64,000 bases of DNA from an uncultured virus (IMG/VR IMGVR_UViG_3300003320_000087) (lineage: Duplodnaviria; Heunggongvirae; Uroviricota; Caudoviricetes), in IMG/VR virus record IMGVR_UViG_3300003320_000087, positions 62,001 to 126,000 of that record; one strand, written 5' to 3'. Positions 1 to 64,000 of this stretch are shown piece by piece. The notes under the pieces were generated by a model. It searched no databases and was not told the DNA's origin. It was given only the letters and a program-made list of their open reading frames with translations. Every line of letters starts with the position of its first letter. Within the stretch, counting starts at the first letter, position 1. Position numbers and translations under genes: made by a program.

Positions 1-102
1 CAATCGGGTGAATCTCGATTTGTATTTTGTGGGGGTTGTTGGTAAGAAGAAGGACGCCCGTGTAAACAATGTACTCAAGGCATTGAAGGCAGTTGACTGG
101 CA

Positions 103-861
103 GTGAAAGTAGACTGCTTCACATTCTTTAATGAACTGGATGTTTTGAAGATTCGTCTTGAAGAATTGTATGAAGTGGTTGACAGGTTTGTCCTCGTTGA
201 GTCAAATAAGACTTTCCGAGGACAGCCGAAGCCATATTACTTTTCTGAAAATAGAGAATTGTTTGACAAGTATCTTGATAAAATTGATGTAATTAGTTTG
301 ATAGATGATAACACATTTTCGTCGGATTACAGATTCGAATCCTGGGAGCGTGAGTATTGGCAGAGGAATCAAATTATGCAGGGAATTTCAGAATGCAATG
401 ATGAAGATATCATTATAATTTCTGATGTTGATGAAATTCCTCGGCGTGCAGTTATTTCAGAATTGAATTTTGAAGATATAGTATCAATTGAATTGACTGG
501 ATTCTCCTATTCAATCAATATGCATGATAATGGTTTTTATACAATTAAAGCTGTAAAGAAGGGTTATATTTCAACTCCTCAGGTTATCAGGACAACGCCG
601 CCCAAGGAAATTATTCGCGGGGGTGGCTGGCATTTCTCATCGCTTGGGGATGAACATCATATCTCGCATAAGCTCAGTTCATTTGCTCATTGGGAACTTG
701 ATGTTCCTGAAGTAAATAATCCAGAACTTATTAGAAGAAGAATGCTTTCTGGTCAAGATATGCTGGGTGATGGTCATCAATATACAAGACTAAACATCGA
801 TGATTCTTGGCCAGAAGAAATTAAAAACAATAGAGAGTATTGGAGAAAATACGAACTGTGA
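103..861 (+). CDS. Glycosyltransferase, GT17 (GlcNAc-transferase III-like)
   Basis: FFNELD..IRLEEL..VVDRFVLVES..TF.G..KP N-terminus, IISDVDEIP DxD motif, GWHFS motif. Confidence 0.8.
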   Translation: MKVDCFTFFNELDVLKIRLEELYEVVDRFVLVESNKTFRGQPKPYYFSENRELFDKYLDKIDVISLIDDNTFSSDYRFESWEREYWQRNQIMQGISECNDEDIIIISDVDEIPRRAVISELNFEDIVSIELTGFSYSINMHDNGFYTIKAVKKGYISTPQVIRTTPPKEIIRGGGWHFSSLGDEHHISHKLSSFAHWELDVPEVNNPELIRRRMLSGQDMLGDGHQYTRLNIDDSWPEEIKNNREYWRKYEL

Positions 862-1490
862 TTTCGTTTATTGTACCGGTGATGAAGAATTTCCAGGGGT
901 TTGCGGAACTAATGGAAAGTGTCGATGAAGAGGTTAGGCCAATCGTTATTCCGAACTGGGTAGAAAACCTTGGCGTGTCAAGGGGGTGGAATGACGGTCT
1001 ACGTCTAGCTATTGACATGAAGTCTGAGTATGCTGTAGTGTCAAATGATGATGTCGTTTTGAAGCCGGGCACTCTTCACAAGATGGTCATGGGATTGAAT
1101 GATTTTGACCTTGTGTCAGGATTTAATTCATCTGATGGTGAAACTTATGAGGGATATGATGAACATCCCGACTTTAGCTGTTTTGCCGTAAGGCCACGGG
1201 AATTTGTTGAGAAGTTTGGGTGGTTCGATGAGAATTTTTCACCTGCGTACTTTGAAGATAACGATATGGCACGTCGCATTCTCGTAGCAGGGGGCACCTA
1301 TCGTAGAGACTTGAGTGCTGGTATGCTTCATAGAGGTTCTGTCACACAGAACATGGATGGGCCTGTTGTGTCATCACCTATGTTTGAGCGTAATCGTGAG
1401 TATTACGTAAAAAAGTGGGGTGGCTGGCCTGGTGCAGAAAGATTTACATCCCCATTTAATGATGAATCAAAGACAATCAAGGATTGGTAA
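858..1490 (+). CDS. Glycosyltransferase, GT2-like
   Basis: NLGVSRGWNDG, VSNDDV, GWFDENFSPAYFEDND motifs; probable GTG start overlapping the upstream stop. Confidence 0.8.
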   Translation: MISFIVPVMKNFQGFAELMESVDEEVRPIVIPNWVENLGVSRGWNDGLRLAIDMKSEYAVVSNDDVVLKPGTLHKMVMGLNDFDLVSGFNSSDGETYEGYDEHPDFSCFAVRPREFVEKFGWFDENFSPAYFEDNDMARRILVAGGTYRRDLSAGMLHRGSVTQNMDGPVVSSPMFERNREYYVKKWGGWPGAERFTSPFNDESKTIKDW

Positions 1491-1491
1491 A

Positions 1492-1983
1492 ATGAAAGAT
1501 TTTGTATTTGTTGACTGCGAGACTACGGGTTTGGACCCTAAGAAGGATAAGCTGGTAGAAGTCACTTATGCTGTAAATGAGCAGGACCCTGTTACACTCT
1601 TCTTTGGTGTGAAGAGGGTCCCTGCATTTATTGATGACCTGACGAAGTTTTCTGAGCGGCGGGTTTACGATGAGCCTGAGGCAACAGAGCTTCAGAAGTT
1701 TGAATTTAAGAAGGCTCTAGAGAATCAGACTATGGTTGCTGGTAATGCCAAGTTTGATTACGGCTTCCTTGAGGAGAACGGTCTATGGACTGGACACTAC
1801 AGGTCGCTTGAGGTACAATCTTACGCAATGGCAAAGTTGGACCTTGACTTTGTTCCGAGCATGAATGAGATTTATAACTTGCTGACGGAACGTGGCTTCA
1901 AGTTTACTGAGCCTGACCACTCTTCCCGAAATGACGTCCTCTTTATGCGAGAGGCTTTCAATGTATTGAGGTATCAGATTTAA
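1492..1983 (+). CDS. DnaQ-like DEDDh 3'-5' exonuclease
   Basis: VFVDCETTGLD, NAKFD, H...DV motifs. Confidence 0.8.
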   Translation: MKDFVFVDCETTGLDPKKDKLVEVTYAVNEQDPVTLFFGVKRVPAFIDDLTKFSERRVYDEPEATELQKFEFKKALENQTMVAGNAKFDYGFLEENGLWTGHYRSLEVQSYAMAKLDLDFVPSMNEIYNLLTERGFKFTEPDHSSRNDVLFMREAFNVLRYQI

Positions 1984-2534
1984 TGATTATCGGCTTGGCA
2001 GGGTATGCCAGGAGCGGTAAGGATTCGGCGGCCGATGCTCTAGAGAGCATCGGCTTTCGTCGTATTGCCTTCGCTGACAAGTTGCGTGAATTCATGTATG
2101 AAATGAATCCAAAGATTAGTTCGAATCTAGGAACGTATGTAGATTTGCGGGATATCATTGATAATCGTGGATGGGATGGATATAAGGAAACCGTTTGGGC
2201 ACAGGATATTCGTAGGTGGATGCAGGTTGTTGGAACGAATTGTGTTCGTCGCGTTCTTGGAAATGATATTTGGGCTAATGCTACATTTGACTCAATGTAT
2301 ATGGATAAGAATTATGTTATAACTGATGTCAGATTCGTTAATGAGGCTGATGGCATTAGAAATCGTGGCGGCAAGGTGTTTCGTATTGTCAGAAATGGAG
2401 TGGGTCCGGCAAATAATCATGTTTCTGAGACTGCTCTAGATGACTACAGTTATGATGGGTTTATTCACAACGATGGAACTTTGGAAGAGTTTCACGACAG
2501 TGTAAGGAGAAGGATTCTTGAGAGTAGGAATTGA
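1983..2534 (+). CDS. Deoxynucleoside monophosphate kinase
   Basis: IIGLAGYARSGKD P-loop, AFADKL, VITDVRFVNE, HVSE motifs. Confidence 0.85.
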   Translation: MIIGLAGYARSGKDSAADALESIGFRRIAFADKLREFMYEMNPKISSNLGTYVDLRDIIDNRGWDGYKETVWAQDIRRWMQVVGTNCVRRVLGNDIWANATFDSMYMDKNYVITDVRFVNEADGIRNRGGKVFRIVRNGVGPANNHVSETALDDYSYDGFIHNDGTLEEFHDSVRRRILESRN

Positions 2535-3087
2535 CCTAGATGGCGTCTGCTATGATTTCGCAGAGTCTCTACGGTCTTATTTGCGCGCGGCGGATTTGTA
2601 CAATAATTACAGTATTTATGAAGGAGAGGTAGACAAGTGGCATTTCTACCTTGACTGGGGAATGACTGCTGAGGAGTTTGTTCAGCATTGTCATAAGGGT
2701 GCTGACCTACAGTGGATTTTTGGTTGGGGTGGTCCAAGAGATAATGCTCCTGATGCCATTAATTTTATGAAGAGTCTTGGCCATACAGTTCATATTGTAA
2801 CTGACAGGTCATTTGGTTCTCAGCCTTCAGTTTCAGAACGCAACACTGAAATGTGGTTGGAGCGCCACGGTATTGAGTATGATACACTTACGTTCTCGGC
2901 AGATAAGACATCTGTTCCAACTGACTTGTTTGTTGAAGATAAGTTGGAGAATTATGATGCTCTTGACTCTTCTGGAGTGGAAGTGTATCTTGTTGAGCGT
3001 CCTTGGAATCAGGATGCAGGTGACGCACGTAGGCGAATTAAGAGCATTCAGGAATTCGCTACAATTGTGGGTTACAAGCCCGTTTGA
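2518..3087 (+). CDS. 5'(3')-deoxyribonucleotidase, HAD family
   Basis: IDLDGVCYDF HAD motif I, VTDR, FVEDK. Confidence 0.75.
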   Translation: MRVGIDLDGVCYDFAESLRSYLRAADLYNNYSIYEGEVDKWHFYLDWGMTAEEFVQHCHKGADLQWIFGWGGPRDNAPDAINFMKSLGHTVHIVTDRSFGSQPSVSERNTEMWLERHGIEYDTLTFSADKTSVPTDLFVEDKLENYDALDSSGVEVYLVERPWNQDAGDARRRIKSIQEFATIVGYKPV

Positions 3088-3130
3088 CGTTTTTGGTCAA
3101 CCAGGATATAATTGATATAGAAAGGTAAAA

Positions 3131-3304
3131 ATGCCACTTTATACATACACCTGTCTTCCATGTGATGAAGATACTGAGAGAAATGTGAAGATTGCTGATA
3201 GGGATAATCAGCGTTGCAATAAGTGCGGCAATAGGCTTCATAGGCCAATTGATTTTCGCGGCGGGGTTTACGCTCCAACATCAGGTAAGGGGCTTGCTGT
3301 ATAA
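3131..3304 (+). CDS. FmdB-like zinc-ribbon protein (57 aa, not in ORF track)
   Basis: MPLYTYTCLPC...RCNKCG; AAGG SD-like site upstream. Confidence 0.65.
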   Translation: MPLYTYTCLPCDEDTERNVKIADRDNQRCNKCGNRLHRPIDFRGGVYAPTSGKGLAV

Positions 3305-3609
3305 TGGCACCTAGAGGAAAAGCAACTGCCAATCCAGATTCTTGGTGGCAGAGTGCATATCAGAATCATCCAGACATTGAGGCTGCATTTGAATATGAGC
3401 ACAATGGAGATGTGATGGTTCCTGGTACGAAATTCAAGGTAAAATACAATAGAGGTGAATTTAAGTTCCGCTGCGTTGCTACCAATACTCGAACAGGCAA
3501 GGTTTGGATTGATGCTATTGAGGTTGGTTCTGCTTTTAGGTCATTCTACCCGGAAATGATTAAGGGTATTGTGAAGCCTAAGCGGCGCAGACGTACTGTA
3601 AGGAAATGA
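3304..3609 (+). CDS. Hypothetical protein, possibly SH3-like
   Basis: ORF translationally coupled to its neighbours. Confidence 0.6.
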   Translation: MAPRGKATANPDSWWQSAYQNHPDIEAAFEYEHNGDVMVPGTKFKVKYNRGEFKFRCVATNTRTGKVWIDAIEVGSAFRSFYPEMIKGIVKPKRRRRTVRK

Positions 3610-3824
3610 GACGTTTTAATCTCGTTCGCAACGAAGATGAGTCCGGTGTCTCTGGCACCGGAATCGTTGCACAGGGTATCCAGTTTGATGATGGAACATG
3701 TGCAATGAGATGGCTTACTGCTAAGGCAAGTACTGCCGTATATGACAACATTATTGACCTTGAAGCAATTCATGGTCATGGTGGTAAGACTGTAATTGAC
3801 TGGATTGACATTGTAAATGGCTAA
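3606..3824 (+). CDS. Hypothetical protein (actinophage-type)
   Basis: ATGA overlap; F.LVR.EDESGVSGTG.VA.G..F.DG motif. Confidence 0.6.
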   Translation: MRRFNLVRNEDESGVSGTGIVAQGIQFDDGTCAMRWLTAKASTAVYDNIIDLEAIHGHGGKTVIDWIDIVNG

Positions 3825-4344
3825 AGAAATCGAATTGCTCGACAGATATGAGCAGATTAACCAGGTTGCCCAGATGTATATCAAGGGTATGACTAACCCA
3901 ACTACTATTTCCAAGGAGTTGGGCATCAAGCGTGCTGAGGCAATTGCGCTGATTGAAGAGTGGCGTGAAATTGCGCGGGGTAATGATGATATTAAGGCGC
4001 AGGCAGCAGAAGCCTTGCAGCAGGGTATTCAGCATTACACTATGATTACAGAGCGCTTCTGGGAAACTGTTGAGCAAGCCGATACTAACCAAGATTACAA
4101 GACGAAGAATGCAGTTCTAAAAAACATTGCTGATGTTGAGGCTAAGAAGATTGATATGCTTCAAAAGGCCGGGCTTTATGACGATGCCGCCATTGGTGAT
4201 GAACTAGCAGAAATGGAAGAAAAGCAGGCCATTCTTATCAATATCCTTAAGGAAGTTACCAGCAATTGTGACCACTGCAAGCTAGAGGTTGCGAGGCGTT
4301 TGTCCAAGGTAACTGGGAAGGCTGAGCCTGTAAATGTCGTTTGA
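3817..4344 (+). CDS. Probable terminase small subunit (HTH protein)
   Basis: N-terminal HTH-like segment, helical, overlaps the large terminase start. Confidence 0.55.
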   Translation: MAKEIELLDRYEQINQVAQMYIKGMTNPTTISKELGIKRAEAIALIEEWREIARGNDDIKAQAAEALQQGIQHYTMITERFWETVEQADTNQDYKTKNAVLKNIADVEAKKIDMLQKAGLYDDAAIGDELAEMEEKQAILINILKEVTSNCDHCKLEVARRLSKVTGKAEPVNVV

Positions 4345-6160
4345 TTTTAATGACCTTATGAATCTCCTTGATGGAGAGGATTTTGAAGAAAGGCCCGTAA
4401 GTATTGAAGAGTTTGTGCAGTCTGAGGATTACCTTGGACTGCCACCTCTTTCTCAAAATCAATACAAGCTTATCAGAGCAAGTAGCCAAATCTATAAGAA
4501 GAGTACCCTCGTCGCTTTGTATGGCGATTTGGAGGCGGAAAAAAGATTTGCCGAAACAATGAATGAGGTTATCTTCCAGCTCGGAAAGGGTTCTGGAAAG
4601 GGATATACCTCTTCTATCGCATGTGCGTATATTGTTTATTTGCTGCTCTGTCTAAAGGACCCGGCCCGATACTACGGAAAGCCACCGGGTGACCATATTG
4701 CAATTCTAAATATTGCTATCAATGCTGCACAGGCAAATAACGTCTTCTTCAAGTACTTCAAGCAGCGTATTACCACGAGCCCGTGGTTTGCTGGTAAGTA
4801 CTCTGAAAAGGCTGGAGAATTCCAGTTTGACAAGAACGTGTTTGTGTATTCCGGTCACTCTGAGCGCGAGGCTTGGGAGGGATATAACGTTATCTTCGTT
4901 ATCCTTGATGAGATTTCTGGTTTTGCATTGGAGTCTACATCAGGTAATGAACAGGCAAAGACTGCTACTGCTGTTTATAAGATGTACAAGCAGTCTGTTG
5001 TATCTCGATTCCCTGAATTCGGCAAGGTTGTTCTTCTGTCATTCCCTCGTTTTAAGAATGACTTTATCCAGCAGCGCTATGAGGAAGTAATTGCGGAGAA
5101 GCAGGTAAATATCCGCAAGCATACATTCAAGGTTGACCCTCATCTTCCTGACGGAACAGAGGGCAATGAATTCGATATTGAGTGGGAAGAAGACCACATT
5201 ATCTCTTATCGAATTCCAAAAATCTTTGCACTCAAGCGTCCGACATGGGAAATCAATCCACTAGTAACTCTTGACAGTCTTATGGCTGCTTTCTATGATG
5301 ACCCAACTGACTCACTGTCAAGGTTTGCATGCATGCCACCGGACGCCATTGATGCGTTCTTCAAGGACCGGTCCAAGATTGAGAAGGCTTTTTCTGCACA
5401 GTCCACGCTAAATGACGACTACAGTTTCCGCACGGACTTTATTCCGAACCCGCAGAAAAATTACTACGTCCATGTAGACCTAGCTCGTGTACACGACCAT
5501 GCGGCGGTTGCCATGGCTCACGTAGAAAAGTGGGAGCAGCGCAACATTGGTGGCAAGTTGACAGAACCAGCACCGGTCATTATTTTGGACCAGGTGAGGT
5601 ATTGGACTCCGTCCAAGACGAAGAACGTAGACTTTACTGAGATTCGTGAATATATCCTGAGCCTCAAGAGGCGCGGGTTTAATATTCGTCTCGTTACATT
5701 TGACCGCTGGGAGTCTCACGACACCATGGAGTACCTACGTGAACGTGGCTTGAGGTCTGAACGATTGTCTGTGGCAAAGAAGCATTATGAAGATTTTGCT
5801 ATGGTTGTTGCTGAAGAGCGTCTTGTGGGTCCTAATAAAGTTATTGGTACAAAGGAAAAGGACCTGCATATTAATGAACTTCTACAGCTAAGAATCATGA
5901 AGAATGATAAGGTTGACCACCCAAGAAAGGGTTCTAAGGACTTGGCGGATGCTATGTGTGGTGCTATTTACAATGCCATTGCACATTCATCACGAAATGA
6001 TAACGAAGGTATCGAGATTAAGACTCTAGAGTCTGTGCGTAGAGAAGTTCAGCGGAACAGAATTGAAGAGTACAATCAGAATGATGGAGTAATTAGAGCA
6101 CCAAAGCGGCCGATGCCTAAGGAATTGGAAGAATATCTTGCCAGAATCTCTACCATCTGA
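4334..6160 (+). CDS. terL: Terminase large subunit
   Basis: Walker A LGKGSGKG, Walker B VILDE, nuclease YVHVDLA and C-terminal KDLADA. Confidence 0.9.
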   Translation: MSFDFNDLMNLLDGEDFEERPVSIEEFVQSEDYLGLPPLSQNQYKLIRASSQIYKKSTLVALYGDLEAEKRFAETMNEVIFQLGKGSGKGYTSSIACAYIVYLLLCLKDPARYYGKPPGDHIAILNIAINAAQANNVFFKYFKQRITTSPWFAGKYSEKAGEFQFDKNVFVYSGHSEREAWEGYNVIFVILDEISGFALESTSGNEQAKTATAVYKMYKQSVVSRFPEFGKVVLLSFPRFKNDFIQQRYEEVIAEKQVNIRKHTFKVDPHLPDGTEGNEFDIEWEEDHIISYRIPKIFALKRPTWEINPLVTLDSLMAAFYDDPTDSLSRFACMPPDAIDAFFKDRSKIEKAFSAQSTLNDDYSFRTDFIPNPQKNYYVHVDLARVHDHAAVAMAHVEKWEQRNIGGKLTEPAPVIILDQVRYWTPSKTKNVDFTEIREYILSLKRRGFNIRLVTFDRWESHDTMEYLRERGLRSERLSVAKKHYEDFAMVVAEERLVGPNKVIGTKEKDLHINELLQLRIMKNDKVDHPRKGSKDLADAMCGAIYNAIAHSSRNDNEGIEIKTLESVRREVQRNRIEEYNQNDGVIRAPKRPMPKELEEYLARISTI

Positions 6161-6464
6161 GGACTTGACACGGGGCGACAGCCCCGTTAGACTAGAAACA
6201 ATTAAAGAAACTAATACCAAAGAGATGAAGATTACCCTAGTAGATTCTAATGAAGTATGTGAATGTGTAGGAAAGCATATTCCTAAACCTAATAAACTGT
6301 ACCGAATTGATTATTCGGACGGGTATATTTTTGTGTGCCCTACAGCATATGGTAATCTAGTAGCTCTTGAAGAAGAGTATGCGAAATATGATGGGCTTCC
6401 GCCCGGTTCTGTACGTAAACACTTCTCTGAGTTCACACATGACCTTTATCGCCTCTTGACATGA
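6138..6464 (+). CDS. Hypothetical protein (true start may be 6225)
   Basis: ORF with CxC/H/C residues. Confidence 0.5.
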   Translation: MPESLPSEDLTRGDSPVRLETIKETNTKEMKITLVDSNEVCECVGKHIPKPNKLYRIDYSDGYIFVCPTAYGNLVALEEEYAKYDGLPPGSVRKHFSEFTHDLYRLLT

Positions 6465-6509
6465 TATATTCCCTGAGGTAAGCTTCTTAACATCGAACAA
6501 GGAGAAAAA

Positions 6510-6809
6510 ATGTCAACTGTTGAAGAGCGTTTCAACAAGGTTACACAAGAAATTGAATCCGTGGTTGCCACTCTAACTGTTCTTCGGGACATGGGGATTT
6601 ATGGCAGGCAGGAACAAGCGGCGGGTGTTATCTTGATTTCAACACTAGAACGTGCCATGATTGTCCTTGACCCGGAAAAGGCTCTTGAGTATACCCGTAA
6701 GGAGATTGAGAAGTCTGTGTCTGAACCACAGCCATCTTCTCCGATGGAGACCTTGATGAATGAGCTTCAGGGTAAGATTTCTCAAGGTGACACCGGGCTT
6801 TACATGTAG
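6510..6809 (+). CDS. Hypothetical protein
   Basis: AAGGAG SD; TTGACA-N17-TAAGCT promoter upstream. Confidence 0.6.
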   Translation: MSTVEERFNKVTQEIESVVATLTVLRDMGIYGRQEQAAGVILISTLERAMIVLDPEKALEYTRKEIEKSVSEPQPSSPMETLMNELQGKISQGDTGLYM

Positions 6810-6954
6810 TTGCACGACCTTGGTGATTGTGGTAGACTGAAATACAACGGAGCAGTTTTCATCCCGTTAAGTTTTGCTCCGTAGATACTAACCCTTGACA
6901 TTCTAGAACGTCGAGAGTAAAGTCTGAAACAACAAAAGAACTTGCCGTGGATAT

Positions 6955-7025
6955 GTGGGTATAGTGAAGTGGTATAACGGATGTTTTGGGAGCATCTGAC
7001 GTAGGTTCGATTCCTGCTACCCGCA
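6955..7025 (+). tRNA. tRNA-Pro(TGG)
   Basis: Acceptor GTGGGTA/TACCCGC, anticodon arm GATGT-TTTGGGA-GCATC, T loop TTCGATT. Confidence 0.85.
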
Positions 7026-7093
7026 CTGGGATGAATGAACATAGCTGGTGGATTCCAGTGAAAATCCCCCACCATTTTAGTGGTGTTCATTAT

Positions 7094-7167
7094 CCGGATA
7101 TGGCGCAGCTTGGTAGCGCATTCGCTTTGGGAGCGAAGGGTCGGGAGTTCAAATCTCTCTATCCGGA
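7094..7167 (+). tRNA. tRNA-Pro(TGG)
   Basis: CCGGATA/TATCCGG; TTCGC-TTTGGGA-GCGAA. Confidence 0.92.
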
Positions 7168-7206
7168 CACCTTTTGTAGTAAAATTGCCATGCAAAGGAA
7201 AGAGAA

Positions 7207-7725
7207 ATGAATGACATAATAACTCGTGAGGAACTAATCCTTGCGATTGAGGCTAGAGACGGTGTAAACTGTTTCTTGTGTAAGAAGCCGTTCTCAAAGA
7301 ATGAGAATGACGAAATGTTTGAGGTCACTATTGACCACTGGTACCCACAGTCTGTAGCATATGCGGCGGGTTGGACGTACGAAGAGGTAAATGACCTTTC
7401 AAACCTTCGAAAGGCTCACAGACCTTGTAACGCCCAAAAGGGTGACTTGATTCCAAATCCTGATGGTACGCTTCCTGAACGTCCAAAGAAGGACAGGTCA
7501 ATTAAGGTTCCTCGCCCTATGTCATGTGATACGTGCATGAATGGTAGGATTCTCCTTCTTGGTGAATTTTGCCCGGATTGTCACTCTGGACCACAACCAA
7601 GAGCGTTTCCTAAGACCTTGCAAAAGGCTCCAAAGGAATGCGACCATAGTAGTTATCACTGCTGGATGTGTGTAATTGGACATATTCCGAGACGTTCGGC
7701 AATAGAAGTAATAATTACTGGCTAG
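7207..7725 (+). CDS. HNH endonuclease with C-terminal Cys-rich region
   Basis: RDG.NCFLC, TIDH..P, NLRKAHRPCNAQKG. Confidence 0.8.
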   Translation: MNDIITREELILAIEARDGVNCFLCKKPFSKNENDEMFEVTIDHWYPQSVAYAAGWTYEEVNDLSNLRKAHRPCNAQKGDLIPNPDGTLPERPKKDRSIKVPRPMSCDTCMNGRILLLGEFCPDCHSGPQPRAFPKTLQKAPKECDHSSYHCWMCVIGHIPRRSAIEVIITG

Positions 7726-7828
7726 CTTGACATCCCAGTCTGCAAGCGGTAAGATAGTAACACGCCCATGGGGACCGGCGATAATGTCCCTTCCAGTTTG
7801 AAGGTTCTGGGCAACAAAAACCCCTTAT

Positions 7829-7899
7829 TACTCCATCGTCTAATGGCAAGACATCGGTTTCTGGTGCCGAGAATTGAGGTTCGAGTCCTTGTGGAGTAG
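7829..7899 (+). tRNA. tRNA-Gln(CTG)
   Basis: TACTCCA/TGGAGTA; TCGGT-TTCTGGT-GCCGA. Confidence 0.9.
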
Positions 7900-7916
7900 C
7901 GCATATGCATTAAATT

Positions 7917-7992
7917 GGCGGGGTTGTGCCTAAGCTAAGGGGCTGGCGTGTGACTCCAGAGATGTAGGTATCGAATCCTACACCCCGCCCCA
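7917..7992 (+). tRNA. tRNA-His(GTG), atypical
   Basis: G-1 plus GCGGGGT/ACCCCGC, C73, encoded CCA; 8-nt T loop TATCGAAT, weak D arm. Confidence 0.65.
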
Positions 7993-8047
7993 AGCTAACT
8001 GGGTTAAGGACATATCCATTGGTGAGAATCCATAAAAACTGTCCCCT

Positions 8048-8120
8048 GCCTGCGTAGTGTAAGGGTTAGCACAAGAGCTTCCAAACCTCTTAAGATTGGG
8101 TTCGAGTCCTAACGCAGGTG
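8048..8120 (+). tRNA. tRNA-Trp(CCA)
   Basis: GCCTGCG/CGCAGGT, G73; AGAGC-TTCCAAA-CCTCT with a C.C mismatch at 31:39. Confidence 0.75.
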
Positions 8121-8121
8121 C

Positions 8122-8150
8122 TTGACAGTAGTTGTTCGTAGTGATACGAT
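8122..8150 (+). promoter_or_regulatory. Housekeeping-sigma-type promoter upstream of the Y RNA/tRNA cluster
   Basis: TTGACA-N17-TACGAT. Confidence 0.7.
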
Positions 8151-8162
8151 GTAACTACAAGC

Positions 8163-8280
8163 TTTCGGGTCGATAGAGATAGGGTTATCTACACTATTCA
8201 AATTGGTTGAAACCGGCAGTAAAATGCAGCCCTGCGGCGGGTTTGTAGCCGCATCTCCCTTCTCGCCTTTATATCCGAAA
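8163..8280 (+). ncRNA. Y-RNA-like ncRNA Y1
   Basis: TTTCGG-GTCGA...GTTATC...TATAT-CCGAAA terminal stem; internal hairpins GGTTGAAACC and TGCGGC/GCCGCA. Confidence 0.7.
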
Positions 8281-8304
8281 TGTTTTACTGCGCGAAAGCG
8301 CAAT

Positions 8305-8379
8305 TGGGGTGTAGCTCGGTCTGGTTAGAGCATTCCGCTGATAACGGAACGGTCGTGGGTTCAAATCCCACCTCCCCAA
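8305..8379 (+). tRNA. tRNA-Ile(GAT)
   Basis: TTCCG-CTGATAA-CGGAA; canonical D and T arms. Confidence 0.9.
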
Positions 8380-8385
8380 CGCAGA

Positions 8386-8486
8386 ACCGCGCCAAAGATG
8401 TTGGTTCGAGTCCAACTCAGGGAGCAGGGAGACTATATGCTAGTCTCATTCCGTGGTAGTGATAATTGGCAACACATTGGCGGGTC
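8386..8486 (+). ncRNA. Circularly permuted tRNA-like module without a Ro-binding stem
   Basis: GCCAA, T arm GTTGG-TTCGAGT-CCAAC, acceptor-like stem with hairpin, D arm TAGTG-ATAATTGGCAA-CAC, TTGGC. Confidence 0.6.
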
Positions 8487-8494
8487 TAAATTTC

Positions 8495-8626
8495 GTGGGT
8501 CGGCAGTAATTGTTTATCTTTCAAAACAGCGAGTATAGGTTCGAATCCTATCCTGGGCTTTCTTGTCCAGGTAGCTCAATGGGTAGAGCAGCAGTCCATA
8601 TTAACGATTACGACATATATATCCAC
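8495..8626 (+). ncRNA. YrlA-type Y RNA Y2
   Basis: GTGG-GTCGG..GTAATTGTT-TATC; T arm ATAGG-TTCGAAT-CCTAT precedes CCTGGGC/GTCCAGG and D arm TAGCTCAATGGGTAGAGC; ends AACGATTAC..TATAT-CCAC. Confidence 0.85.
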
Positions 8627-8722
8627 AAGCTTGGTACATTGATTGTATCAAAATATCAGATACCGAACATTTGATATTCTCTTGATGGAGACAAGGAATG
8701 CATAGAACCCTTGTCTCCAAGC

Positions 8723-8866
8723 TTACGGGTCGTCAGAATTCAGTTATCTTTGATGCCATAAATAATCAGAATCAGGTTCGACTCCTGATAATGGATGAGT
8801 GAGAGTGGTCTCAGCTAACTTGAGAAGTTAGTGAATCCAACTTCTGAATTCCCTTTATATCCGTAA
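8723..8866 (+). ncRNA. Y-RNA-like ncRNA Y3
   Basis: TTACGG-GTCG..GAATTCAG-TTATC; T arm ATCAGG-TTCGACT-CCTGAT; CTGAATTC..TATAT-CCGTAA. Confidence 0.75.
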
Positions 8867-8870
8867 ATAT

Positions 8871-8955
8871 GGAAGTGGTCCGGTTGGTCGAGGACATCGC
8901 CTTGAAAGCGACTGAGGTGTAAAAGCCTTCGGGGGTTCGATTCCCTTCGCTTCCG
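8871..8955 (+). tRNA. tRNA-Ser(TGA)
   Basis: GGAAGTG/CGCTTCC, CTTGAAA loop, long variable arm, G73. Confidence 0.88.
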
Positions 8956-8956
8956 C

Positions 8957-9154
8957 ATGGAAAACCTAACGATTCATACAGATGCTCCAAGTCCAACATC
9001 GTATCAACTGGCAATGCTTATTGCAATCCAGCACAAGCCGATGTATCTTGGTACAGTATCTAGAGCAGAAATTGACAGACGGCGGGCTGCAAACAAGAGG
9101 GCGCGTCTACAGCGCAGAGCAAATAGAAGGTTTGACACGACACGTCGTTCGTGA
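8957..9154 (+). CDS. Small Arg-rich hypothetical protein, starts 2 nt after tRNA-Ser
   Basis: ATG follows discriminator+C; Y.GTV..AEIDRRRAANKRAR motif. Confidence 0.6.
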   Translation: MENLTIHTDAPSPTSYQLAMLIAIQHKPMYLGTVSRAEIDRRRAANKRARLQRRANRRFDTTRRS

Positions 9155-9233
9155 TAAGGTTTTACAAGATGGTCGGCAAGCAGGTAAATGAGAGCTACAG
9201 GAGCTTGAACAACAACACTCTCTACCATCACAT

Positions 9234-9308
9234 GCCTCGTGGGACTGCTGGGATGGTCACTTCCCTGTCAAGGAAGACAACAGGCGGGTTCAATTCCCGT
9301 ACGGGGCG
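9234..9308 (+). tRNA. tRNA-Asp(GTC)
   Basis: GCCTCGT/ACGGGGC; CTTCC-CTGTCAA-GGAAG. Confidence 0.85.
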
Positions 9309-9328
9309 CTTTAATTTTAGGAGTTAAA

Positions 9329-9541
9329 ATGGCAACGTCATGGTGGAATGTAACTGGAAAGTACACCTGTCTAAATGACAAGAAAAAGAAGGTTACAGAG
9401 CGATTTAACGTTGACTTTCAGGCGACAAGCAAGACTGATGCGGTCAATAAGGCCAAGAAGTATTTCGAAGACATGAAGAATGCTAATAGAGCAGCAAATT
9501 ATAGCAATTTCACTAGTATCAAGGCGAGGCCGGTAAAGTAA
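9329..9541 (+). CDS. Hypothetical protein
   Basis: AGGAG SD then ATG (MATSWW...). Confidence 0.6.
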   Translation: MATSWWNVTGKYTCLNDKKKKVTERFNVDFQATSKTDAVNKAKKYFEDMKNANRAANYSNFTSIKARPVK

Positions 9542-9735
9542 TGGCAAAGAAGTTTGAGCTGTCTGACCTTGACAAGCAGGGATGGTCTTCTGTTAAGGTT
9601 CATGGAAAGTGGCGGGGTCTGGTCGAAAAGACTGGCCGTAGTAACTACGCACTTCACCTTGGCAAGAATGACGTAACTAACTTTAAGACAAAGAAGTCAC
9701 TTGAGACGTGGCTCACAGAGAAGTGGGCATCATAA
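9541..9735 (+). CDS. Hypothetical protein
   Basis: Coupled TAATG start. Confidence 0.6.
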   Translation: MAKKFELSDLDKQGWSSVKVHGKWRGLVEKTGRSNYALHLGKNDVTNFKTKKSLETWLTEKWAS

Positions 9736-9788
9736 TTAAATATGGCGAAAATACCGCTAGCGAGTAGGCTAGGGGGATATCGCAAAGC

Positions 9789-9855
9789 GTTCGGGTCGAT
9801 GAATATCGTTTATCTATGGTGAAGAATACGACGATAATCACTACCATATCCGTGC
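9789..9855 (+). ncRNA. Minimal Y-RNA-like ncRNA Y4
   Basis: TTCGG-GTCGA-TGA-ATATCGT-TTATC...ACGATA-ATCA..CATAT-CCG. Confidence 0.6.
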
Positions 9856-9864
9856 ACTTACTTA

Positions 9865-10029
9865 TAACCCCTGAAGATTTTTGGGTCGGATGTTTTTCGG
9901 TTATCTTACTGTGAATGAGGAGTTTCGGGTTCGAATCCCGACGGGTCCACTCTTGGGCCTGTGGTGTAATTGGCAACACGAAAAACCCGATGGACGCTTA
10001 TATATCCAAAAACCAATCTTCAGGGGTTA
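9865..10029 (+). ncRNA. YrlA-type Y RNA Y5 inside a 15-bp flanking stem
   Basis: TTTGG-GTCGGA..TCGG-TTATC; T arm CGGG-TTCGAAT-CCCG, GGGTCCA/TGGGCCT, D arm GTGTAATTGGCAACAC; TATAT-CCAAA; flanks TAACCCCTGAAGATT/AATCTTCAGGGGTTA. Confidence 0.85.
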
Positions 10030-10055
10030 AAGCTTGTCTAAAAAAGGAGATGAAG

Positions 10056-10244
10056 ATGTCACAGTATCCTCGCAAGGAAAAGGTCACGGTTAACCTGGTT
10101 CGCAAGCAGAATGATGAGACTTACCGAATTGTTGATGATAGGGAGATGTTTCATCTGAAGGCACATCGACTTGTTGTTCCTGAGGGGAAGATGCGGGAAG
10201 ATAGCAAGTTTATTGGTAGTTTCTACATTGAGCTGGAGAAGTAA
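10056..10244 (+). CDS. Hypothetical protein
   Basis: AAGGAG SD upstream of ATG. Confidence 0.6.
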   Translation: MSQYPRKEKVTVNLVRKQNDETYRIVDDREMFHLKAHRLVVPEGKMREDSKFIGSFYIELEK

Positions 10245-10612
10245 TGATTAATGCCTGGGGCCAAAAGATTGAGGTTGGCTCAGTAGTTTATCGTGGTGCC
10301 CGTGACGGTAGCTCTTCTACTTATAAGATTGGAAAGGTTCTTTCTCTTAAGGATGGAAAGCCGCCGCGAATTGACTGGCTTTTTGAGCAGTCTGGGCGAT
10401 GGATTGATGTGGGTGACAAGAGATTCTACTATCCATTCCCATGTAGGCTTAAGAATAGTCAGGGTTCACCTAGTGCCGATAGCCTAGTCCTGATTGATGT
10501 AGACCTTGATGAAATTGAACGTCAGGCTGATTTCTTTGGCACCATTGATTACAATACAAAGTTTCGTGATGAAGAGGAATTTCATCACGCACTTGATTCT
10601 CATAGGATGTGA
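10244..10612 (+). CDS. Hypothetical protein (SH3-like N-terminus)
   Basis: GQKIEVGSVVY...KIGKV pattern; coupled start. Confidence 0.6.
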   Translation: MINAWGQKIEVGSVVYRGARDGSSSTYKIGKVLSLKDGKPPRIDWLFEQSGRWIDVGDKRFYYPFPCRLKNSQGSPSADSLVLIDVDLDEIERQADFFGTIDYNTKFRDEEEFHHALDSHRM

Positions 10613-10680
10613 GAATCCGGCCGGATTACGGCCAAGCTTAAATCCAATGCCCAAAATGGGCCGAAAAGAAAGGAAAGAAA

Positions 10681-12312
10681 ATGACGAATTCTCTTGGAAA
10701 GTACGCTGCTTCTCAGAAGCAGGAGCGTGTTGCAACTCCGCCTAACCGTAGGACTCCTGGTCGTACAGATGAGGTAATGAACAACACGGGCGGGTTTACG
10801 TTTAAGGTGTCCGACAAGGACAGGCTTGAGCGATTTCTGATTCTTGGTACTGATAAGGGTACGTATTACGTTGATGAGCCTAAGCTCACTGAGCAGAATG
10901 TCAAGGTTGTAACAGACCTTATTCGCAAGGATGAGCGTATGGTTGTTGATACGGCTGTTGATGTATCTGTAAATGGTCGAGCGCTTAAGAATTCTCCTGC
11001 ACTCTTCACTCTGGCCAAGGTCATGACTGAGGGTAAGGATAAGGCTTATGCTCGTGCGGCTGTTCAGAAGGTTGCTCGTACTTCTACGCACCTGTATGAG
11101 TACGGAAACTACATTGAGTCGCTTGGTGGCTGGGGTCGTTCAAAGCGGCAGTCTGTTGCGGGTTGGTATGAGTCTAAGGACCCTAGCGACCTTGCGTATC
11201 AGGCTGTGAAGTACCGTCAGCGAAATGGCTGGGAGCACCGGGATTTGTTCAGGCTGTCTCACCCCAAGGGTATTGACCCATACGTGGGAGCTTTTATCCT
11301 TGGCAAGGAGTCTGATGCTGTTCCGACGTTCAATGGTCCTGATTACATTGCGGGATTCAAGACTCTTCAGGCTGCAAAGTCTGAGAAGGAAGTTCTTGAT
11401 GCTCTTGAGCGATTCCCGTACATGCCTTGGGAGGCCCTTCCTACTCAGTTCCACAAGAACGTGAAGGTTTGGCAGACGCTGTTTTACCAGGGTAGCCTTC
11501 GGGGCCAGGCACTTGTCCGGAACATCACCCGCCTTGCGCGAATGGGTGCTTTCGATGACATGGTGTTTGCGGCTGACTATGCAGAGCGCCTTGCTGATGG
11601 TAAGATGATTGAGAAGACTCGTCTTCACCCAATCAACTACCTAAATGCAGTTGTTGTGCATGAGGAGGGTCAGGTTGACCGGAAGCCCGGCTATTCTTGG
11701 TCCTATGGACGCAACAAGAATTGGAAGACTAACGGCAAGATTGTGGATGCTCTCAATGAGGGATTCCACCTTGCTTTCAAGAGTGTTGTTCCTGCGGGTA
11801 AGAGGACTCTTGTTGCAACGGATGTTTCTGGTTCAATGAGCCAGGCTGCTATTGGTCTCGACCTTTCTTGTGCTCAGGTTTCTGCTGCTGTTGCTATGAC
11901 GGTTGCTCGTACAGAGCCTTATAGTGATATTGTGGGATTTGCTGATACCATCAGCGACCTTGGTATTACTGGAAAGACATCTCTTTCTTCTGCAATGCAG
12001 AAGGTTCAGAGTTGGAACTTTGGTTCTACCAATCCTGCTGCTGCAATTCAGTATGCTCAGCGAAAGGGAATTGCGGTTGACACGTTCGTCATTATCACTG
12101 ATAATGAAGTGAACAGTGGAACTGTAAAGCCTTTCCAGGCTCTGAAGACCTACCGTGACAAGACTGGAATCGACGCGCGACTTGCTGTTCTGGGAGTTGC
12201 TGCTACTGATTTCACAATTGCGGATGGAACAGATAAGGGAATGATGGACTTCGTTGGCTTTGACAGCAACGCACCTCGGGCCCTAGCTGATTTTTCCGCA
12301 GGTCGTCTGTGA
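10681..12312 (+). CDS. Ro60/Rsr-like TROVE-domain RNA-binding protein with vWA domain
   Basis: NNTGGFTF, RLERFLILGT..GTYY, GWGR, KYRQRNGWEHRDLFRLSH, vWA MIDAS DVSGSM, ITDNE, VGFD. Confidence 0.93.
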   Translation: MTNSLGKYAASQKQERVATPPNRRTPGRTDEVMNNTGGFTFKVSDKDRLERFLILGTDKGTYYVDEPKLTEQNVKVVTDLIRKDERMVVDTAVDVSVNGRALKNSPALFTLAKVMTEGKDKAYARAAVQKVARTSTHLYEYGNYIESLGGWGRSKRQSVAGWYESKDPSDLAYQAVKYRQRNGWEHRDLFRLSHPKGIDPYVGAFILGKESDAVPTFNGPDYIAGFKTLQAAKSEKEVLDALERFPYMPWEALPTQFHKNVKVWQTLFYQGSLRGQALVRNITRLARMGAFDDMVFAADYAERLADGKMIEKTRLHPINYLNAVVVHEEGQVDRKPGYSWSYGRNKNWKTNGKIVDALNEGFHLAFKSVVPAGKRTLVATDVSGSMSQAAIGLDLSCAQVSAAVAMTVARTEPYSDIVGFADTISDLGITGKTSLSSAMQKVQSWNFGSTNPAAAIQYAQRKGIAVDTFVIITDNEVNSGTVKPFQALKTYRDKTGIDARLAVLGVAATDFTIADGTDKGMMDFVGFDSNAPRALADFSAGRL

Positions 12313-12362
12313 TTAATGAACCCCGCTGTTTTTCGGCGGGGTTCAAGCTTTAAGGAGATAAT

Positions 12363-13295
12363 ATGTATTTTGGGGTTGGAGACGTGTATGTAAATATCTC
12401 TCGAAAATCCATATCGGTCAAGCCTAAGTTTGAACCCCTTGGTCCAACAGACCTTTATGAAGCAGAATGGCTACTTGAGGTAAGGGCAATGGATGCCGAG
12501 TTTTGGATTACTGGAAAGGCATCACATGCTGCTCCAATGGAAATTATTACGTCATGTCTTTTGGCGGGTTTGAAGAAAGTAGCAGAGCCATATATTTTCA
12601 ATGCTGCTTGTGCTAGAATAGAATCTCAGTTTGGATTTGCTGTAGATAGATGGATTTCTCCAGATATTGCTAATGTTGTTTCTCAAACCTTCAGCACATA
12701 CGGTGTTGATTTTGAGGTAGTCATCATTCCAACTATCTTTGCCACACTTGTTGGTGAACCAAAAATTACAGCGAATTACATTGAGGATATTCCAGAAATT
12801 AGACTTGATATGCATGTTAATGGAATGAAATCAAGTCTTAATTTTAGTATTGAGTTGTGGGAATTGAGTTTTGAAGAATGTATGGAGATTGCAAAGTTCA
12901 AATTCCTAGAAAGTCTTTATAAAGAACACCCTGGACTAAGCCACTTGTGGACTCAAATCAGATATAATTGGCAAGATATGGGTCAGATGAGTGACCAAGG
13001 TGTCGCTTGGTTTAATAAGATTCAAGGTAGCAGTAGCAGTTGGCTTCCTGATAAAAGTAATCAGCATGTAGGCAGTAAGCAAATTGTCTCCCATACGGAA
13101 GACAGGCGAGTAAGAGAACTGCCGGGTCTTAATGAACAGGTAAAGCATCCTGAATCGGGGAAGACAACAACGGTAAGAGCTGCTATTATTAGTCTTAACG
13201 ATAGCTACAAGTGGTCAAGAGAAAAGATTGCTGATTGGCTTGATACGCTTGATATCGATTTGCAATTTAAGGTGAGTAATAATGAACAAGATTGA
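12363..13295 (+). CDS. Hypothetical protein
   Basis: Long ORF with AAGGAG SD; C-terminal IISLND..KWSREKIADWLD motif. Confidence 0.65.
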   Translation: MYFGVGDVYVNISRKSISVKPKFEPLGPTDLYEAEWLLEVRAMDAEFWITGKASHAAPMEIITSCLLAGLKKVAEPYIFNAACARIESQFGFAVDRWISPDIANVVSQTFSTYGVDFEVVIIPTIFATLVGEPKITANYIEDIPEIRLDMHVNGMKSSLNFSIELWELSFEECMEIAKFKFLESLYKEHPGLSHLWTQIRYNWQDMGQMSDQGVAWFNKIQGSSSSWLPDKSNQHVGSKQIVSHTEDRRVRELPGLNEQVKHPESGKTTTVRAAIISLNDSYKWSREKIADWLDTLDIDLQFKVSNNEQD

Positions 13296-13488
13296 TGAGA
13301 AGGCTGAAGAGCTAGCCAAGGTGATTGACGACATTGGTATGAGTGTGTATACTGGTTACACTCTGGCAGATGCGATTCGTGAAGGCTCTAAGGTTTCTAC
13401 TCAGGAGTATGGTTGGGGCGATGGCGAGACAGCTTGTGCACTAACCAGTGCGGTTATTGCTGCTAAGGCTCGTGGCTACGTCGATTGA
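13282..13488 (+). CDS. Hypothetical protein
   Basis: Overlapping start; TLADAIREG..W..G..ACAL motif. Confidence 0.6.
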   Translation: MNKIDEKAEELAKVIDDIGMSVYTGYTLADAIREGSKVSTQEYGWGDGETACALTSAVIAAKARGYVD

Positions 13489-13576
13489 CACGCGGCGGGT
13501 TCTGTAGTAAGATGTACTTATAAGTAAACGAGATAGCCCAATAGAGGGACGGCAAAGCCGGTAAATCTATCTCTAT

Positions 13577-13650
<74 letters not shown>

Positions 13651-13676
13651 CTTCCAAAATAAAAGGAGATTATAAA

Positions 13677-13817
13677 ATGGCTAAGGTAAATACTAGGGTT
13701 ACTCTTCCCGATGGTCGTAGTGGTGTTACGGTTGGTCCTGTTGACAATAAGGGTAAGCAGGAAGTCTGGCTTAAGCCTGGTAAGTCTGTTAGCGTTCCAG
13801 CTAAGGATTTGAAGTAA
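13677..13817 (+). CDS. Small SH3-like protein (46 aa, not in ORF track)
   Basis: AAGGAG SD; MAKVNTRVTLPDGRSGVTVG... Confidence 0.55.
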   Translation: MAKVNTRVTLPDGRSGVTVGPVDNKGKQEVWLKPGKSVSVPAKDLK

Positions 13818-14006
13818 TTTTCGGCGGGTTCATTGCGAACCCGCAAGCTTGACAGACCGTACATCTGTCATTTTCACTGTAGTTTAGGAATACTCGTATA
13901 TAAAACACTCAACCTAGGATAAGAGAGAAGTGTTAGCTGCTTGGGCGCACCAGTGACGTTTAGTGAATCGTAATCACTCCCTGTAGTTCGGGTAAGAGCT
14001 ACACTT

Positions 14007-14079
14007 GCCTCGGTAGCACAATGGATAGTGCAGTTGACTTCTAATCAACAGGTTGCAGGTTCGAGTCCTGTCCGGGGTA
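14007..14079 (+). tRNA. tRNA-Arg(TCT)
   Basis: GTTGA-CTTCTAA-TCAAC; canonical arms. Confidence 0.92.
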
Positions 14080-14086
14080 CTTTTTA

Positions 14087-14182
14087 TGGGCTTTCGTAGT
14101 GAAAGAGGAGTCGGGATACTCCATACCCGCACGCTTAATATATGAGCGTTCGTACTCTAAGGTGCAAATCCTTACAGCCCAC
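14087..14182 (+). ncRNA. tRNA-like RNA: acceptor stem and T arm with a non-canonical interior
   Basis: TGGGCT/AGCCCA, TAAGG-TGCAAAT-CCTTA, internal CGGG/CCCG and ACGCTTA/TGAGCGT stems. Confidence 0.5.
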
Positions 14183-14352
14183 TTATGAAAATGCTTCGGA
14201 AAAACTCACGTTGGCAAATTTGGTCTAAGACCTATGGAAGTGAACGTAAGAGAAACGACAGAGCCTTTGAAAAGAAGCAATGGCAAAAAGATGTAGTTGA
14301 GGAAGAAGGCTAGGCATGCTATCATAAAGCTAGTAAGGTTTATGGAGGTTGA

Positions 14353-14916
14353 ATGCCTAGAAGAAAATTTTTCTATGATACTGAGTTCCACGAAGATGGA
14401 AATACCATTGACCTCATCTCTATCGGAATTGTCCGGGGTGATGGCAAAGAGTATTATGCAGTATCATCAGAAGCAGATTACAGAAGAGTTTATGAGAATA
14501 GTTGGCTCATGAATCATGTTATGAATACTATTCCTCATCTAGTTGTTGAGATTCCTAATGATGGCGGGTTTACTGTGGTTCCAACAGGGCCACACGTAAA
14601 ATCCCGGGCGGAAATCAGAGAAGACATCATGGCATTTGTAAGCGAAACTCAAAACGAATTCAATGACCCACATGGTGAAGCAAAGGCTGAGCTATGGGCA
14701 TGGTATGGTGATTATGACCACGTTGCTTTGTGTCAGCTCTTTGGTAAGATGATTGATTTGCCAGAAAGTTTCCCAATGTTTACAAGAGATTTGAGACAAC
14801 ATTGGGAATACAAGGGTTATCCTGAACTTCCTAAGCAGGAAGAGGGAGAGCATAACGCCTTGGATGACGCAAAGTACAACAAGATTATGTGGGAATACCT
14901 AGAGGGTCTGAACTAA
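14353..14916 (+). CDS. 3'-5' exoribonuclease, RNase AS/Rv2179c-like DEDDh
   Basis: FFYDTEFHEDG.TIDLISIGIV, ELWAWYGDYDHV.LCQLFG, HNALDDA. Confidence 0.85.
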   Translation: MPRRKFFYDTEFHEDGNTIDLISIGIVRGDGKEYYAVSSEADYRRVYENSWLMNHVMNTIPHLVVEIPNDGGFTVVPTGPHVKSRAEIREDIMAFVSETQNEFNDPHGEAKAELWAWYGDYDHVALCQLFGKMIDLPESFPMFTRDLRQHWEYKGYPELPKQEEGEHNALDDAKYNKIMWEYLEGLN

Positions 14917-15075
14917 ATGGAAAAGCACATTTTCTCAGTTCTTCTGAAGGTAGAAGTTGAAGCATACAATGAGGAAGATGCACAGGAAGTCACCAAGGAT
15001 TGCTTCGGAGAGGGTAGCGTCTGCGGATTGACTGTGGTAGACTATGAGGTGATTGACCATGATAAACTTGGCTGA
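14917..15075 (+). CDS. Hypothetical protein (52 aa, not in ORF track)
   Basis: MEKHIFSVLLKVEVEAYNEEDA...; abuts the upstream stop. Confidence 0.5.
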   Translation: MEKHIFSVLLKVEVEAYNEEDAQEVTKDCFGEGSVCGLTVVDYEVIDHDKLG

Positions 15076-15268
15076 GCTTGAAAAAGCCGGGGTCACGGTC
15101 AGAAAGTTCTGTGGACTAGACATTGAAGATGGTGTAGGATGTCCAGAAGAGGCGGTGGGAGAAATCATCGCAGCCATGGAAGATGGTATCGAGATTCCTG
15201 TTCCAATCTGTAACATCCATCTGAAAATGATTCAGTCTGAGTTTGATGTTGAAGGGTTGTCTATTTGA
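15059..15268 (+). CDS. Hypothetical protein
   Basis: GAGGTG SD; Cys/His residues. Confidence 0.55.
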   Translation: MINLAELEKAGVTVRKFCGLDIEDGVGCPEEAVGEIIAAMEDGIEIPVPICNIHLKMIQSEFDVEGLSI

Positions 15269-15305
15269 CAACCGCTGAGACTCTTGCTAGTATAGAAGAG
15301 TCAAT

Positions 15306-15378
15306 GGGGGTTTAGCTCATCTGGTAGAGCGTCTGTTTTGCAAGCAGAAGGTGACCGGTTCAAGTCCGGTAATCTCCA
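15306..15378 (+). tRNA. tRNA-Ala(TGC)
   Basis: G3.U70 pair; TCTGT-TTTGCAA-GCAGA. Confidence 0.92.
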
Positions 15379-15395
15379 CGCGAGGAGGTGGTAAA

Positions 15396-15464
15396 ATGCT
15401 TACCACAATTCTAGTAGTAATCGTCTTGATTCTCCTTATTGTTTTCTTGGCAAGGAGGGTGTAA
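15396..15464 (+). CDS. 22-aa transmembrane micro-peptide
   Basis: AGGAGGTG SD; MLTTILVVIVLILLIVFLARRV. Confidence 0.55.
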   Translation: MLTTILVVIVLILLIVFLARRV

Positions 15465-15465
15465 G

Positions 15466-15555
15466 ATGAGAGGTAACGATGTAGTATGGACCATTGCAGG
15501 TATTTTGTTTATTATCTGTCAGATTGTCTGGTTGATTGACAATGTCAATCTGTAA
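15466..15555 (+). CDS. 29-aa transmembrane micro-peptide
   Basis: GGAGGG SD; MRGNDVVWTIAGILFIICQIVWLIDNVNL. Confidence 0.5.
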   Translation: MRGNDVVWTIAGILFIICQIVWLIDNVNL

Positions 15556-15695
15556 TGGTAAGCTAAGGCCACGATGGAGGTCAGGGTAATTCGAAGTTGG
15601 CTATGGGTTACTGAAAGTTCGAGACGCGGAGCCAAACCTACGTCGAACAATCCATCAAGCTTGCACTATCTTAAACTTCGTGATATACTTAAGAT

Positions 15696-16043
15696 ATGAA
15701 CAACGAAGAGAAGAAAGCAGCAAAAGCCGCCGCCCAAAAACGGTGGTATGAAAAGAATAAAGAAAAGCATGTTGCAAATGCAATGGCCCGCAAAAAGGCC
15801 CAAGCAGAAATCGCTAGATTGCACATTCGTAAGGTGAAAGAAGATTCTGGTTGTGTAGACTGTAAAACGAAGTATCCCTATTATGTCCTTCAGTTCGACC
15901 ATCTAGGTGACAAGGAATATACTATCGCAGATATGGTACAAAGCGGATATAGTGTAAACACAATCGACAAAGAAATCGCTAAATGTGAAATCGTATGTGC
16001 TAACTGCCATGCAATTAGGACACATTCACGTATGATTCGGTAG
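15696..16043 (+). CDS. HNH endonuclease
   Basis: CVDC..LQFDH...K...EIAKCEIVCANCH. Confidence 0.8.
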   Translation: MNNEEKKAAKAAAQKRWYEKNKEKHVANAMARKKAQAEIARLHIRKVKEDSGCVDCKTKYPYYVLQFDHLGDKEYTIADMVQSGYSVNTIDKEIAKCEIVCANCHAIRTHSRMIR

Positions 16044-16107
16044 CACAACCTGGCAGTGCAGGAGACTCTTAATCTCAAGGTTGTGGGTTCAAATCCCACC
16101 CGAATCA
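16034..16107 (+). tRNA. tRNA-Lys(CTT)
   Basis: GATTCGG/CCGAATC; CTCTTAA loop. Confidence 0.88.
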
Positions 16108-16125
16108 CATATTGTATTATAATAG

Positions 16126-16162
16126 AAAACCCCGGTCATAAATTGGCCGGGGTTTTACTTTT
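16126..16162 (+). terminator. Intrinsic terminator
   Basis: AAAACCCCGGTCA/TGGCCGGGGTTTT followed by T-rich tail. Confidence 0.6.
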
Positions 16163-16346
16163 GGGAGGAAGTATGATTGTATACGAAAAAGGTAATTGGT
16201 ATTTCGTATGTAAGAAATGTAAGCCTGAATTTAAATCAGCACCGCTAGAATCTAGAAAGCTAGCGGAGTTTGCTGAGGCAGTACATAGACATAAGTTTTA
16301 AATCAAACCCACTAAATCGGTGGGTTTTTCTTATTTAGGAGTGAAT

Positions 16347-17150
16347 ATGTTTAGTCGTCGTAAGTCTACTTTTGTTCCTGACCGTACTCTTCGTCCTCTG
16401 AAGACTGTTAAGGTTGTCAAGCGTGACCCTTCTACTGCGGCTGCACCTGTTGACCTTATTAAGAAGGTCGGTGTATCTTTCGAAAAGAAGGTTAATTCTG
16501 CTGTTAATCTGAACAAGAATGTGACTGGACCTTCGCGCGGTGTTGTGTGGAATGTTGTTGGTCTGCTTGATGAGTCTTCTTCTATGGGTCCGTTCTTCCG
16601 CGACGGAACTGTTCAGGAAATCGTTGACCGTGTACTTGCCTGGTCTGCTTCTGTTGATAATGATGGGCTTGTGCCATTTGGCGGGTTTGCTAACGGCCAC
16701 ATTTGGCATGGTGATGTTGACCTGACCAACGTTAATAACGTGGTCTCTAACAATGGCTGGCGTCCTTGGGGAGGCACGAATCTTGCCGACTCGCTGAAGG
16801 CTATCCTTAACATGGTGAAGGATATGGGTGATGCCTGGCAGGAGAATCCGATTCTTCTGTTCATTGTTACTGATGGTATGCCTCAAAATCAGGGGCTTGT
16901 GAAGAAGTATATTCAGGAACTGTCTCAGTATCCTATGCTGATTAAGATTCTTCGTGTCGGAAGTGACTTGGGTGCCAAGGCATTTGTTGAGGACCTTGAT
17001 AACATGACGACTGGTCGTCTTGTGGATAATGTTGAGGCTCCTGATGATGGTCTGTACAAGGGAATGCCTGACGATGCTTTCAACGCGGCCATGATTAATG
17101 ACATGGATAAGTATATTGCTGAGGCAACTGCGGCGGGTCTTCTGGCCTAA
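16347..17150 (+). CDS. vWA-domain protein (TerF/Ter-associated vWA-like)
   Basis: LLDESSSM MIDAS, WGGTN, FIVTDG, FVEDLDNM..R.VDN. Confidence 0.8.
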   Translation: MFSRRKSTFVPDRTLRPLKTVKVVKRDPSTAAAPVDLIKKVGVSFEKKVNSAVNLNKNVTGPSRGVVWNVVGLLDESSSMGPFFRDGTVQEIVDRVLAWSASVDNDGLVPFGGFANGHIWHGDVDLTNVNNVVSNNGWRPWGGTNLADSLKAILNMVKDMGDAWQENPILLFIVTDGMPQNQGLVKKYIQELSQYPMLIKILRVGSDLGAKAFVEDLDNMTTGRLVDNVEAPDDGLYKGMPDDAFNAAMINDMDKYIAEATAAGLLA

Positions 17151-17222
17151 TGCTTGACACGCTTGCTTCCTTCCTGTAGGATGCGAAGCAAGTAAGCTAA
17201 TAACAACGTAGATGGAGCAGTA

Positions 17223-17948
17223 ATGAATAAGCGTATAGCCGGAATACTGATTGCAATCATTACATCACTTTCAGTAGTTTTCGGGATGTCAGGGACGGCA
17301 AATGCTGCTGGACCAAGAGGTTCTTCAGGTGTAGGATGGGCAGTACAATACAATGACCATGGAATGTGGAATCTGAAGCATAATTTCACATATACCATTA
17401 AGTTCGTTGACAAGAATGCACGAACAAAGTCAACTCCATATCTGAAGGCTTCTGTTGCGTATCTAAATGCTATGCCTGAAATGAAGGCGGCAAAGATTAA
17501 GTTTGTTCTGTCAACAATTGTGGCGGGTGGCACAAACTACAAGAACAGAAATTTGTGCGGAAACCCTTATGGAACTATCACTTACGTTCTGAAGTATCGT
17601 CCATTCAACGGCAAGAAGAACTATTCTGTATCTTACCCTTGCTATTACTATAAGGATGGCGATACAGCCCGAAATAATTCTGCTTATGGCGGATATGTTG
17701 AGATGGACAGTGAGTATTGGTCTAATCCTAACAAGAATGCTGCGTGGACGTATGGTATGAGGAATATTCATGCGCATGAGCTTGGGCATATTCTTGGGCT
17801 GGCACATCCTGACCCGGCAAAGTATTCTAAGAATGAGGTAACACCTATCATGCATACAACTGCTGGTGGTTACAAGAATTCTAATGCTGGAAAGTATCCT
17901 GCGCCAGATACGCGCGGGATTCGTAAGTTGGTTGCTAACGGCAGTTGA
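17223..17948 (+). CDS. Secreted zinc metallopeptidase (metzincin-like)
   Basis: Signal peptide ending ANA; HELGHILGLAH; Met-turn PIM. Confidence 0.8.
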   Translation: MNKRIAGILIAIITSLSVVFGMSGTANAAGPRGSSGVGWAVQYNDHGMWNLKHNFTYTIKFVDKNARTKSTPYLKASVAYLNAMPEMKAAKIKFVLSTIVAGGTNYKNRNLCGNPYGTITYVLKYRPFNGKKNYSVSYPCYYYKDGDTARNNSAYGGYVEMDSEYWSNPNKNAAWTYGMRNIHAHELGHILGLAHPDPAKYSKNEVTPIMHTTAGGYKNSNAGKYPAPDTRGIRKLVANGS

Positions 17949-18012
17949 CAGACATCATCGAATGATGTAAGATAGAAACATAAATCACCCACTCCCTTGT
18001 GGTTTGGGTTTT

Positions 18013-18085
18013 GGCTCGGTGGTGAAAGCGGCTATCACGCATCTCTCATAAAGATGTATTTCGGGTTCGAATCCCGGCTGAGCTA
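18013..18085 (+). tRNA. tRNA-Met(CAT) (Ile2 not excluded)
   Basis: CATCT-CTCATAA-AGATG. Confidence 0.85.
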
Positions 18086-18087
18086 CT

Positions 18088-18163
18088 AGCGCGGTAGTGA
18101 AATTCGGTATCACGCAAGGTTCATACCCTTGTATTGTCCGTTCAAATCGGGCCTGCGCCCCCA
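18088..18163 (+). tRNA. tRNA-Met(CAT), initiator-like 1:72 mismatch
   Basis: AGCGCGG/CTGCGCC, CAAGG-TTCATAC-CCTTG, encoded CCA. Confidence 0.75.
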
Positions 18164-18186
18164 CTTCTCCTAGAGAAAGGTTATAT

Positions 18187-18357
18187 ATGGCTAAGCCATA
18201 CAAGATTGCCTATTCTCATGAAGAGAAAGCGGCAATCAATAAAGAGTTGACCGCAGTAATGAAACGCATGGGTACTGATAAGACTCATAAAATTCATGTT
18301 GAGCACAAGATTATTAAGCATGGTCAGCAATGGGAGTTTTATGTTGTTCCTAAATGA
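18187..18357 (+). CDS. Hypothetical protein
   Basis: AAAGG SD then ATG. Confidence 0.55.
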   Translation: MAKPYKIAYSHEEKAAINKELTAVMKRMGTDKTHKIHVEHKIIKHGQQWEFYVVPK

Positions 18358-18538
18358 CACGTCCTAAATCCTTCTACTGTCAAAGGTAGAAGGAGGTGTT
18401 GAAAAATGCCAGGACCAATGTCCCGCCCAGATGGGCACAGGGAGTCTAGACAGGAGCGTGAAGCTCGTGGTAGACTTCTTATGAATGGAAAGACCCCGAA
18501 GACGGGTAAGTCTTCACGATGAGCGAAAGCTCATCATT

Positions 18539-18611
18539 GGCTCTTAAGTGTTAAAAGTTGGCACGTCGGATTGAAGGCCCGAAAGAGTTGGTGCGATACC
18601 AACAGGAGCCA
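18539..18611 (+). tRNA. tRNA-Phe(GAA), atypical T loop
   Basis: GGCTCTT/AGGAGCC; TTGAAGG loop; T loop TGCGATA. Confidence 0.7.
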
Positions 18612-18612
18612 C

Positions 18613-18762
18613 ATGGTAAATATCAAGAAGACGCCAGTATATAGGGCAGAGTCCAAAATTGAGGCTGAATCTTGGGTTGCCTCAACTGGCAAGAAAAGAT
18701 ATCCTGGTATAGAGCTGATTGTTCGGAAGCAGGGTAATAGTTGGCACGTTTATAAGGGGTAG
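18613..18762 (+). CDS. Small hypothetical protein, starts 2 nt after tRNA-Phe
   Basis: ATG after discriminator+C; MVNIKKTPVY... Confidence 0.55.
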   Translation: MVNIKKTPVYRAESKIEAESWVASTGKKRYPGIELIVRKQGNSWHVYKG

Positions 18763-18764
18763 TA

Positions 18765-18950
18765 ATGGAAGAGACAACAGTGTATGATGAGGCTATCGAG
18801 CGTGTCGCTGAAAAGATGGGCTTGACAGTACAGCAAGTTGATGATGTAATGAGCATGTACCATAAGGAAGCCAAGAATATTCACATTGAACGCGGACACA
18901 TTAAGACTGGCTCAACAATTGCATCAAAGAAGCGAACTAAGGTAGACTAA
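18765..18950 (+). CDS. Hypothetical protein (HU/IHF-like N-terminal helices possible)
   Basis: AIERVAEKMGLTVQQVDDV. Confidence 0.5.
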   Translation: MEETTVYDEAIERVAEKMGLTVQQVDDVMSMYHKEAKNIHIERGHIKTGSTIASKKRTKVD

Positions 18951-19228
18951 TGGCTAAGTGTTCTTTCAAGGATTGCCAGCATGGAGCAATTTCGGGCGGG
19001 TTGTGTAGAGGACATTACACTCAACAATACAGAGGTAAGAAGCTAACTCCACTCAATGAAAGAAGAGTGGCAGAACCCGTAGTAAATAGCACAAAGAAGT
19101 GCAAGACTTGTAAGAAGACAAAACCTGTTTCCGAGTTCTATGTAAAGGGTAAGACATTCGGAAAGACAACGTATTCATCTGATTGTAAGCCTTGTTACTC
19201 AAAGAAGGTTGTTGACAGGAGAAAGTGA
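18950..19228 (+). CDS. Zinc-finger protein
   Basis: CSFKDC..GLCRGHY; KKCKTC...EFY...CKPC. Confidence 0.6.
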   Translation: MAKCSFKDCQHGAISGGLCRGHYTQQYRGKKLTPLNERRVAEPVVNSTKKCKTCKKTKPVSEFYVKGKTFGKTTYSSDCKPCYSKKVVDRRK

Positions 19229-19542
19229 TGGACTGTTGGGATGTTGACCCTAGTAAGTCTCCGCGTACGAAGATGTCAGAAGAAGAACTTGAGCAATTCA
19301 TGGAGCAAGCAAAGAAGGTCGGTCTTTTCGTTCCTCCGGAACATGCTCAGGTAACCATCCTTGATGAAGACTACACAGTGATTGACTATCTTCGCCTGAT
19401 GGGGTAAGATAGTAACAACGGCTCGCAAGAGCCAAGCTTCGCAGACTAGAATGTGCTCTATGGTTAGACTAAGGCACACTATGAAAAGGAGACGTACGCT
19501 CCTAGCACCCCGCTCCAGTCGGTGTCTGTGAATACTGGAAAT

Positions 19543-19628
19543 GCATGTGTAAAGCGTAATTGGTAGCGTCCGTGACTGTAAATCACGTGTCCGAAAGGGC
19601 TCTGGGGGTTCAAGTCCCTCCGCATGCA
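19543..19628 (+). tRNA. tRNA-Tyr(GTA)
   Basis: CGTGA-CTGTAAA-TCACG, long variable arm. Confidence 0.88.
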
Positions 19629-19814
19629 CGCCAAGGGCAAAGTCATACCTTAACTAGCTAGGGGTCCCTGGGAAAAGTGACTAGCTGAGCGGGAAGTAAT
19701 TCCCCTTCTTGGCTGACAACCACGACTGTCAAACGCAAGAGCCTTGCGTCTAAGTCTAAGACCGTACCCATGAAATCGACGGGTTGAAATGCGTACGGGT
19801 AGGACAGGCTTCAT

Positions 19815-19889
19815 GGTGGCTATAGCATAAAAGTAATGTTCTGCTCTGTGAAAGCAGAGAAGAGGGGGCGGTACCCTCTAGTCACCCCA
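19815..19889 (+). tRNA. tRNA-His(GTG), atypical T loop
   Basis: G-1, GTGGCTA/TAGTCAC, C73, CCA; T loop GGCGGTA. Confidence 0.75.
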
Positions 19890-19891
19890 AT

Positions 19892-19963
19892 GAGCGTATG
19901 CGCGAGTGGTTTAGCGAGTGCTCTGCAAAAGCACGCACGTCGGTTCGAATCCGACTATGCTCT
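19892..19963 (+). tRNA. tRNA-Cys(GCA)
   Basis: GTGCT-CTGCAAA-AGCAC, U73. Confidence 0.9.
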
Positions 19964-20328
19964 CTATGTATCCACCACTTGGATACAGAAGGTAACCGCA
20001 AGTGTAAAAGTCAGCTAACTGACTGCCTTTGAAAGTGGTGCGGGTCTTCTCTAGCAGGAAGAATTGATACCTCAGTAAATAGCCCGTAAATAGCTGGGGA
20101 CCGGAGACTACAATGTGCTAGCATTGCCGGTATACTTTGAAGAGGCTAGTCACCTTGATAAGTAGTTATTGTTCGTAAGAAACTGTTTCAGACGTTGGCA
20201 GAAAGACAAGCGTCTAGCGACTAATCTAAGTTAGGCACAGTGGTGTAAACCTTAGGGAATGGCCGGAAGTGATTCTTCTGTCGCGATTAATCCGTGGTTC
20301 CCCCAAGAACACGTAAACCTGGGGCCAT

Positions 20329-20401
20329 TCCCCTGTAGCCAAGTTGGTAAGGCAGTGCACTGTTAATGCACGTATCGCAAGTTCGAGTCTTGCCAGGGGA
20401 G
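20329..20401 (+). tRNA. tRNA-Asn(GTT)
   Basis: TCCCCTG/CAGGGGA; GTGCA-CTGTTAA-TGCAC. Confidence 0.92.
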
Positions 20402-20792
20402 CTGAACGTACAGAATCGGGAAAAGAACGGATTTGGAAGCCAAGTAATAACCATGGTAAAGTTGGTGAAAGATGAAGGGGAGATACTGAAGAGCGTGGGT
20501 CCTAGACTATTATCTAGGTACAGCCCGCCGCGTTCGCCAAGCTTGGTCGTATAGAATGGGGATAGTAAGCGCACGGATTCGCGATACTCTGTGTGATAGG
20601 ATAGCCAATAGAGTTGGTAAGCCCGTAAGGGCCAGGCCCACCACGACCGCCAAACTTTGTCATGATGCATAGATTTTTCGACGGGCTTAAGACCGAGTAT
20701 CGATAATCGACAGGCATTGGGGCAAAAGGCTGCTGTTGGGACAGCCAAGCAAGAGACACCGCTCAAAGGTGGAGTGCTGCATCCCTTCCTAT

Positions 20793-20869
20793 GCCCTAGT
20801 ATGCCCTCTGGCTTCGAACCAGTGGAAAGGCTAATGGACTACATGGGGGTTCGAATCCCTTCTGGGGCA
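20793..20869 (+). tRNA. Rearranged tRNA-Arg(TCG): D-loop-like sequence lies 3' of the anticodon arm
   Basis: GCCCTAG/CTGGGGC, CTGG-CTTCGAA-CCAG soon after the acceptor, then GGCTAATGGACTACAT, canonical T arm. Confidence 0.65.
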
Positions 20870-20870
20870 C

Positions 20871-21059
20871 ATGGCTAAAGCAAGAAGAGCAAAGAGCGGT
20901 AATAAGGTTACCATTATTGTTGGTGAGCATGATGGTGAAAAGGGTATCGCTCTTGAAGATGGAGAAAACCTTAATTCTATTAGAGTAAGACTTACAACTG
21001 GACCTAATTCTGGAAGAGTGGTAAGAATTACGACTGGAAATTATATTGTAGGCGGTTAG
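20871..21059 (+). CDS. KOW/SH3-like small protein, starts 2 nt after the tRNA
   Basis: GNKVTIIVGEHDGEKG KOW motif. Confidence 0.65.
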   Translation: MAKARRAKSGNKVTIIVGEHDGEKGIALEDGENLNSIRVRLTTGPNSGRVVRITTGNYIVGG

Positions 21060-21200
21060 ACTGCGGGGGTGGCTAGGGTAGACGCAGCCGCCTAGTCATT
21101 AAATGAATTTGGAATCGCCCCTCTGCATACCTTAACAATACGGTTGTAGTAATCATGGTTTATGTCCGCCTGAAGTGGTCATGAGCGCGATGATAAGCTT

Positions 21201-21302
21201 GCGCATAGATAAATGGCGGTACTGTGGTTCAACTCCATAGGTCTAGGGGCTCTAGTTTAAAATTCGGCGGAAGCCTGAAGTTCGATTCTTCAATCTATGT
21301 GC
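21201..21302 (+). ncRNA. Structured RNA with two T-arm hairpins
   Basis: GCGCATAGAT/ATCTATGTGC closure; CTGTGG-TTCAACT-CCATAG and TGAAG-TTCGATT-CTTCA. Confidence 0.55.
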
Positions 21303-21305
21303 TTT

Positions 21306-21377
21306 GCTCTTGAAGTTCAACGGATGAACAAGTCTCTCCTAAAGACTAGGTTGCAGGTTCAAATCCTGTCAGGAGCA
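21306..21377 (+). tRNA. tRNA-Arg(CCT)
   Basis: AGTCT-CTCCTAA-AGACT. Confidence 0.88.
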
Positions 21378-21378
21378 C

Positions 21379-21573
21379 ATGGCTAATACACGAAAGATGA
21401 TTGGTGCATATTTTGGCGGGGACAAGAAAAAGAACTGGATTGGTTCTGCCCCAACAAAAGCACTAATAGAACGTCTTGTTGAATCTCATATGCATGTTAC
21501 GGGTAGAGAACGTAAAGAATATAAAACATTTAATTACAAGGATGACCCTGAAAAGCTGGGGCCACCAACATAA
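21379..21573 (+). CDS. Small hypothetical protein between tRNA-Arg and tmRNA
   Basis: ATG 2 nt after the tRNA; TAA abuts the tmRNA 5' end. Confidence 0.6.
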   Translation: MANTRKMIGAYFGGDKKKNWIGSAPTKALIERLVESHMHVTGRERKEYKTFNYKDDPEKLGPPT

Positions 21574-21870
21574 GGGCCTGCTTGGTTTCGACTTTGCTGG
21601 ACTGGAATATAGACGCAGCCGTTCTTTGGTAAGAGAACTAAAACAGACCAAAACCATAAATGCAAACTCTAAGAATGCATTCGCCCTTGCAGCGTAATTG
21701 CTGCTGATGGCCGGGTTTGTGGATGACCTTGGAACAGAACATCCACGAAAAACATTGCCTTGTGGCAAACGTGAAGATATTGTGTAAGACTCTTTAGAGT
21801 GATTGACATGGCTGTTATTCGGATATATGCTAGGTAGTGAAGGACAGGGGTTCGACTCCCCTCAGGTCCA
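21574..21870 (+). ncRNA. ssrA: tmRNA, tag ANSKNAFALAA (21662-21697)
   Basis: 5' GGGCCTG..GGTTTCGAC; 3' GGACAGGGGTTCGACTCCCCTCAGGTCCA; G3.U; ATAAAT-GCA resume context; ALAA end. Confidence 0.93.
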
Positions 21871-21886
21871 CAAGTAAAGGATTGAA

Positions 21887-22060
21887 ATGAAAGTAAACAA
21901 TCTCTACATCTATGGTAACAGTGAGTACCTTCGTAGACTAGAAGAAGATTATGTATTCATGGGTAGGCAAGTGAGGATGGAAGATGATAGACTTATCGTG
22001 TTCGCGCTTCCAAAGCGTCGCAAGACAACCAAGCCTCAGACAAAGCCTAAGAGGCGTTGA
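21887..22060 (+). CDS. Hypothetical protein (57 aa, not in ORF track)
   Basis: AAGGGA SD; basic C-terminus. Confidence 0.5.
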   Translation: MKVNNLYIYGNSEYLRRLEEDYVFMGRQVRMEDDRLIVFALPKRRKTTKPQTKPKRR

Positions 22061-22462
22061 CATAGATGTTGGCTAGTGTAAGCTAGCCAAGCTAGACGAG
22101 ATGACCATACGTTCTGTAAGTCGGCATGGGGTCACGCCCTAACCGTTGGAACAAAATTTCCTGGCCAAGGGTGGTGCTACCTCGTTTGACACTTCGCACG
22201 TGACTCTGATAGTGTCAGAACACAACAGACAGACAAGGCTTAGGCAGATGAGAGTAGTTCAAGCGGTGGTAACTTAGATGCCCACTTAATGATGCTCAAT
22301 AGGCTGGTGGGATGCGCGTGGTCATGTTGTATGGGACCCAAGGAGTAGGACGCGGGTAGTACAGTCAGATAAGCTCAGTTTGACCGTAAGCTGAGAGTAT
22401 GCGATAGTAGGTTCGGTACCGAAATGTGGCATACAAGCTTAAATTCGACATAAGGAGTTATT

Positions 22463-22759
22463 ATGGCTACTGGCAAGGAACGTGGATTCAAGGACTGGAA
22501 GGGTTCTAAGGAGTTCCGTCGTAGCGCTCGTAATTACACTGAATCCGATACCATCAATCGTGGTCGCAAGAAGAAGAACACGAAGAAGTGGTGTAAGGGC
22601 GTTGTTGGTCGTAAGCACACCCTTGCTCTTTTCAACAAGTACACCTTCTCCAGAAACTACAAGTGTCTTAACTGCGGTAAGGAAATCTGGCACATTTCAA
22701 ATCGTGATGATTACAATTACGAGGAGAAGAACTACACTGAGTGGGAAAATTACCAGTAA
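22463..22759 (+). CDS. Hypothetical basic zinc-ribbon protein
   Basis: AAGGAG SD; WCKG..G.H, CLNCGK. Confidence 0.6.
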   Translation: MATGKERGFKDWKGSKEFRRSARNYTESDTINRGRKKKNTKKWCKGVVGRKHTLALFNKYTFSRNYKCLNCGKEIWHISNRDDYNYEEKNYTEWENYQ

Positions 22760-22834
22760 TCTCAGTCAACTAGTTGGACAACCAATCTCTATGGCTATAT
22801 AATTAAGAGTGAATCCATCAAGTTAGGAGGAATT

Positions 22835-23257
22835 ATGAATTTCCTTGAACATATGGGATATCAAGTTCTAACTGACCTTTTGACGGAAATTCGAGATGGC
22901 CAGAGAGGATTGGAGGTTACAATGGCAGACCTACAGACAGAAGTTGCGAACCTTCGTGATGCGGTAACAGGTGTTTCACAGCGTGTTGACGCTCTTGTTG
23001 GACCACTTACGAATGCCGTTCAGGAGGCACAGGCAGCTCTCGCAGCAGAGCGTGAGACAGCGGCTAACCTAGCAGCAGCAGAGGACGCCGAAGATGTTGC
23101 TCAGAATCAGGCTCTTGCTGATGCACAGGCAGCAACAGATGCAGCTCTAGCAAATGCTCAGAGTGCAGCAGATGAGATTAGCGCAGAGACAGCACGTCTT
23201 AACTCTATTGCTCAGCAGCCAACGGAGGAACCAGCTCCAGAGCAGCCAACTGAGTAA
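22835..23257 (+). CDS. Ala/acid-rich coiled-coil protein
   Basis: AGGAGG SD; heptad-like Ala/Glu/Gln sequence. Confidence 0.65.
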   Translation: MNFLEHMGYQVLTDLLTEIRDGQRGLEVTMADLQTEVANLRDAVTGVSQRVDALVGPLTNAVQEAQAALAAERETAANLAAAEDAEDVAQNQALADAQAATDAALANAQSAADEISAETARLNSIAQQPTEEPAPEQPTE

Positions 23258-23277
23258 TTCATAATTAAATAGCTTCA

Positions 23278-23311
23278 AAACCCCGCCGAAATACGGCGGG
23301 GTTTCTGTTTT
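23278..23311 (+). terminator. Intrinsic terminator
   Basis: AAACCCCGCCG/CGGCGGGGTTT plus T-rich tail. Confidence 0.65.
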
Positions 23312-23473
23312 AGGAGGGAAAATGTCATATAAGTATGTAGTAGCAATGAGTGAAGATGAGCTTTTGTTTACTCTCAGCTTGTCAGAAACAAAGTTGTATA
23401 GATATAAGCATGAGGCTGAGGAAAACAAGCAGCCTTGGCAGAAGGTATTCAAGATTACTATTGAAGAGGCGTA

Positions 23474-23728
23474 ATGAATCGTCGCAAATTCCTTTGTCTT
23501 GATTGTAATGTAGATACCGGCCGGATTGGCGAACACTACATGCTCATTGATGAAACATGGTCCTTGACAGGACTAGGGGCCATTGGTATGCTGTGTATTC
23601 AGCACGTTGAAGAGCGCATTGGTCGAAAGCTAGTTGCGGCAGACTTTAATGACAGTTACCTGAATAATCCTCGTACAGGAATCATTTCGCAGAGGCTTGC
23701 GGACCGTATGGGTCTTCTGGTATCATAA
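23474..23728 (+). CDS. Zinc-binding hypothetical protein
   Basis: CLDC..YML..W..MLCI..VE.RIGR.L..DF. Confidence 0.6.
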   Translation: MNRRKFLCLDCNVDTGRIGEHYMLIDETWSLTGLGAIGMLCIQHVEERIGRKLVAADFNDSYLNNPRTGIISQRLADRMGLLVS

Positions 23729-23733
23729 AAGAT

Positions 23734-23888
23734 GTCCCTGTAGCTTAAAAGGAAGAGCGCAGTAAAAACGGAGACTGGTCATGATAGGATGGTTGCAGAA
23801 GCACCGAATGGCTTTAGCGGGTCTGTAGGGAAGCGCGTTATCCAAGCCTGTCTAACATTGGGTGTGAGTTCGAATCTCATCGGGGACA
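23734..23888 (+). ncRNA. tRNA-like RNA with a ~90-nt structured insert replacing the anticodon loop
   Basis: GTCCCTG/CGGGGAC-A, D arm TAGCTTAAAAGGAAGAGC, CAGT/ATTG stem, T arm GTGAG-TTCGAAT-CTCAT. Confidence 0.7.
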
Positions 23889-23905
23889 CAAGTAAAGGGG
23901 ATTAT

Positions 23906-24169
23906 ATGAGTTTTATTCCTTCACGAGACGTTTTTAATATGTCTCCGGAAGAAGTAGAGAAACTTGACAAAATCTATGACGAGATTGAGGCTAAGTATCT
24001 TGATGATTTTGCAGAAGATGAGTTTGGTGTGGGCTGGACTTTTGAGAAGGTTCGTAAAGAGCCCCGTTATAAACATTGGTATCCAATTATCGGCGGGTAT
24101 GATATGCTGGTATATCTAATGAACCGTGAGGAATGGAATGCGAAGAGGAACGAAGATTCAGATTCGTGA
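23906..24169 (+). CDS. Hypothetical protein
   Basis: AAGGGG SD then ATG. Confidence 0.55.
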   Translation: MSFIPSRDVFNMSPEEVEKLDKIYDEIEAKYLDDFAEDEFGVGWTFEKVRKEPRYKHWYPIIGGYDMLVYLMNREEWNAKRNEDSDS

Positions 24170-24309
24170 CAGAAATCACCCGCTCTATCTTGCTTATGGG
24201 ACATTTCAGAAGAATAAGCTAGGTAAGAAGGCTGTGGTTAAGGTCAATGGTAAGGAAATTGTTTTGAAGCGTGACCGCTTTACAGCAGTGTAAAAGCCCT
24301 TCGGGGCAT

Positions 24310-24396
24310 GGAGATATCGCATAGTCTGGTCTAGTGCGCGGAACTGCTAATTCCGTAGGTGTAAAAGCCTCAAGGGTTCGAATCCCTTTATCTCCG
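24310..24396 (+). tRNA. tRNA-Ser(GCT)
   Basis: CGGAA-CTGCTAA-TTCCG, long variable arm, G73. Confidence 0.92.
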
Positions 24397-24802
24397 CCTG
24401 GGAAGTCATGTATTGGTAAGAATTTGAGATGTGGGCATGACGAGAGCGTATGGTAGGGAAGGCGCTCAAGCTATGTTATAGTTATGGGATTGAAAATCAA
24501 GAATGAATAAAAAGGATTGCCCCCACAAAAGAATTAGAAATATTGAAAATGTGGGTAAGGAAAAAGTCAAATCTTCTTCATGGAAGAAGAGTGTTTGCAT
24601 TGATTGCAAGACTACTTTTAGAGGATTGAATGGTAAAGATAAATGAGTCTTTTTAAAAGGAAGTATCCATTCAAAAAGAAGGATTGTCCGCATATGCATA
24701 TCAGAGACATTTATGGAGATGAAATTATTGCGGCCGGTGGTAAGCGCTCTTATTGTCTAGATTGCGGAACATCGTTTAAGGGACTGGGTGGAAGGAGCTA
24801 AA

Positions 24803-25849
24803 ATGGTACATGTATCACAGATTTTCTCCGTCGATGATTTGCGTCATGAGATGGATGAAGGTTGGGTTCGTTCTCAGGTTAACGAAGATAACACTCTGTC
24901 AGTGTATAATTACACTGAGGCAGCGCAGTATAAGCGTCGCTGGAATAATGTAACGCTGAATTGCCGGGGCTTGATTCTCGACAACTATATGAACATTGTT
25001 GCTCGTCCATGGAAGAAGTTTTTTAACTTTGGTGAACGCCCCCTCTTGTTTTCAACAGATGACCCTGTTGAGGTGACTGATAAGAAGGATGGCTCACTAG
25101 GTATTCTTTATAGACATCCTATGACTGGTGATTGGAAGATTGCTACTCGCGGTTCCTTCCTTTCTGAACAAGCAATTCATGCAACGAAGGTATGGGATGA
25201 CAAGTATAGTCATATTGTCATTGCAAATGAAGGCTTGACAGTTCTATTCGAGATTATCTATCCAGATAATCGCATTGTTCTTGAGTATGACTTTGACGAC
25301 CTGGTCTTGCTTGGGTCTGTACAAAACAAGTATGGATGGTACTATGGTCCTCAAGAGACAGCCGGAATGATTAATTGGCCCGGACCAGTCACAGAGGTGT
25401 TTGAGTACCGTACGCTCAATGAGTGCTTCGGAGTCCACAGAAAAAATGCTGAGGGCTTGATTATTCGCGCGGGTAGTGAGATGGTCAAGTTGAAGCAGGA
25501 AGACTACGTGGCTTTGCACAAGCTAGTCACTGGTCTGAATGAAAAGGCTGTGTGGGAGCGCTTGAAGGCAGGCGAGACACGTGATAGTATCTGTGCATCG
25601 CTTCCGGATGAGTTCCATGGATTTGTTGACAATGTGGCTGATGACCTTGAAGAAAAGTTCCGGGTAATCTACTTGACAGCACATGATGAGTACTGTAAGG
25701 TTCTCAACAAGATGCCAGTCAAGTACACAAGGAAGCAGTTCGAACTTGAGGCTCTGAAGACAAAGAATCATTCATTGCTGTTTTCGTTCCTTGACAACAG
25801 GCCAGTGTATGAGTCAATATGGGATATGATTCGTCCTAAGGGTGAGTAA
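24803..25849 (+). CDS. RNA ligase, Rnl1 (T4 RnlA-like)
   Basis: CRGLI..ARPWKKFFN, KKDGSL motif I, ATRGSF, FEII, EG, KLK. Confidence 0.88.
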   Translation: MVHVSQIFSVDDLRHEMDEGWVRSQVNEDNTLSVYNYTEAAQYKRRWNNVTLNCRGLILDNYMNIVARPWKKFFNFGERPLLFSTDDPVEVTDKKDGSLGILYRHPMTGDWKIATRGSFLSEQAIHATKVWDDKYSHIVIANEGLTVLFEIIYPDNRIVLEYDFDDLVLLGSVQNKYGWYYGPQETAGMINWPGPVTEVFEYRTLNECFGVHRKNAEGLIIRAGSEMVKLKQEDYVALHKLVTGLNEKAVWERLKAGETRDSICASLPDEFHGFVDNVADDLEEKFRVIYLTAHDEYCKVLNKMPVKYTRKQFELEALKTKNHSLLFSFLDNRPVYESIWDMIRPKGE

Positions 25850-26123
25850 TATGAATTGGCAAGAATGGGTGTTGCTTGGTTGTCTTGTCGTAAGTCTTGG
25901 ATGTAAGATGGCGAGTGCATATCTCAATGAAGACACCAAGGCTAGGCAACAACCGCTGAACCGCCAACAACGTAGGCATCCTAATGGATATGTTCCTGCT
26001 CGTAAGTTTAAGACTGTTAATGTTGGTCGTCAAAAGCAGGGAAATAACAAGGCAATCAAGAATTGGTAGTCTTGTGCCGGATTCGTCCGGCAAGCTTCCG
26101 TTTAAAATAACAAGGAGAATAAA

Positions 26124-26549
26124 ATGAACATGAAGAGGGTTGCTCTTTCAATTGCCGCTGTTGCTGTGCTTGCTGGTGGTCTGACTGCTTGTAATGAGGA
26201 TGACGCTGATATTGCATCGGAGAATGTTTCTAAGGCAGCGGACAACTTTGAGGTTCAGCGCCGGATTGTTTTCTTCAATGGCATTACTGACAAGTACCTT
26301 CTGACGATTGAGGGACCTTGTTCTATTAATGCCGATGACCCGAAGCAGCTTGAGGTCATTTGCAAGGTCGGGCATGAGTCTTATAAGAAGCATTTCCTTG
26401 GTCTGAGCGACAATGTTTCGTATTTTGTTGAGCAGGGTGAGCCGGTTAAGGCTTCTGCTTACCATTACCGCGTGACGTTTAAGCCTCAGAGCATTCTTCC
26501 TGACCTTGATTTCCGTGGTTCTACGTCTGACGGTCCTCGCGACCAGTAA
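26124..26549 (+). CDS. Lipoprotein
   Basis: Signal peptide with LTAC lipobox; RRIVFFNGITD. Confidence 0.7.
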   Translation: MNMKRVALSIAAVAVLAGGLTACNEDDADIASENVSKAADNFEVQRRIVFFNGITDKYLLTIEGPCSINADDPKQLEVICKVGHESYKKHFLGLSDNVSYFVEQGEPVKASAYHYRVTFKPQSILPDLDFRGSTSDGPRDQ

Positions 26550-26591
26550 GATAAGGCCGGGGCAACCCGGCAAGCTTGCAAAAGGAGAGAT

Positions 26592-26825
26592 ATGAAGACA
26601 ATAGTCCATGTCAATCAGCATGTAATCAAGGCAAATAGGTCTAACGGAGAGAACAATCCCGTTCTTACTGTGAAGACTTATAGGTCTAATGAGTATGCCC
26701 ACGAAGCAATCATTCGTGATAAGGATGGCAACGAAGTTGCCCGGGTTGTTTATAGACCTGATAATCCGCTATCTTGTGGCGCACATGTTTGGATTGAAAC
26801 AGAAAACGATGTGGAGATTCAATGA
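26592..26825 (+). CDS. Conserved phage-type hypothetical protein
   Basis: HVNQH.IK.N...VVY.PD.PLSCGA.VWIET. Confidence 0.6.
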   Translation: MKTIVHVNQHVIKANRSNGENNPVLTVKTYRSNEYAHEAIIRDKDGNEVARVVYRPDNPLSCGAHVWIETENDVEIQ

Positions 26826-27088
26826 ATTACGAAGAGATAATTGAAGGTTATAATTCTCTAAGGGAAATCTGTCTAAAGCTTGCTAAGCAAAATAACGGCA
26901 GGCTTATGGGTGCAGATTCATGGCTTCAATATGCTATTTCAGAAGGAGATATCACACTGTGGTTCTATGAGAATGGAATTGAATGTAGTGGATATACCTA
27001 CACCTCTCAGACAATGAGTGACGAGTCGTTTTCATTTAGAATTCCGATGGAATTGATTGAGGAAGAATATGCTAGAGCTGGTAATTAA
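26822..27088 (+). CDS. Hypothetical protein
   Basis: ATGA-coupled ORF. Confidence 0.55.
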   Translation: MNYEEIIEGYNSLREICLKLAKQNNGRLMGADSWLQYAISEGDITLWFYENGIECSGYTYTSQTMSDESFSFRIPMELIEEEYARAGN

Positions 27089-27506
27089 CCGGGGTGTTCC
27101 TGGAAGCGGCAAGTCAACATATGCTCGATGGTGGGTTTCTCAGGGAACGAAGGAAAATCCACGGGCAAGGGTGAACCGTGATGACATTCGGCAGCAGCTT
27201 TATGGAGTTGATTTTGGTCATCCCATTGATGAGACTGTTGTAACTGCTGTTGAGCATGCTATGATTCGTGCAGTGCTGGAGCGGGGCGTTTCTGTGATTG
27301 TGGATGATTGTAATATTTCACAGAAGTATATCACTACATTTACAAAGATTGGCAGAGAATTCGACGCCGATATCAATGTGAATACCGTTGACGTGTCTCT
27401 TGGAACTGCACTCGAACGTAATCGTAAGCGTCATGATGAAGGTGGCAGATTCGTTCCAGAGGATGTCATTATCAATATGTACAACAATATGCATGGAGTC
27501 AGTTAA
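27069..27506 (+). CDS. Polynucleotide kinase (PseT kinase domain only, AAA_33)
   Basis: RGVPGSGKST, NRDDIR, VIVDD.N, ALERN.KR, VPEDVI. Confidence 0.8.
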   Translation: MLELVINRGVPGSGKSTYARWWVSQGTKENPRARVNRDDIRQQLYGVDFGHPIDETVVTAVEHAMIRAVLERGVSVIVDDCNISQKYITTFTKIGREFDADINVNTVDVSLGTALERNRKRHDEGGRFVPEDVIINMYNNMHGVS

Positions 27507-27718
27507 TGGAATTGGTTGGAATTATTGCCTGCACTATTGTGATGGCTATTGTTGCATTCGGGTTGTTTGGTATGGGTTGGCTAGGTATCGGCGTGGGCGG
27601 CCCATCTACAGCGAATGTTGTAGGATTTGTGATATTCACTACACTTTCAATCGGTGTTGGATTTCTTTGGTGGGTTCTTGTTGGGACTCATATTCACATG
27701 AGTGTGAGTTTCGGTTGA
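27506..27718 (+). CDS. Membrane protein (2 TM)
   Basis: Two hydrophobic segments. Confidence 0.55.
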   Translation: MELVGIIACTIVMAIVAFGLFGMGWLGIGVGGPSTANVVGFVIFTTLSIGVGFLWWVLVGTHIHMSVSFG

Positions 27719-27760
27719 TTTTCGGCGGGTTCGTAAAGAGCCCGCAAGCTTGGAGGTATA

Positions 27761-28027
27761 ATGTATATAGAATCAATGTTCACTAAAGAAGAGGCAGAAA
27801 AGATTCGTGATATTCTCTTTGATAGTGGAGATGAACAGATGGTGCATGTTGCCCGTGGATTGACAATTCAAATCAATAGATTGTGGAATGAGAATCACGA
27901 CCAAAATGATGAATGTGTATGTGGTCATGTTTATCATAGACATTTTGATTCTTGGGAAGATATGCGGCCGGTTGGATGTAAGTATTGTGAGTGTGATACC
28001 TTTGCGAGTAAGCAGAAAGAAGCCTAG
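27761..28027 (+). CDS. Hypothetical zinc-binding protein
   Basis: CVCGH.YHRHFDS.E....GCKYCEC. Confidence 0.55.
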   Translation: MYIESMFTKEEAEKIRDILFDSGDEQMVHVARGLTIQINRLWNENHDQNDECVCGHVYHRHFDSWEDMRPVGCKYCECDTFASKQKEA

Positions 28028-28584
28028 GAATCCTCTGGAACTTCCTTGGTGGGCTATTAAGTCGCTTGAATGGGTTTTGATGCAATCCGACCCATACGTG
28101 TCATTGGATGATATTCTGATTCAGGCATGGACTAAGGAATCTGATGATGAAGTTTATGTGCAGTTCCTTTGGCCTGGTGGTCGTCAGGGTCTGCTATCCT
28201 TGAGGAAGGATAGTCCAAGAGATGAAGGTCCAGAGCAGTGCCCATACTTCCGGGGGGTTGGCACATGCGATTCTGGATGCTATACTGAACCTAGTTGTCA
28301 GACAGACCGACCAGAATTTGGTTGGCCATCAGAAAGGTATAAGTTTTGAAGATTTACTATTACCGAGAAGGCAATGACATGGATATCTCTGATAATGATG
28401 AAGAGGGTATGCTTTCTGATTACATTGAGGTGTCTGAAGAGGTTGGCAAGCGATGGCTTGCTGCATATAGTCAGTGGTCTGGAATGCTTCCTGAAATCTG
28501 GAGTAGGGTCCAGAGGTGAAATGATGCGGCTTCGGCCGCAAGCTTGACAGACAATATCAAGTCTGTTATGATTGATAACATCAA

Positions 28585-28668
28585 GCGGGTGTGGCGGAAC
28601 TAGGCAGACGCGATAGGTTTAGGTCCTATTGTCCTTGTGGCGTGCAGGTTCGATTCCTGTCACCCGTA
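28585..28668 (+). tRNA. tRNA-Leu(TAG)
   Basis: ATAGG-TTTAGGT-CCTAT, long variable arm. Confidence 0.92.
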
Positions 28669-28698
28669 CGTAAAGTTAAGTAGCTAAAGGAGATTGAA

Positions 28699-28875
28699 AT
28701 GGGTAAGAAGTTTAGCATTGGTCAGGAAGTCACTGATGTCAGTGGGGCCAAGGGTAAGGTTGTTGCTGTAGACTCTGACCGTGGCAAGGTTGCTATCAAG
28801 ATTACCGAAGAGGGAACTAACTCTCACATGCGTGAGGGTCGAGAGTACAGCGTTCCTGCGAAGCAAGTCAAGTAA
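28699..28875 (+). CDS. Small SH3/KOW-like protein (58 aa, not in ORF track)
   Basis: AAGGAG SD; KFSIGQEV...KGKVVAV. Confidence 0.6.
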   Translation: MGKKFSIGQEVTDVSGAKGKVVAVDSDRGKVAIKITEEGTNSHMREGREYSVPAKQVK

Positions 28876-28914
28876 CAAATACGGCGGGTTTCCCGCCAAG
28901 CTTAGGAGATTGCA

Positions 28915-29109
28915 ATGAAAAGAATAGCAAAAGATACTCCTGTAAGAGTTCATGACCCAAGAGGTGTTAATTCTCAATACAAGAATCACCTGGGAATTGT
29001 AAAAGAAAGCGAAAGGCTTCTCGGTGGTTGGTCTTACAAAGTAAGACTTAATTCCGGCCGGGTTGTTTGGTTTGATGGGTCAGAGCTAAGACCCTTGAGT
29101 AACACATGA
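28915..29109 (+). CDS. Small SH3-like protein
   Basis: PVRV...GIV...YKVRL..G...WF...EL. Confidence 0.6.
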   Translation: MKRIAKDTPVRVHDPRGVNSQYKNHLGIVKESERLLGGWSYKVRLNSGRVVWFDGSELRPLSNT

Positions 29110-29300
29110 GAGTACCAAATTGGCTAAGTAGAAAATCCTGGAAGCCCGGAGACAGAGTGGTTGTCGCTACTGGACGTCATGGCGGTAAGCGTGGTAAGGT
29201 TACTGCAAGAACCACAGCTGGAAATTATCTAGTTCTCTTTGATGGAGACAAGAAGGCAACAGAGATTTCTAAAGGCGTACTTGACCGCGATAGGAAGTAA
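29106..29300 (+). CDS. Small KOW/SH3 protein
   Basis: KPGDRVVVATGRHGGKRGKV. Confidence 0.65.
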   Translation: MRVPNWLSRKSWKPGDRVVVATGRHGGKRGKVTARTTAGNYLVLFDGDKKATEISKGVLDRDRK

Positions 29301-29488
29301 AATGCCTAGAAAAGATTTGGATGCACCAGGAATGCCGCCTAAGGCTCCTCATCCAGTAGATTGCGAAAAGGGTGGGAAGCATATTCCAAACACCCGCGAA
29401 ATGAAGCAAGACAACGGACAGCACTTGAAGTACAGTTATTGCAGAAAGTGTAGATGCATTCCGTGAAAAACCGCCCTTCGGGGCATAA

Positions 29489-29560
29489 GCCGGTGTAGCT
29501 CAGTGGGAGAGCATCTGTCTTACAAACAGAGGGTCGGGAGTTCAATTCTCTTCACCGGTA
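29489..29560 (+). tRNA. tRNA-Val(TAC)
   Basis: TCTGT-CTTACAA-ACAGA. Confidence 0.92.
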
Positions 29561-29793
29561 CGTTGGGATAAATATCGCATTTCTGGCAGAATGCGGCGGG
29601 TAGGGGTTGATTGTGCCAGCAATATAGCTCTAAAACCGGCAATGGCTTACAAAACCATTGCGTAATCCCGAAGCTTGTTCAGAGAGATGAAAGCGCTTGA
29701 TTCTCTCAGCCAAATGATTTGGGATGCATACCGATGACTTTGGTGAACCGGAGACGACTGGCGGGGGCTCCGTTACAAAACCACCCGGGTCCT

Positions 29794-29878
29794 GGCCGCA
29801 TGGCGGAATCTGGCATACGCGATGGTCTCAAAAACCATTGTCCGAAAGGAATTGAGGGTTCGAATCCCTCTGCGGCTA
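29794..29878 (+). tRNA. tRNA-Leu(CAA)
   Basis: ATGGT-CTCAAAA-ACCAT, long variable arm. Confidence 0.92.
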
Positions 29879-29896
29879 CTTACATAAAGGAGAAAC

Positions 29897-30100
29897 ATGA
29901 TGCAGTTTGCTAAGGTTGACGATGACGCCTATGATGTTCGAATGAATCTTGATACGATTAAGCGTATTTCTGAGAGCATGACTTACCTGGGTTCTGATAA
30001 TCCAGTTGATGATAATCGAAACCAGGCAATTGCCATTGGTTTTGGAAATGCCCATAAGAGGTTTTCTGAGCCTGAGGCTGTAGAGTCTTCAGAAGAGTAA
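29897..30100 (+). CDS. Hypothetical protein
   Basis: AAGGAG SD. Confidence 0.55.
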   Translation: MMQFAKVDDDAYDVRMNLDTIKRISESMTYLGSDNPVDDNRNQAIAIGFGNAHKRFSEPEAVESSEE

Positions 30101-30513
30101 AATGGCGGCCCTTCGGGGCCGCAAGCTTTTGAGAGGTGGTAAGATGACTAAATGGGTTCCAACTGGTAATAGGCTGATGGATAGAGCCTATTTGAGAGAC
30201 GGAGATTTGGTTCATACTGGTGAAGCACTGCTTGTCGCTTTGCTTTTCCATACTCGTGGAAAGACTAAGCGTGGCCAGAATGAACTTGAAGAAGTTTCTA
30301 AGATTATGAATGACCCTAATCTGAATAAGAGGAAGACAACCCGCAGAAAGCGTTAAGCATTCTGGCGGGGTTTTCCCGTTTTAGGAGACAAATGTCTAGA
30401 CAAGAAAGATTCAGGAACTGCATTAGATGCGGTAAGAAGAAGATTTCCCCTTTCCTTCCCGGTAAGGTTTGTGGGGAATGTATGGCTGAAGAACAAATTC
30501 AAAGGATTCGTGG

Positions 30514-31188
30514 ATGAACGTACTATTTGTAACTGGTGCTGGTATTTCGGCCAACGCAGGAATTAAGACCTATCGGGATGGTAGCTCATCGTGGACTGAC
30601 GGAGACCTTGAGCAAAAGTCTCACGCCTCACGATATGGAAACCACCTAGATGAGCTGTGGGATAAACACTGGGGCCCCATGAAAAAGGCCATGGATGCTG
30701 CTCAGCCTACCAAGACTCATCTTGCTATTGCTGAGTTTCAGAAGAGTAACCCAAGCATCATTGCGACTCAGAACATCGATAACTTGCATGAGCGTGCTGA
30801 TTCTGATAACGTTGCTCATCTACATGGAAGCATGGTTGTCAGGTGTTTGAGATGTAAGCAGACTGACCTTGATGCATCGTGGTTTAAGGGTGCACCATTT
30901 TGTCCTAACTGCCTATCTACAAAAACCCGGCCAGATGTGGTATTGTTTGGTGAGAAGCTGAATCTAAAGGTGTTTAATGCACTTGAGGGTTTTGCTAAGC
31001 ATGAAGCGGATGTCATTGTTGCAATTGGAACATCTCTGAATGTATTTCCAGCGGCGGGTTTGGTGATGGATAATATCTCAAAGTCTATCATTATCAACAA
31101 GGAAAAGACACCGTTTGACAAGTACGCATATAAGGTGTTTAATCAGGACTGTGATTCAGTAATCGATGAAGTTTTGGAGTCTCTGTGA
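30514..31188 (+). CDS. Sir2/CobB-family NAD-dependent deacylase
   Basis: TGAGIS..GI.TYR, TQNID.LHERA, LHG, CxxC...CxxC, RPDVVLFGE, IGTSL.V.PAA. Confidence 0.92.
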   Translation: MNVLFVTGAGISANAGIKTYRDGSSSWTDGDLEQKSHASRYGNHLDELWDKHWGPMKKAMDAAQPTKTHLAIAEFQKSNPSIIATQNIDNLHERADSDNVAHLHGSMVVRCLRCKQTDLDASWFKGAPFCPNCLSTKTRPDVVLFGEKLNLKVFNALEGFAKHEADVIVAIGTSLNVFPAAGLVMDNISKSIIINKEKTPFDKYAYKVFNQDCDSVIDEVLESL

Positions 31189-31309
31189 GAATTTATAAGG
31201 TCCATAAGAGTTTGCCATGTTCTATAAGATTTAGCCGTAGACCTTCAGGACATGTTGAAATCTGTATTTTTCGGTATGTCATTACAACAGAGCCTAAGTG
31301 AGGTAAGAT

Positions 31310-31777
31310 ATGGTAAAGTATGTCAAGGGTGACGCAACGAAGCCACAGGGTGATGGTAAGAAGATTATCGCTCATGTGTGCAATGATAAGGGTGGCTGGG
31401 GAGCTGGATTTGTTCTTGCTTTGAATAAGCTTTCCATGAAGCCACAGAAGTTGTATCGGAATATGTATGAGCGTAGGCGTGATTACTTCCTGCCTCTTGG
31501 CGCGACCCAGACTGTTTACTTGTCTGATGACCTGTACGTCTTGAATATGATTGCTCAACATGGTACAGTGAGCAAGTTGAATCCGCAGCCTCTTTGCTAT
31601 GATGCCCTTGAGATTGCTCTTGAGCAACTTGCTGAGCTTGCAATTGAGCTTGGTGCGACTGTTCATATGCCTCGTATTGGTTGCGGTCTTGCGGGGGGTT
31701 CGTGGGATGTGGTAGAATCGATTATCAACCGAACGCTAACGCTGAGGGATGTCGATGTCACAGTCTATGACCTTTGA
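31310..31777 (+). CDS. Macrodomain ADP-ribose hydrolase (TARG1/DarG-like)
   Basis: YVKGDAT, IAHVCND.GGWGAG, MPRIGCGLAGGSW. Confidence 0.88.
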   Translation: MVKYVKGDATKPQGDGKKIIAHVCNDKGGWGAGFVLALNKLSMKPQKLYRNMYERRRDYFLPLGATQTVYLSDDLYVLNMIAQHGTVSKLNPQPLCYDALEIALEQLAELAIELGATVHMPRIGCGLAGGSWDVVESIINRTLTLRDVDVTVYDL

Positions 31778-31994
31778 ACAACTTCATTTGTTTGATATTG
31801 ATATCATTCCGTGGGGTTATTGCTATGATTGCTACACCAAGACGGAGTGGAAGGTTGAGTGGTCTAGGCCATGGTGCGATGTTTGTAAGAAGCATATAAC
31901 ACCACATAATTGGTCTATGCAAAAGAAGTTTAAGGAGCTTGCCGTAAAGAATAGGTTCCTTAACAAGACTGTTAAAATTGTAGAATGGTAGACA

Positions 31995-32189
31995 ATGCGA
32001 GATTTCGTAAATGGTGACAAGGTGGAAGTACTGTCACCACGTGAGGAAAAGGGTGCCCAGGGAATTGTAACTGAGGTTACTTCTAAGGGATGCACTGTAA
32101 GAATTACTAGTTCTGGCCCTAGTTTTAAGATGACCAAGAAGATTGGTGAAGAAATCGGATATCTTAAGAGAAATCTTAGGAGAATTTGA
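31995..32189 (+). CDS. Small SH3/KOW-like protein
   Basis: FVNGDKVEV...GAQGIVTEV. Confidence 0.6.
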   Translation: MRDFVNGDKVEVLSPREEKGAQGIVTEVTSKGCTVRITSSGPSFKMTKKIGEEIGYLKRNLRRI

Positions 32190-32246
32190 TTTTGGCGGGG
32201 ATTCGTCCCCGCAAGCTTTCATTGGTACAACAAAAGGAGATAACCA

Positions 32247-34166
32247 ATGCGACCAAATTCGGCCGTAGCTACTCGAATTGGTGACCTTGGTGGAGAAAAG
32301 GTTGCCATGTCGTTTGACCAGAACAGTCTTGCTCATATCATGTCTGTTCTGACGGACTTGTATTCTGACCCGGAGCTTGCTATTGTACGAGAGTACAGCA
32401 CCAATGCTTGGGATGCACAAGTTCGGGCGGGTGTTACTAGTCCCATTGAAGTTTATACACCAAATTCTCTAAGCCCTATGTTTAAGGTTAAGGATAATGG
32501 TGTTGGAATGAATGCGGATGATATCCGCAAGGTTTATTCTCAGTATGGTGCTTCTACTAAGCGTGATTCTGATGAGTTTACAGGAATGCTTGGTCTTGGT
32601 TGTAAGGCAGCACTTACTTACACGAATCAGTTCATGGTTAATTCTGTGAAGGATGGAATTCGTACTCAGGTTGTTGTTTCCCGGACCGAAGATGGTTCTG
32701 GTATTATGGAGATTCTTTCTGAGACGGAAACTGATGACAGCAATGGTGTTGAAATCACTGTTCCTGTTAAGAAGAATAACCTTTTTCACCGCAAGTCTAC
32801 GGAGTTCTTCAGGTTTTGGCATGAGGGCACTGTCCTTCTTAATGGAGCTGAGCCAGAAAAGATTCAGGGGCGTAAGCTTACTGATGACCTAATTCTTGTT
32901 CCGAACCTTGAGAATGACTTTGTTGTTATGGGTCATGTTGCTTATCCGATTGATAGTGAGCATGCAATTCATCGGCGGGACTGGCGTTCCCGTTTTGGTG
33001 TTATTGCCAAGGTTCAGATTGGTGATGTAACCTTTACACCATCACGAGAGGCTTTGCAGTATACTATTCGTACAGAAAAGACTCTTGATGGGCTGAGGGA
33101 TAAGTTCGCTCAGAATCTAACTGCGGCGGCGCAGCGCGATATTGACGCCTGTGATAATCACATGGATGCTGCAAAGGCTTTCTGTGACTGGTCTAAGATT
33201 CTTTATGGGCACATTCAGCGTGGACATAAGTTCACTTACATGGATGAGTCTATTCCCACTGAGATTAATATCAAGGGTGGAATGAATTTCAGACTTCATT
33301 ATAGTCGCGGTGCTGTTGATGAAGCCCGCTATGAGTCTATTGATTCTCTGACGAATCGTGTGGTAATCTATAATTACACGAACGTTGATATCAAGAGTCA
33401 TAATCGTGAGAAGATTAGGCTGTGGCTTAGTCAGAGTTCCGTTCCTCAAACAAATGTAATTCTTGTTGTGGATGAACTTCCTGAGATTTTTGGTAAGTGG
33501 GTTAGTGATGAACACACATACGATTGGGAAGATGTAAAGAAGGTTAAGGCTGCTCGACAGACTGTTGAGAGGACTGAGCCAACTTATGATGTCTATACTT
33601 CTGCGGGATTCCGGTCAATGACACTCAGTACCATTGGTGATGAAAAGGTCAAGGCTATGATTTCTTCAGCTAAGTTGAAGGAGCTTGACCGAAACTTCAT
33701 TAGTTGGCTGCGCAAGGAATTTCCAGACATGCACGTTGTGCGACTTGCCAGCAATCGATGGGATAAGTTGCGGCGGGAACGAAAGAACGTCACCACGGTT
33801 CATGAGGTTCTTGTGAAGCACTACAAGAATGTGGTAGACTCTCTTACAGAGGACGACAAGATTTACATGATGTTGGATTACAACTCAAAGTACATCCTGC
33901 CGAATTTGGACGAGTCTGAAGTTCATGACCCCATGCTTGCTAAGATGATTAGGGCTAGCAAGACGCTGGTTGAATCTGATAATGTTAAGAAGTATCAGGC
34001 TGCCAGGACTATGGTGCTGCAATTTGAGTACCTTGATGAAGTTGACCTTGGCGAGATTTATCAGCCATTTGAAAAGTATCCGCTTCTTAACGCCTTGAAT
34101 CGTCATGACTACGAAACGTCACGCAATCATGCAATTCAGTATGTGAACATGGTTTACGCGATGTAA
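32247..34166 (+). CDS. rIIA: rIIA-like protein
   Basis: GHKL domain: LYSD...VRE..NAWDA, DNGVGM, YGASTK, G.LGLG.K; TPSREAL; paired with rIIB. Confidence 0.85.
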   Translation: MRPNSAVATRIGDLGGEKVAMSFDQNSLAHIMSVLTDLYSDPELAIVREYSTNAWDAQVRAGVTSPIEVYTPNSLSPMFKVKDNGVGMNADDIRKVYSQYGASTKRDSDEFTGMLGLGCKAALTYTNQFMVNSVKDGIRTQVVVSRTEDGSGIMEILSETETDDSNGVEITVPVKKNNLFHRKSTEFFRFWHEGTVLLNGAEPEKIQGRKLTDDLILVPNLENDFVVMGHVAYPIDSEHAIHRRDWRSRFGVIAKVQIGDVTFTPSREALQYTIRTEKTLDGLRDKFAQNLTAAAQRDIDACDNHMDAAKAFCDWSKILYGHIQRGHKFTYMDESIPTEINIKGGMNFRLHYSRGAVDEARYESIDSLTNRVVIYNYTNVDIKSHNREKIRLWLSQSSVPQTNVILVVDELPEIFGKWVSDEHTYDWEDVKKVKAARQTVERTEPTYDVYTSAGFRSMTLSTIGDEKVKAMISSAKLKELDRNFISWLRKEFPDMHVVRLASNRWDKLRRERKNVTTVHEVLVKHYKNVVDSLTEDDKIYMMLDYNSKYILPNLDESEVHDPMLAKMIRASKTLVESDNVKKYQAARTMVLQFEYLDEVDLGEIYQPFEKYPLLNALNRHDYETSRNHAIQYVNMVYAM

Positions 34167-34221
34167 TCGCGGCGGGCTTTATGCCCGCAAGCTTCCTAAG
34201 ATATCTAATAAGGAGTAATAA

Positions 34222-35184
34222 ATGAGTTTTCCATTTAGCATCTTCCGTTTCTCTGAGTCCGATGAAGTTAATCTGACTGCATTCATTGATGGAGAGATGT
34301 ATTCTTGCACAAGCGGTCATGACAATTATGACCGCATTAAGGAAATGTGCGAAGCGGGCGATGCTTCTGTTGTTGCCCTGTTCGATGTTTCTGCTGCTGC
34401 TGAAGAGCGTTTTCGGCGGCTTTCTGAGCGGGTTTCCATCAGTGGTGGCGTTATCTACTTTGATGGTGAGCCAGTAAACAATGCTCTAACCGAGCAGGTT
34501 GTTCGATTCATTAATGAGGGTGTTGAAGACTTCAATCCTCTGATTCTCTTTTTCGAGAAGGTTCAGACGAATCCAAATCCTCACAGCCGTGAGCAGCTTT
34601 ACCGTTGGCTTAACGACAGGTCTTTCACGATTAACCCGGACGGCAACATTCTTGCTTACAAGGGCGTCCGGAAGGTTGGCGATGCTTATGAGAGCATTCA
34701 CCACGGTCGTGCTGTTGTAGATGGTGAGGTTCACAATGGTGCCATTCCTAACCCGATTGGCGCGGTTATTGAGATGCCTCGCGGAGAAGTTCAGCATGAC
34801 CCGTCTCGCGGGTGCCATACTGGTCTTCACGCCGGTACGTGGAATTACGCAAGTGGATTTGCTGAGGGTGCAGTTCTGACTGTCGAGATTAATCCACGGG
34901 ACGTAGTTTCCGTACCAACGGACTGTCAGGACCAAAAGATGCGCGTTTGCCGGTACACTGTTGTTGAGGTTGTAGACCAGGAGCTTCCTGGTGCTCTTCA
35001 TGGTACGGTTGACACGCCGGATGTTGATGAGTATGATGAAGAGTCTACTGAAGAGGAACTTGGACCAAAGTTTGACAACATTCGGAATGTCCAGACGTAT
35101 CAGCCGGTAGGACATCTGTACACCGTTCCTTATCCTTATGATGAAGATGATGATGACGAGTACGATGCACCCTGGAATCAGTAA
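34222..35184 (+). CDS. rIIB: rIIB-like protein
   Basis: NP....EQLY.WL, DG.ILAYK, C..GLH, NPRDVVSVP.D...KMRVCRY. Confidence 0.85.
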   Translation: MSFPFSIFRFSESDEVNLTAFIDGEMYSCTSGHDNYDRIKEMCEAGDASVVALFDVSAAAEERFRRLSERVSISGGVIYFDGEPVNNALTEQVVRFINEGVEDFNPLILFFEKVQTNPNPHSREQLYRWLNDRSFTINPDGNILAYKGVRKVGDAYESIHHGRAVVDGEVHNGAIPNPIGAVIEMPRGEVQHDPSRGCHTGLHAGTWNYASGFAEGAVLTVEINPRDVVSVPTDCQDQKMRVCRYTVVEVVDQELPGALHGTVDTPDVDEYDEESTEEELGPKFDNIRNVQTYQPVGHLYTVPYPYDEDDDDEYDAPWNQ

Positions 35185-35595
35185 TTGATTCCGCCCCCTG
35201 AATTGGGGGCAAGCTTTCTAATAAAGGAGAAGGAAATGCTATTCTACATTCAAGAACGTTCGACTGGAAAGCCTTGCCGACTCGACAGGGATGATAATAT
35301 TGTTCCATGCGATGACTTTGCCGATATGGTAATCATTCGTGATATGGAATACGCAAGAGGTCTTGTGGCAAACGACTACAGGTTTTGTGCAAGGGTATTC
35401 TTCGGGCAGATTATCTAAGGAGGTATATTTATGCGAGAATTTGTACGCAAGCTGATGGATAGGGATTGGTACCCTGAAGACGATGTTCCAGAATTTTCTA
35501 CGATTGAAGAAGAGGACTTCTGGAAGCCGGGCGGATGGATTGATAATAGGTCACACTGGCAACAGTATGACGAAATGCCATGGAATGGATGAGTA

Positions 35596-36369
35596 ATGAA
35601 GGTTATGGTCCTTGGGGACACACATGGTGAGACTCAGTGGCTGAAGAATATGGTTAATAAGGCCAAGCGAATGGGTTGTGACCGAATTCTTCAGGTTGGC
35701 GATTTTGGTATTTGGACTCACGAAGCAGAGGGTCACCGCTTTCTTGATACTGCAAATGAGGAACTACGACGAAATGGTTTGAAGTTGTATTTTCTCGGCG
35801 GGAATCATGAAAACTGGGACCACCTCAATTGGTGGGAAAAGAACAACGCGAAGTCTTATCACGGACACGTATATGTTAGGTCTCACATTCTTTATACCGG
35901 GCGAGTTAATCGTTGGGTATGGGGAGAAAAGGGTTCTGAGAAAGTTTTTCAGGTTGTAGGTGGTGCTGTTTCTGTAGACAAGAATCATCGTACAGTTGGA
36001 AAGACTCTGTGGCTTGATGAGGAAATTCCTGAGCGGGTTGTTTATGGACTTGAGAAGGCTAACCGTCCATGTGATTATCTGTTCACACACGATGCACCTA
36101 CCTGTGTTCCGATGAGCAATTTGAAGCCTGACATTGATTCTGCTAGGCATCGTGGATATATGGACCGAATTGGGCGGGCTACCCGGCCGAACCTTTGGTT
36201 CCATGGCCACTATCATAAGTGGATGGAATATTCCTTTATGCACCAGCAGGGCTATTCATTTGTTTATGGGCTTGACCGCGATTTCCAATTTTACAGTTAT
36301 GTGATTTTGGACACAGATTCTGATAGCGTAAAGATGGCAACTGGCAAGGTTATCGAGCACGGGAATTGA
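35596..36369 (+). CDS. Calcineurin-like metallophosphoesterase
   Basis: GDTHG, GDFG, GNHE, THDAP, HGHYH. Confidence 0.88.
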   Translation: MKVMVLGDTHGETQWLKNMVNKAKRMGCDRILQVGDFGIWTHEAEGHRFLDTANEELRRNGLKLYFLGGNHENWDHLNWWEKNNAKSYHGHVYVRSHILYTGRVNRWVWGEKGSEKVFQVVGGAVSVDKNHRTVGKTLWLDEEIPERVVYGLEKANRPCDYLFTHDAPTCVPMSNLKPDIDSARHRGYMDRIGRATRPNLWFHGHYHKWMEYSFMHQQGYSFVYGLDRDFQFYSYVILDTDSDSVKMATGKVIEHGN

Positions 36370-36456
36370 GTCATTTGCCATTTGAAAATAAACCTTCTAT
36401 AATTGACTTTATGGAGGTTGAAGCCTCCGAAAGTTTGAAGGAGGTGTAACATTCAA

Positions 36457-36894
36457 ATGGCAAATGATGAAAAGGCTCCAGAGTCACGTATCCTTTCTAA
36501 GGAAGAGCGTGCTGAGGCACTAAAGGCTTCTGATGCTAAGGCTGCAAAGCAGGAGTACAAGCCTTACACGTCAGTTGACGCCGTTGAACCACATGGTCCA
36601 CATGGTGTTGAGGAGGCTGCCGCTAAGCGTGCTAAGGATGCTGGTGTGACTGACCCTGCCTTCGTTAATTACGAAGAGGCTCTAGAGAATTACCAGGCCC
36701 GTCCTGACGTTGAGCCACTAAATGAGCGTCGTGCTCGTGAGGGTGGTCGTGATTTCAACGCAGCTTCATTCCGTCGTGAGGTTGGAGGAACGGACAATGC
36801 AGGAGTAACCACTTCTGAGGACGTTTCTACAGATTCTGATGACGACAAGACAGCAAACAAGACTTCCGCTGTTCGTAAGCCTGCATCTAAGTAA
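36457..36894 (+). CDS. Hypothetical charged protein
   Basis: GGAGGTG SD; low-complexity charged ORF. Confidence 0.6.
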   Translation: MANDEKAPESRILSKEERAEALKASDAKAAKQEYKPYTSVDAVEPHGPHGVEEAAAKRAKDAGVTDPAFVNYEEALENYQARPDVEPLNERRAREGGRDFNAASFRREVGGTDNAGVTTSEDVSTDSDDDKTANKTSAVRKPASK

Positions 36895-37315
36895 GTCTAA
36901 GAAGTTTGGTGAAAACCCGGTGTTGACAAAGCGCCGGGTTTTTGCTTATACTAGAAAGCCAGGAGGGAAAATGAACTGGTGGTGTAAGAACTGTCATCTA
37001 TGTGGAAGGCCAAAGGAATGAAGTACCAAGAGGCTGTCAGAGTTTGGGGAGCAAAGAGACTTTCAACAGACAAGAGGCATGTTAACCCTGATGATGTCAT
37101 GGTATTCATGGACTTTGATGAAGGATTCGCGTGTTGCGGTGGAACCCAAGAAGGCTGTTATTGTTCTTATGCATATGGTCCTTCAGCAAATGTGGTAATT
37201 TCTGCCGGGAATTTGAGGGAGACCATCAATGTAGAAGACTTCAACTTTGTTGAAGTTGTAGGAGAAATTGTCAAGGCTGCCGATGGCATCTTGACAGACT
37301 AGGGCTTAGGCCCAT

Positions 37316-37390
37316 AACCCGGTAGCTCAGTTGGTTTAGAGCAGCTTCCTTTTAAGTTGCAGGTCGTGGGTTCAAGTCCCACTCGGGTTA
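37316..37390 (+). tRNA. tRNA-Lys(TTT), two T.T mismatches in the anticodon stem
   Basis: AACCCGG/TCGGGTT; GCTTC-CTTTTAA-GTTGC. Confidence 0.8.
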
Positions 37391-37460
37391 CTCTTGACAC
37401 AGACGTGTCAACTTTGTTAAAATACTTGTATGATGCAAATTGAACGAAAGGTAAAGACCT

Positions 37461-37694
37461 ATGCCTAATCTTGGTTACAAGGCGGCACACCGATTTGTCC
37501 GTGAGCAGCGTTCGCTTGGAAACAACGTTCGTTGGGATGGATGGGATATGGTGTTTTGGAAGCCAACGCGCCATGGCTTCAACAGTGTTAACGGAGCATT
37601 TCTTAACGGCCGATGGGGCGTTGAGAGCAGGATTTCCGTTGATACTGACGGTGTGTGGAAGGTCCCTAATAAGAATGTCAAGTCTTCTCGATGA
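37461..37694 (+). CDS. Hypothetical protein
   Basis: Promoter and SD upstream; Trp-rich. Confidence 0.55.
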   Translation: MPNLGYKAAHRFVREQRSLGNNVRWDGWDMVFWKPTRHGFNSVNGAFLNGRWGVESRISVDTDGVWKVPNKNVKSSR

Positions 37695-37989
37695 ATTTGG
37701 ACTAGACCCTGACGATTTTGAATGGCAAGACTTGGCCTTGTGTGCTAATATGCCTACATCATTCTTTTACGATAAATATGAGACTGATGAAGAAACGGCA
37801 AAGGCAACTGACCAAGTCTGCCTTCATTGTCCAGTAATGAAACGGTGTTTCTTTGCAGGTGCAGACGGAGAGCACGGTGTTTGGGGCGGGGTTTATTGGA
37901 ATGGTGCTGGAAATCCAGAAAAGAATAGAAACTCTCACAAAACCCAAGAAATTTGGGATGAGATTCAAAGTGTGGTGAAAAACACATGA
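37675..37989 (+). CDS. WhiB-family Fe-S transcriptional regulator
   Basis: WQDLALC...C..CPV...C...GVWGG. Confidence 0.85.
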   Translation: MSSLLDEFGLDPDDFEWQDLALCANMPTSFFYDKYETDEETAKATDQVCLHCPVMKRCFFAGADGEHGVWGGVYWNGAGNPEKNRNSHKTQEIWDEIQSVVKNT

Positions 37990-38240
37990 CAAAATACACC
38001 ACTGAGATTCAGAGAATCTTCAAGGGTTTTAAGCCACCTTATCCAAATTTTATTGTAGATATTGTTGAATTCAATGATTATCTCTCTTTGAGAGTGTATA
38101 AAGACAACATTGAGTCATTTAGTGAGTCGCAGAAAGTAGCACTTGCAGAATATCTCTACAGGGTTAGAGATGCTATTAGGTCCGAAGTCAACTGCCACAT
38201 TGAGGGAGTTACCAATGCACCACCTTCTAGAAGAAACTGA
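37986..38240 (+). CDS. Hypothetical protein
   Basis: ATGA-coupled ORF. Confidence 0.55.
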   Translation: MTKYTTEIQRIFKGFKPPYPNFIVDIVEFNDYLSLRVYKDNIESFSESQKVALAEYLYRVRDAIRSEVNCHIEGVTNAPPSRRN

Positions 38241-38676
38241 CCGAATGACCCGGATTCATATGATTGATGAGAATGTTCCGGGTTGGCTTATCCAAGAGAA
38301 CGCATTTTTTTCGCGGGTCGCGTATGACTACCTTGGACACCATTATGAAATTGACGTTCTCAATGATGATTACATTGTTGTAGAACAGATTGGATATGAA
38401 AGCGATTGAGCGAAGTAGTATGCTACTGTTGTGGGGAGCAGCGCCATGAACTACGTGCGCACAAATCAAAACTTATTGCCGACAAAAAGTATATGTTCTG
38501 TTCTAAGTGTAAGGCTGCTGGTCATGAGCCTCGCTATGTTCTGATTCTTGTGGCCAGGGCGGAAGGAACAAATTCTGTTGCAGAATTTATTAGAGGCGGA
38601 AAGTATTGTGGGCAGGCTATTCTTGGGCGCGAGATGATTCCCTGACAATTGAAAAACGGGCGGGTTTTCCCGTCAA

Positions 38677-38753
38677 CCCCGGTTAGCTTAACTGGCAAAA
38701 GCGGCGTAGTTATAATACGTTGGTTGTGGGTTCGAATCCCGCACTGGGGACCA
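38677..38753 (+). tRNA. tRNA-Ile(TAT)
   Basis: CCCCGGT/ACTGGGG-A-CCA; GCGTA-GTTATAA-TACGT. Confidence 0.8.
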
Positions 38754-38803
38754 TAATAAATACGTAATTGGACATTTAAGTATTGCCAAGTTATACTTTT
38801 AAT

Positions 38804-39232
38804 ATGTCCAGACTAGTGAAATACGCTAGGAGTGTGTCCGAAAAACCGACAGAAGCTATCGAAGCAATTGTTGCTTTGGCTGTATTTTTGGCGGGGCTTT
38901 GGTTCCTTACTCCATATTATAAGCCATCTTCGTCTGTTCAGTCTCAGATTTGGGAAAGCGCACATATTCCTCAATATACTGGTGCTGTACAGATGGTTGT
39001 AGCAGGTCTTTTGCTATTTGCTCTGGTCAGAAAAGGTTGGGCAAGAAGGCAAATGATTCGTCGTCAGGCGACATTTGCCATTTTCATTCTCTATCTCTTC
39101 TACGGACTTTCCTCAACTATGATTCTAGGTTTGGGGAGGGTTTCATGGATTGCTACATTTGCACTGGCACTCATTTCAGGCGTGGCACATCTAAGGTTGA
39201 AGTGGGAGGAGGGTAATCATGCCAGAGATTAG
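38804..39232 (+). CDS. Membrane protein (about 4 TM), possible holin-like
   Basis: Four hydrophobic segments; coupled to a TM+coiled-coil gene. Confidence 0.55.
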   Translation: MSRLVKYARSVSEKPTEAIEAIVALAVFLAGLWFLTPYYKPSSSVQSQIWESAHIPQYTGAVQMVVAGLLLFALVRKGWARRQMIRRQATFAIFILYLFYGLSSTMILGLGRVSWIATFALALISGVAHLRLKWEEGNHARD

Positions 39233-39518
39233 TCAGGCGTGGCTTGCCCTGCTTGGGGCTTTGCTAGGTGGTTCAGGACTTAAGTTTATTGAGCATTGGC
39301 TTAGCCGTTCAAAGATTCGTGATGATGCTGCCGCGCAAATGAGGACTGAGCTTCGTGAAGAAATTAAGGGGCTTAGGGAAGAATTGCGCACAGTTGAAGA
39401 TGAACTTGATAAGTGGCGAGGCAAGTACTATGAACTTATGGACGAATTCATGAAGGCAAAGGGAGACCTTGCCGAGGCTTTGCGCAATGCACAGAACAAG
39501 GCGAATGGACAACCTTGA
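39219..39518 (+). CDS. N-terminal TM plus coiled-coil protein
   Basis: LALLGALLGGSG then heptad repeats. Confidence 0.6.
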   Translation: MPEISQAWLALLGALLGGSGLKFIEHWLSRSKIRDDAAAQMRTELREEIKGLREELRTVEDELDKWRGKYYELMDEFMKAKGDLAEALRNAQNKANGQP

Positions 39519-39997
39519 CCAGTGCAAGCGAGCGGAGCGCTATATCTCCGCATCTAAGAAGGGAGGTGTAAGTTTTGGCATATTATCAGATTTCCGGGTT
39601 TTACTATGATGATGATACAGACAATGTCTTTATCTATATCACTAAGCCTGTAGAAGTAGGATATGAGCATGCATTTGATGCACAGCCCGTCGATATTTAT
39701 GAGGCTCAGATTTTCCTAGATGGTAACTCCACGCTTATTCAGAAGTGGCGTCCACCATCTGTTGATGGTGAGGTTCCGGGTGGTATCTATGGAAGAGAGG
39801 CAGACCCAAGCGGTAACGTAATTCTTCCGCTTGAAGATGCACCTGAGTGACGCTTGACAGACCATAATGGTTTTGCTAAGATAGAACATGCGAGAGGGAG
39901 AAAGACCCTCAACGTCTGTCAGTAGGCGGAGGCACTAGACAAGAGCTAGTCGCTTAAGATATACTGAATGGAGAAGAACCGCCACAAAGGGTTCTAT

Positions 39998-40069
39998 GCC
40001 GCCATCGTATAACGGCTAGTACGTTGGGTTCTCAGTCCAGAAGTCGGGGTTCGATTCCCCGTGGCGGTA
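39998..40069 (+). tRNA. tRNA-Glu(CTC)
   Basis: GCCGCCA/TGGCGGT; TTCTCAG loop. Confidence 0.85.
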
Positions 40070-40070
40070 C

Positions 40071-40229
40071 ATGGCTAAGGATAAGTACAAAGTTGGAGAT
40101 TCTGTCCGTGTTGGTTATGAAGGTAAGCGATATGGTGCTAGAGTCATGAAGATTACCGGCAATAAGGCAAGAGTTAAGCTTAATGAAGGTCCTCACGCCG
40201 GAAAAGAATTTGATGTAAACATTGATTAA
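40071..40229 (+). CDS. Small SH3/KOW-like protein (52 aa, not in ORF track), starts 2 nt after tRNA-Glu
   Basis: MAKDKYKVGDSVRV...GPHAGKEF. Confidence 0.6.
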   Translation: MAKDKYKVGDSVRVGYEGKRYGARVMKITGNKARVKLNEGPHAGKEFDVNID

Positions 40230-40246
40230 CCGCCCGTAAGGGCAAT

Positions 40247-40318
40247 GCCCCCATCGTCTATGGGTTAGGATTAGAGGCTTTCAATCTTTAGGAGCGGGTT
40301 CGAGTCCCGCTGGGGGTA
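40247..40318 (+). tRNA. tRNA-Glu(TTC)
   Basis: GCCCCCA/TGGGGGT; CTTTCAA loop. Confidence 0.88.
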
Positions 40319-40394
40319 CTTTGCAAGGTCATGTCTGACGCGCATGTTAAATACTGTCGAATTGGAGCTAGCCCAATTGAAAGTGCCTTGTTAT

Positions 40395-40467
40395 TCCGTA
40401 GTGGTGTAATGGCTGCACGTCTCCTTGCCAAGGAGAAGGCTTGCGAGTTCGATTCTCGTCTACGGGA
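40395..40467 (+). tRNA. tRNA-Gly(GCC)
   Basis: TCTCC-TTGCCAA-GGAGA. Confidence 0.85.
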
Positions 40468-40716
40468 CTTTCCGGCCGGATTCATAAAGAGTCCGGCATT
40501 TTTATTGGAGTAAATTATGATGCAGGTCACTCTTTGGAAGAAGGATAACGAACAGAGCGGTGTCTCTCTTTCGTATGTTGGTGATGAAGTTGTTCTAGAA
40601 TTTGACTATACTGGAAAGCCCACAGCTCATTACTTCGATACGAAGGCGGAAGCTATTGGGTTTATTATCAAGCAGGCTTATGCTCTGCTTTCTCTTGGAT
40701 ATGAGGTTTTTGCGGA

Positions 40717-41280
40717 ATGATTGTTAAGGGTTCTAAGGTTAAGATTAAGGACAATTACAGTGGTAACCTTTCCGATGTTATTGGAAAGGTCGGAACTGTG
40801 ATTGATGTTGAGACTCCTAGTGATGAAGCAATTGAGCGGCGTTTCCTTCTTGATATTGAGGGTGGCTATGTTCATGAGGCCAGTTACTACCCTGGTGGCA
40901 AGAGGTACTACACTGCTAAGGCCATTGTTCATCGTAGTGAGATTGAGGAATACTCTTATGAGATGAAGGATTGCAAGGGTGTTCTTCTTGAGATTGGTGA
41001 CAAGGTGGTGTATAGTGGTAACCGCCCCGGAATCATTGAGGGTGAGGTTGTTGACTTCAAGGACACTGAACACTCATGGTACAGTGGCACCCGTCAGGTC
41101 AATAAGGTTCAACTGAAGATTACTGGCAGTAATCGTCATAGTGATGGTGTTCGATACTTTGACAGTGAGACTTCTCGTCTTCAGTGGTTTGAGAACACTG
41201 ACCGAATGATGATTGTCCAGAAGGCTATTAAGCCGGGTGATGTTTTTGATATGCGCAATCTTCGTGTGCTAGACTGCTGA
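40717..41280 (+). CDS. Protein with tandem SH3-like repeats
   Basis: KGSKVKI...GKVGTVIDV and LEIGDKVVY...GEVVD. Confidence 0.55.
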   Translation: MIVKGSKVKIKDNYSGNLSDVIGKVGTVIDVETPSDEAIERRFLLDIEGGYVHEASYYPGGKRYYTAKAIVHRSEIEEYSYEMKDCKGVLLEIGDKVVYSGNRPGIIEGEVVDFKDTEHSWYSGTRQVNKVQLKITGSNRHSDGVRYFDSETSRLQWFENTDRMMIVQKAIKPGDVFDMRNLRVLDC

Positions 41281-41466
41281 TATGAAGAAAAAGCCAAAGC
41301 CAATCGGTGGCGGACACTACACAGTATGTCGAGAATGCAGAGGAACAGGCAAACGTCTTCTGACTAAGAAGGCAAATAATCGACGTGGGCAGGCCATTGT
41401 TGCTGAAGATTGCCCAGATTGCCGGGACGGGACTGGAAGCAGTCGTGGATGGATTGCAGTCCCGCG

Positions 41467-41495
41467 TTGACACTCCTGGTTGCCTGTGGTAGTAT
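41467..41495 (+). promoter_or_regulatory. Promoter for Y6 and tRNA-Gly
   Basis: TTGACA-N17-TAGTAT; similar promoters near 6457, 6895, 7727, 13485, 15265, 17154, 17945, 22057, 28544, 39854, 48286, 52268, 53645. Confidence 0.7.
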
Positions 41496-41499
41496 TTAA

Positions 41500-41572
41500 G
41501 TGTGGGTCGAAGAAGAACGGTTATCAAACTAATTATGGGTAAACACATCGTTCTTCGCTTTTATATCCACAC
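41500..41572 (+). ncRNA. Minimal Y-RNA-like ncRNA Y6
   Basis: GTGTGG-GTCGAA-GAAGAACG-GTTATC...CGTTCTTC-GCTTT-TATAT-CCACAC. Confidence 0.75.
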
Positions 41573-41574
41573 AT

Positions 41575-41645
41575 GCGGATGTAGCTTAATGGTAAAGCCT
41601 CTGCCTTCCAAGCAGATTACGCGGGTTCGATTCCCGTCATCCGCT
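41575..41645 (+). tRNA. tRNA-Gly(TCC)
   Basis: GCGGATG/CATCCGC, U73; TCTGC-CTTCCAA-GCAGA. Confidence 0.93.
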
Positions 41646-41691
41646 CTTTAGCCCCGGAAAAGTTCCGGGGCATTTTCATTTAGGAGAAGAA

Positions 41692-42273
41692 ATGGCCACT
41701 GGTTATACAAGCAAGCTTCATGATGGCGAGCAGTCATTCAGCGATTTCGTTCTTGATTGTGCTCGGGCTTTTGGTGCATATGTTCATCTTCGTGACAACC
41801 TGAATACAGTAACTCTTCAAATTGAAGACCGCACATCTACATATGCTGGTTATGTTGATAAGTCTCAGACTGCTTATGACAATTTCACTGCCCTTACCGA
41901 AGATGAGCAGCGGCAGCAGTACAACAAGTATGTTGCTGATATGACAAAGTATTACTCTGACCAGAAGGTTAAGGATGCTGAACTTGCTAAGCGGTATGGC
42001 GAAATGCTTGGTAGGGTTATTGCATGGAATGTTCCTAAGGAGCTTAACAACCTTAAGGAATTCATGAAGGAGCAGCTTGAGCGCAGCATTGAATTTGATT
42101 GCAAGACATATAATTTCAATGCGCCTACATTTGAAGAGTGGCTTGATGATAAGGTTAGCTATCTCGAAAGGTCACTCAGAAATGATGTAGAAAGTCTAGA
42201 GAAGGAAAAGAAGAGGATTACAGAAGCACGTGCTTGGCATGAGGCTCTTCTGAAGGCTGCTCAGCAGTTCTGA
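41692..42273 (+). CDS. Conserved phage-type hypothetical protein
   Basis: MATGYT...F.DFVLDCARAFGA..H.RD; LKEFM..QL..SI. Confidence 0.65.
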   Translation: MATGYTSKLHDGEQSFSDFVLDCARAFGAYVHLRDNLNTVTLQIEDRTSTYAGYVDKSQTAYDNFTALTEDEQRQQYNKYVADMTKYYSDQKVKDAELAKRYGEMLGRVIAWNVPKELNNLKEFMKEQLERSIEFDCKTYNFNAPTFEEWLDDKVSYLERSLRNDVESLEKEKKRITEARAWHEALLKAAQQF

Positions 42274-42546
42274 AAAATCCGGGCGGGTTGGCTTGACTCG
42301 CCTAAGCTGCTATAATATACTCATGGAAGAAACAGTTTCATACAGCTTTGCTGTACAAATCTATCGTAATGACGCAGGCACCTACACATATGGTGTCTTT
42401 CAGGAAATTGAATCTGAAGAAGAGGACGACCTACAGTTGCTAGAAGTTGGTGAAGCTGATACAATCAACGAAGCAGCAGAGATGGTTGGAAAAAGTTTGA
42501 AGACTCTATTTCCTGCGTGATTTTTGACCCTTTCGTAAAGGGTCTT

Positions 42547-42618
42547 TCCCCTATGGTCTAATGGCAGTGACGCGGGTTTTTGGTGCCTGAGGTGTTAGTT
42601 CGAGTCTAGCTGGGGGAG
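42547..42618 (+). tRNA. tRNA-Gln(TTG)
   Basis: TCCCCTA/TGGGGGA; TTTTGGT loop. Confidence 0.88.
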
Positions 42619-42639
42619 CTGTCTAAAAAGGAGAAAATA

Positions 42640-44100
42640 ATGCCTGATTGGGTAGTTACGGTAACAATCATCTACTATCTTGTGGCAGCCATTATGATGT
42701 TTATGCTCTTGTGTGGTATTGACAAGTATGATGGATTTATACCGAGGTACGGTATGTACCGAGGAGCTACATTGGAAATTGCAGTAAGACTTCTTATTGC
42801 GGCATTTTGGCTTCCATATGCTCTGTTCTTTTACATTCGCGGTCTGATTAGAGGAGACTGAAATGCTTTGGCTGCTTATCGTTTTTCTGGCCGGGTTTGC
42901 TATTATGATGGCTGCAATGGGTCCATGGATTTACCGAGCATTTAGGGAAAGCATCCATGACGGATTGCTGATTCTACTGTTTGCAATTATTCTTGGAACG
43001 CTCTTTGTTCCTCTGTCTGTTTTTGGCATCATTGCCATGATGTTCCCTAAGAAGGATTAAGATGGAAATTCTGTTCTGGGTTTGGGTTATTCCTGCCGCT
43101 GTATTTGCGATTATCCTTTCACTCATGGTGTTTTGCTTTGCTATGATGAATAGTCAGTCTGGTGACCAAGTTGGAGCATTTCTGACTCTTCTGCTGATTC
43201 CTGTTGTTATTGCTGGTTCATCAATTTGGCCGGTTTCCTTCCCGATTGTTTCTTATCTTGGATATCGAGATGAGAAGCGTATTAAGAAGGTTAATGCTGA
43301 ATGGCAGGCTAAGCACGGTCTATGAACAACCCGCCCGGAAACGGGCAAGCTTTGAAGGGAGATTGTTATGGGATGGGTGTTGCTGGTTGTCGTCTTGGTT
43401 GCACTGTGGTACCGTAGCAACTACAAAGGCGCAATAAAAATGTATGAGCATGAGAAAATGCTCAACAAACTAGCCCAAGGTGAAAATTACCGAAGGCTTG
43501 TGGGATTTACTCATAACGGTAGGAAGTATAAGGCCAGGGTTAGGCGCTGGGATGTTGACGAAGCCGGGCCGGATATGGCAGAGTTGTGGTGTATTGAAGG
43601 TTCTAATCCAGACGGATGGACCGAATATTTTTTGTGGAATAAGAAGGACTTGAAGTTCCTATGATATTCTTTATCATTGCATATACAGTGGTTGGAATGT
43701 ATGCAACTCTCCTTGCATGGGGTCTTGCGACTATTGATATCCGGAAGCGAGACATTTCTTTGCTTGGGGCAATTCGTTCTATTGCCATAGGAATTTTCTG
43801 GCTTCCTTGTTTGATAATCTGTCTAATTTGGGTTGGATGGGAATATCATACAAAGTAATAAACTGCCCGAAAGGGCAAGCTTTCATAACAGGAAGGTTGA
43901 CAATGGACATCCTTTTTAGCTTCTATATGGTTGGCGCAATTGTAATGCTCTGCTTTGTAATTCTATGTATGTTCCTTGCCGTAATGGGTGGGGAAATTCC
44001 ATGGAATTGGTTTGTGCAGGCTGTTCTTATCGCAGCAACTTGGCCAATCATGATTGCATGGGGATTGGCTGCTGTTGTCTGGAATAAGATTAGGAAGTAA
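42640..44100 (+). other. Cluster of small membrane proteins (42640-42861, 42863-43060, 43062-43325, 43368-43664, 43661-43858, 43903-44100)
   Basis: Each has 1-2 TM helices; five share a (F)W(L)P/FVP motif in the second helix. Confidence 0.65.
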
Positions 44101-44715
44101 ATGGATTTTAAAACTCTGCATGAATCAATTCCCTATGCAACTGGGGATAAACTTCATGTAATGGAAATGAAGCCTTATCCCAATATTACATTGTCAATGC
44201 CTGGACGGCATCAAAACGATACTGACCCTAAGGGCGGAGATTTTGTTGTCATGGTTGATGATGTAAATAAGGGTTGGGTGAAGCATCAGTTTACTCATGG
44301 TGACCTTTGGCATGACCTTGAAAAGAAGCTCTGGGCTCATGGTCCGGAGGCTAAGGAATTGATGAGAGATTATGCCAAGGTTGTCCGTGGTGCAGACCCT
44401 GAGTCTACTGGTTGGGATTTTGAGAACGGTCTTATTTCTGAGACGCTAGAGGAGTGGTGGGGGCATACGCTGTTGCCTCAGACATTTTTGTACGCTGTTC
44501 AGTGCCTAGCTGTGGCTGAACACCGCCGCTATTGGCCTCATGAGTGCAAGGGTGGCGGAAGGTACTTGCCAGCACGCTTCTCAATGGGTATCATCGAAGG
44601 AAAGTGGTCCGCCGAAGATGCTGAGAAGTTTCAATATCGTGGCAGACAGGGACTTGAGAATCTGATTAAGGAGAAGGGCAGGCCCACTCCGCTTAAGAAG
44701 TTCGCCGAAAGCTAA
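44101..44715 (+). CDS. Hypothetical protein
   Basis: 204-aa ORF abutting the upstream stop. Confidence 0.6.
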   Translation: MDFKTLHESIPYATGDKLHVMEMKPYPNITLSMPGRHQNDTDPKGGDFVVMVDDVNKGWVKHQFTHGDLWHDLEKKLWAHGPEAKELMRDYAKVVRGADPESTGWDFENGLISETLEEWWGHTLLPQTFLYAVQCLAVAEHRRYWPHECKGGGRYLPARFSMGIIEGKWSAEDAEKFQYRGRQGLENLIKEKGRPTPLKKFAES

Positions 44716-45194
44716 TTTTGGCGGGTTTACGGGACCTTTCGTAAAGGGCCCGAAGCTGATACAATGAAAGGCATGATGACACAGAATCCAAAGGCTACTG
44801 AGAAAACAGTTACCTTGACACTGAAGATTAAAGCGGATAACATGGCTGAGGTTTACGGCCGGATTGCAGAGATTGTAAAGTCTGCTGAGAATTCCGCAGA
44901 TGTTGTTTCAGTAGATGTAAGGGACGCAACCCCTAAGATTACTATTGGGGCAACGCGTGAAGCAACTTTCTGAAGAATTGGCCACCCACTTCCTTGCTAA
45001 AGATTATAAGTGGAAGTTCGATTATGGCTATGCCAATCCCGACGCTGATGACATTGAAAAGGCTCTTCAGAAAGCCGTGCTAATGTTGACAGAACACGAT
45101 GACAATACTCAACTTGAGGTTGGGCATCTGCTGTTTAAAAAGCGGACAGGTGTTATTGACGTGTTTGTTCATGCAGGAACAATTGGAGAAAATA

Positions 45195-45638
45195 ATGAAG
45201 ACAGCAACGTTTGAGTATACTGATAAGACCGACGTTGATAGCAGTCTTGCCACGACTGTATATTACAATTCTGGCAATGAGACGATGGCCATTGAGTTTC
45301 ACAATGGCGGGTCTGCAATTTACGGCAGCGTGCCCGAGGGATTTTACAAGGGATTTGTAACCCTTGAAAGCATCGGCGGAACGTACAACAGTTTCGTTAA
45401 GAAGACTTTCCCTAATGTAAGTGATGGGACTGTTTACGATGTAAACTATGTTGACGTCAATTCTAAGAAGCCAACTCATCGCTATATGGTGAAGGGTTAT
45501 GTACGCCACTTCGGTACATTTACGGCCGGAAGTGATGAAGAGGCACGTCAGCAGTTCCTTGACAGCCTTCATGATGATGGCTATGATGGTGCCGACCTTG
45601 CGGTAACGGAGGTGTACATTCTTGAGTCAGGTTCATAA
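45195..45638 (+). CDS. KTSC-domain protein
   Basis: VDSS....YY....M.IEFHNG...Y..VP...Y.......S.G..YN..VK. Confidence 0.75.
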   Translation: MKTATFEYTDKTDVDSSLATTVYYNSGNETMAIEFHNGGSAIYGSVPEGFYKGFVTLESIGGTYNSFVKKTFPNVSDGTVYDVNYVDVNSKKPTHRYMVKGYVRHFGTFTAGSDEEARQQFLDSLHDDGYDGADLAVTEVYILESGS

Positions 45639-45933
45639 TGCTCGGTCTATTGCTGAGCTAACGGAACTGATGAACAACAATGATGAACTTGTTGTTGATT
45701 TCAGTAAGTCAGTTGGTTGTGTTTACTGTACTAGGCTGAAGCCTCATTTTGAAAAGGCAGCCGCGAAGTCTGATAAGACTTTTGTGGTTGTTGACCTTCT
45801 TGAGGTTCCTGATGCCATTAATGCATATGGTATTCAGTCAGTCCCTACTGTTCTGCACTTTAAGGTAGGGGAACAGACTGCTGTTATTACTGGCCGAACA
45901 TCCGTCACAATCCTCAGGGAGCTTGGCGAATAA
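45622..45933 (+). CDS. Thioredoxin
   Basis: VVDF...GCVYC, YGIQSVPT..F..G. Confidence 0.85.
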   Translation: MSQVHNARSIAELTELMNNNDELVVDFSKSVGCVYCTRLKPHFEKAAAKSDKTFVVVDLLEVPDAINAYGIQSVPTVLHFKVGEQTAVITGRTSVTILRELGE

Positions 45934-46974
45934 TTCGGGGCGGGTGTAAAAACCCGCAAGCTTTCAATTTTAAAATTTAAAGGAGAATCAGATGCTTAAG
46001 GATTTGGACCTTCCTGCTCTTCCTGAGAATATGCGATGGAATTTTCGGCGGGTTGAGCTTGATTATGTACTTCCAGTACTTTCAATTCAATATCTTAAGA
46101 AGCCCCGCTTTGGTAAGGCTAGGTGGGAAGACCTTGATTCAGTTGCTCCTAGCAAGTCATTTGCCAATTACTCAACTGAGAATGCTATCCTTAAGGCAGC
46201 AAAGGTTCTCGTTGAACGAAATGGCCTTGACAAGGAATTCTTCAAGTACTTCGGCACCAAGCCCTAGAGTGGAGACAGAATGCTAAGTGATATTGACCTT
46301 CCTAAGCTTCCTCATGGATATCGATGGAGGCTGTGCAATAAGTATAATCCAACACTTTATCTTGAAGCCCACGTTGCATTCGGTCTATACAATTTTGTAG
46401 ATTCTGAACTTCTTGACAAGAGTCTTGAAGATGATGATGAAATTCGAAAGAATATTCTGAGTGCGGCAGAAAAGATAAAGTCTGATATGCATGGCTTGCT
46501 GTATCCGACAAAGAACAAGAAGTATTATAAGTACGAAGGGACTATTTAATGGGCAACTATGATTTGGTAATTGCTAAGGCTAAGGCTTTTCGCGGAGAGA
46601 CCTATGTGGGTCTTTTGAGAGAGATTGCCGATTTTGCAGAGGCTGTCAGTCACCGGGTGATTCTTGGTATAAATATCGAGGCGAATGCGGAAGATGATGA
46701 GTTTCCTCTGACAGCATATGTGATGTATGAAGATTGATACAATTGGGCTAGGGAGAAATCCCTGGCCCTTTTTGTATTTGAAAGGAAATTAATGAAGACG
46801 ATTCATTACTACTATGACAAGCTGGGATTTGAGGAAACTCATGAAGGCTCTGCACATAGTTGTATGATGAAGGGATGTGTGCGTGAGCGCAAGTATTATG
46901 CTAGCGTCCCCACAATAGACCCCGGACCGGATGTACCGGACCCGTGGATGTTCAACCGATATGCGGAGTAAAAA

Positions 46975-47469
46975 ATGCATGTAGTACCTAGATTTGATGG
47001 AGAGTACTTTTTCCTCAGCAACTTTTTTGAGGCTCCCACAATTTTTTCTATGAATGGTGAGGAGGTGTCCATGCCTACAGGAGAGCATGCCTTCCAGGCC
47101 GCCAAGTGTCACGCCATGCTTGACACAGCCAAGAGGAGGGAGTATGTTCTTTCGGTAGCCAACGCACCATCACCCGGTAAGGCAAAGTATCTTGGTCGTT
47201 CTGTCAAGATTGACACCCGTAAGTGGGATGATATCAAGGTCGAATGTATGCGAGAGGTTGTCTGGCAAAAGTTTTATCAGCACACTGACCTTCGCGGGGA
47301 ACTATGTATGACTGATGATGCAATGCTTGTGGAAGGAAATGACTGGGGCGATACTTTTTGGGGTCGCGTAGGTGGCAAGGGTTATAATAAGCTCGGTGTC
47401 ATTTTGATGGAAGTGCGTGGATTCTGGCTTTGGCAGGGTAGGCGCAATCAATTGGAGATGGGTTCATGA
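46975..47469 (+). CDS. NADAR (YbiA-like) family hydrolase
   Basis: FLSNF, TGEHAFQAAK, AK.LGR, KF.Q, LVE...D.FWG, G.NKLG.ILMEVR. Confidence 0.88.
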   Translation: MHVVPRFDGEYFFLSNFFEAPTIFSMNGEEVSMPTGEHAFQAAKCHAMLDTAKRREYVLSVANAPSPGKAKYLGRSVKIDTRKWDDIKVECMREVVWQKFYQHTDLRGELCMTDDAMLVEGNDWGDTFWGRVGGKGYNKLGVILMEVRGFWLWQGRRNQLEMGS

Positions 47470-47660
47470 GTGACTTAAAGTTTTCAAGAGGGCAATTCGT
47501 TCAGCTTGGTGATATTTCAATGATGAGAGGTAGAATCATTGAAGCAAAGCCGGGCAGGAAGAGAAATAAGTACAAGGTAAGAATGATTTATCAAACTGGT
47601 CCTATTAGAACATACTGGGAAAGTCAATTGAAGTTGTGTAAGGAACAGAGATGGCTTTGA
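47466..47660 (+). CDS. Small SH3-like protein
   Basis: KFSRGQFV...GRII...YKV...ESQL. Confidence 0.55.
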   Translation: MSDLKFSRGQFVQLGDISMMRGRIIEAKPGRKRNKYKVRMIYQTGPIRTYWESQLKLCKEQRWL

Positions 47661-47772
47661 GGTATCGTAAGGCACAGCGTCTTATTGCATCCCGCCGTTA
47701 TTCGCGGCGGGTCCGTAATAGATGGCGTAAGTACGGTTGTTCTTGTAACAACCACAACATGAGAGGTGATAA

Positions 47773-47940
47773 ATGAGTAATCGACAGCCTAACTTCAAGA
47801 ATAATGAATGGGTCGAGTATAATGGTAGGCAAGGACAGATTACAAAGGTCTGGACTACTGACCCTAGGGCACCAAAGTACACTGTTAAGTTTTCTGATGG
47901 GAATCGCATTCTTAGTGAAGGACAGCTAAAGCGAGCATGA
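47773..47940 (+). CDS. Small SH3-like protein (55 aa, not in ORF track)
   Basis: GAGGTG SD; FKNNEWVEYNGRQGQITKV...YTVKF...EGQL. Confidence 0.55.
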   Translation: MSNRQPNFKNNEWVEYNGRQGQITKVWTTDPRAPKYTVKFSDGNRILSEGQLKRA

Positions 47941-48114
47941 AGTATAACGTAATTGTACAGACGGATGGAAAGCACGATACATACAAGGTATATTCTCACA
48001 GACTTGAGAATTACTGTCTTGTTCTGAATTTCGGCAGGCTTGAGAAATCAAAGGCTCCGGAAGAGATTGCTATTCCTGTTTTTACGTTTGATTTGTTCTA
48101 CACTGAAGATATTG

Positions 48115-48270
48115 ATGAAGCCTAAGTACAAAAAGGGCCAGATTGTAACAGGTCCAGGTAACATTTCTGCAACAATTATTAACATTCTGTCAGATGCGGC
48201 GGGATTTAAGTATATCGTAAAGCCAGATGGCAAAAATCCTGTCATCTGGAGAGAGCACGATATCAAATAG
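48115..48270 (+). CDS. Small SH3-like protein
   Basis: PKYKKGQIV...YIV...EHDI. Confidence 0.5.
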   Translation: MKPKYKKGQIVTGPGNISATIINILSDAAGFKYIVKPDGKNPVIWREHDIK

Positions 48271-48618
48271 TTACCAAGAGAGGGGTTGACAGCTCCTCTC
48301 AAGCTAGTTAGAATAGAAAAAGAATAAAACAACTTATAGCAAAGATATAGAATCAAAGAGAATAGATAATAATTATGACTATTTCGCTAGTGGTTCTCTT
48401 CGGCATCGCCCTTGTGGTGTGTATTCTGAAGGACAATATGGGTAAGCTCCACGCGTTCATCGCTGTGATGTTCGGGCTTTACCTTGGTTCTACTGGAGTT
48501 GGACCTTCTCTCAAGGAGGGGACTGAGAATTTCCTCCATTGGCTGAGTCAGATTCAATTCTGATTTGGCGGGGTTTCGTAAAGAGACCCCAAGCTTTGTC
48601 TACATAAGGAGAGATATA

Positions 48619-49272
48619 ATGCGCGAGTACCCTAAGATTGATAATCTGTACAAGCGTAATCCTGAGAAGAAGTCAGAGCTTCTTGTCGGTACATATACCC
48701 GGCCGGAATTTTCTCTGATTGATGCTTGGGATGTTACGGAGAAGGTTGACGGTACAAACGTTCAGCTGAAGTTCCACAGGGTTTTTAACGGCTCGTTTGA
48801 TATTAATGGGCGTACCGAGCGCGCGCAGTTTACCATTGGCCAGGAGAATTTTCTTGAGGAGCTTGGTGACAGCATTCGCGGTAAGGTTCTTCACACCATT
48901 AATGCATTCAACCTTGATACGCTGACCATCTATGGTGAGCTATATGGCCCAAGGATTCAGTCTGGTGGGAATTATTCTACTGAGCTTGGATTCCGGGCAT
49001 TTGACATGATGGTGAATGACAAGGTATGGTTGGCACCTGAGGATGTTCGTAAGAACGCCGAGTACTTTGGTGTTGAGCAGGTTCCTAACCTGGGGACAAT
49101 GACTACTGAGAGTATCTTTCTGATGGTTGCCGGGGGATTTAAGTCCACCTTTGCAATCAATGAAGATTATGATGCAGAAGGTGTTATTGCAAAGCCGCCG
49201 TGGAATCTGTATGACCAGCGTGGAGAGCGGGTTATGTTTAAGCTCAAGACGTGCGATTTGAAGCATCTGTAA
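48619..49272 (+). CDS. RNA ligase, Rnl2-family catalytic domain
   Basis: YPKI, TEKVDGTN, YGELYG..IQ, FRAFD, VP, EGVI, KLK. Confidence 0.8.
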   Translation: MREYPKIDNLYKRNPEKKSELLVGTYTRPEFSLIDAWDVTEKVDGTNVQLKFHRVFNGSFDINGRTERAQFTIGQENFLEELGDSIRGKVLHTINAFNLDTLTIYGELYGPRIQSGGNYSTELGFRAFDMMVNDKVWLAPEDVRKNAEYFGVEQVPNLGTMTTESIFLMVAGGFKSTFAINEDYDAEGVIAKPPWNLYDQRGERVMFKLKTCDLKHL

Positions 49273-49329
49273 AGATGCGGCCAGATGAAAATCTGGCCAA
49301 GCTTTTTCCCCTTTCGTAAAGGACATATA

Positions 49330-50097
49330 ATGACAAGAATTCTTATTGGTTCTCAGGCAATGAAGTTCTGGTTTGGGGAGCATTTCCCAAGAACGCCTAG
49401 CGATACAGATTGCTTTTCGGATGAATTTATTCCAAATGTTGAGTCATTCTGGCATCCGAAGCTTTCTGAATATGAATGGAAGTTTGGGATTGTTGCTTCC
49501 ATTGAAGAGCTATACACCATCAAAGTTTCCCATGCTTTTTGGTTTCATGGTGACCGCAAGTGGTGGAAGCATATGTACGATGTGAAGTTCCTTCAGGACA
49601 AGGGGTACGACCATCTTGTTCCTGAGCTGTATGATATTCTGTATAGTATTTGGGTTGAGCGTCATGGAAAGAAGAAGGCGTTTCTTAACGTACCCGCCGA
49701 TGAATTTTTCAATCCAAATGTGGACCGGATTTATGAGCATGACAGCATTCATCAGTCTATTGCCTATTATGATGAACCGCTATTCAGCAGAATTTTGCGG
49801 GACGGGCATGAAGTTATGGTAGATGAATCAAAGTTCTGGTCTCTCTCACAAGAGGATAGGTTCAAGCTTGTCCGTGAAGAGGTGTACGCAACGGCTCTAG
49901 AACGAATTCTCATCCCCAGCAATTATGTGAAGAGTCCTAGAGGCGCCTACAATTGGGCAATGCGGAAGACAATTACTGACTTCTCAAAGGGTTGGTTTCC
50001 CAAGTTCATCGTGCTACACTGGAATGAGCTGTACCGGCCGGATGTTGATTACTTGAAGATTCATCTGAATAATAAGGATAAGTTGATAACGCTATGA
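49330..50097 (+). CDS. Conserved phage protein with nucleotidyltransferase-like N-terminus
   Basis: LIGS.A...R.PSD.D; LYTIKVSH; HD.IH; VREE..ALER; GWF. Confidence 0.55.
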   Translation: MTRILIGSQAMKFWFGEHFPRTPSDTDCFSDEFIPNVESFWHPKLSEYEWKFGIVASIEELYTIKVSHAFWFHGDRKWWKHMYDVKFLQDKGYDHLVPELYDILYSIWVERHGKKKAFLNVPADEFFNPNVDRIYEHDSIHQSIAYYDEPLFSRILRDGHEVMVDESKFWSLSQEDRFKLVREEVYATALERILIPSNYVKSPRGAYNWAMRKTITDFSKGWFPKFIVLHWNELYRPDVDYLKIHLNNKDKLITL

Positions 50098-51086
50098 ATG
50101 ATTTTGTAACTGAATTTGAACAGTATCTTGCCAAGAATTGGGAGTTTAAGTTCAGGTATGGTACCTTCCATGGAACCTTTGGATTTTATCAGGTTCTTTG
50201 GTCCGGTGATGCTATTGAGCTGAATACCCTATATGGTAAGGCTAAGGTTGTTGAGCGTTCTACTGACTATGCAGATGGTCAGGAAGAACGAACCATGGTT
50301 GTTAAGATTGGTGACCGATTCGTAAAGAAGGTTGGTTACTACGACTCATGGGACAGTTCAGATTGGGATGGCTCTATTACTGAGGTAAAGCCTGTAGACA
50401 GGATTGTCACGGTTTATGAGCCAGTCTGATATCCCGCCCCGAAAGGGGCAAGCTTTCTGATTGGAGAATAACATGACTAAGTTCAGTGCTGCTCAGGTTG
50501 AGGCGGCTATTGAGGAAGAGTTTGACGGTTATCCCGAAGAATTCTATGGTGAGGTTGGCACGGATGGCTACGAATTGACCATGCTTGATGGTGCAGTGGC
50601 TTATGGTGTTGCCCGTGAAGGTGGTTATGAAGGCGGCGGGGATTACATGGATGTAGTCTTTCGAATTGGACAACAGTTTTTCCGTAAGCAGGGAACACAC
50701 AACTCTTGGGATGCTAGCTATTGGGATGGCACTCTCGAAGAGGTTGAGCCTTATCAAGAGACTGTTACAAAGTACCGGGCGGTTTAATGTATACTAAGAA
50801 TCAAATTCAAGATGCAATTCTTGAAGACTATGATGGCGATTGGTCAGAGTTCCTTTACATGGTGAATGACAGTCATGATGAAGAGGCAGAGCTTCCGTCA
50901 CTTGGTGTAAAGGCAATTGGTGTTGAAAATGGCGGAGAAAAGTATCTCTGGGAAGTTTTCAAGGTTGGTGACCAGTATTTCCGCATGAACGGCACTCATG
51001 ATTCTTATGAGGGTTCTATGTGGGATGGAGAGCTTGAAGAGGTTGAGCCCTTCAAGAAGACTGTGGTAGACTATCGTTCTAAGTGA
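50094..51086 (+). other. Three tandem paralogous acidic proteins (50094-50429, 50473-50787, 50787-51086)
   Basis: Shared C-terminal G..F/Y...G.(Y/H).S(W/Y)..S.WDG...EV.P....V..Y. Confidence 0.75.
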
Positions 51087-51528
51087 CGGTGCTGCGGGGC
51101 AACCCGCAAGCTTGGAGGTATTATGAAGTTCAAGTATAGAATTTGGGTTACAGAGCGTGAGCGCGGTTGGGGTGAATCTTGCTGGACTGAAGACTTTGAT
51201 ACACCAGAAGAGGCCCAGGAAAGAATTAACAAAATTAATGAACGTAATAAGCCTGGTCCTGTTCCAGATTACTATATTCAGGCAGACAATGAAATTCGCG
51301 CTGTTCGAGTAGCTTGACATCTGATATGAAGGGTTGGTAATATCTGACCATGAGATATGAAGTTCGAGAAGATGTAGACCGATACAACAAGCCTACGGGA
51401 CAGTGGGCTATTTGGGATACACATGAAGGCAAGGCGACAGCCCGGTTTAGTGAAAAGGCCAGGGCTGAAGAGATTGTCGATAAGTACTATGCCGCACAAT
51501 TCGCGGCTGAATCTGCTGCGGAGTAAAC

Positions 51529-51915
51529 GTGTCTGTTGAGTTTAACACCTTTTGTGCTGTTGGGGATAAGGAAATTCCTGCTAAGCTTTTCTATAGCAGT
51601 GATGACCCTGCTGTACTTGAATTCACATTCTATAATACTGGTAAGACCACAACATCCGCCCGGTGGATTTTTGCCCGGGATTTGATTCATGATGCATTCA
51701 ATTCAGAATGCGGAGAATCAGGGATTGGTGATATCAGGGTAGAAGCAGACAATGAATCCGTTTTGTTCTGGATTACCTCAAATGACGGAGATGCTTTGGC
51801 TACATTTGAGCGGGCGGTCATTGATGAGTTTATGGAATGTGTATATGATGAAGTTCCCGAAGGAGAAGACCACTACGAAATCCCGGATGAATTTCCTGAG
51901 GAATGGCTAGTGTAA
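51529..51915 (+). CDS. SsgA-like cell division/sporulation protein (SALP)
   Basis: IPAKL.Y...DP.V...F, W.FARDL, G.GD.RV, S.DG.AL. Confidence 0.8.
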   Translation: MSVEFNTFCAVGDKEIPAKLFYSSDDPAVLEFTFYNTGKTTTSARWIFARDLIHDAFNSECGESGIGDIRVEADNESVLFWITSNDGDALATFERAVIDEFMECVYDEVPEGEDHYEIPDEFPEEWLV

Positions 51916-52325
51916 AACTCTTGAGGTACAATAGACTCAGGAGGCAATATGGAAGGTGAGCTAATTTCCGTGGACCAGGTATGGTTTGGAATTCGAGAAC
52001 CAGAATGGTGGCCGGAAGACGAAGAAGATTTTGAAGAAAGACTTTTTGTGCCAAAAAAGGTGACCTTTCGTAAAGAGCTAAAAATTCGGCGCAAAAATTA
52101 GACCTTTCGTAAAGGGCCTATTTGCCCCATTCAGGGGCAAGCTTGAATGTATATATGAACACGCATGCGTGATACCATACTTCGGTTGAGGAATCAAGAG
52201 GTTGACATCTTCCCTCTGCTCCCGTAGTGTCTGACCCATCGAAGCAACCCGCCCAAAAAATTGGGGGTTGACAGCAAGAGACAAGACAGCTAAAGTAGGA
52301 CTCAAGAAACCAACAGGAGGTCAAA

Positions 52326-52679
52326 ATGAAGGTGTCCGTTCGATTCAACAAGAGCACGGTTAAGAAGACCTCTCGCTCTAAGGTTGGCGGGATTGTTGTC
52401 AAGCGTCTCGGCAAGGTTCGTGACACCCACGTTGCCGGAACTGTTGTGCTTAAGAAGGTGCATTTTGGCCGGACTCTCCTTGGTGAGGTGATTGAGGAGA
52501 CCGACAACATCTTGACCCCCCGTGCTGAGGATGGTATGTTTTCTCGTGCGGTGAAGAACTGGAATCGTGCTCGGTTCATCGGCTCTCTTGGTGGATACTA
52601 CAACACCAGGACTGGTGAGCGTGTGATGGATGCCGAGTATGTTTACATGGCTGGTTCTGACATTTACTACACTGACTGA
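52326..52679 (+). CDS. Hypothetical basic protein
   Basis: AGGAGG SD and own promoter. Confidence 0.6.
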   Translation: MKVSVRFNKSTVKKTSRSKVGGIVVKRLGKVRDTHVAGTVVLKKVHFGRTLLGEVIEETDNILTPRAEDGMFSRAVKNWNRARFIGSLGGYYNTRTGERVMDAEYVYMAGSDIYYTD

Positions 52680-52693
52680 AAAGGAATAGTTAA

Positions 52694-53275
52694 ATGGCTA
52701 CGGAGCGTGAATACCTTATTAGCATCGGTCTCGCTAAGGAAGGACGCGGGCGGTTTTCTTCTGAAGCTAAGGCTGCTTTGGAAAAGGCTAAGTCTGAGGG
52801 TATGGTTTTTGACCTGACCCCGGCTGAAATTGCTAAGCTGGAAAGGCAGAATAGGACAAAGAGGGTCAAGGAAGTTTCTCCTAAGCCTGTGAGTGTCCGT
52901 CGCCCCACTCAGGATGAATACGACGTCAAGGCTGTTCGTGCATGGGGTGAGCAGACTGGGGCTATCGAAAAGGGAAAGCGCGGTAAGCTTTCTACAGCTC
53001 TTATCAACGCCTACCTTGCATCTAACAAGGTTGAAAAGAAGGTGGCCGTTAAGAAGTCTGCTGTAAAGAGGTCTATTGTCAGGTCTGAGACGGTTGGTTA
53101 TACTTTTGCCAAGCGTAAGGATACTGACCCGGCATTCATTTCGGAGCCGCTGGTTGCCGTGATGACTTGCGGGAAGTGCTCTCGTGGGGTATCCTACTGT
53201 GGATGCCAGGATGGTCCGGTTGCCCCAAGTTATCTTGGTGGTCAGCCTCTGATGTTGACCCGCCCGGTTAAGTAG
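52694..53275 (+). CDS. Lsr2-like DNA-binding domain protein
   Basis: VRAWG...G....RGKLS...INAY; N-terminal REYL...G....RGRFS; C-terminal Cys cluster. Confidence 0.7.
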   Translation: MATEREYLISIGLAKEGRGRFSSEAKAALEKAKSEGMVFDLTPAEIAKLERQNRTKRVKEVSPKPVSVRRPTQDEYDVKAVRAWGEQTGAIEKGKRGKLSTALINAYLASNKVEKKVAVKKSAVKRSIVRSETVGYTFAKRKDTDPAFISEPLVAVMTCGKCSRGVSYCGCQDGPVAPSYLGGQPLMLTRPVK

Positions 53276-53321
53276 GGTAACGTTGTTGGGGAGGATAAAC
53301 CTCCCCAACTGAGAGGAAAAA

Positions 53322-53648
53322 ATGTACGGAGACAATTCATATCGGCCGGATTATCCTGGTGCTAGGCTGACGAATCACCAGCACCGTGGAAATAGGCGCG
53401 ATAATGCTGCGATTAACAAGCTTCTTGACTCCATTACCAATGTGGATAGCAATGTCATTCAGTTGGCTAATGCTATGGTAAATACTGCTAGTCCAGGAGT
53501 TCGCGGTAGGCTTATGGATTTGGCAATTGCCATTATCTTTGCCGAAGCAGATGCATACGTTTATCAGAATGATGATTCTGATGGACCGAAGAACGCCATG
53601 GTTTTGGTTGACACTATGAACCAGTTTGGCATCCAACTGAAGCCTTGA
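53322..53648 (+). CDS. Hypothetical protein
   Basis: GAGGA SD. Confidence 0.55.
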   Translation: MYGDNSYRPDYPGARLTNHQHRGNRRDNAAINKLLDSITNVDSNVIQLANAMVNTASPGVRGRLMDLAIAIIFAEADAYVYQNDDSDGPKNAMVLVDTMNQFGIQLKP

Positions 53649-53711
53649 CAGGCACCGAAGCACCTGCTAGTCTTTAATCAATCAAGCAAGACAAACCGAG
53701 GAGAAAAAATC

Positions 53712-54725
53712 ATGGTTGCTGCTGTTGAGACCTACAAGGATATGGCTGCATTTGCTTCCCTCCGTGAGGAAGCTTGGCATGGACTTGGTACGGTGTTTGA
53801 CAAGCCGGTCACCACGTCTGAGATGTTGGACCTTGCTCACCTTTCTAACTGGAATCTTCGTATGGTTCCACTGGACATCGATGGTGAGTATTCTGACCGT
53901 ATCGAGTACAAGATTCTTCGCGACAATCCGTTCATGAAGCGCGTTGACCGTCTTGGAATTGTTGGGCGGCGCTATAAGCTTTTCCCGAACGAAGAGCTTT
54001 TCGCCTTCGGTGACAATCTGACCAATCAGAGGCGCCGGTGGGAAACGGCTGGTAGCCTTGATGGTGGCCGAACGGTATTTGCAACTCTTGCCGATACGGA
54101 AGACATTGTTCTTGACCCGAATGGCGCAGGAGATATCATTAAGAAGTATCTTCTTCTGAAGTCTTCTCACGATGGTTCTGGCAAGATTGTTGCCAAGCGT
54201 ATCAACACCCGTGTTGTTTGCAAGAATACTCTGAACATTGGTCTGAAGGAGAATGGCGCGGAATTCAGCATTCGTCACACTCAGAAGCTGGAAGGCCGTC
54301 TTGCTGAGGCTAAGTTGGCTCTAGGGTTTGCTGAGGATTACGATGAAGAGTTTGAGGCTGCCATGCAGACTCTTTACGCCAAGGATATGACCATGGTGGA
54401 ATTCGAGCGGATTGTTCTGGCCGAATTCCCTGAGCCGGATGCCGAAAAGGCTGGGGCTTACACTCGGTGGGAAAACAAGATTGATACTATTCTGGATGTC
54501 TGGGGAGACTCTACCAAGTCTGTCACTGACCTTCCGAATAACGCCTACCGTGGTCTTCAGGTTCTGACTGAGCACAACCAGTGGTTCCGTAACCTGCGAA
54601 ATGAAGAGGGAACGGATACTCCGAATCTGGAGAACTTCCATGCTGCTGGAATGGGTATGGAGGCAAAGACGAATGAGTTCCGGACCCGGGTCTTCGGCCG
54701 GATGATGGAATTCGCAACTGCCTAA
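53712..54725 (+). CDS. DUF932/DUF945 family phage protein
   Basis: AWHGLG, LGIVG.RY..F.N, ETAGSL.GG, SHDGS, RVVC.N, IRHT. Confidence 0.8.
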   Translation: MVAAVETYKDMAAFASLREEAWHGLGTVFDKPVTTSEMLDLAHLSNWNLRMVPLDIDGEYSDRIEYKILRDNPFMKRVDRLGIVGRRYKLFPNEELFAFGDNLTNQRRRWETAGSLDGGRTVFATLADTEDIVLDPNGAGDIIKKYLLLKSSHDGSGKIVAKRINTRVVCKNTLNIGLKENGAEFSIRHTQKLEGRLAEAKLALGFAEDYDEEFEAAMQTLYAKDMTMVEFERIVLAEFPEPDAEKAGAYTRWENKIDTILDVWGDSTKSVTDLPNNAYRGLQVLTEHNQWFRNLRNEEGTDTPNLENFHAAGMGMEAKTNEFRTRVFGRMMEFATA

Positions 54726-55005
54726 TCTGTGAATAGAGGGGCTATCTCATAAACGGGATAGCCCCTCAAGCTTTTGTATTGTATAATGAGGAGATAAAGC
54801 GATGGCAGAGTTTCTGCTTTCTGTAGTTGGGAGTGCAGTAATTGCCGGGGTTATTGAGGCAATTGCATTCATGACTGGCCATGACCCGAATTACTTCGTT
54901 GTCTGGCTTTTTGTATTCCTTGCATGGTGGGGTATCTTCCTGATTGATGCAGACCTTGACTTTTAGGAATACATGGGGAAGTAATTCCCCAAGCTTGAAG
55001 GAGGA

Positions 55006-55344
55006 ATGAAATTGAAACTGCCAATGTTCACCAAAGCTTTGGAGACAAAGGTAATCGAAGAAAGGGTATTCGTTGACCTAGAGCATCTAGTTCAGCTATT
55101 GTTTGATATCTCGAATGAAACATCTATTGCAGCAACTAAGAACAGGGACCCGGCATTGGGTGCCATGACTCTTGGTGTGACGACCATCGGACAGGCTCTA
55201 GATGGGGCTCTGACAGCCCACAAGGAAGCCAACGGACTTACGGAGCAACCGAAGCCTTGTGGAGTCTCACGGCCACACCCTAGCCATTTGAGGATGCTGG
55301 ACCGTAAGAGGGTTCGTTGTCCTGGTGTTGACCAGCCTGATTAA
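55006..55344 (+). CDS. Hypothetical protein
   Basis: GGAGG SD; C-terminal C....H..H....CPG. Confidence 0.55.
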   Translation: MKLKLPMFTKALETKVIEERVFVDLEHLVQLLFDISNETSIAATKNRDPALGAMTLGVTTIGQALDGALTAHKEANGLTEQPKPCGVSRPHPSHLRMLDRKRVRCPGVDQPD

Positions 55345-55945
55345 ACATGCTACACTAGATACATTCGTTAGGTTGAATAACCAACGCCTTTCTTTCAAAT
55401 AGATTCCGGTACTCCTATCAGTCTAATCAGGCAAGGAGCTAAGCAACAAGTCGGCTGTTGTGCCGGAATCTCTTCATATCAGCAAACATAAACAAGGAGG
55501 ATTAACATGCCTACGGTTTACGATTACGATGACGAGACTGGTGACTTCAAGGTCATTGATGAGCCAGAGCAGCGTACTTTTGTTGATTCTAGCTTTGATT
55601 TTGACCCTTATAGTTACATTGAGAACAAGTAAAAGGAAATACATTGGCTATTGTTAAGGTAAGCACCACTCAGCGGAATGCGTCTGTTGTTAATGTTCAG
55701 GCTTGTGTGTTTGGTGTAGAGTCTGAAATTCTTCAAGCAACTGACCCTAAGAATATCATTATTGAATTGATGGGTGCTCCGGAAAAGATTGCTCAAATTG
55801 TTGGCCGAACGGGTTCCCGAATTGTGGCACAGGTTGACCGTATGCCACGGGACATGAACGCAGAGTAATCTTCTGGTGGGGCTTGACAGCCTCACCAAGC
55901 TTAGGTAGGGTTCTCTCAAGAAGCCCGGAAGAAAGGCAAGGAAAA

Positions 55946-56611
55946 ATGGCTGACCCTAACTCACTTGATGGAGTGTTCGAGAGCTGGAAGGGAATCTGCT
56001 GGATTTGCGATAAGCGAGTCAAGCGAACTGTAGCCAGTCGGGACCACATCATTCCAAAGTCTCATGGTGGACCTAACCATGCGGCCAACTACGCTCTTGC
56101 TCACAAGATTTGCAATGAGCGGCGGGGTAATGATACACACCTTCCTAGTGTTACTGAGGCACTTCGCATTCTGAACATTTGCCAGAATGACATTTGTGGC
56201 CGGTGTGGAATTGAAAAGCAGAACTGTGGTATGATTCTGTTGGTTCAGAAGGGAACATCCCGCTGGATTTTGACAGCAGTGTGCCTGATGTGTAAGCTTA
56301 TGGACCAGACAGCTTCGGATGAAGAGCGATTTTCATCTATTCCATTTCAAAAGAAGAGGATTGAGAGAGTTTCTATGGATGACATGTCTGTTGTTGACAC
56401 CCTGACTCCTGCTCAGCTTGAAGAGGGCGACTATGTTCTTTTCCGGGCCGGAAAGAAGGAGCATGTGGGAGTCGTATCCAGTCTTCCCACCGATAATGGG
56501 ACTTTCTTTTCTGTGGAAATTCATGATGATGAGCGTGACGAGAAGGTTGTTTACAATCTGAGTGTTGACGCTGAAATTAGCCTTCTGATGTACACTCAGA
56601 TGGCTGTTTGA
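55946..56611 (+). CDS. HNH endonuclease with C-terminal extension
   Basis: CWIC, RDHIIPKSHGG, N..LAH..CN..RG. Confidence 0.75.
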   Translation: MADPNSLDGVFESWKGICWICDKRVKRTVASRDHIIPKSHGGPNHAANYALAHKICNERRGNDTHLPSVTEALRILNICQNDICGRCGIEKQNCGMILLVQKGTSRWILTAVCLMCKLMDQTASDEERFSSIPFQKKRIERVSMDDMSVVDTLTPAQLEEGDYVLFRAGKKEHVGVVSSLPTDNGTFFSVEIHDDERDEKVVYNLSVDAEISLLMYTQMAV

Positions 56612-56838
56612 TAAATTGGGGCGGATTTATTTACAATCCGCCCCAAGCTTATTTAAGGAGATGCAATGCGAATCATTGAATGGCTTTTCAAGCTGGTAAT
56701 TTACACCACCTGTGGTGTTCTTGGCGGCGTGGTAGGTTTCTGGGGTTCAGTGTGGATTGTGTCACACATGTGACCACATCACGGGGTTGACGTTCAACCC
56801 CAAGCTTGTTAGACTTGCACCAACGAATGGAGGTAAAG

Positions 56839-57258
56839 ATGGAATCCACTAATGGAATGAAGCTTATTTTTACACGGCATGCAGAGGAGCAGATTCAGGC
56901 TAAGGGATTCGACAAGGATTTGATTGTCTCTGAATTCCCGAATGTGACCGAAGACAAGATTTCTCCGAATAAGAAGTTTGAGGGGCAGTTCCGAGTAGTT
57001 GTGGGAGATGTCTGCCTTGTCGGTGCTCCAATGTACGGCATGTTTAGGGTGTTTACTTTGTATGAGGATGGTGTGATGACACCCCCTCGCCCTGACCAAC
57101 TCAATACTATTGAGGGCCAGCGGTATGCTCACCTGTATGAGAAGATGCAGCGTGAGAAGAATCGTACGGCAAACAATGGGAATATGAAGCGGAAGAATGA
57201 ATACTGGCCGCGAGTTCATGAGCGTCGTAGTGAGATTGGTCACAGGCTCATAAAGTAA
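56839..57258 (+). CDS. DUF4258-like (RelE/BECR-fold-like) protein
   Basis: LIFTRHAEEQ...G N-terminal motif and C-terminal VFTLY. Confidence 0.5.
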   Translation: MESTNGMKLIFTRHAEEQIQAKGFDKDLIVSEFPNVTEDKISPNKKFEGQFRVVVGDVCLVGAPMYGMFRVFTLYEDGVMTPPRPDQLNTIEGQRYAHLYEKMQREKNRTANNGNMKRKNEYWPRVHERRSEIGHRLIK

Positions 57259-57336
57259 TTGTAAGTATGGTACCCTAGTGAAATCCGTTACCCCAGAAAT
57301 GGGGTAACGCGCACTAAACTTAGGAGATATTTTAAT

Positions 57337-57804
57337 ATGTATAAGAAGACTGCGGTAGTCGGAAGTCTGATTGCCTCAACACTGGTAATGGCTGTTCCGG
57401 GAAATGCGGAAGCCGCCACAATTCAGAGTAAGGCAGTAACCGTTGCAAAGGGCAAGATTGGTTCCCCATATAAGTGGGGTGCTAAGGGCCCAAGCAAGTT
57501 CGATTGCTCAGGTCTGACATGGTATTCCTTCAAGCAGGCTGGTAAGAATTGGAAGTATAAGCCTACTAACGGAATGCGAAAGTATCAGACAAAGGATATT
57601 ACAGTCAATGAACGTAAGCCTGGTGACCTTATCTTTTTCAGGCGCAAGGGTTCATCTGATTGGAGCCATGTTGGAATCTACGTTGGTAGTGGATACATGG
57701 TGAATGCGGTAAATGGTAACACGTATAAGGGTGTTCGCAAGGGTAAGGTAAAGGATGGCTATTGGAACAAGTATTACGTCATCGATTACCGCCGCGTAAA
57801 GTAA
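57337..57804 (+). CDS. Secreted NlpC/P60 peptidoglycan endopeptidase
   Basis: Signal peptide ending AEA; G.PY.WGA.GP..FDCSGL, PGDLIFF, HVGIY.G. Confidence 0.92.
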   Translation: MYKKTAVVGSLIASTLVMAVPGNAEAATIQSKAVTVAKGKIGSPYKWGAKGPSKFDCSGLTWYSFKQAGKNWKYKPTNGMRKYQTKDITVNERKPGDLIFFRRKGSSDWSHVGIYVGSGYMVNAVNGNTYKGVRKGKVKDGYWNKYYVIDYRRVK

Positions 57805-59186
57805 GACCTCAAAATCAGAAATACGCGGGGTGTTTTCCCTTGACACCCCGCAAGCTATGAACAACCTAATTATTGCAGGAATCGCATCCTTTGTCATGGC
57901 ATTTGTTTGCCTGATGGCTTCTACAATTCTAGAGGGGTTCGAAATGTTTGCTGCCGGATTTTTTGCGGCGGCTGTGTATTGGATACTTGCAGGCATGTTG
58001 CCCGATGGTGTTGACAGCCCCGAAGCAAGCGAGTAGGGTAGTAACCAGAAAGCTTCAATTTGAGGAGAAAAAATGTATCACAAGATTGCCGCTAGGAAGT
58101 CACTCGCTGCACTGGCTAACTTCTTTATCTGTGCTGTAAATGCCTCAATTGCATGGGTTTCCTACAATGCAGGAAGCTCATTGTATGGAGTGAACATCGT
58201 TTTCAGCATCTTCAGTGGAGTCCTTGCCCTTGGTAACTTCTTCGGTTATCTTGAGGCCAAGGATAGGGCGAATGCCGAAGACATGTACAATGAGGTTTAT
58301 GGCCGTCGTCGTTAGCAATACCGGCCCGAAAGGGCCAAGCTTTCTGAATAGGAGAAGAAATGCCTAAGGAAACTGTCAAGTACGAAATCGAGCGGATTCC
58401 CAATGGAATGTACCGCAGTTCTATCACTCGTAAGCTAAATGGCGAGTGGAAGGAAATGCATCGCGAGATTACCCACACAATGTGGGGCGGAAAGTTTCAC
58501 TGTAAGCGCTGGATTAAGAAGTGGGCTAACGGAAACTACCGGCAGCACAGCTATATGAACCTTGTGACTGTTGACCGTAAGTGGTAAACCGGCAACATCG
58601 CCCCGGAAACGGGGCAAGCTTCCCAACTAACTAAGGAATGTAATGAAGACTTACAAGGCTCGAATTGCTGCTGTCATTCTTGTTGTCGTTGGCTTCACTG
58701 GTGCTCACGTGAGGAACGATTGGATTGGAAATCTGACAGTTGTGGGAATGCTCATCGGTTCCTGGGTAGCGATGAATCTCATCATTGATAACATTAAGGA
58801 TGAGAAGAGCAGCTAAAAATCCGCCCGGCTTTATGTCGGGCAAGCTTTCCTTCTAGATGATAATTGGATATCAATACTAGGAGGACAAAATGAAGATATG
58901 GGTTATTACGACAGAGTGCGCTTGTGGATGGTACTCTGGAGAAGAAATCGCTGGAGCCTACAGCACTGAAGAAAAGGCTAAGGAAGCCTTGAAGGAATTC
59001 AACGGAGAATTCTATTACATCAGTGAACTGGAGGTAAAGTGAAGGTTTGGCTGGTAAGTGAAGGTAATTGCAACTGCTGCATGTATGTTGCGGCTGTCTT
59101 TTCAACAGAAGAGAAGGCTAAGGCTTACGAAACTGACAGCGAATTCGTAGAAATTAACTTTCACATTGTAGATGAAGGGGAATAAA

Positions 59187-59768
59187 ATGGCTAGGTTCTT
59201 TACCAGCGATACGCATTTTGGCCATCAGCGTATTATAGAGCTGTGCAATCGCCCATTCAGTTCTGTTGAGGAAATGAATGAGGCTATGATTGAGCGGTGG
59301 AATGCAGTTGTGCGACCGACTGATACCGTTTACCATATGGGTGATGTTGCCATGGGTAGGATTGCAGAATCTCTGCCACTTGTTGGCAGGCTGAATGGTC
59401 GTAAGAAGCTGGTTCCTGGTAATCATGACCGGATTTTCTCTGGAGAAAAGGCAAAGCAGCGAGAGCGTTTTACTCCAGAGTATGAGAAGGTGTTTCAGGA
59501 GATTCTTCCTGAGCAGGTTGCTCTGAATCTGGATGGTCGTTGGGATGGCGTCTTTCCTATTCTGTGCCATTTCCCATACAGTGGTGATTCTCATGGGGAA
59601 GACCGTTATGCTGATAAGCGCCCCATTGATGTCGGCACCCCGCTGATTCACGGTCATGTTCATGATTCATGGCAGTTTAACGGCCGGATGTTTAATGTGG
59701 GTGTTGATGTAAATAACTTCACTCCTGTCCATGAAGATGTGGTTAGGGATTGGATTAAGAGTCTGTAA
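59187..59768 (+). CDS. Calcineurin-like metallophosphoesterase
   Basis: FTSDTHFGH, RPF, GD, GNHD, HFP, HGHVH, NVGVD. Confidence 0.88.
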   Translation: MARFFTSDTHFGHQRIIELCNRPFSSVEEMNEAMIERWNAVVRPTDTVYHMGDVAMGRIAESLPLVGRLNGRKKLVPGNHDRIFSGEKAKQRERFTPEYEKVFQEILPEQVALNLDGRWDGVFPILCHFPYSGDSHGEDRYADKRPIDVGTPLIHGHVHDSWQFNGRMFNVGVDVNNFTPVHEDVVRDWIKSL

Positions 59769-60656
59769 TATGATGGGGTGGAAACACCCCATCAAGCTTC
59801 CAACAAAGGAGACATCATGACCCTTTATCAGTTTTCTTGGTGGGATTTGATTCCGCTTCCGTTGCTCATTCTGGCCCTTCGTTCAATGTTTTTTCGGCGG
59901 GTTGTTGGTCAGACAAACAACAAGGAATCAGCCGGATATATGGCATTGTACAGCCTAACATATATGGTGATTGATATCATTCGCCACCGTACAGGATATG
60001 CTGTTTTTGATGCCGGAATGTTTGCTCTTTGGGCACATTCGTGGTGGAATTCTGGTGGCGGAGATTCTGTTAAGAACTTCATTCGGAGTTTTGGATTGAA
60101 GCCCGCAGTAAATTGAAATACCGCCCAATGAAAATTGGGCAAGCTTTCTAACAACAGGAGATATAATGTCTGTACAGACAACTCGAAAGACCATCTGTGA
60201 TAGATGTGGTAACGAAGTTCATGCTGAATACTGGGAAATCAGAATTGGTAAGCTAAAGTGGAAGCGATATAAGAAGACGCATATTGGGCGGCTGTCTTGG
60301 ATGAAGCTGCAAAATGGCAGTGGTTCGATGCTGTGTGATATGGAGCTGGACCTTTGTGTTGACTGTTCAGAATTGTTTCATGTATTTATGAGCAATAAGT
60401 AAATTAAAAGCCCTTCGGGGCAAGCTTGACACAACACACAGTACAAAGATTGTCTGTGTAGCTCTGTGGGAGGATAAATGAACGTAGCACGAGAGTTGAG
60501 GCGGAGGGAACATTCTAGGCCCGGACATAAGCTCAGAGACGCTACGGATGAGGTGACCAGGAAGAACGTTGACGTGACAACCCGCCGTTTTTACCGCTGC
60601 TCATGTAGTTGGTTCGGATGGTTGACAGTCATCGATGATGAGACTAGAGTGAAGCC

Positions 60657-60971
60657 ATGAAGATTTGGCTTGATGACGAGAGAGACCCGCAAGATTGGGT
60701 GGACAATCCGAAGTCTTGGTTTTGGGTCAAGAACAGTTACGATGCAATTGAGCTTCTTGACGACATTCGTCGCAAGGGTAATTCAATTGATGTCATGTCG
60801 TTCGACCATGACTTGGGTGGTGACGACACATCTCGCCGTGTGGTATTGTGGATGTGCGAAAACGATTTCTGGCCGGATGAGTGTCGAGTGCATTCAATGA
60901 ACAATGTTGGCCGTGAATGGCTTATTGGTATGATTGACCGATATGGACCGGGAGTTTCCTATGCACTTTAA
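60657..60971 (+). CDS. Cyclic-phosphate processing receiver-domain protein
   Basis: KIWLDDER.P, SFDHDLG, VHS.N.VG. Confidence 0.75.
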   Translation: MKIWLDDERDPQDWVDNPKSWFWVKNSYDAIELLDDIRRKGNSIDVMSFDHDLGGDDTSRRVVLWMCENDFWPDECRVHSMNNVGREWLIGMIDRYGPGVSYAL

Positions 60972-61941
60972 GCAAATCTGCAAGTGTGGTATCGTGGAGT
61001 TCGAGTGCCGTTGTTCTGCCGAGAATAAGAGGGTTGACACGCTTATGACGTGCTCTCATGAGTGGTGGGAAGACATCATCACTGAGCTTGATGAGCAGTA
61101 TGATATTGCCGCTTATTGGGATAAGCGTCACAGGTATCTGGAAATTGACCTTCCGGCTTCCCGGCACAGCCTTGAGGTTTCGCTGACCAATGTTTATGGT
61201 TTCGTTATCTCACTGGTGATTACCAACGAAACCGGCGGGGTCATGAAGGACATAACCATATTTTCTTGCGTCAATCGAAAGAACCTTGCCACCGACATTC
61301 ACAGCGTGTACAATAGCTACTGAAGAGGGATTATGACACACGATACAGAATTCCCATCTAATTGGGATATGATGACCAGTGCTGAAAGGACTGCTTGGTT
61401 AGCTAAGTGGTTCGATGCTAACGTAAGTAAGCATCAGAACATTGGGAACATGAAGCGTGCAAAGGCAGAACGTGAATGGAGGGCTTACCGCACTAAGAAC
61501 GGTAGGGGTAAGCGCAGGAAGTAGTGCCAAGTTGTCCAAGATGCAGGAAAAGCGATAAGGTACAAAAATCAAAGTCTAGGTCCATTTTAATCAAATTCAT
61601 CTGTAAGAGATGCAATCACGAATTTGAGGCGCCTTGATTTTGCGGGGGTGGGCTTTCCACCCCCAAGCTTGTCTACATAGGAGAAAAAATGATTTCCCGT
61701 AATGGATGTATTGCTTTTGCATGTGGAGCTTTTCTACTTGCCTTCGTGAATTTTATCGCGGGATTGGGTGCTGTTGTTACTCATGACCCGTTGTGGCTTG
61801 TGGGAGTAAAGTTTGCAAGTGCAGCGATTTGGTTTGCATGTTGTGCGGTGTGGGTTGTTGGAGCCATTACCCGCGAGTAACCTATTGACAGGCAGATGAA
61901 AGTCTGCCAAGCTAGCACTACCAACAGCAAGGAGGTAGGAG

Positions 61942-62382
61942 ATGCTGAACCAATATATTTGCCTAAATTGTTACAATGGCAATTGCGACGAGTGTGCTGA
62001 TAAGCACAAGGTTTTCCCTGATTGTCAGCATGAATGTAACAGGCAGAAGGAAGAGGCTCGGAAGATGAACGTCCACAAGCTTGACGTAGTTGCCGAGAAT
62101 GGTGTACCGTTCCGAGTGGTGGTGCTGGTTGACGGGAAGTCTGAGAATTTCAACACGGCTTCCTTGAGCAATAAGAGTCTGGTAGAGTTCTATGACAGGC
62201 GCTATGACTTCACCCCTGATGGTCAGTTTACCGGTCATCGTATCTACCTTGACACTGCTCTTGAAGCCTCTGTGTACACCATGAGCTTTGACCAGCCTTC
62301 TTGGCAGATGGACTCTCGTACTTCCCGAACGGTTCGCGATTGGTTGCACTTCCTGGTTGACAGGGAATCGGTTCGGGTGTAA
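61942..62382 (+). CDS. Hypothetical protein
   Basis: GGAGG SD; PFRV...LVEFYD.RY....GQF. Confidence 0.55.
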   Translation: MLNQYICLNCYNGNCDECADKHKVFPDCQHECNRQKEEARKMNVHKLDVVAENGVPFRVVVLVDGKSENFNTASLSNKSLVEFYDRRYDFTPDGQFTGHRIYLDTALEASVYTMSFDQPSWQMDSRTSRTVRDWLHFLVDRESVRV

Positions 62383-62486
62383 GGTAGTAACACGTAAAAC
62401 GGTGGGGCAAGGTGAGATAAGTTCCCCAAACTCCACCAAGCTTTCTAAACTGCCGATGACCCCGGAATGAAAATTCCGGGCGAGGA

Positions 62487-62563
62487 CAGCCCCAATAGCA
62501 TAATCCCGGCGAATGCGCCTTTAGAATAGTAGGAGATAGCAGGTTCAAATCCTGCTGGGGTTG
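62487..62563 (+). pseudogene. Degenerate tRNA or tRNA-like RNA
   Basis: CAGCCCCA/TGGGGTTG, D arm GCAT/ATGC, T arm GCAGG-TTCAAAT-CCTGC; anticodon arm not canonical. Confidence 0.5.
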
Positions 62564-63385
62564 CTAGGACAAATCTTCTGTTAGATTGTGTCCTAAGTAA
62601 AATGACCGGCTAGCTCGTGTGCAGGAACGCTAAGGGTGCTTTCGCGGGGATTCAGTTAGAATCCCACCGAACGTTTAAAGGTCCTGTTCCTGTACTAGGC
62701 GAGGGTTAATGGGCTTAGTAGGAAATCCCCGAAAAGTCACTGATAACAATTACCGGGTAGCCCAGTTAAATAGCGAGGTGGAGACGAAAGTCGTAGAAGC
62801 CAATGACCTATTTAACTGGGCTTTTTGTTTGACCAAAATCGTCTGAAGGAGACAGTAAACATGATGATTCCCGCTCCCCGTGTTGCTGAGCCTACCGTAT
62901 TGAAGTGCCGTGAGGATGGCTGTGAAGGCACTTATGAGCCGTACCGAGATGGTTCGCTGTCCTGTTACTGCGGCAGCCGCTCTAACCTCACTGTGGACGA
63001 TGTAGAGATTCTGAACATGACCATTGTGTATGAGCGTAGCGACTGCTAAGATTTATGCTGGGGATGAAAATCTCCAGCAAGCTTGCAACATCGACATTCT
63101 AATTAAGGAAACAAAATGGTGTTTTTCGTTCTGCTCCTGGTTCTCGGTTCGGCTTGGGTTATTTCTGCCTGGTCTTTCATGCTGTTCGTTGGTATGGTTC
63201 ATCATGACATTCTTCCGGCCGTGATTCCCATTTCGTATCAGACTTCTCTTCAGATTACTGGTGTGATGCTTGCGTTCACCTTTGGCTTTGCTCTTCTTTC
63301 TGGAATTCTTCGAGAGGCTGCAAAGTAGTAATCCGGCCGGATTTATTCCGGCCAAGCTTTCAACAACAAATGTGAGGTAAATTAA

Positions 63386-63760
63386 ATGCTATTCAGTGAT
63401 GCACAGAGCCTCAATGAGGGCGACGAGATGTTCGTTACCGATGGTGTTGGTCGTGCTACTCATCAGGTGGTTACCAAGCTGAGTGGCCCATACTACAATG
63501 GATTCTCAAGCCACGGTGTCCTTGTTGTCAGGGATGAGAGCAACCAGGTTCGGGTCTACAACCTTGGTGACCTAGTGATAAAGCCTGCTGTGCCTGTTGA
63601 GGGACAAACGTGGGTTCGTAAGACTGATGGTAAGAGCCGATATGTTGCTGGTGTGACAGACAATTTTGTCATCGTAAAGCAGAGTGCCGGGGCTTCTAAT
63701 GCCAGGGCATATGTGGTTGAGATGAGCCTGTTTCTGACTACGTATCGTAAGTACAGTTAG
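63386..63760 (+). CDS. Hypothetical protein
   Basis: GAGG SD after an AAGCTT hairpin. Confidence 0.55.
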   Translation: MLFSDAQSLNEGDEMFVTDGVGRATHQVVTKLSGPYYNGFSSHGVLVVRDESNQVRVYNLGDLVIKPAVPVEGQTWVRKTDGKSRYVAGVTDNFVIVKQSAGASNARAYVVEMSLFLTTYRKYS

Positions 63761-64000
63761 GATTGTCATGATTGGCTGTGTTGAGGATGCCGAATTCATT
63801 GCAGAATGGGATTTTCGGCATCCTCTTCCAGATGGGTGGAGTTTTGCCGGTGAAGGCGCAACACGTGTTGCAGTGATAAGCCCGGATGGAATTGTCTATA
63901 AGGTAGAGCTTAGTCCAGATGGTTCTAATTCAAACGAATATATGAACATTCAGAGGATTAAAAAGCTGCCTCCCATTAAGGGATGGGAAATTGCGGATGC

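Follow-up and report, generated by a model that had tools for sequence, protein, structure and literature searches.

In animal mitochondria, tRNAs punctuate the transcripts and are excised by RNase P and RNase Z/ELAC2. In bacteria, the 3' cut of tRNA precursors has been mapped on the host tRNAs of uninfected Streptomyces coelicolor with a method that captures 5'-monophosphate ends, and by our count of Table S4, 43 of the 44 rows place it right after C74 (PMC4681348), an assignment that we checked on Streptomyces tRNA ends. Seven of these C74 cuts precede an A; the exceptions are a cut also after N73 in 2 of the 44 rows and another site in 1. P. acnes uses the same cut site, yet without an obvious tRNase Z (PMC3848588). 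In mycobacteria, a 5'-terminal ATG or GTG is necessary and sufficient for leaderless initiation while TTG works with a Shine-Dalgarno (SD) sequence, a rule established on transcribed rather than processed 5' ends (PMC4633059). The literature that we searched, mostly outside subscription papers, yielded no paper on a leaderless mRNA made by a tRNA cut in bacteria or phages, and no name for the nuclease cutting after C74. Here we describe a window of 64,000 nt from a large phage in which small genes begin at exactly this position, suggesting that tRNA punctuation is likely to yield leaderless mRNAs in phages.

Five tRNA genes run directly into small genes

Analysis of the window confirmed five N73-C-ATG-G junctions reported by the first-pass annotation, with the ATGs opening frames of 65, 49, 62, 64, and 52 codons and CCA encoded, as it had stated, at none of the five fused tRNAs. 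The elements are as follows.

8871..8956, + strand: tRNA-Ser(TGA), N73 G8955, encoded C74 8956, no CCA
8957..9154, + strand: 65-codon ORF, phrog_1622-like, basic
18539..18612, + strand: tRNA-Phe(GAA) with variant T loop, N73 A18611, C74 18612
18613..18762, + strand: 49-codon ORF behind tRNA-Phe
20793..20870, + strand: atypical tRNA-Arg(TCG), N73 A20869, C74 20870
20793-99/20862-68, + strand: acceptor of the atypical tRNA-Arg(TCG)
20803-05, + strand: its strand X, paired with strand Y at 20829-31
20808-22, + strand: its anticodon arm, TCG at 20814-16
20833-44, + strand: its D-loop-like segment, GG at 20836-37, A20 at 20838
20845-61, + strand: its T arm
20871..21059, + strand: 62-codon KOW/SH3-like ORF
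21306..21378, + strand: tRNA-Arg(CCT), N73 A21377, C74 21378
21379..21573, + strand: 64-codon ORF, stop codon adjoining the tmRNA
21574..21871, + strand: tmRNA
39998..40070, + strand: tRNA-Glu(CTC), N73 A40069, C74 40070
40071..40229, + strand: 52-codon basic ORF, weak SH3-like leads only

The five junctions are real and not a product of chance: 5 of the 32 C74-bearing ends in the window are fused (a binomial test gives p 4e-8 with trailer positions 76-84 of the family as background, and 3e-6 with every C of the region), and at each the tRNA 3' end directly adjoins a protein-coding start. The single C between N73 and ATG, present at all five, is the tRNA's own C74 and not a spacer. C occupies position 74 in all 30 ARAGORN-called window genes (29 tRNAs and the tmRNA) and in 739 of 782 candidate tRNA ends of 21 related phages (false calls included in the count). 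The G after ATG likewise holds at all five window sites and is no rule, as 35 unique ATG junctions carry 22 G, 7 T, and 6 A at this position; a requirement for G was rejected.

Homologs were found for all five fused ORFs. The 8957 ORF is fused in four phages and SD-led in nine others, 21-23 nt past the same tRNA-Ser. The 18613 ORF, which contains no further in-frame start codon downstream, is fused to tRNA-Phe in eight relatives (with GTG in one) and SD-led in Coruscant and Mandalore; the Blueeyedbeauty gene past tRNA-Phe is not a homolog and was removed from the SD-led list. Homologs of the 20871 ORF are fused to a canonical tRNA-Arg(TCG) in four relatives, the 21379 ORF has a 79% identical homolog in Francob that is SD-led there, and metagenomes supplied two homologs of the 40071 ORF (76% and 69%). 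Two metagenome loci for its protein proved spurious.

Protein starts coincide with the mapped host cut

Conservation of the spacing in related phages, a check named in the first-pass annotation, was borne out by 740 tRNA ends from 21 phages, whose counts are not independent because the phages are related. An ATG at position 75 opens a frame of at least 30 codons in 48 of 50 cases, versus 1 of 35 at position 76; for GTG the values are 19/24 and 5/21, and TTG at 75 does so in only 6 of 39. ATG or GTG frames of 40 codons begin at 75 on 17 kinds of tRNA end, compared with 0-7 at positions 74 and 76-84. Fusion affects 67 of the 728 C74 ends in these phages, with five small genes in the present genome and one to six per relative, and fused starts also occur on atypical tRNAs and other T-arm elements. 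The 68 junctions sort into 28 BLAST families, which suggests that fusion arose many times. Position 75 is not the sole near-leaderless layout, given a minor class of conserved ORFs starting at 77-78 or 81, and in IMG/VR the contrast is weaker (31/58 vs 19/81). Outside the phage family, ATG at 75 occurs in 111 of 301 Streptomyces genomes, a count with no position-76 control, and 30 chromosome loci viewed by eye mostly showed hairpins after the ATG; on these 30 loci, host chromosomes hardly use the fused layout. Mycobacteriophage Maby2021 and a 6-kb stretch of A3Wally encode C74 and contain no fused frame.

The first-pass annotation had the precursor cut after N73 by RNase Z, leaving a near-leaderless C-AUG. 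The S. coelicolor maps instead place the cut after C74, and protein starts cluster at 75 with none at 74; the product would thus be fully leaderless, with AUG terminal. RNase Z is not established as the cutting enzyme, given the P. acnes precedent. The core idea, in which maturation of the tRNA 3' end generates the start of the mRNA, finds good support in this comparative evidence. Since many small genes of these large Streptomyces phages start exactly at the known cut of the host's tRNA precursors, trimming probably frees a message ready for translation.

A different reading is that compaction or recombination sets genes at tRNA ends and that the uncut precursor is translated independently of an SD, with processing incidental. 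The dense cassette array of the region, the conserved starts at 77-81, and the lack of a canonical SD at many leadered genes of actinobacteria (53% in M. smegmatis, PMC6448022) fit this reading. It leaves unexplained the one-base precision (75 vs 76), the agreement with the mapped host cut, and the bias toward ATG and GTG but not TTG. In addition, the bases upstream of AUG are paired in the folded precursor at 5 of 5 window sites, and mycobacterial leadered initiation required an SD in reporters (PMC4633059). We therefore regard it as unlikely.

Fused genes are conserved and lack SD and -10 signals

Judging from pN/pS between fused copies (0.21 overall and 0.25 in codons 2-16; 13 families, one pair each), the fused genes are under purifying selection. 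ATG and GTG exchange at position 75 among orthologs, and several fused genes have SD-led homologs in relatives without the fusion. These observations argue that the downstream frames are genuine SD-less genes. Were the ORFs untranslated and the junctions decaying genes after SD loss, the sparse tblastn matches among annotated phages (at most one for three of the five window ORFs, none for two) would be understandable. The selection acting on fused-only copies, the first 15 codons included, the start conserved through ATG/GTG exchange, and the existence of homologs for all five ORFs make decay the least probable reading considered here.

Promoters within the tRNA genes, with transcription starting at the ATG, would produce ordinary leaderless mRNAs; leaderless mRNAs in Streptomyces usually arise from promoters (264 cases, PMC4681348), and the start-codon bias fits equally well. 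None of the 49 fused junctions carries TANNNT 5-8 nt before the start, whereas 7 of 402 non-fused ends and 18 of 158 spaced genes do; this test covers TANNNT and leaves a phage-specific promoter type outside it. A separate promoter would also be needed in each of 17 different tRNA sequences, and we consider this explanation very unlikely. Translational coupling was rejected, as no coupled ORF lies upstream of any of the 49 junctions.

Another proposal was that the G-rich 3' acceptor strand conceals an SD that becomes accessible once the tRNA loses its fold or an anticodon nuclease cleaves it, which would make the junction a tRNA-damage sensor. AGGAG does lie 3-4 nt before ATG at the window Phe and Arg(CCT) sites, the anti-SD score at the Phe site reaches -6.2 kcal/mol, and the phage carries genes for RNA ligases and a kinase-like protein, which pressure from anticodon nucleases would lead one to expect. 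However, fused junctions show no SD excess: their anti-SD pairing (median -2.2 kcal/mol) is no stronger than at non-fused ends (likewise -2.2, p 0.31) and is weaker than at spaced genes, whose median is -5.45 (p 1e-7). None of the 49 fused ends reaches -7, the Ser site scores only -0.5, and several fused tRNAs have pyrimidine-rich acceptor strands. The sensor is thus unsupported, and we judge it slightly less credible even than the internal promoters.

A model of tRNA punctuation

In the punctuation model, the tRNA and the small gene would be transcribed as a single RNA, in which the bases 5' of AUG are predicted to be held in the acceptor and T stems, so that no ribosome-binding site would be accessible. 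The host tRNA 3' endonuclease, which cleaves directly after C74 in host tRNAs, would do the same in phage tRNAs, and the CCA-adding enzyme would supply the missing CA. A Pfam scan (E 1e-4) of 91 of the 107 listed ORFs of at least 120 codons recovered no phage-encoded RNase Z or CCA-adding enzyme; the 16 ORFs left out were mostly virion-region or overlapping frames, and ORFs below 120 codons lay outside the scan. The downstream RNA would begin with a 5'-monophosphate AUG or GUG, and actinobacterial ribosomes may read it as a leaderless message, as they do transcribed ends in mycobacteria. The junction would replace a spacer and SD, saving about 20 nt, and would couple small-protein synthesis to tRNA maturation. 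Against punctuation, 5'-monophosphate RNA may be quickly degraded.

The stop codon of the 21379 ORF adjoins the tmRNA, whose 5' end (the putative RNase P site) would set the 3' end of the message, giving it processing sites at both ends. A downstream tRNA-like element bounds the 3' end of only this one of the five window messages. Across the family, most stop codons lie 6-22 nt from the next tRNA, with nine cases at 0-1 nt, and for most messages the 5' end of a downstream tRNA does not set the mRNA 3' end.

An arm-swapped tRNA-Arg(TCG)

The gene at 20793-20870, annotated at first pass as tRNA-Arg(TCG), does have an acceptor stem, a T arm, and C74, and is not a canonical tRNA: ARAGORN at default settings and the Rfam tRNA model miss it. 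It combines a 7-bp acceptor, a 5-bp T stem, and a 7-nt anticodon loop with U33, and its anticodon arm precedes the D-loop, with the anticodon loop from base 20 and the GG-containing loop after it. Comparison of 14 sequences revealed 100% paired cells in the acceptor and T stems, and the 3-bp helix enclosing the anticodon arm covaries at 3 of 3 pairs, indicating a covarying architecture distinct from the standard tRNA. The same architecture occurs in 162 viral sequences, Arg and Ile only, none of which is called by ARAGORN. A20 is an identity base of tRNA-Arg. The base after GG is A in 68 of 68 Arg and U in 33 of 33 Ile/CAT sequences (unforced set), and the A20 of the 20793-20870 element agrees with its Arg anticodon. 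The arm-swapped tRNA takes the place of the canonical Arg isoacceptor where that is absent, an indirect sign that it may be charged and used in translation. No match to the arm-swapped model came up in 151 Actinomycetota genomes at E 1e-9, a search in which part of the candidates was scored and which had no positive control.

Comparison with known systems

The widest claim combines two parts. The first is that these phages have turned the host C74 cut into a switch for translation; this would be the first tRNA punctuation on the bacterial side for which a mapped cut coincides with the junction, and it would have evolved independently at many tRNAs. The second is that one of the punctuating genes encodes a functional tRNA of new architecture, with D-stem strands swapped and the anticodon arm transcribed before the D-loop; such tRNAs would be widespread in viruses, restricted to Arg and Ile, and overlooked by standard finders. 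We hold this combination to be an even bet. If true, a housekeeping tRNA-processing cut can license bacterial translation, and mitochondrial-style punctuation becomes directly testable in cultured phages with tractable hosts. The fused junction could serve directly as a reporter in the hunt for the actinobacterial nuclease behind the C74 cut, and annotation could adopt the rule that an ATG or GTG at position 75 of a tRNA marks a true start. If the arm-swapped tRNAs are charged, present counts of phage tRNAs are too low and another strand order can also yield the L shape; speculatively, the swap may be relevant to how phages evade the anticodon nucleases or modification enzymes of the host.

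As in animal mitochondria, tRNA genes adjoin protein genes, tRNA excision would leave leaderless mRNA, and one phage message is bounded on both sides. Unlike there, the setting is a bacteriophage in a bacterium, the cut would follow an encoded C74 rather than N73, only a few small genes per genome are involved, and these switch between SD-led and fused forms among relatives. Promoter-made actinobacterial leaderless mRNAs share the 5' ATG/GTG, the lack of an SD, and the small proteins (PMC4681348, PMC4633059), whereas the phage junctions lack a -10 box (0/49) and their 5' end would be a processed monophosphate. The C74 cut of S. coelicolor and P. acnes is the exact site that would expose the phage start codon, C74 being near-universal in phage tRNAs; the parts of these papers covered here treat it as tRNA maturation only, with no link to mRNA 5' ends (PMC4681348, PMC3848588).

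Allo-tRNAs and irregular phage tRNAs are likewise non-standard and missed by standard finders, and some occur in phages. In the part of PMC5389517 covered here, however, the acceptor branch of allo-tRNAs is 8/4 or 9/3 and their V arm is long, while the 20793-20870 element is 7/5 with the anticodon arm before the D-loop, and an allo-tRNA identity was rejected on this branch. Neither that part nor the other literature searched, mostly outside subscription papers, describes a swapped-arm tRNA. The plant mitochondrial t-elements, in the portion of PMC1920247 considered, also use tRNA-like folds to guide cuts that make mRNA ends, and differ in being non-decoding and mostly leaving long leaders. In E. 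coli, MazF processing similarly produces a leaderless message by endonuclease, yet it is toxin- and sequence-directed, stress-induced, and leaves a 5'-hydroxyl, whereas the phage case would rely on structure-directed housekeeping processing.

ORFs starting at tRNA 3' ends

The source virus has a genome of 129,916 bases, and its relatives are Streptomyces phages of the Stanwilliamsviridae, the nearest being the Faust, TunaTartare, and Gilson types. ARAGORN called 29 tRNAs and a tmRNA amid small ORFs in the window, all on the + strand. The five tRNA-C-ATG junctions described in the first-pass annotation were verified in the sequence, with the ATGs at 8957 (Ser(TGA)), 18613 (Phe), 20871 (Arg(TCG)), 21379 (Arg(CCT)), and 40071 (Glu(CTC)) opening ORFs of 65, 49, 62, 64, and 52 codons, respectively. 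The single C before each ATG is also present, but it is no spacer: an encoded C after the discriminator base N73 (C74) is found in 30/30 called genes of the window and in 739 of the 782 candidate tRNA ends of 21 phages (the window virus and 20 named relatives). The C is therefore part of the tRNA itself, which places the ATG at position 75. Such fusion is seen at 5 of the 32 C74-bearing window ends, many more than expected by chance (p 4e-8 with one null model and 3e-6 with another). Eight further ends, of tRNA or tmRNA genes in the window, precede a Shine-Dalgarno (SD)-like word with an ATG farther downstream; thus, fused and SD-led layouts coexist. The last base of the 21379 gene directly precedes the tmRNA, and stops abutting the next tRNA-type gene in this way are a minority in the phage family.

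A Ro60/TROVE gene lies at 10681-12312, with T-arm elements carrying a GGGTC...TTATC motif nearby (about 8480-8590, 8720-8800, and 9880-9980); these are probably several Y RNA-like genes, with weak YrlA matches below the cut-off at 8534-8589 (E 0.008) and 9922-9979 (E 0.77). T-arm or tRNA-like elements beyond the standard calls were observed at about 8385-8425, 21207-21302, and 62488-62564, the last having a non-standard loop and recurring in Beuffert and Limpid. SsgA-like, WhiB-like, and Sir2-like genes are located at 51529-51915, 37471-37989, and 30514-31188. Two RNA ligases, a kinase-like AAA_33 protein, and an Rv2179c-like 3'-5' exoribonuclease are encoded in or near the tRNA array, which suggests RNA repair and trimming:

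24788-25849, 27057-27506, 48565-49272, and 14353-14916: RNA ligase, AAA_33, and Rv2179c-like genes

Position 75 in related phages and beyond

For each relative, the tRNA region was surveyed in three overlapping stretches of 20 kb. Ends were identified from the T arm and acceptor pairing and with ARAGORN at relaxed settings, and 42 of the 782 candidates were removed (poor acceptor pairing, or T-arm-only calls without C74), leaving 740. Among these, ATG opens a frame of at least 30 codons in 48/50 cases at position 75 vs 1/35 at position 76, indicating that the spacing, whose conservation had been proposed as a check, is specific to position 75. The corresponding values for GTG are 19/24 and 5/21, and TTG at 75 opens such a frame in only 6/39. 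Fused junctions occur in all 21 phages (1-6 per phage; 67 of 728 C74 ends), counts that are low estimates, as the detector misses true ends such as several Phe genes. The 68 junctions with frames of at least 24 codons form 28 BLAST families, and a 40-codon frame is found at 75 on 17 kinds of tRNA end, against 0-7 kinds at neighbouring positions. The survey counts share ancestry, yet junctions distributed across so many tRNA types and protein families imply repeated origin. Some conserved genes, fewer in number, begin instead at 77-78 or 81. At about 23810-23889 in the window, an unassigned T-arm element ending A-C is followed by an SD-led gene, whereas in six relatives the corresponding element runs as C-ATG directly into an ORF. 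Persimmon (comparison locus L075, record 96383) has a tmRNA end joined through C-ATG to a frame of 24 codons.

Outside the family, among the IMG/VR matches listed (118 per position), ATGG opens 30 codons in 31/58 unique ends at 75 and in 19/81 at 76 (p 3e-4). Among 120 matches listed from prokaryotes, ATGG at 75 does so in 38 of 63 ends, with no control. Long frames start at position 75 in the bacterial chromosomal loci L366, L406, L367, L373, L439, and L454, and on inspection by eye they resemble metabolic enzymes. Streptomyces chromosomes seem to use the fused layout rarely.

Fused ORFs and their SD-led counterparts

Judged from their sequences, the fused ORFs are genes. Purifying selection was detected with a pN/pS of 0.21, and 0.25 for codons 2-16 (one fused-only pair per family, 13 families). 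Comparison with relatives gave 0.27-0.28 for the Ser ORF (fused copies), 0.33-0.52 for Phe, 0.26 for Arg(CCT), and 0.73-0.89, at saturating distance, for Arg(TCG). For the 40071 protein, annotated phages gave no match, and two metagenomic homologs were found (76% and 69% identity). The 20871 protein is KOW/SH3-like, with one homolog above the Pfam KOW cut-off; 2/15 other fused proteins scanned pass it, one being that homolog, so the fused cargo is mixed.

Four phages have the Ser(TGA) gene fused, and in 9 it lies 21-23 nt after the same tRNA and is led by TAAGGAG. SD-led copies are also found for the Phe gene (in Coruscant and in Mandalore), for the Arg(CCT) gene (Francob), and for a Tyr gene (Wakanda and Muntaha; fused in Byblos), indicating that the junction stands in for spacer and SD.

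Start mechanism

Pairing was scored with the anti-SD motif. The proposal that the acceptor strand acts as a hidden SD finds no support: fused starts (49 unique; median -2.2) pair as well as 402 non-fused ends (p 0.31), and more weakly than genes with a spacer (158; -5.45, p 1e-7). At 5/5 window sites, the bases preceding the start are predicted to be paired in the folded precursor. Neither a -10 box nor a coupled upstream ORF was found at any of the 49 starts. What the sequences establish is the layout, its position specificity, selection on the ORFs, the absence of an SD and of a -10 box, and exchange with SD-led copies.

The host cut site and the leaderless rule are taken from print. In S. 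coelicolor, for which Romero et al. 2014 (PMC4681348) provide a map of 5'-monophosphate ends, tRNAs that encode CCA are cleaved between the two Cs. We counted 43/44 rows of their Table S4 with a cut right after the C following the discriminator, and in 7 of these the next base is an A; 2 rows are also cut after N73 and 1 at another site. Comparison with Asn, Glu, Lys, and Leu ends of other Streptomyces confirmed that this C is C74. The same site is used in P. acnes, which has no obvious tRNase Z (PMC3848588). Cleavage after N73, as first assumed, is therefore not the host's rule. In mycobacteria, a 5'-end ATG or GTG is necessary and sufficient for leaderless initiation, and TTG starts are used behind an SD (Shell et al. 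2015, PMC4633059), the same codon bias as at phage position 75. Among the longer phage ORFs, 91 of 107 were examined, and none encodes a recognizable RNase Z or CCA enzyme. The tRNA and downstream ORF would be co-transcribed, the RNA cut after C74 as on host tRNAs, and the product translated as a leaderless mRNA, for which a 5'-monophosphate end would be enough.

A proposed arm-swapped tRNA-Arg

The element before ATG 20871 is called neither by default ARAGORN nor by Rfam tRNA, and its anticodon arm lies 5' of a D-loop-like segment:

20793-20870, + strand: arm-swapped Arg(TCG); similar comparison loci are L026:19716-19792, L069:3867-3943, L490:2995-3072, and L491-L681

It consists of acceptor 5' strand, UA, strand X, anticodon arm, strand Y (pairing with X), D-loop-like segment with GG, T arm, acceptor 3' strand, N73, and C74. 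Over 14 sequences, from which the structure was also drawn, 94% of cells pair, vs 32-53% in slid controls, and the X/Y helix has both-sided changes at 3/3 pairs. Among the 21 phages, 4/4 without canonical Arg(TCG) and 7/7 without canonical Arg(TCT) carry the arm-swapped form with that anticodon, and two without ACG/GCG carry it with ACG; for Ile(GAT), both forms occur in three phages. The stems are kept in 162 of 168 unique IMG/VR pattern matches, and ARAGORN calls none of these 162. The patterns left the anticodon unconstrained, yet every one is either Arg (129) or Ile/CAT (33), although patterns built from Arg and Ile members may miss other types; 84 encode CCA. The base after GG (unforced set) is A in 68/68 Arg and U in 33/33 others, which fits A20 as the identity base of Arg tRNA. 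These patterns point to a tRNA with swapped D-stem strands that would keep the L shape and is likely charged. The form was not found in the literature searched, including passages of PMC5389517, which is not proof of absence from print. This family of 162 unique viral sequences deserves its own study.

Comparison with mitochondrial tRNA punctuation

The layout is real and recurrent, and we consider it quite probable that it acts as a phage tRNA punctuation working like that of mitochondria. This is directly testable, and the arm-swapped tRNA adds to its importance. The phage junctions would work alike but are not a member of the mitochondrial system, since the cut would fall after C74, a minority of genes is involved, and the arrangement is usually one-sided.
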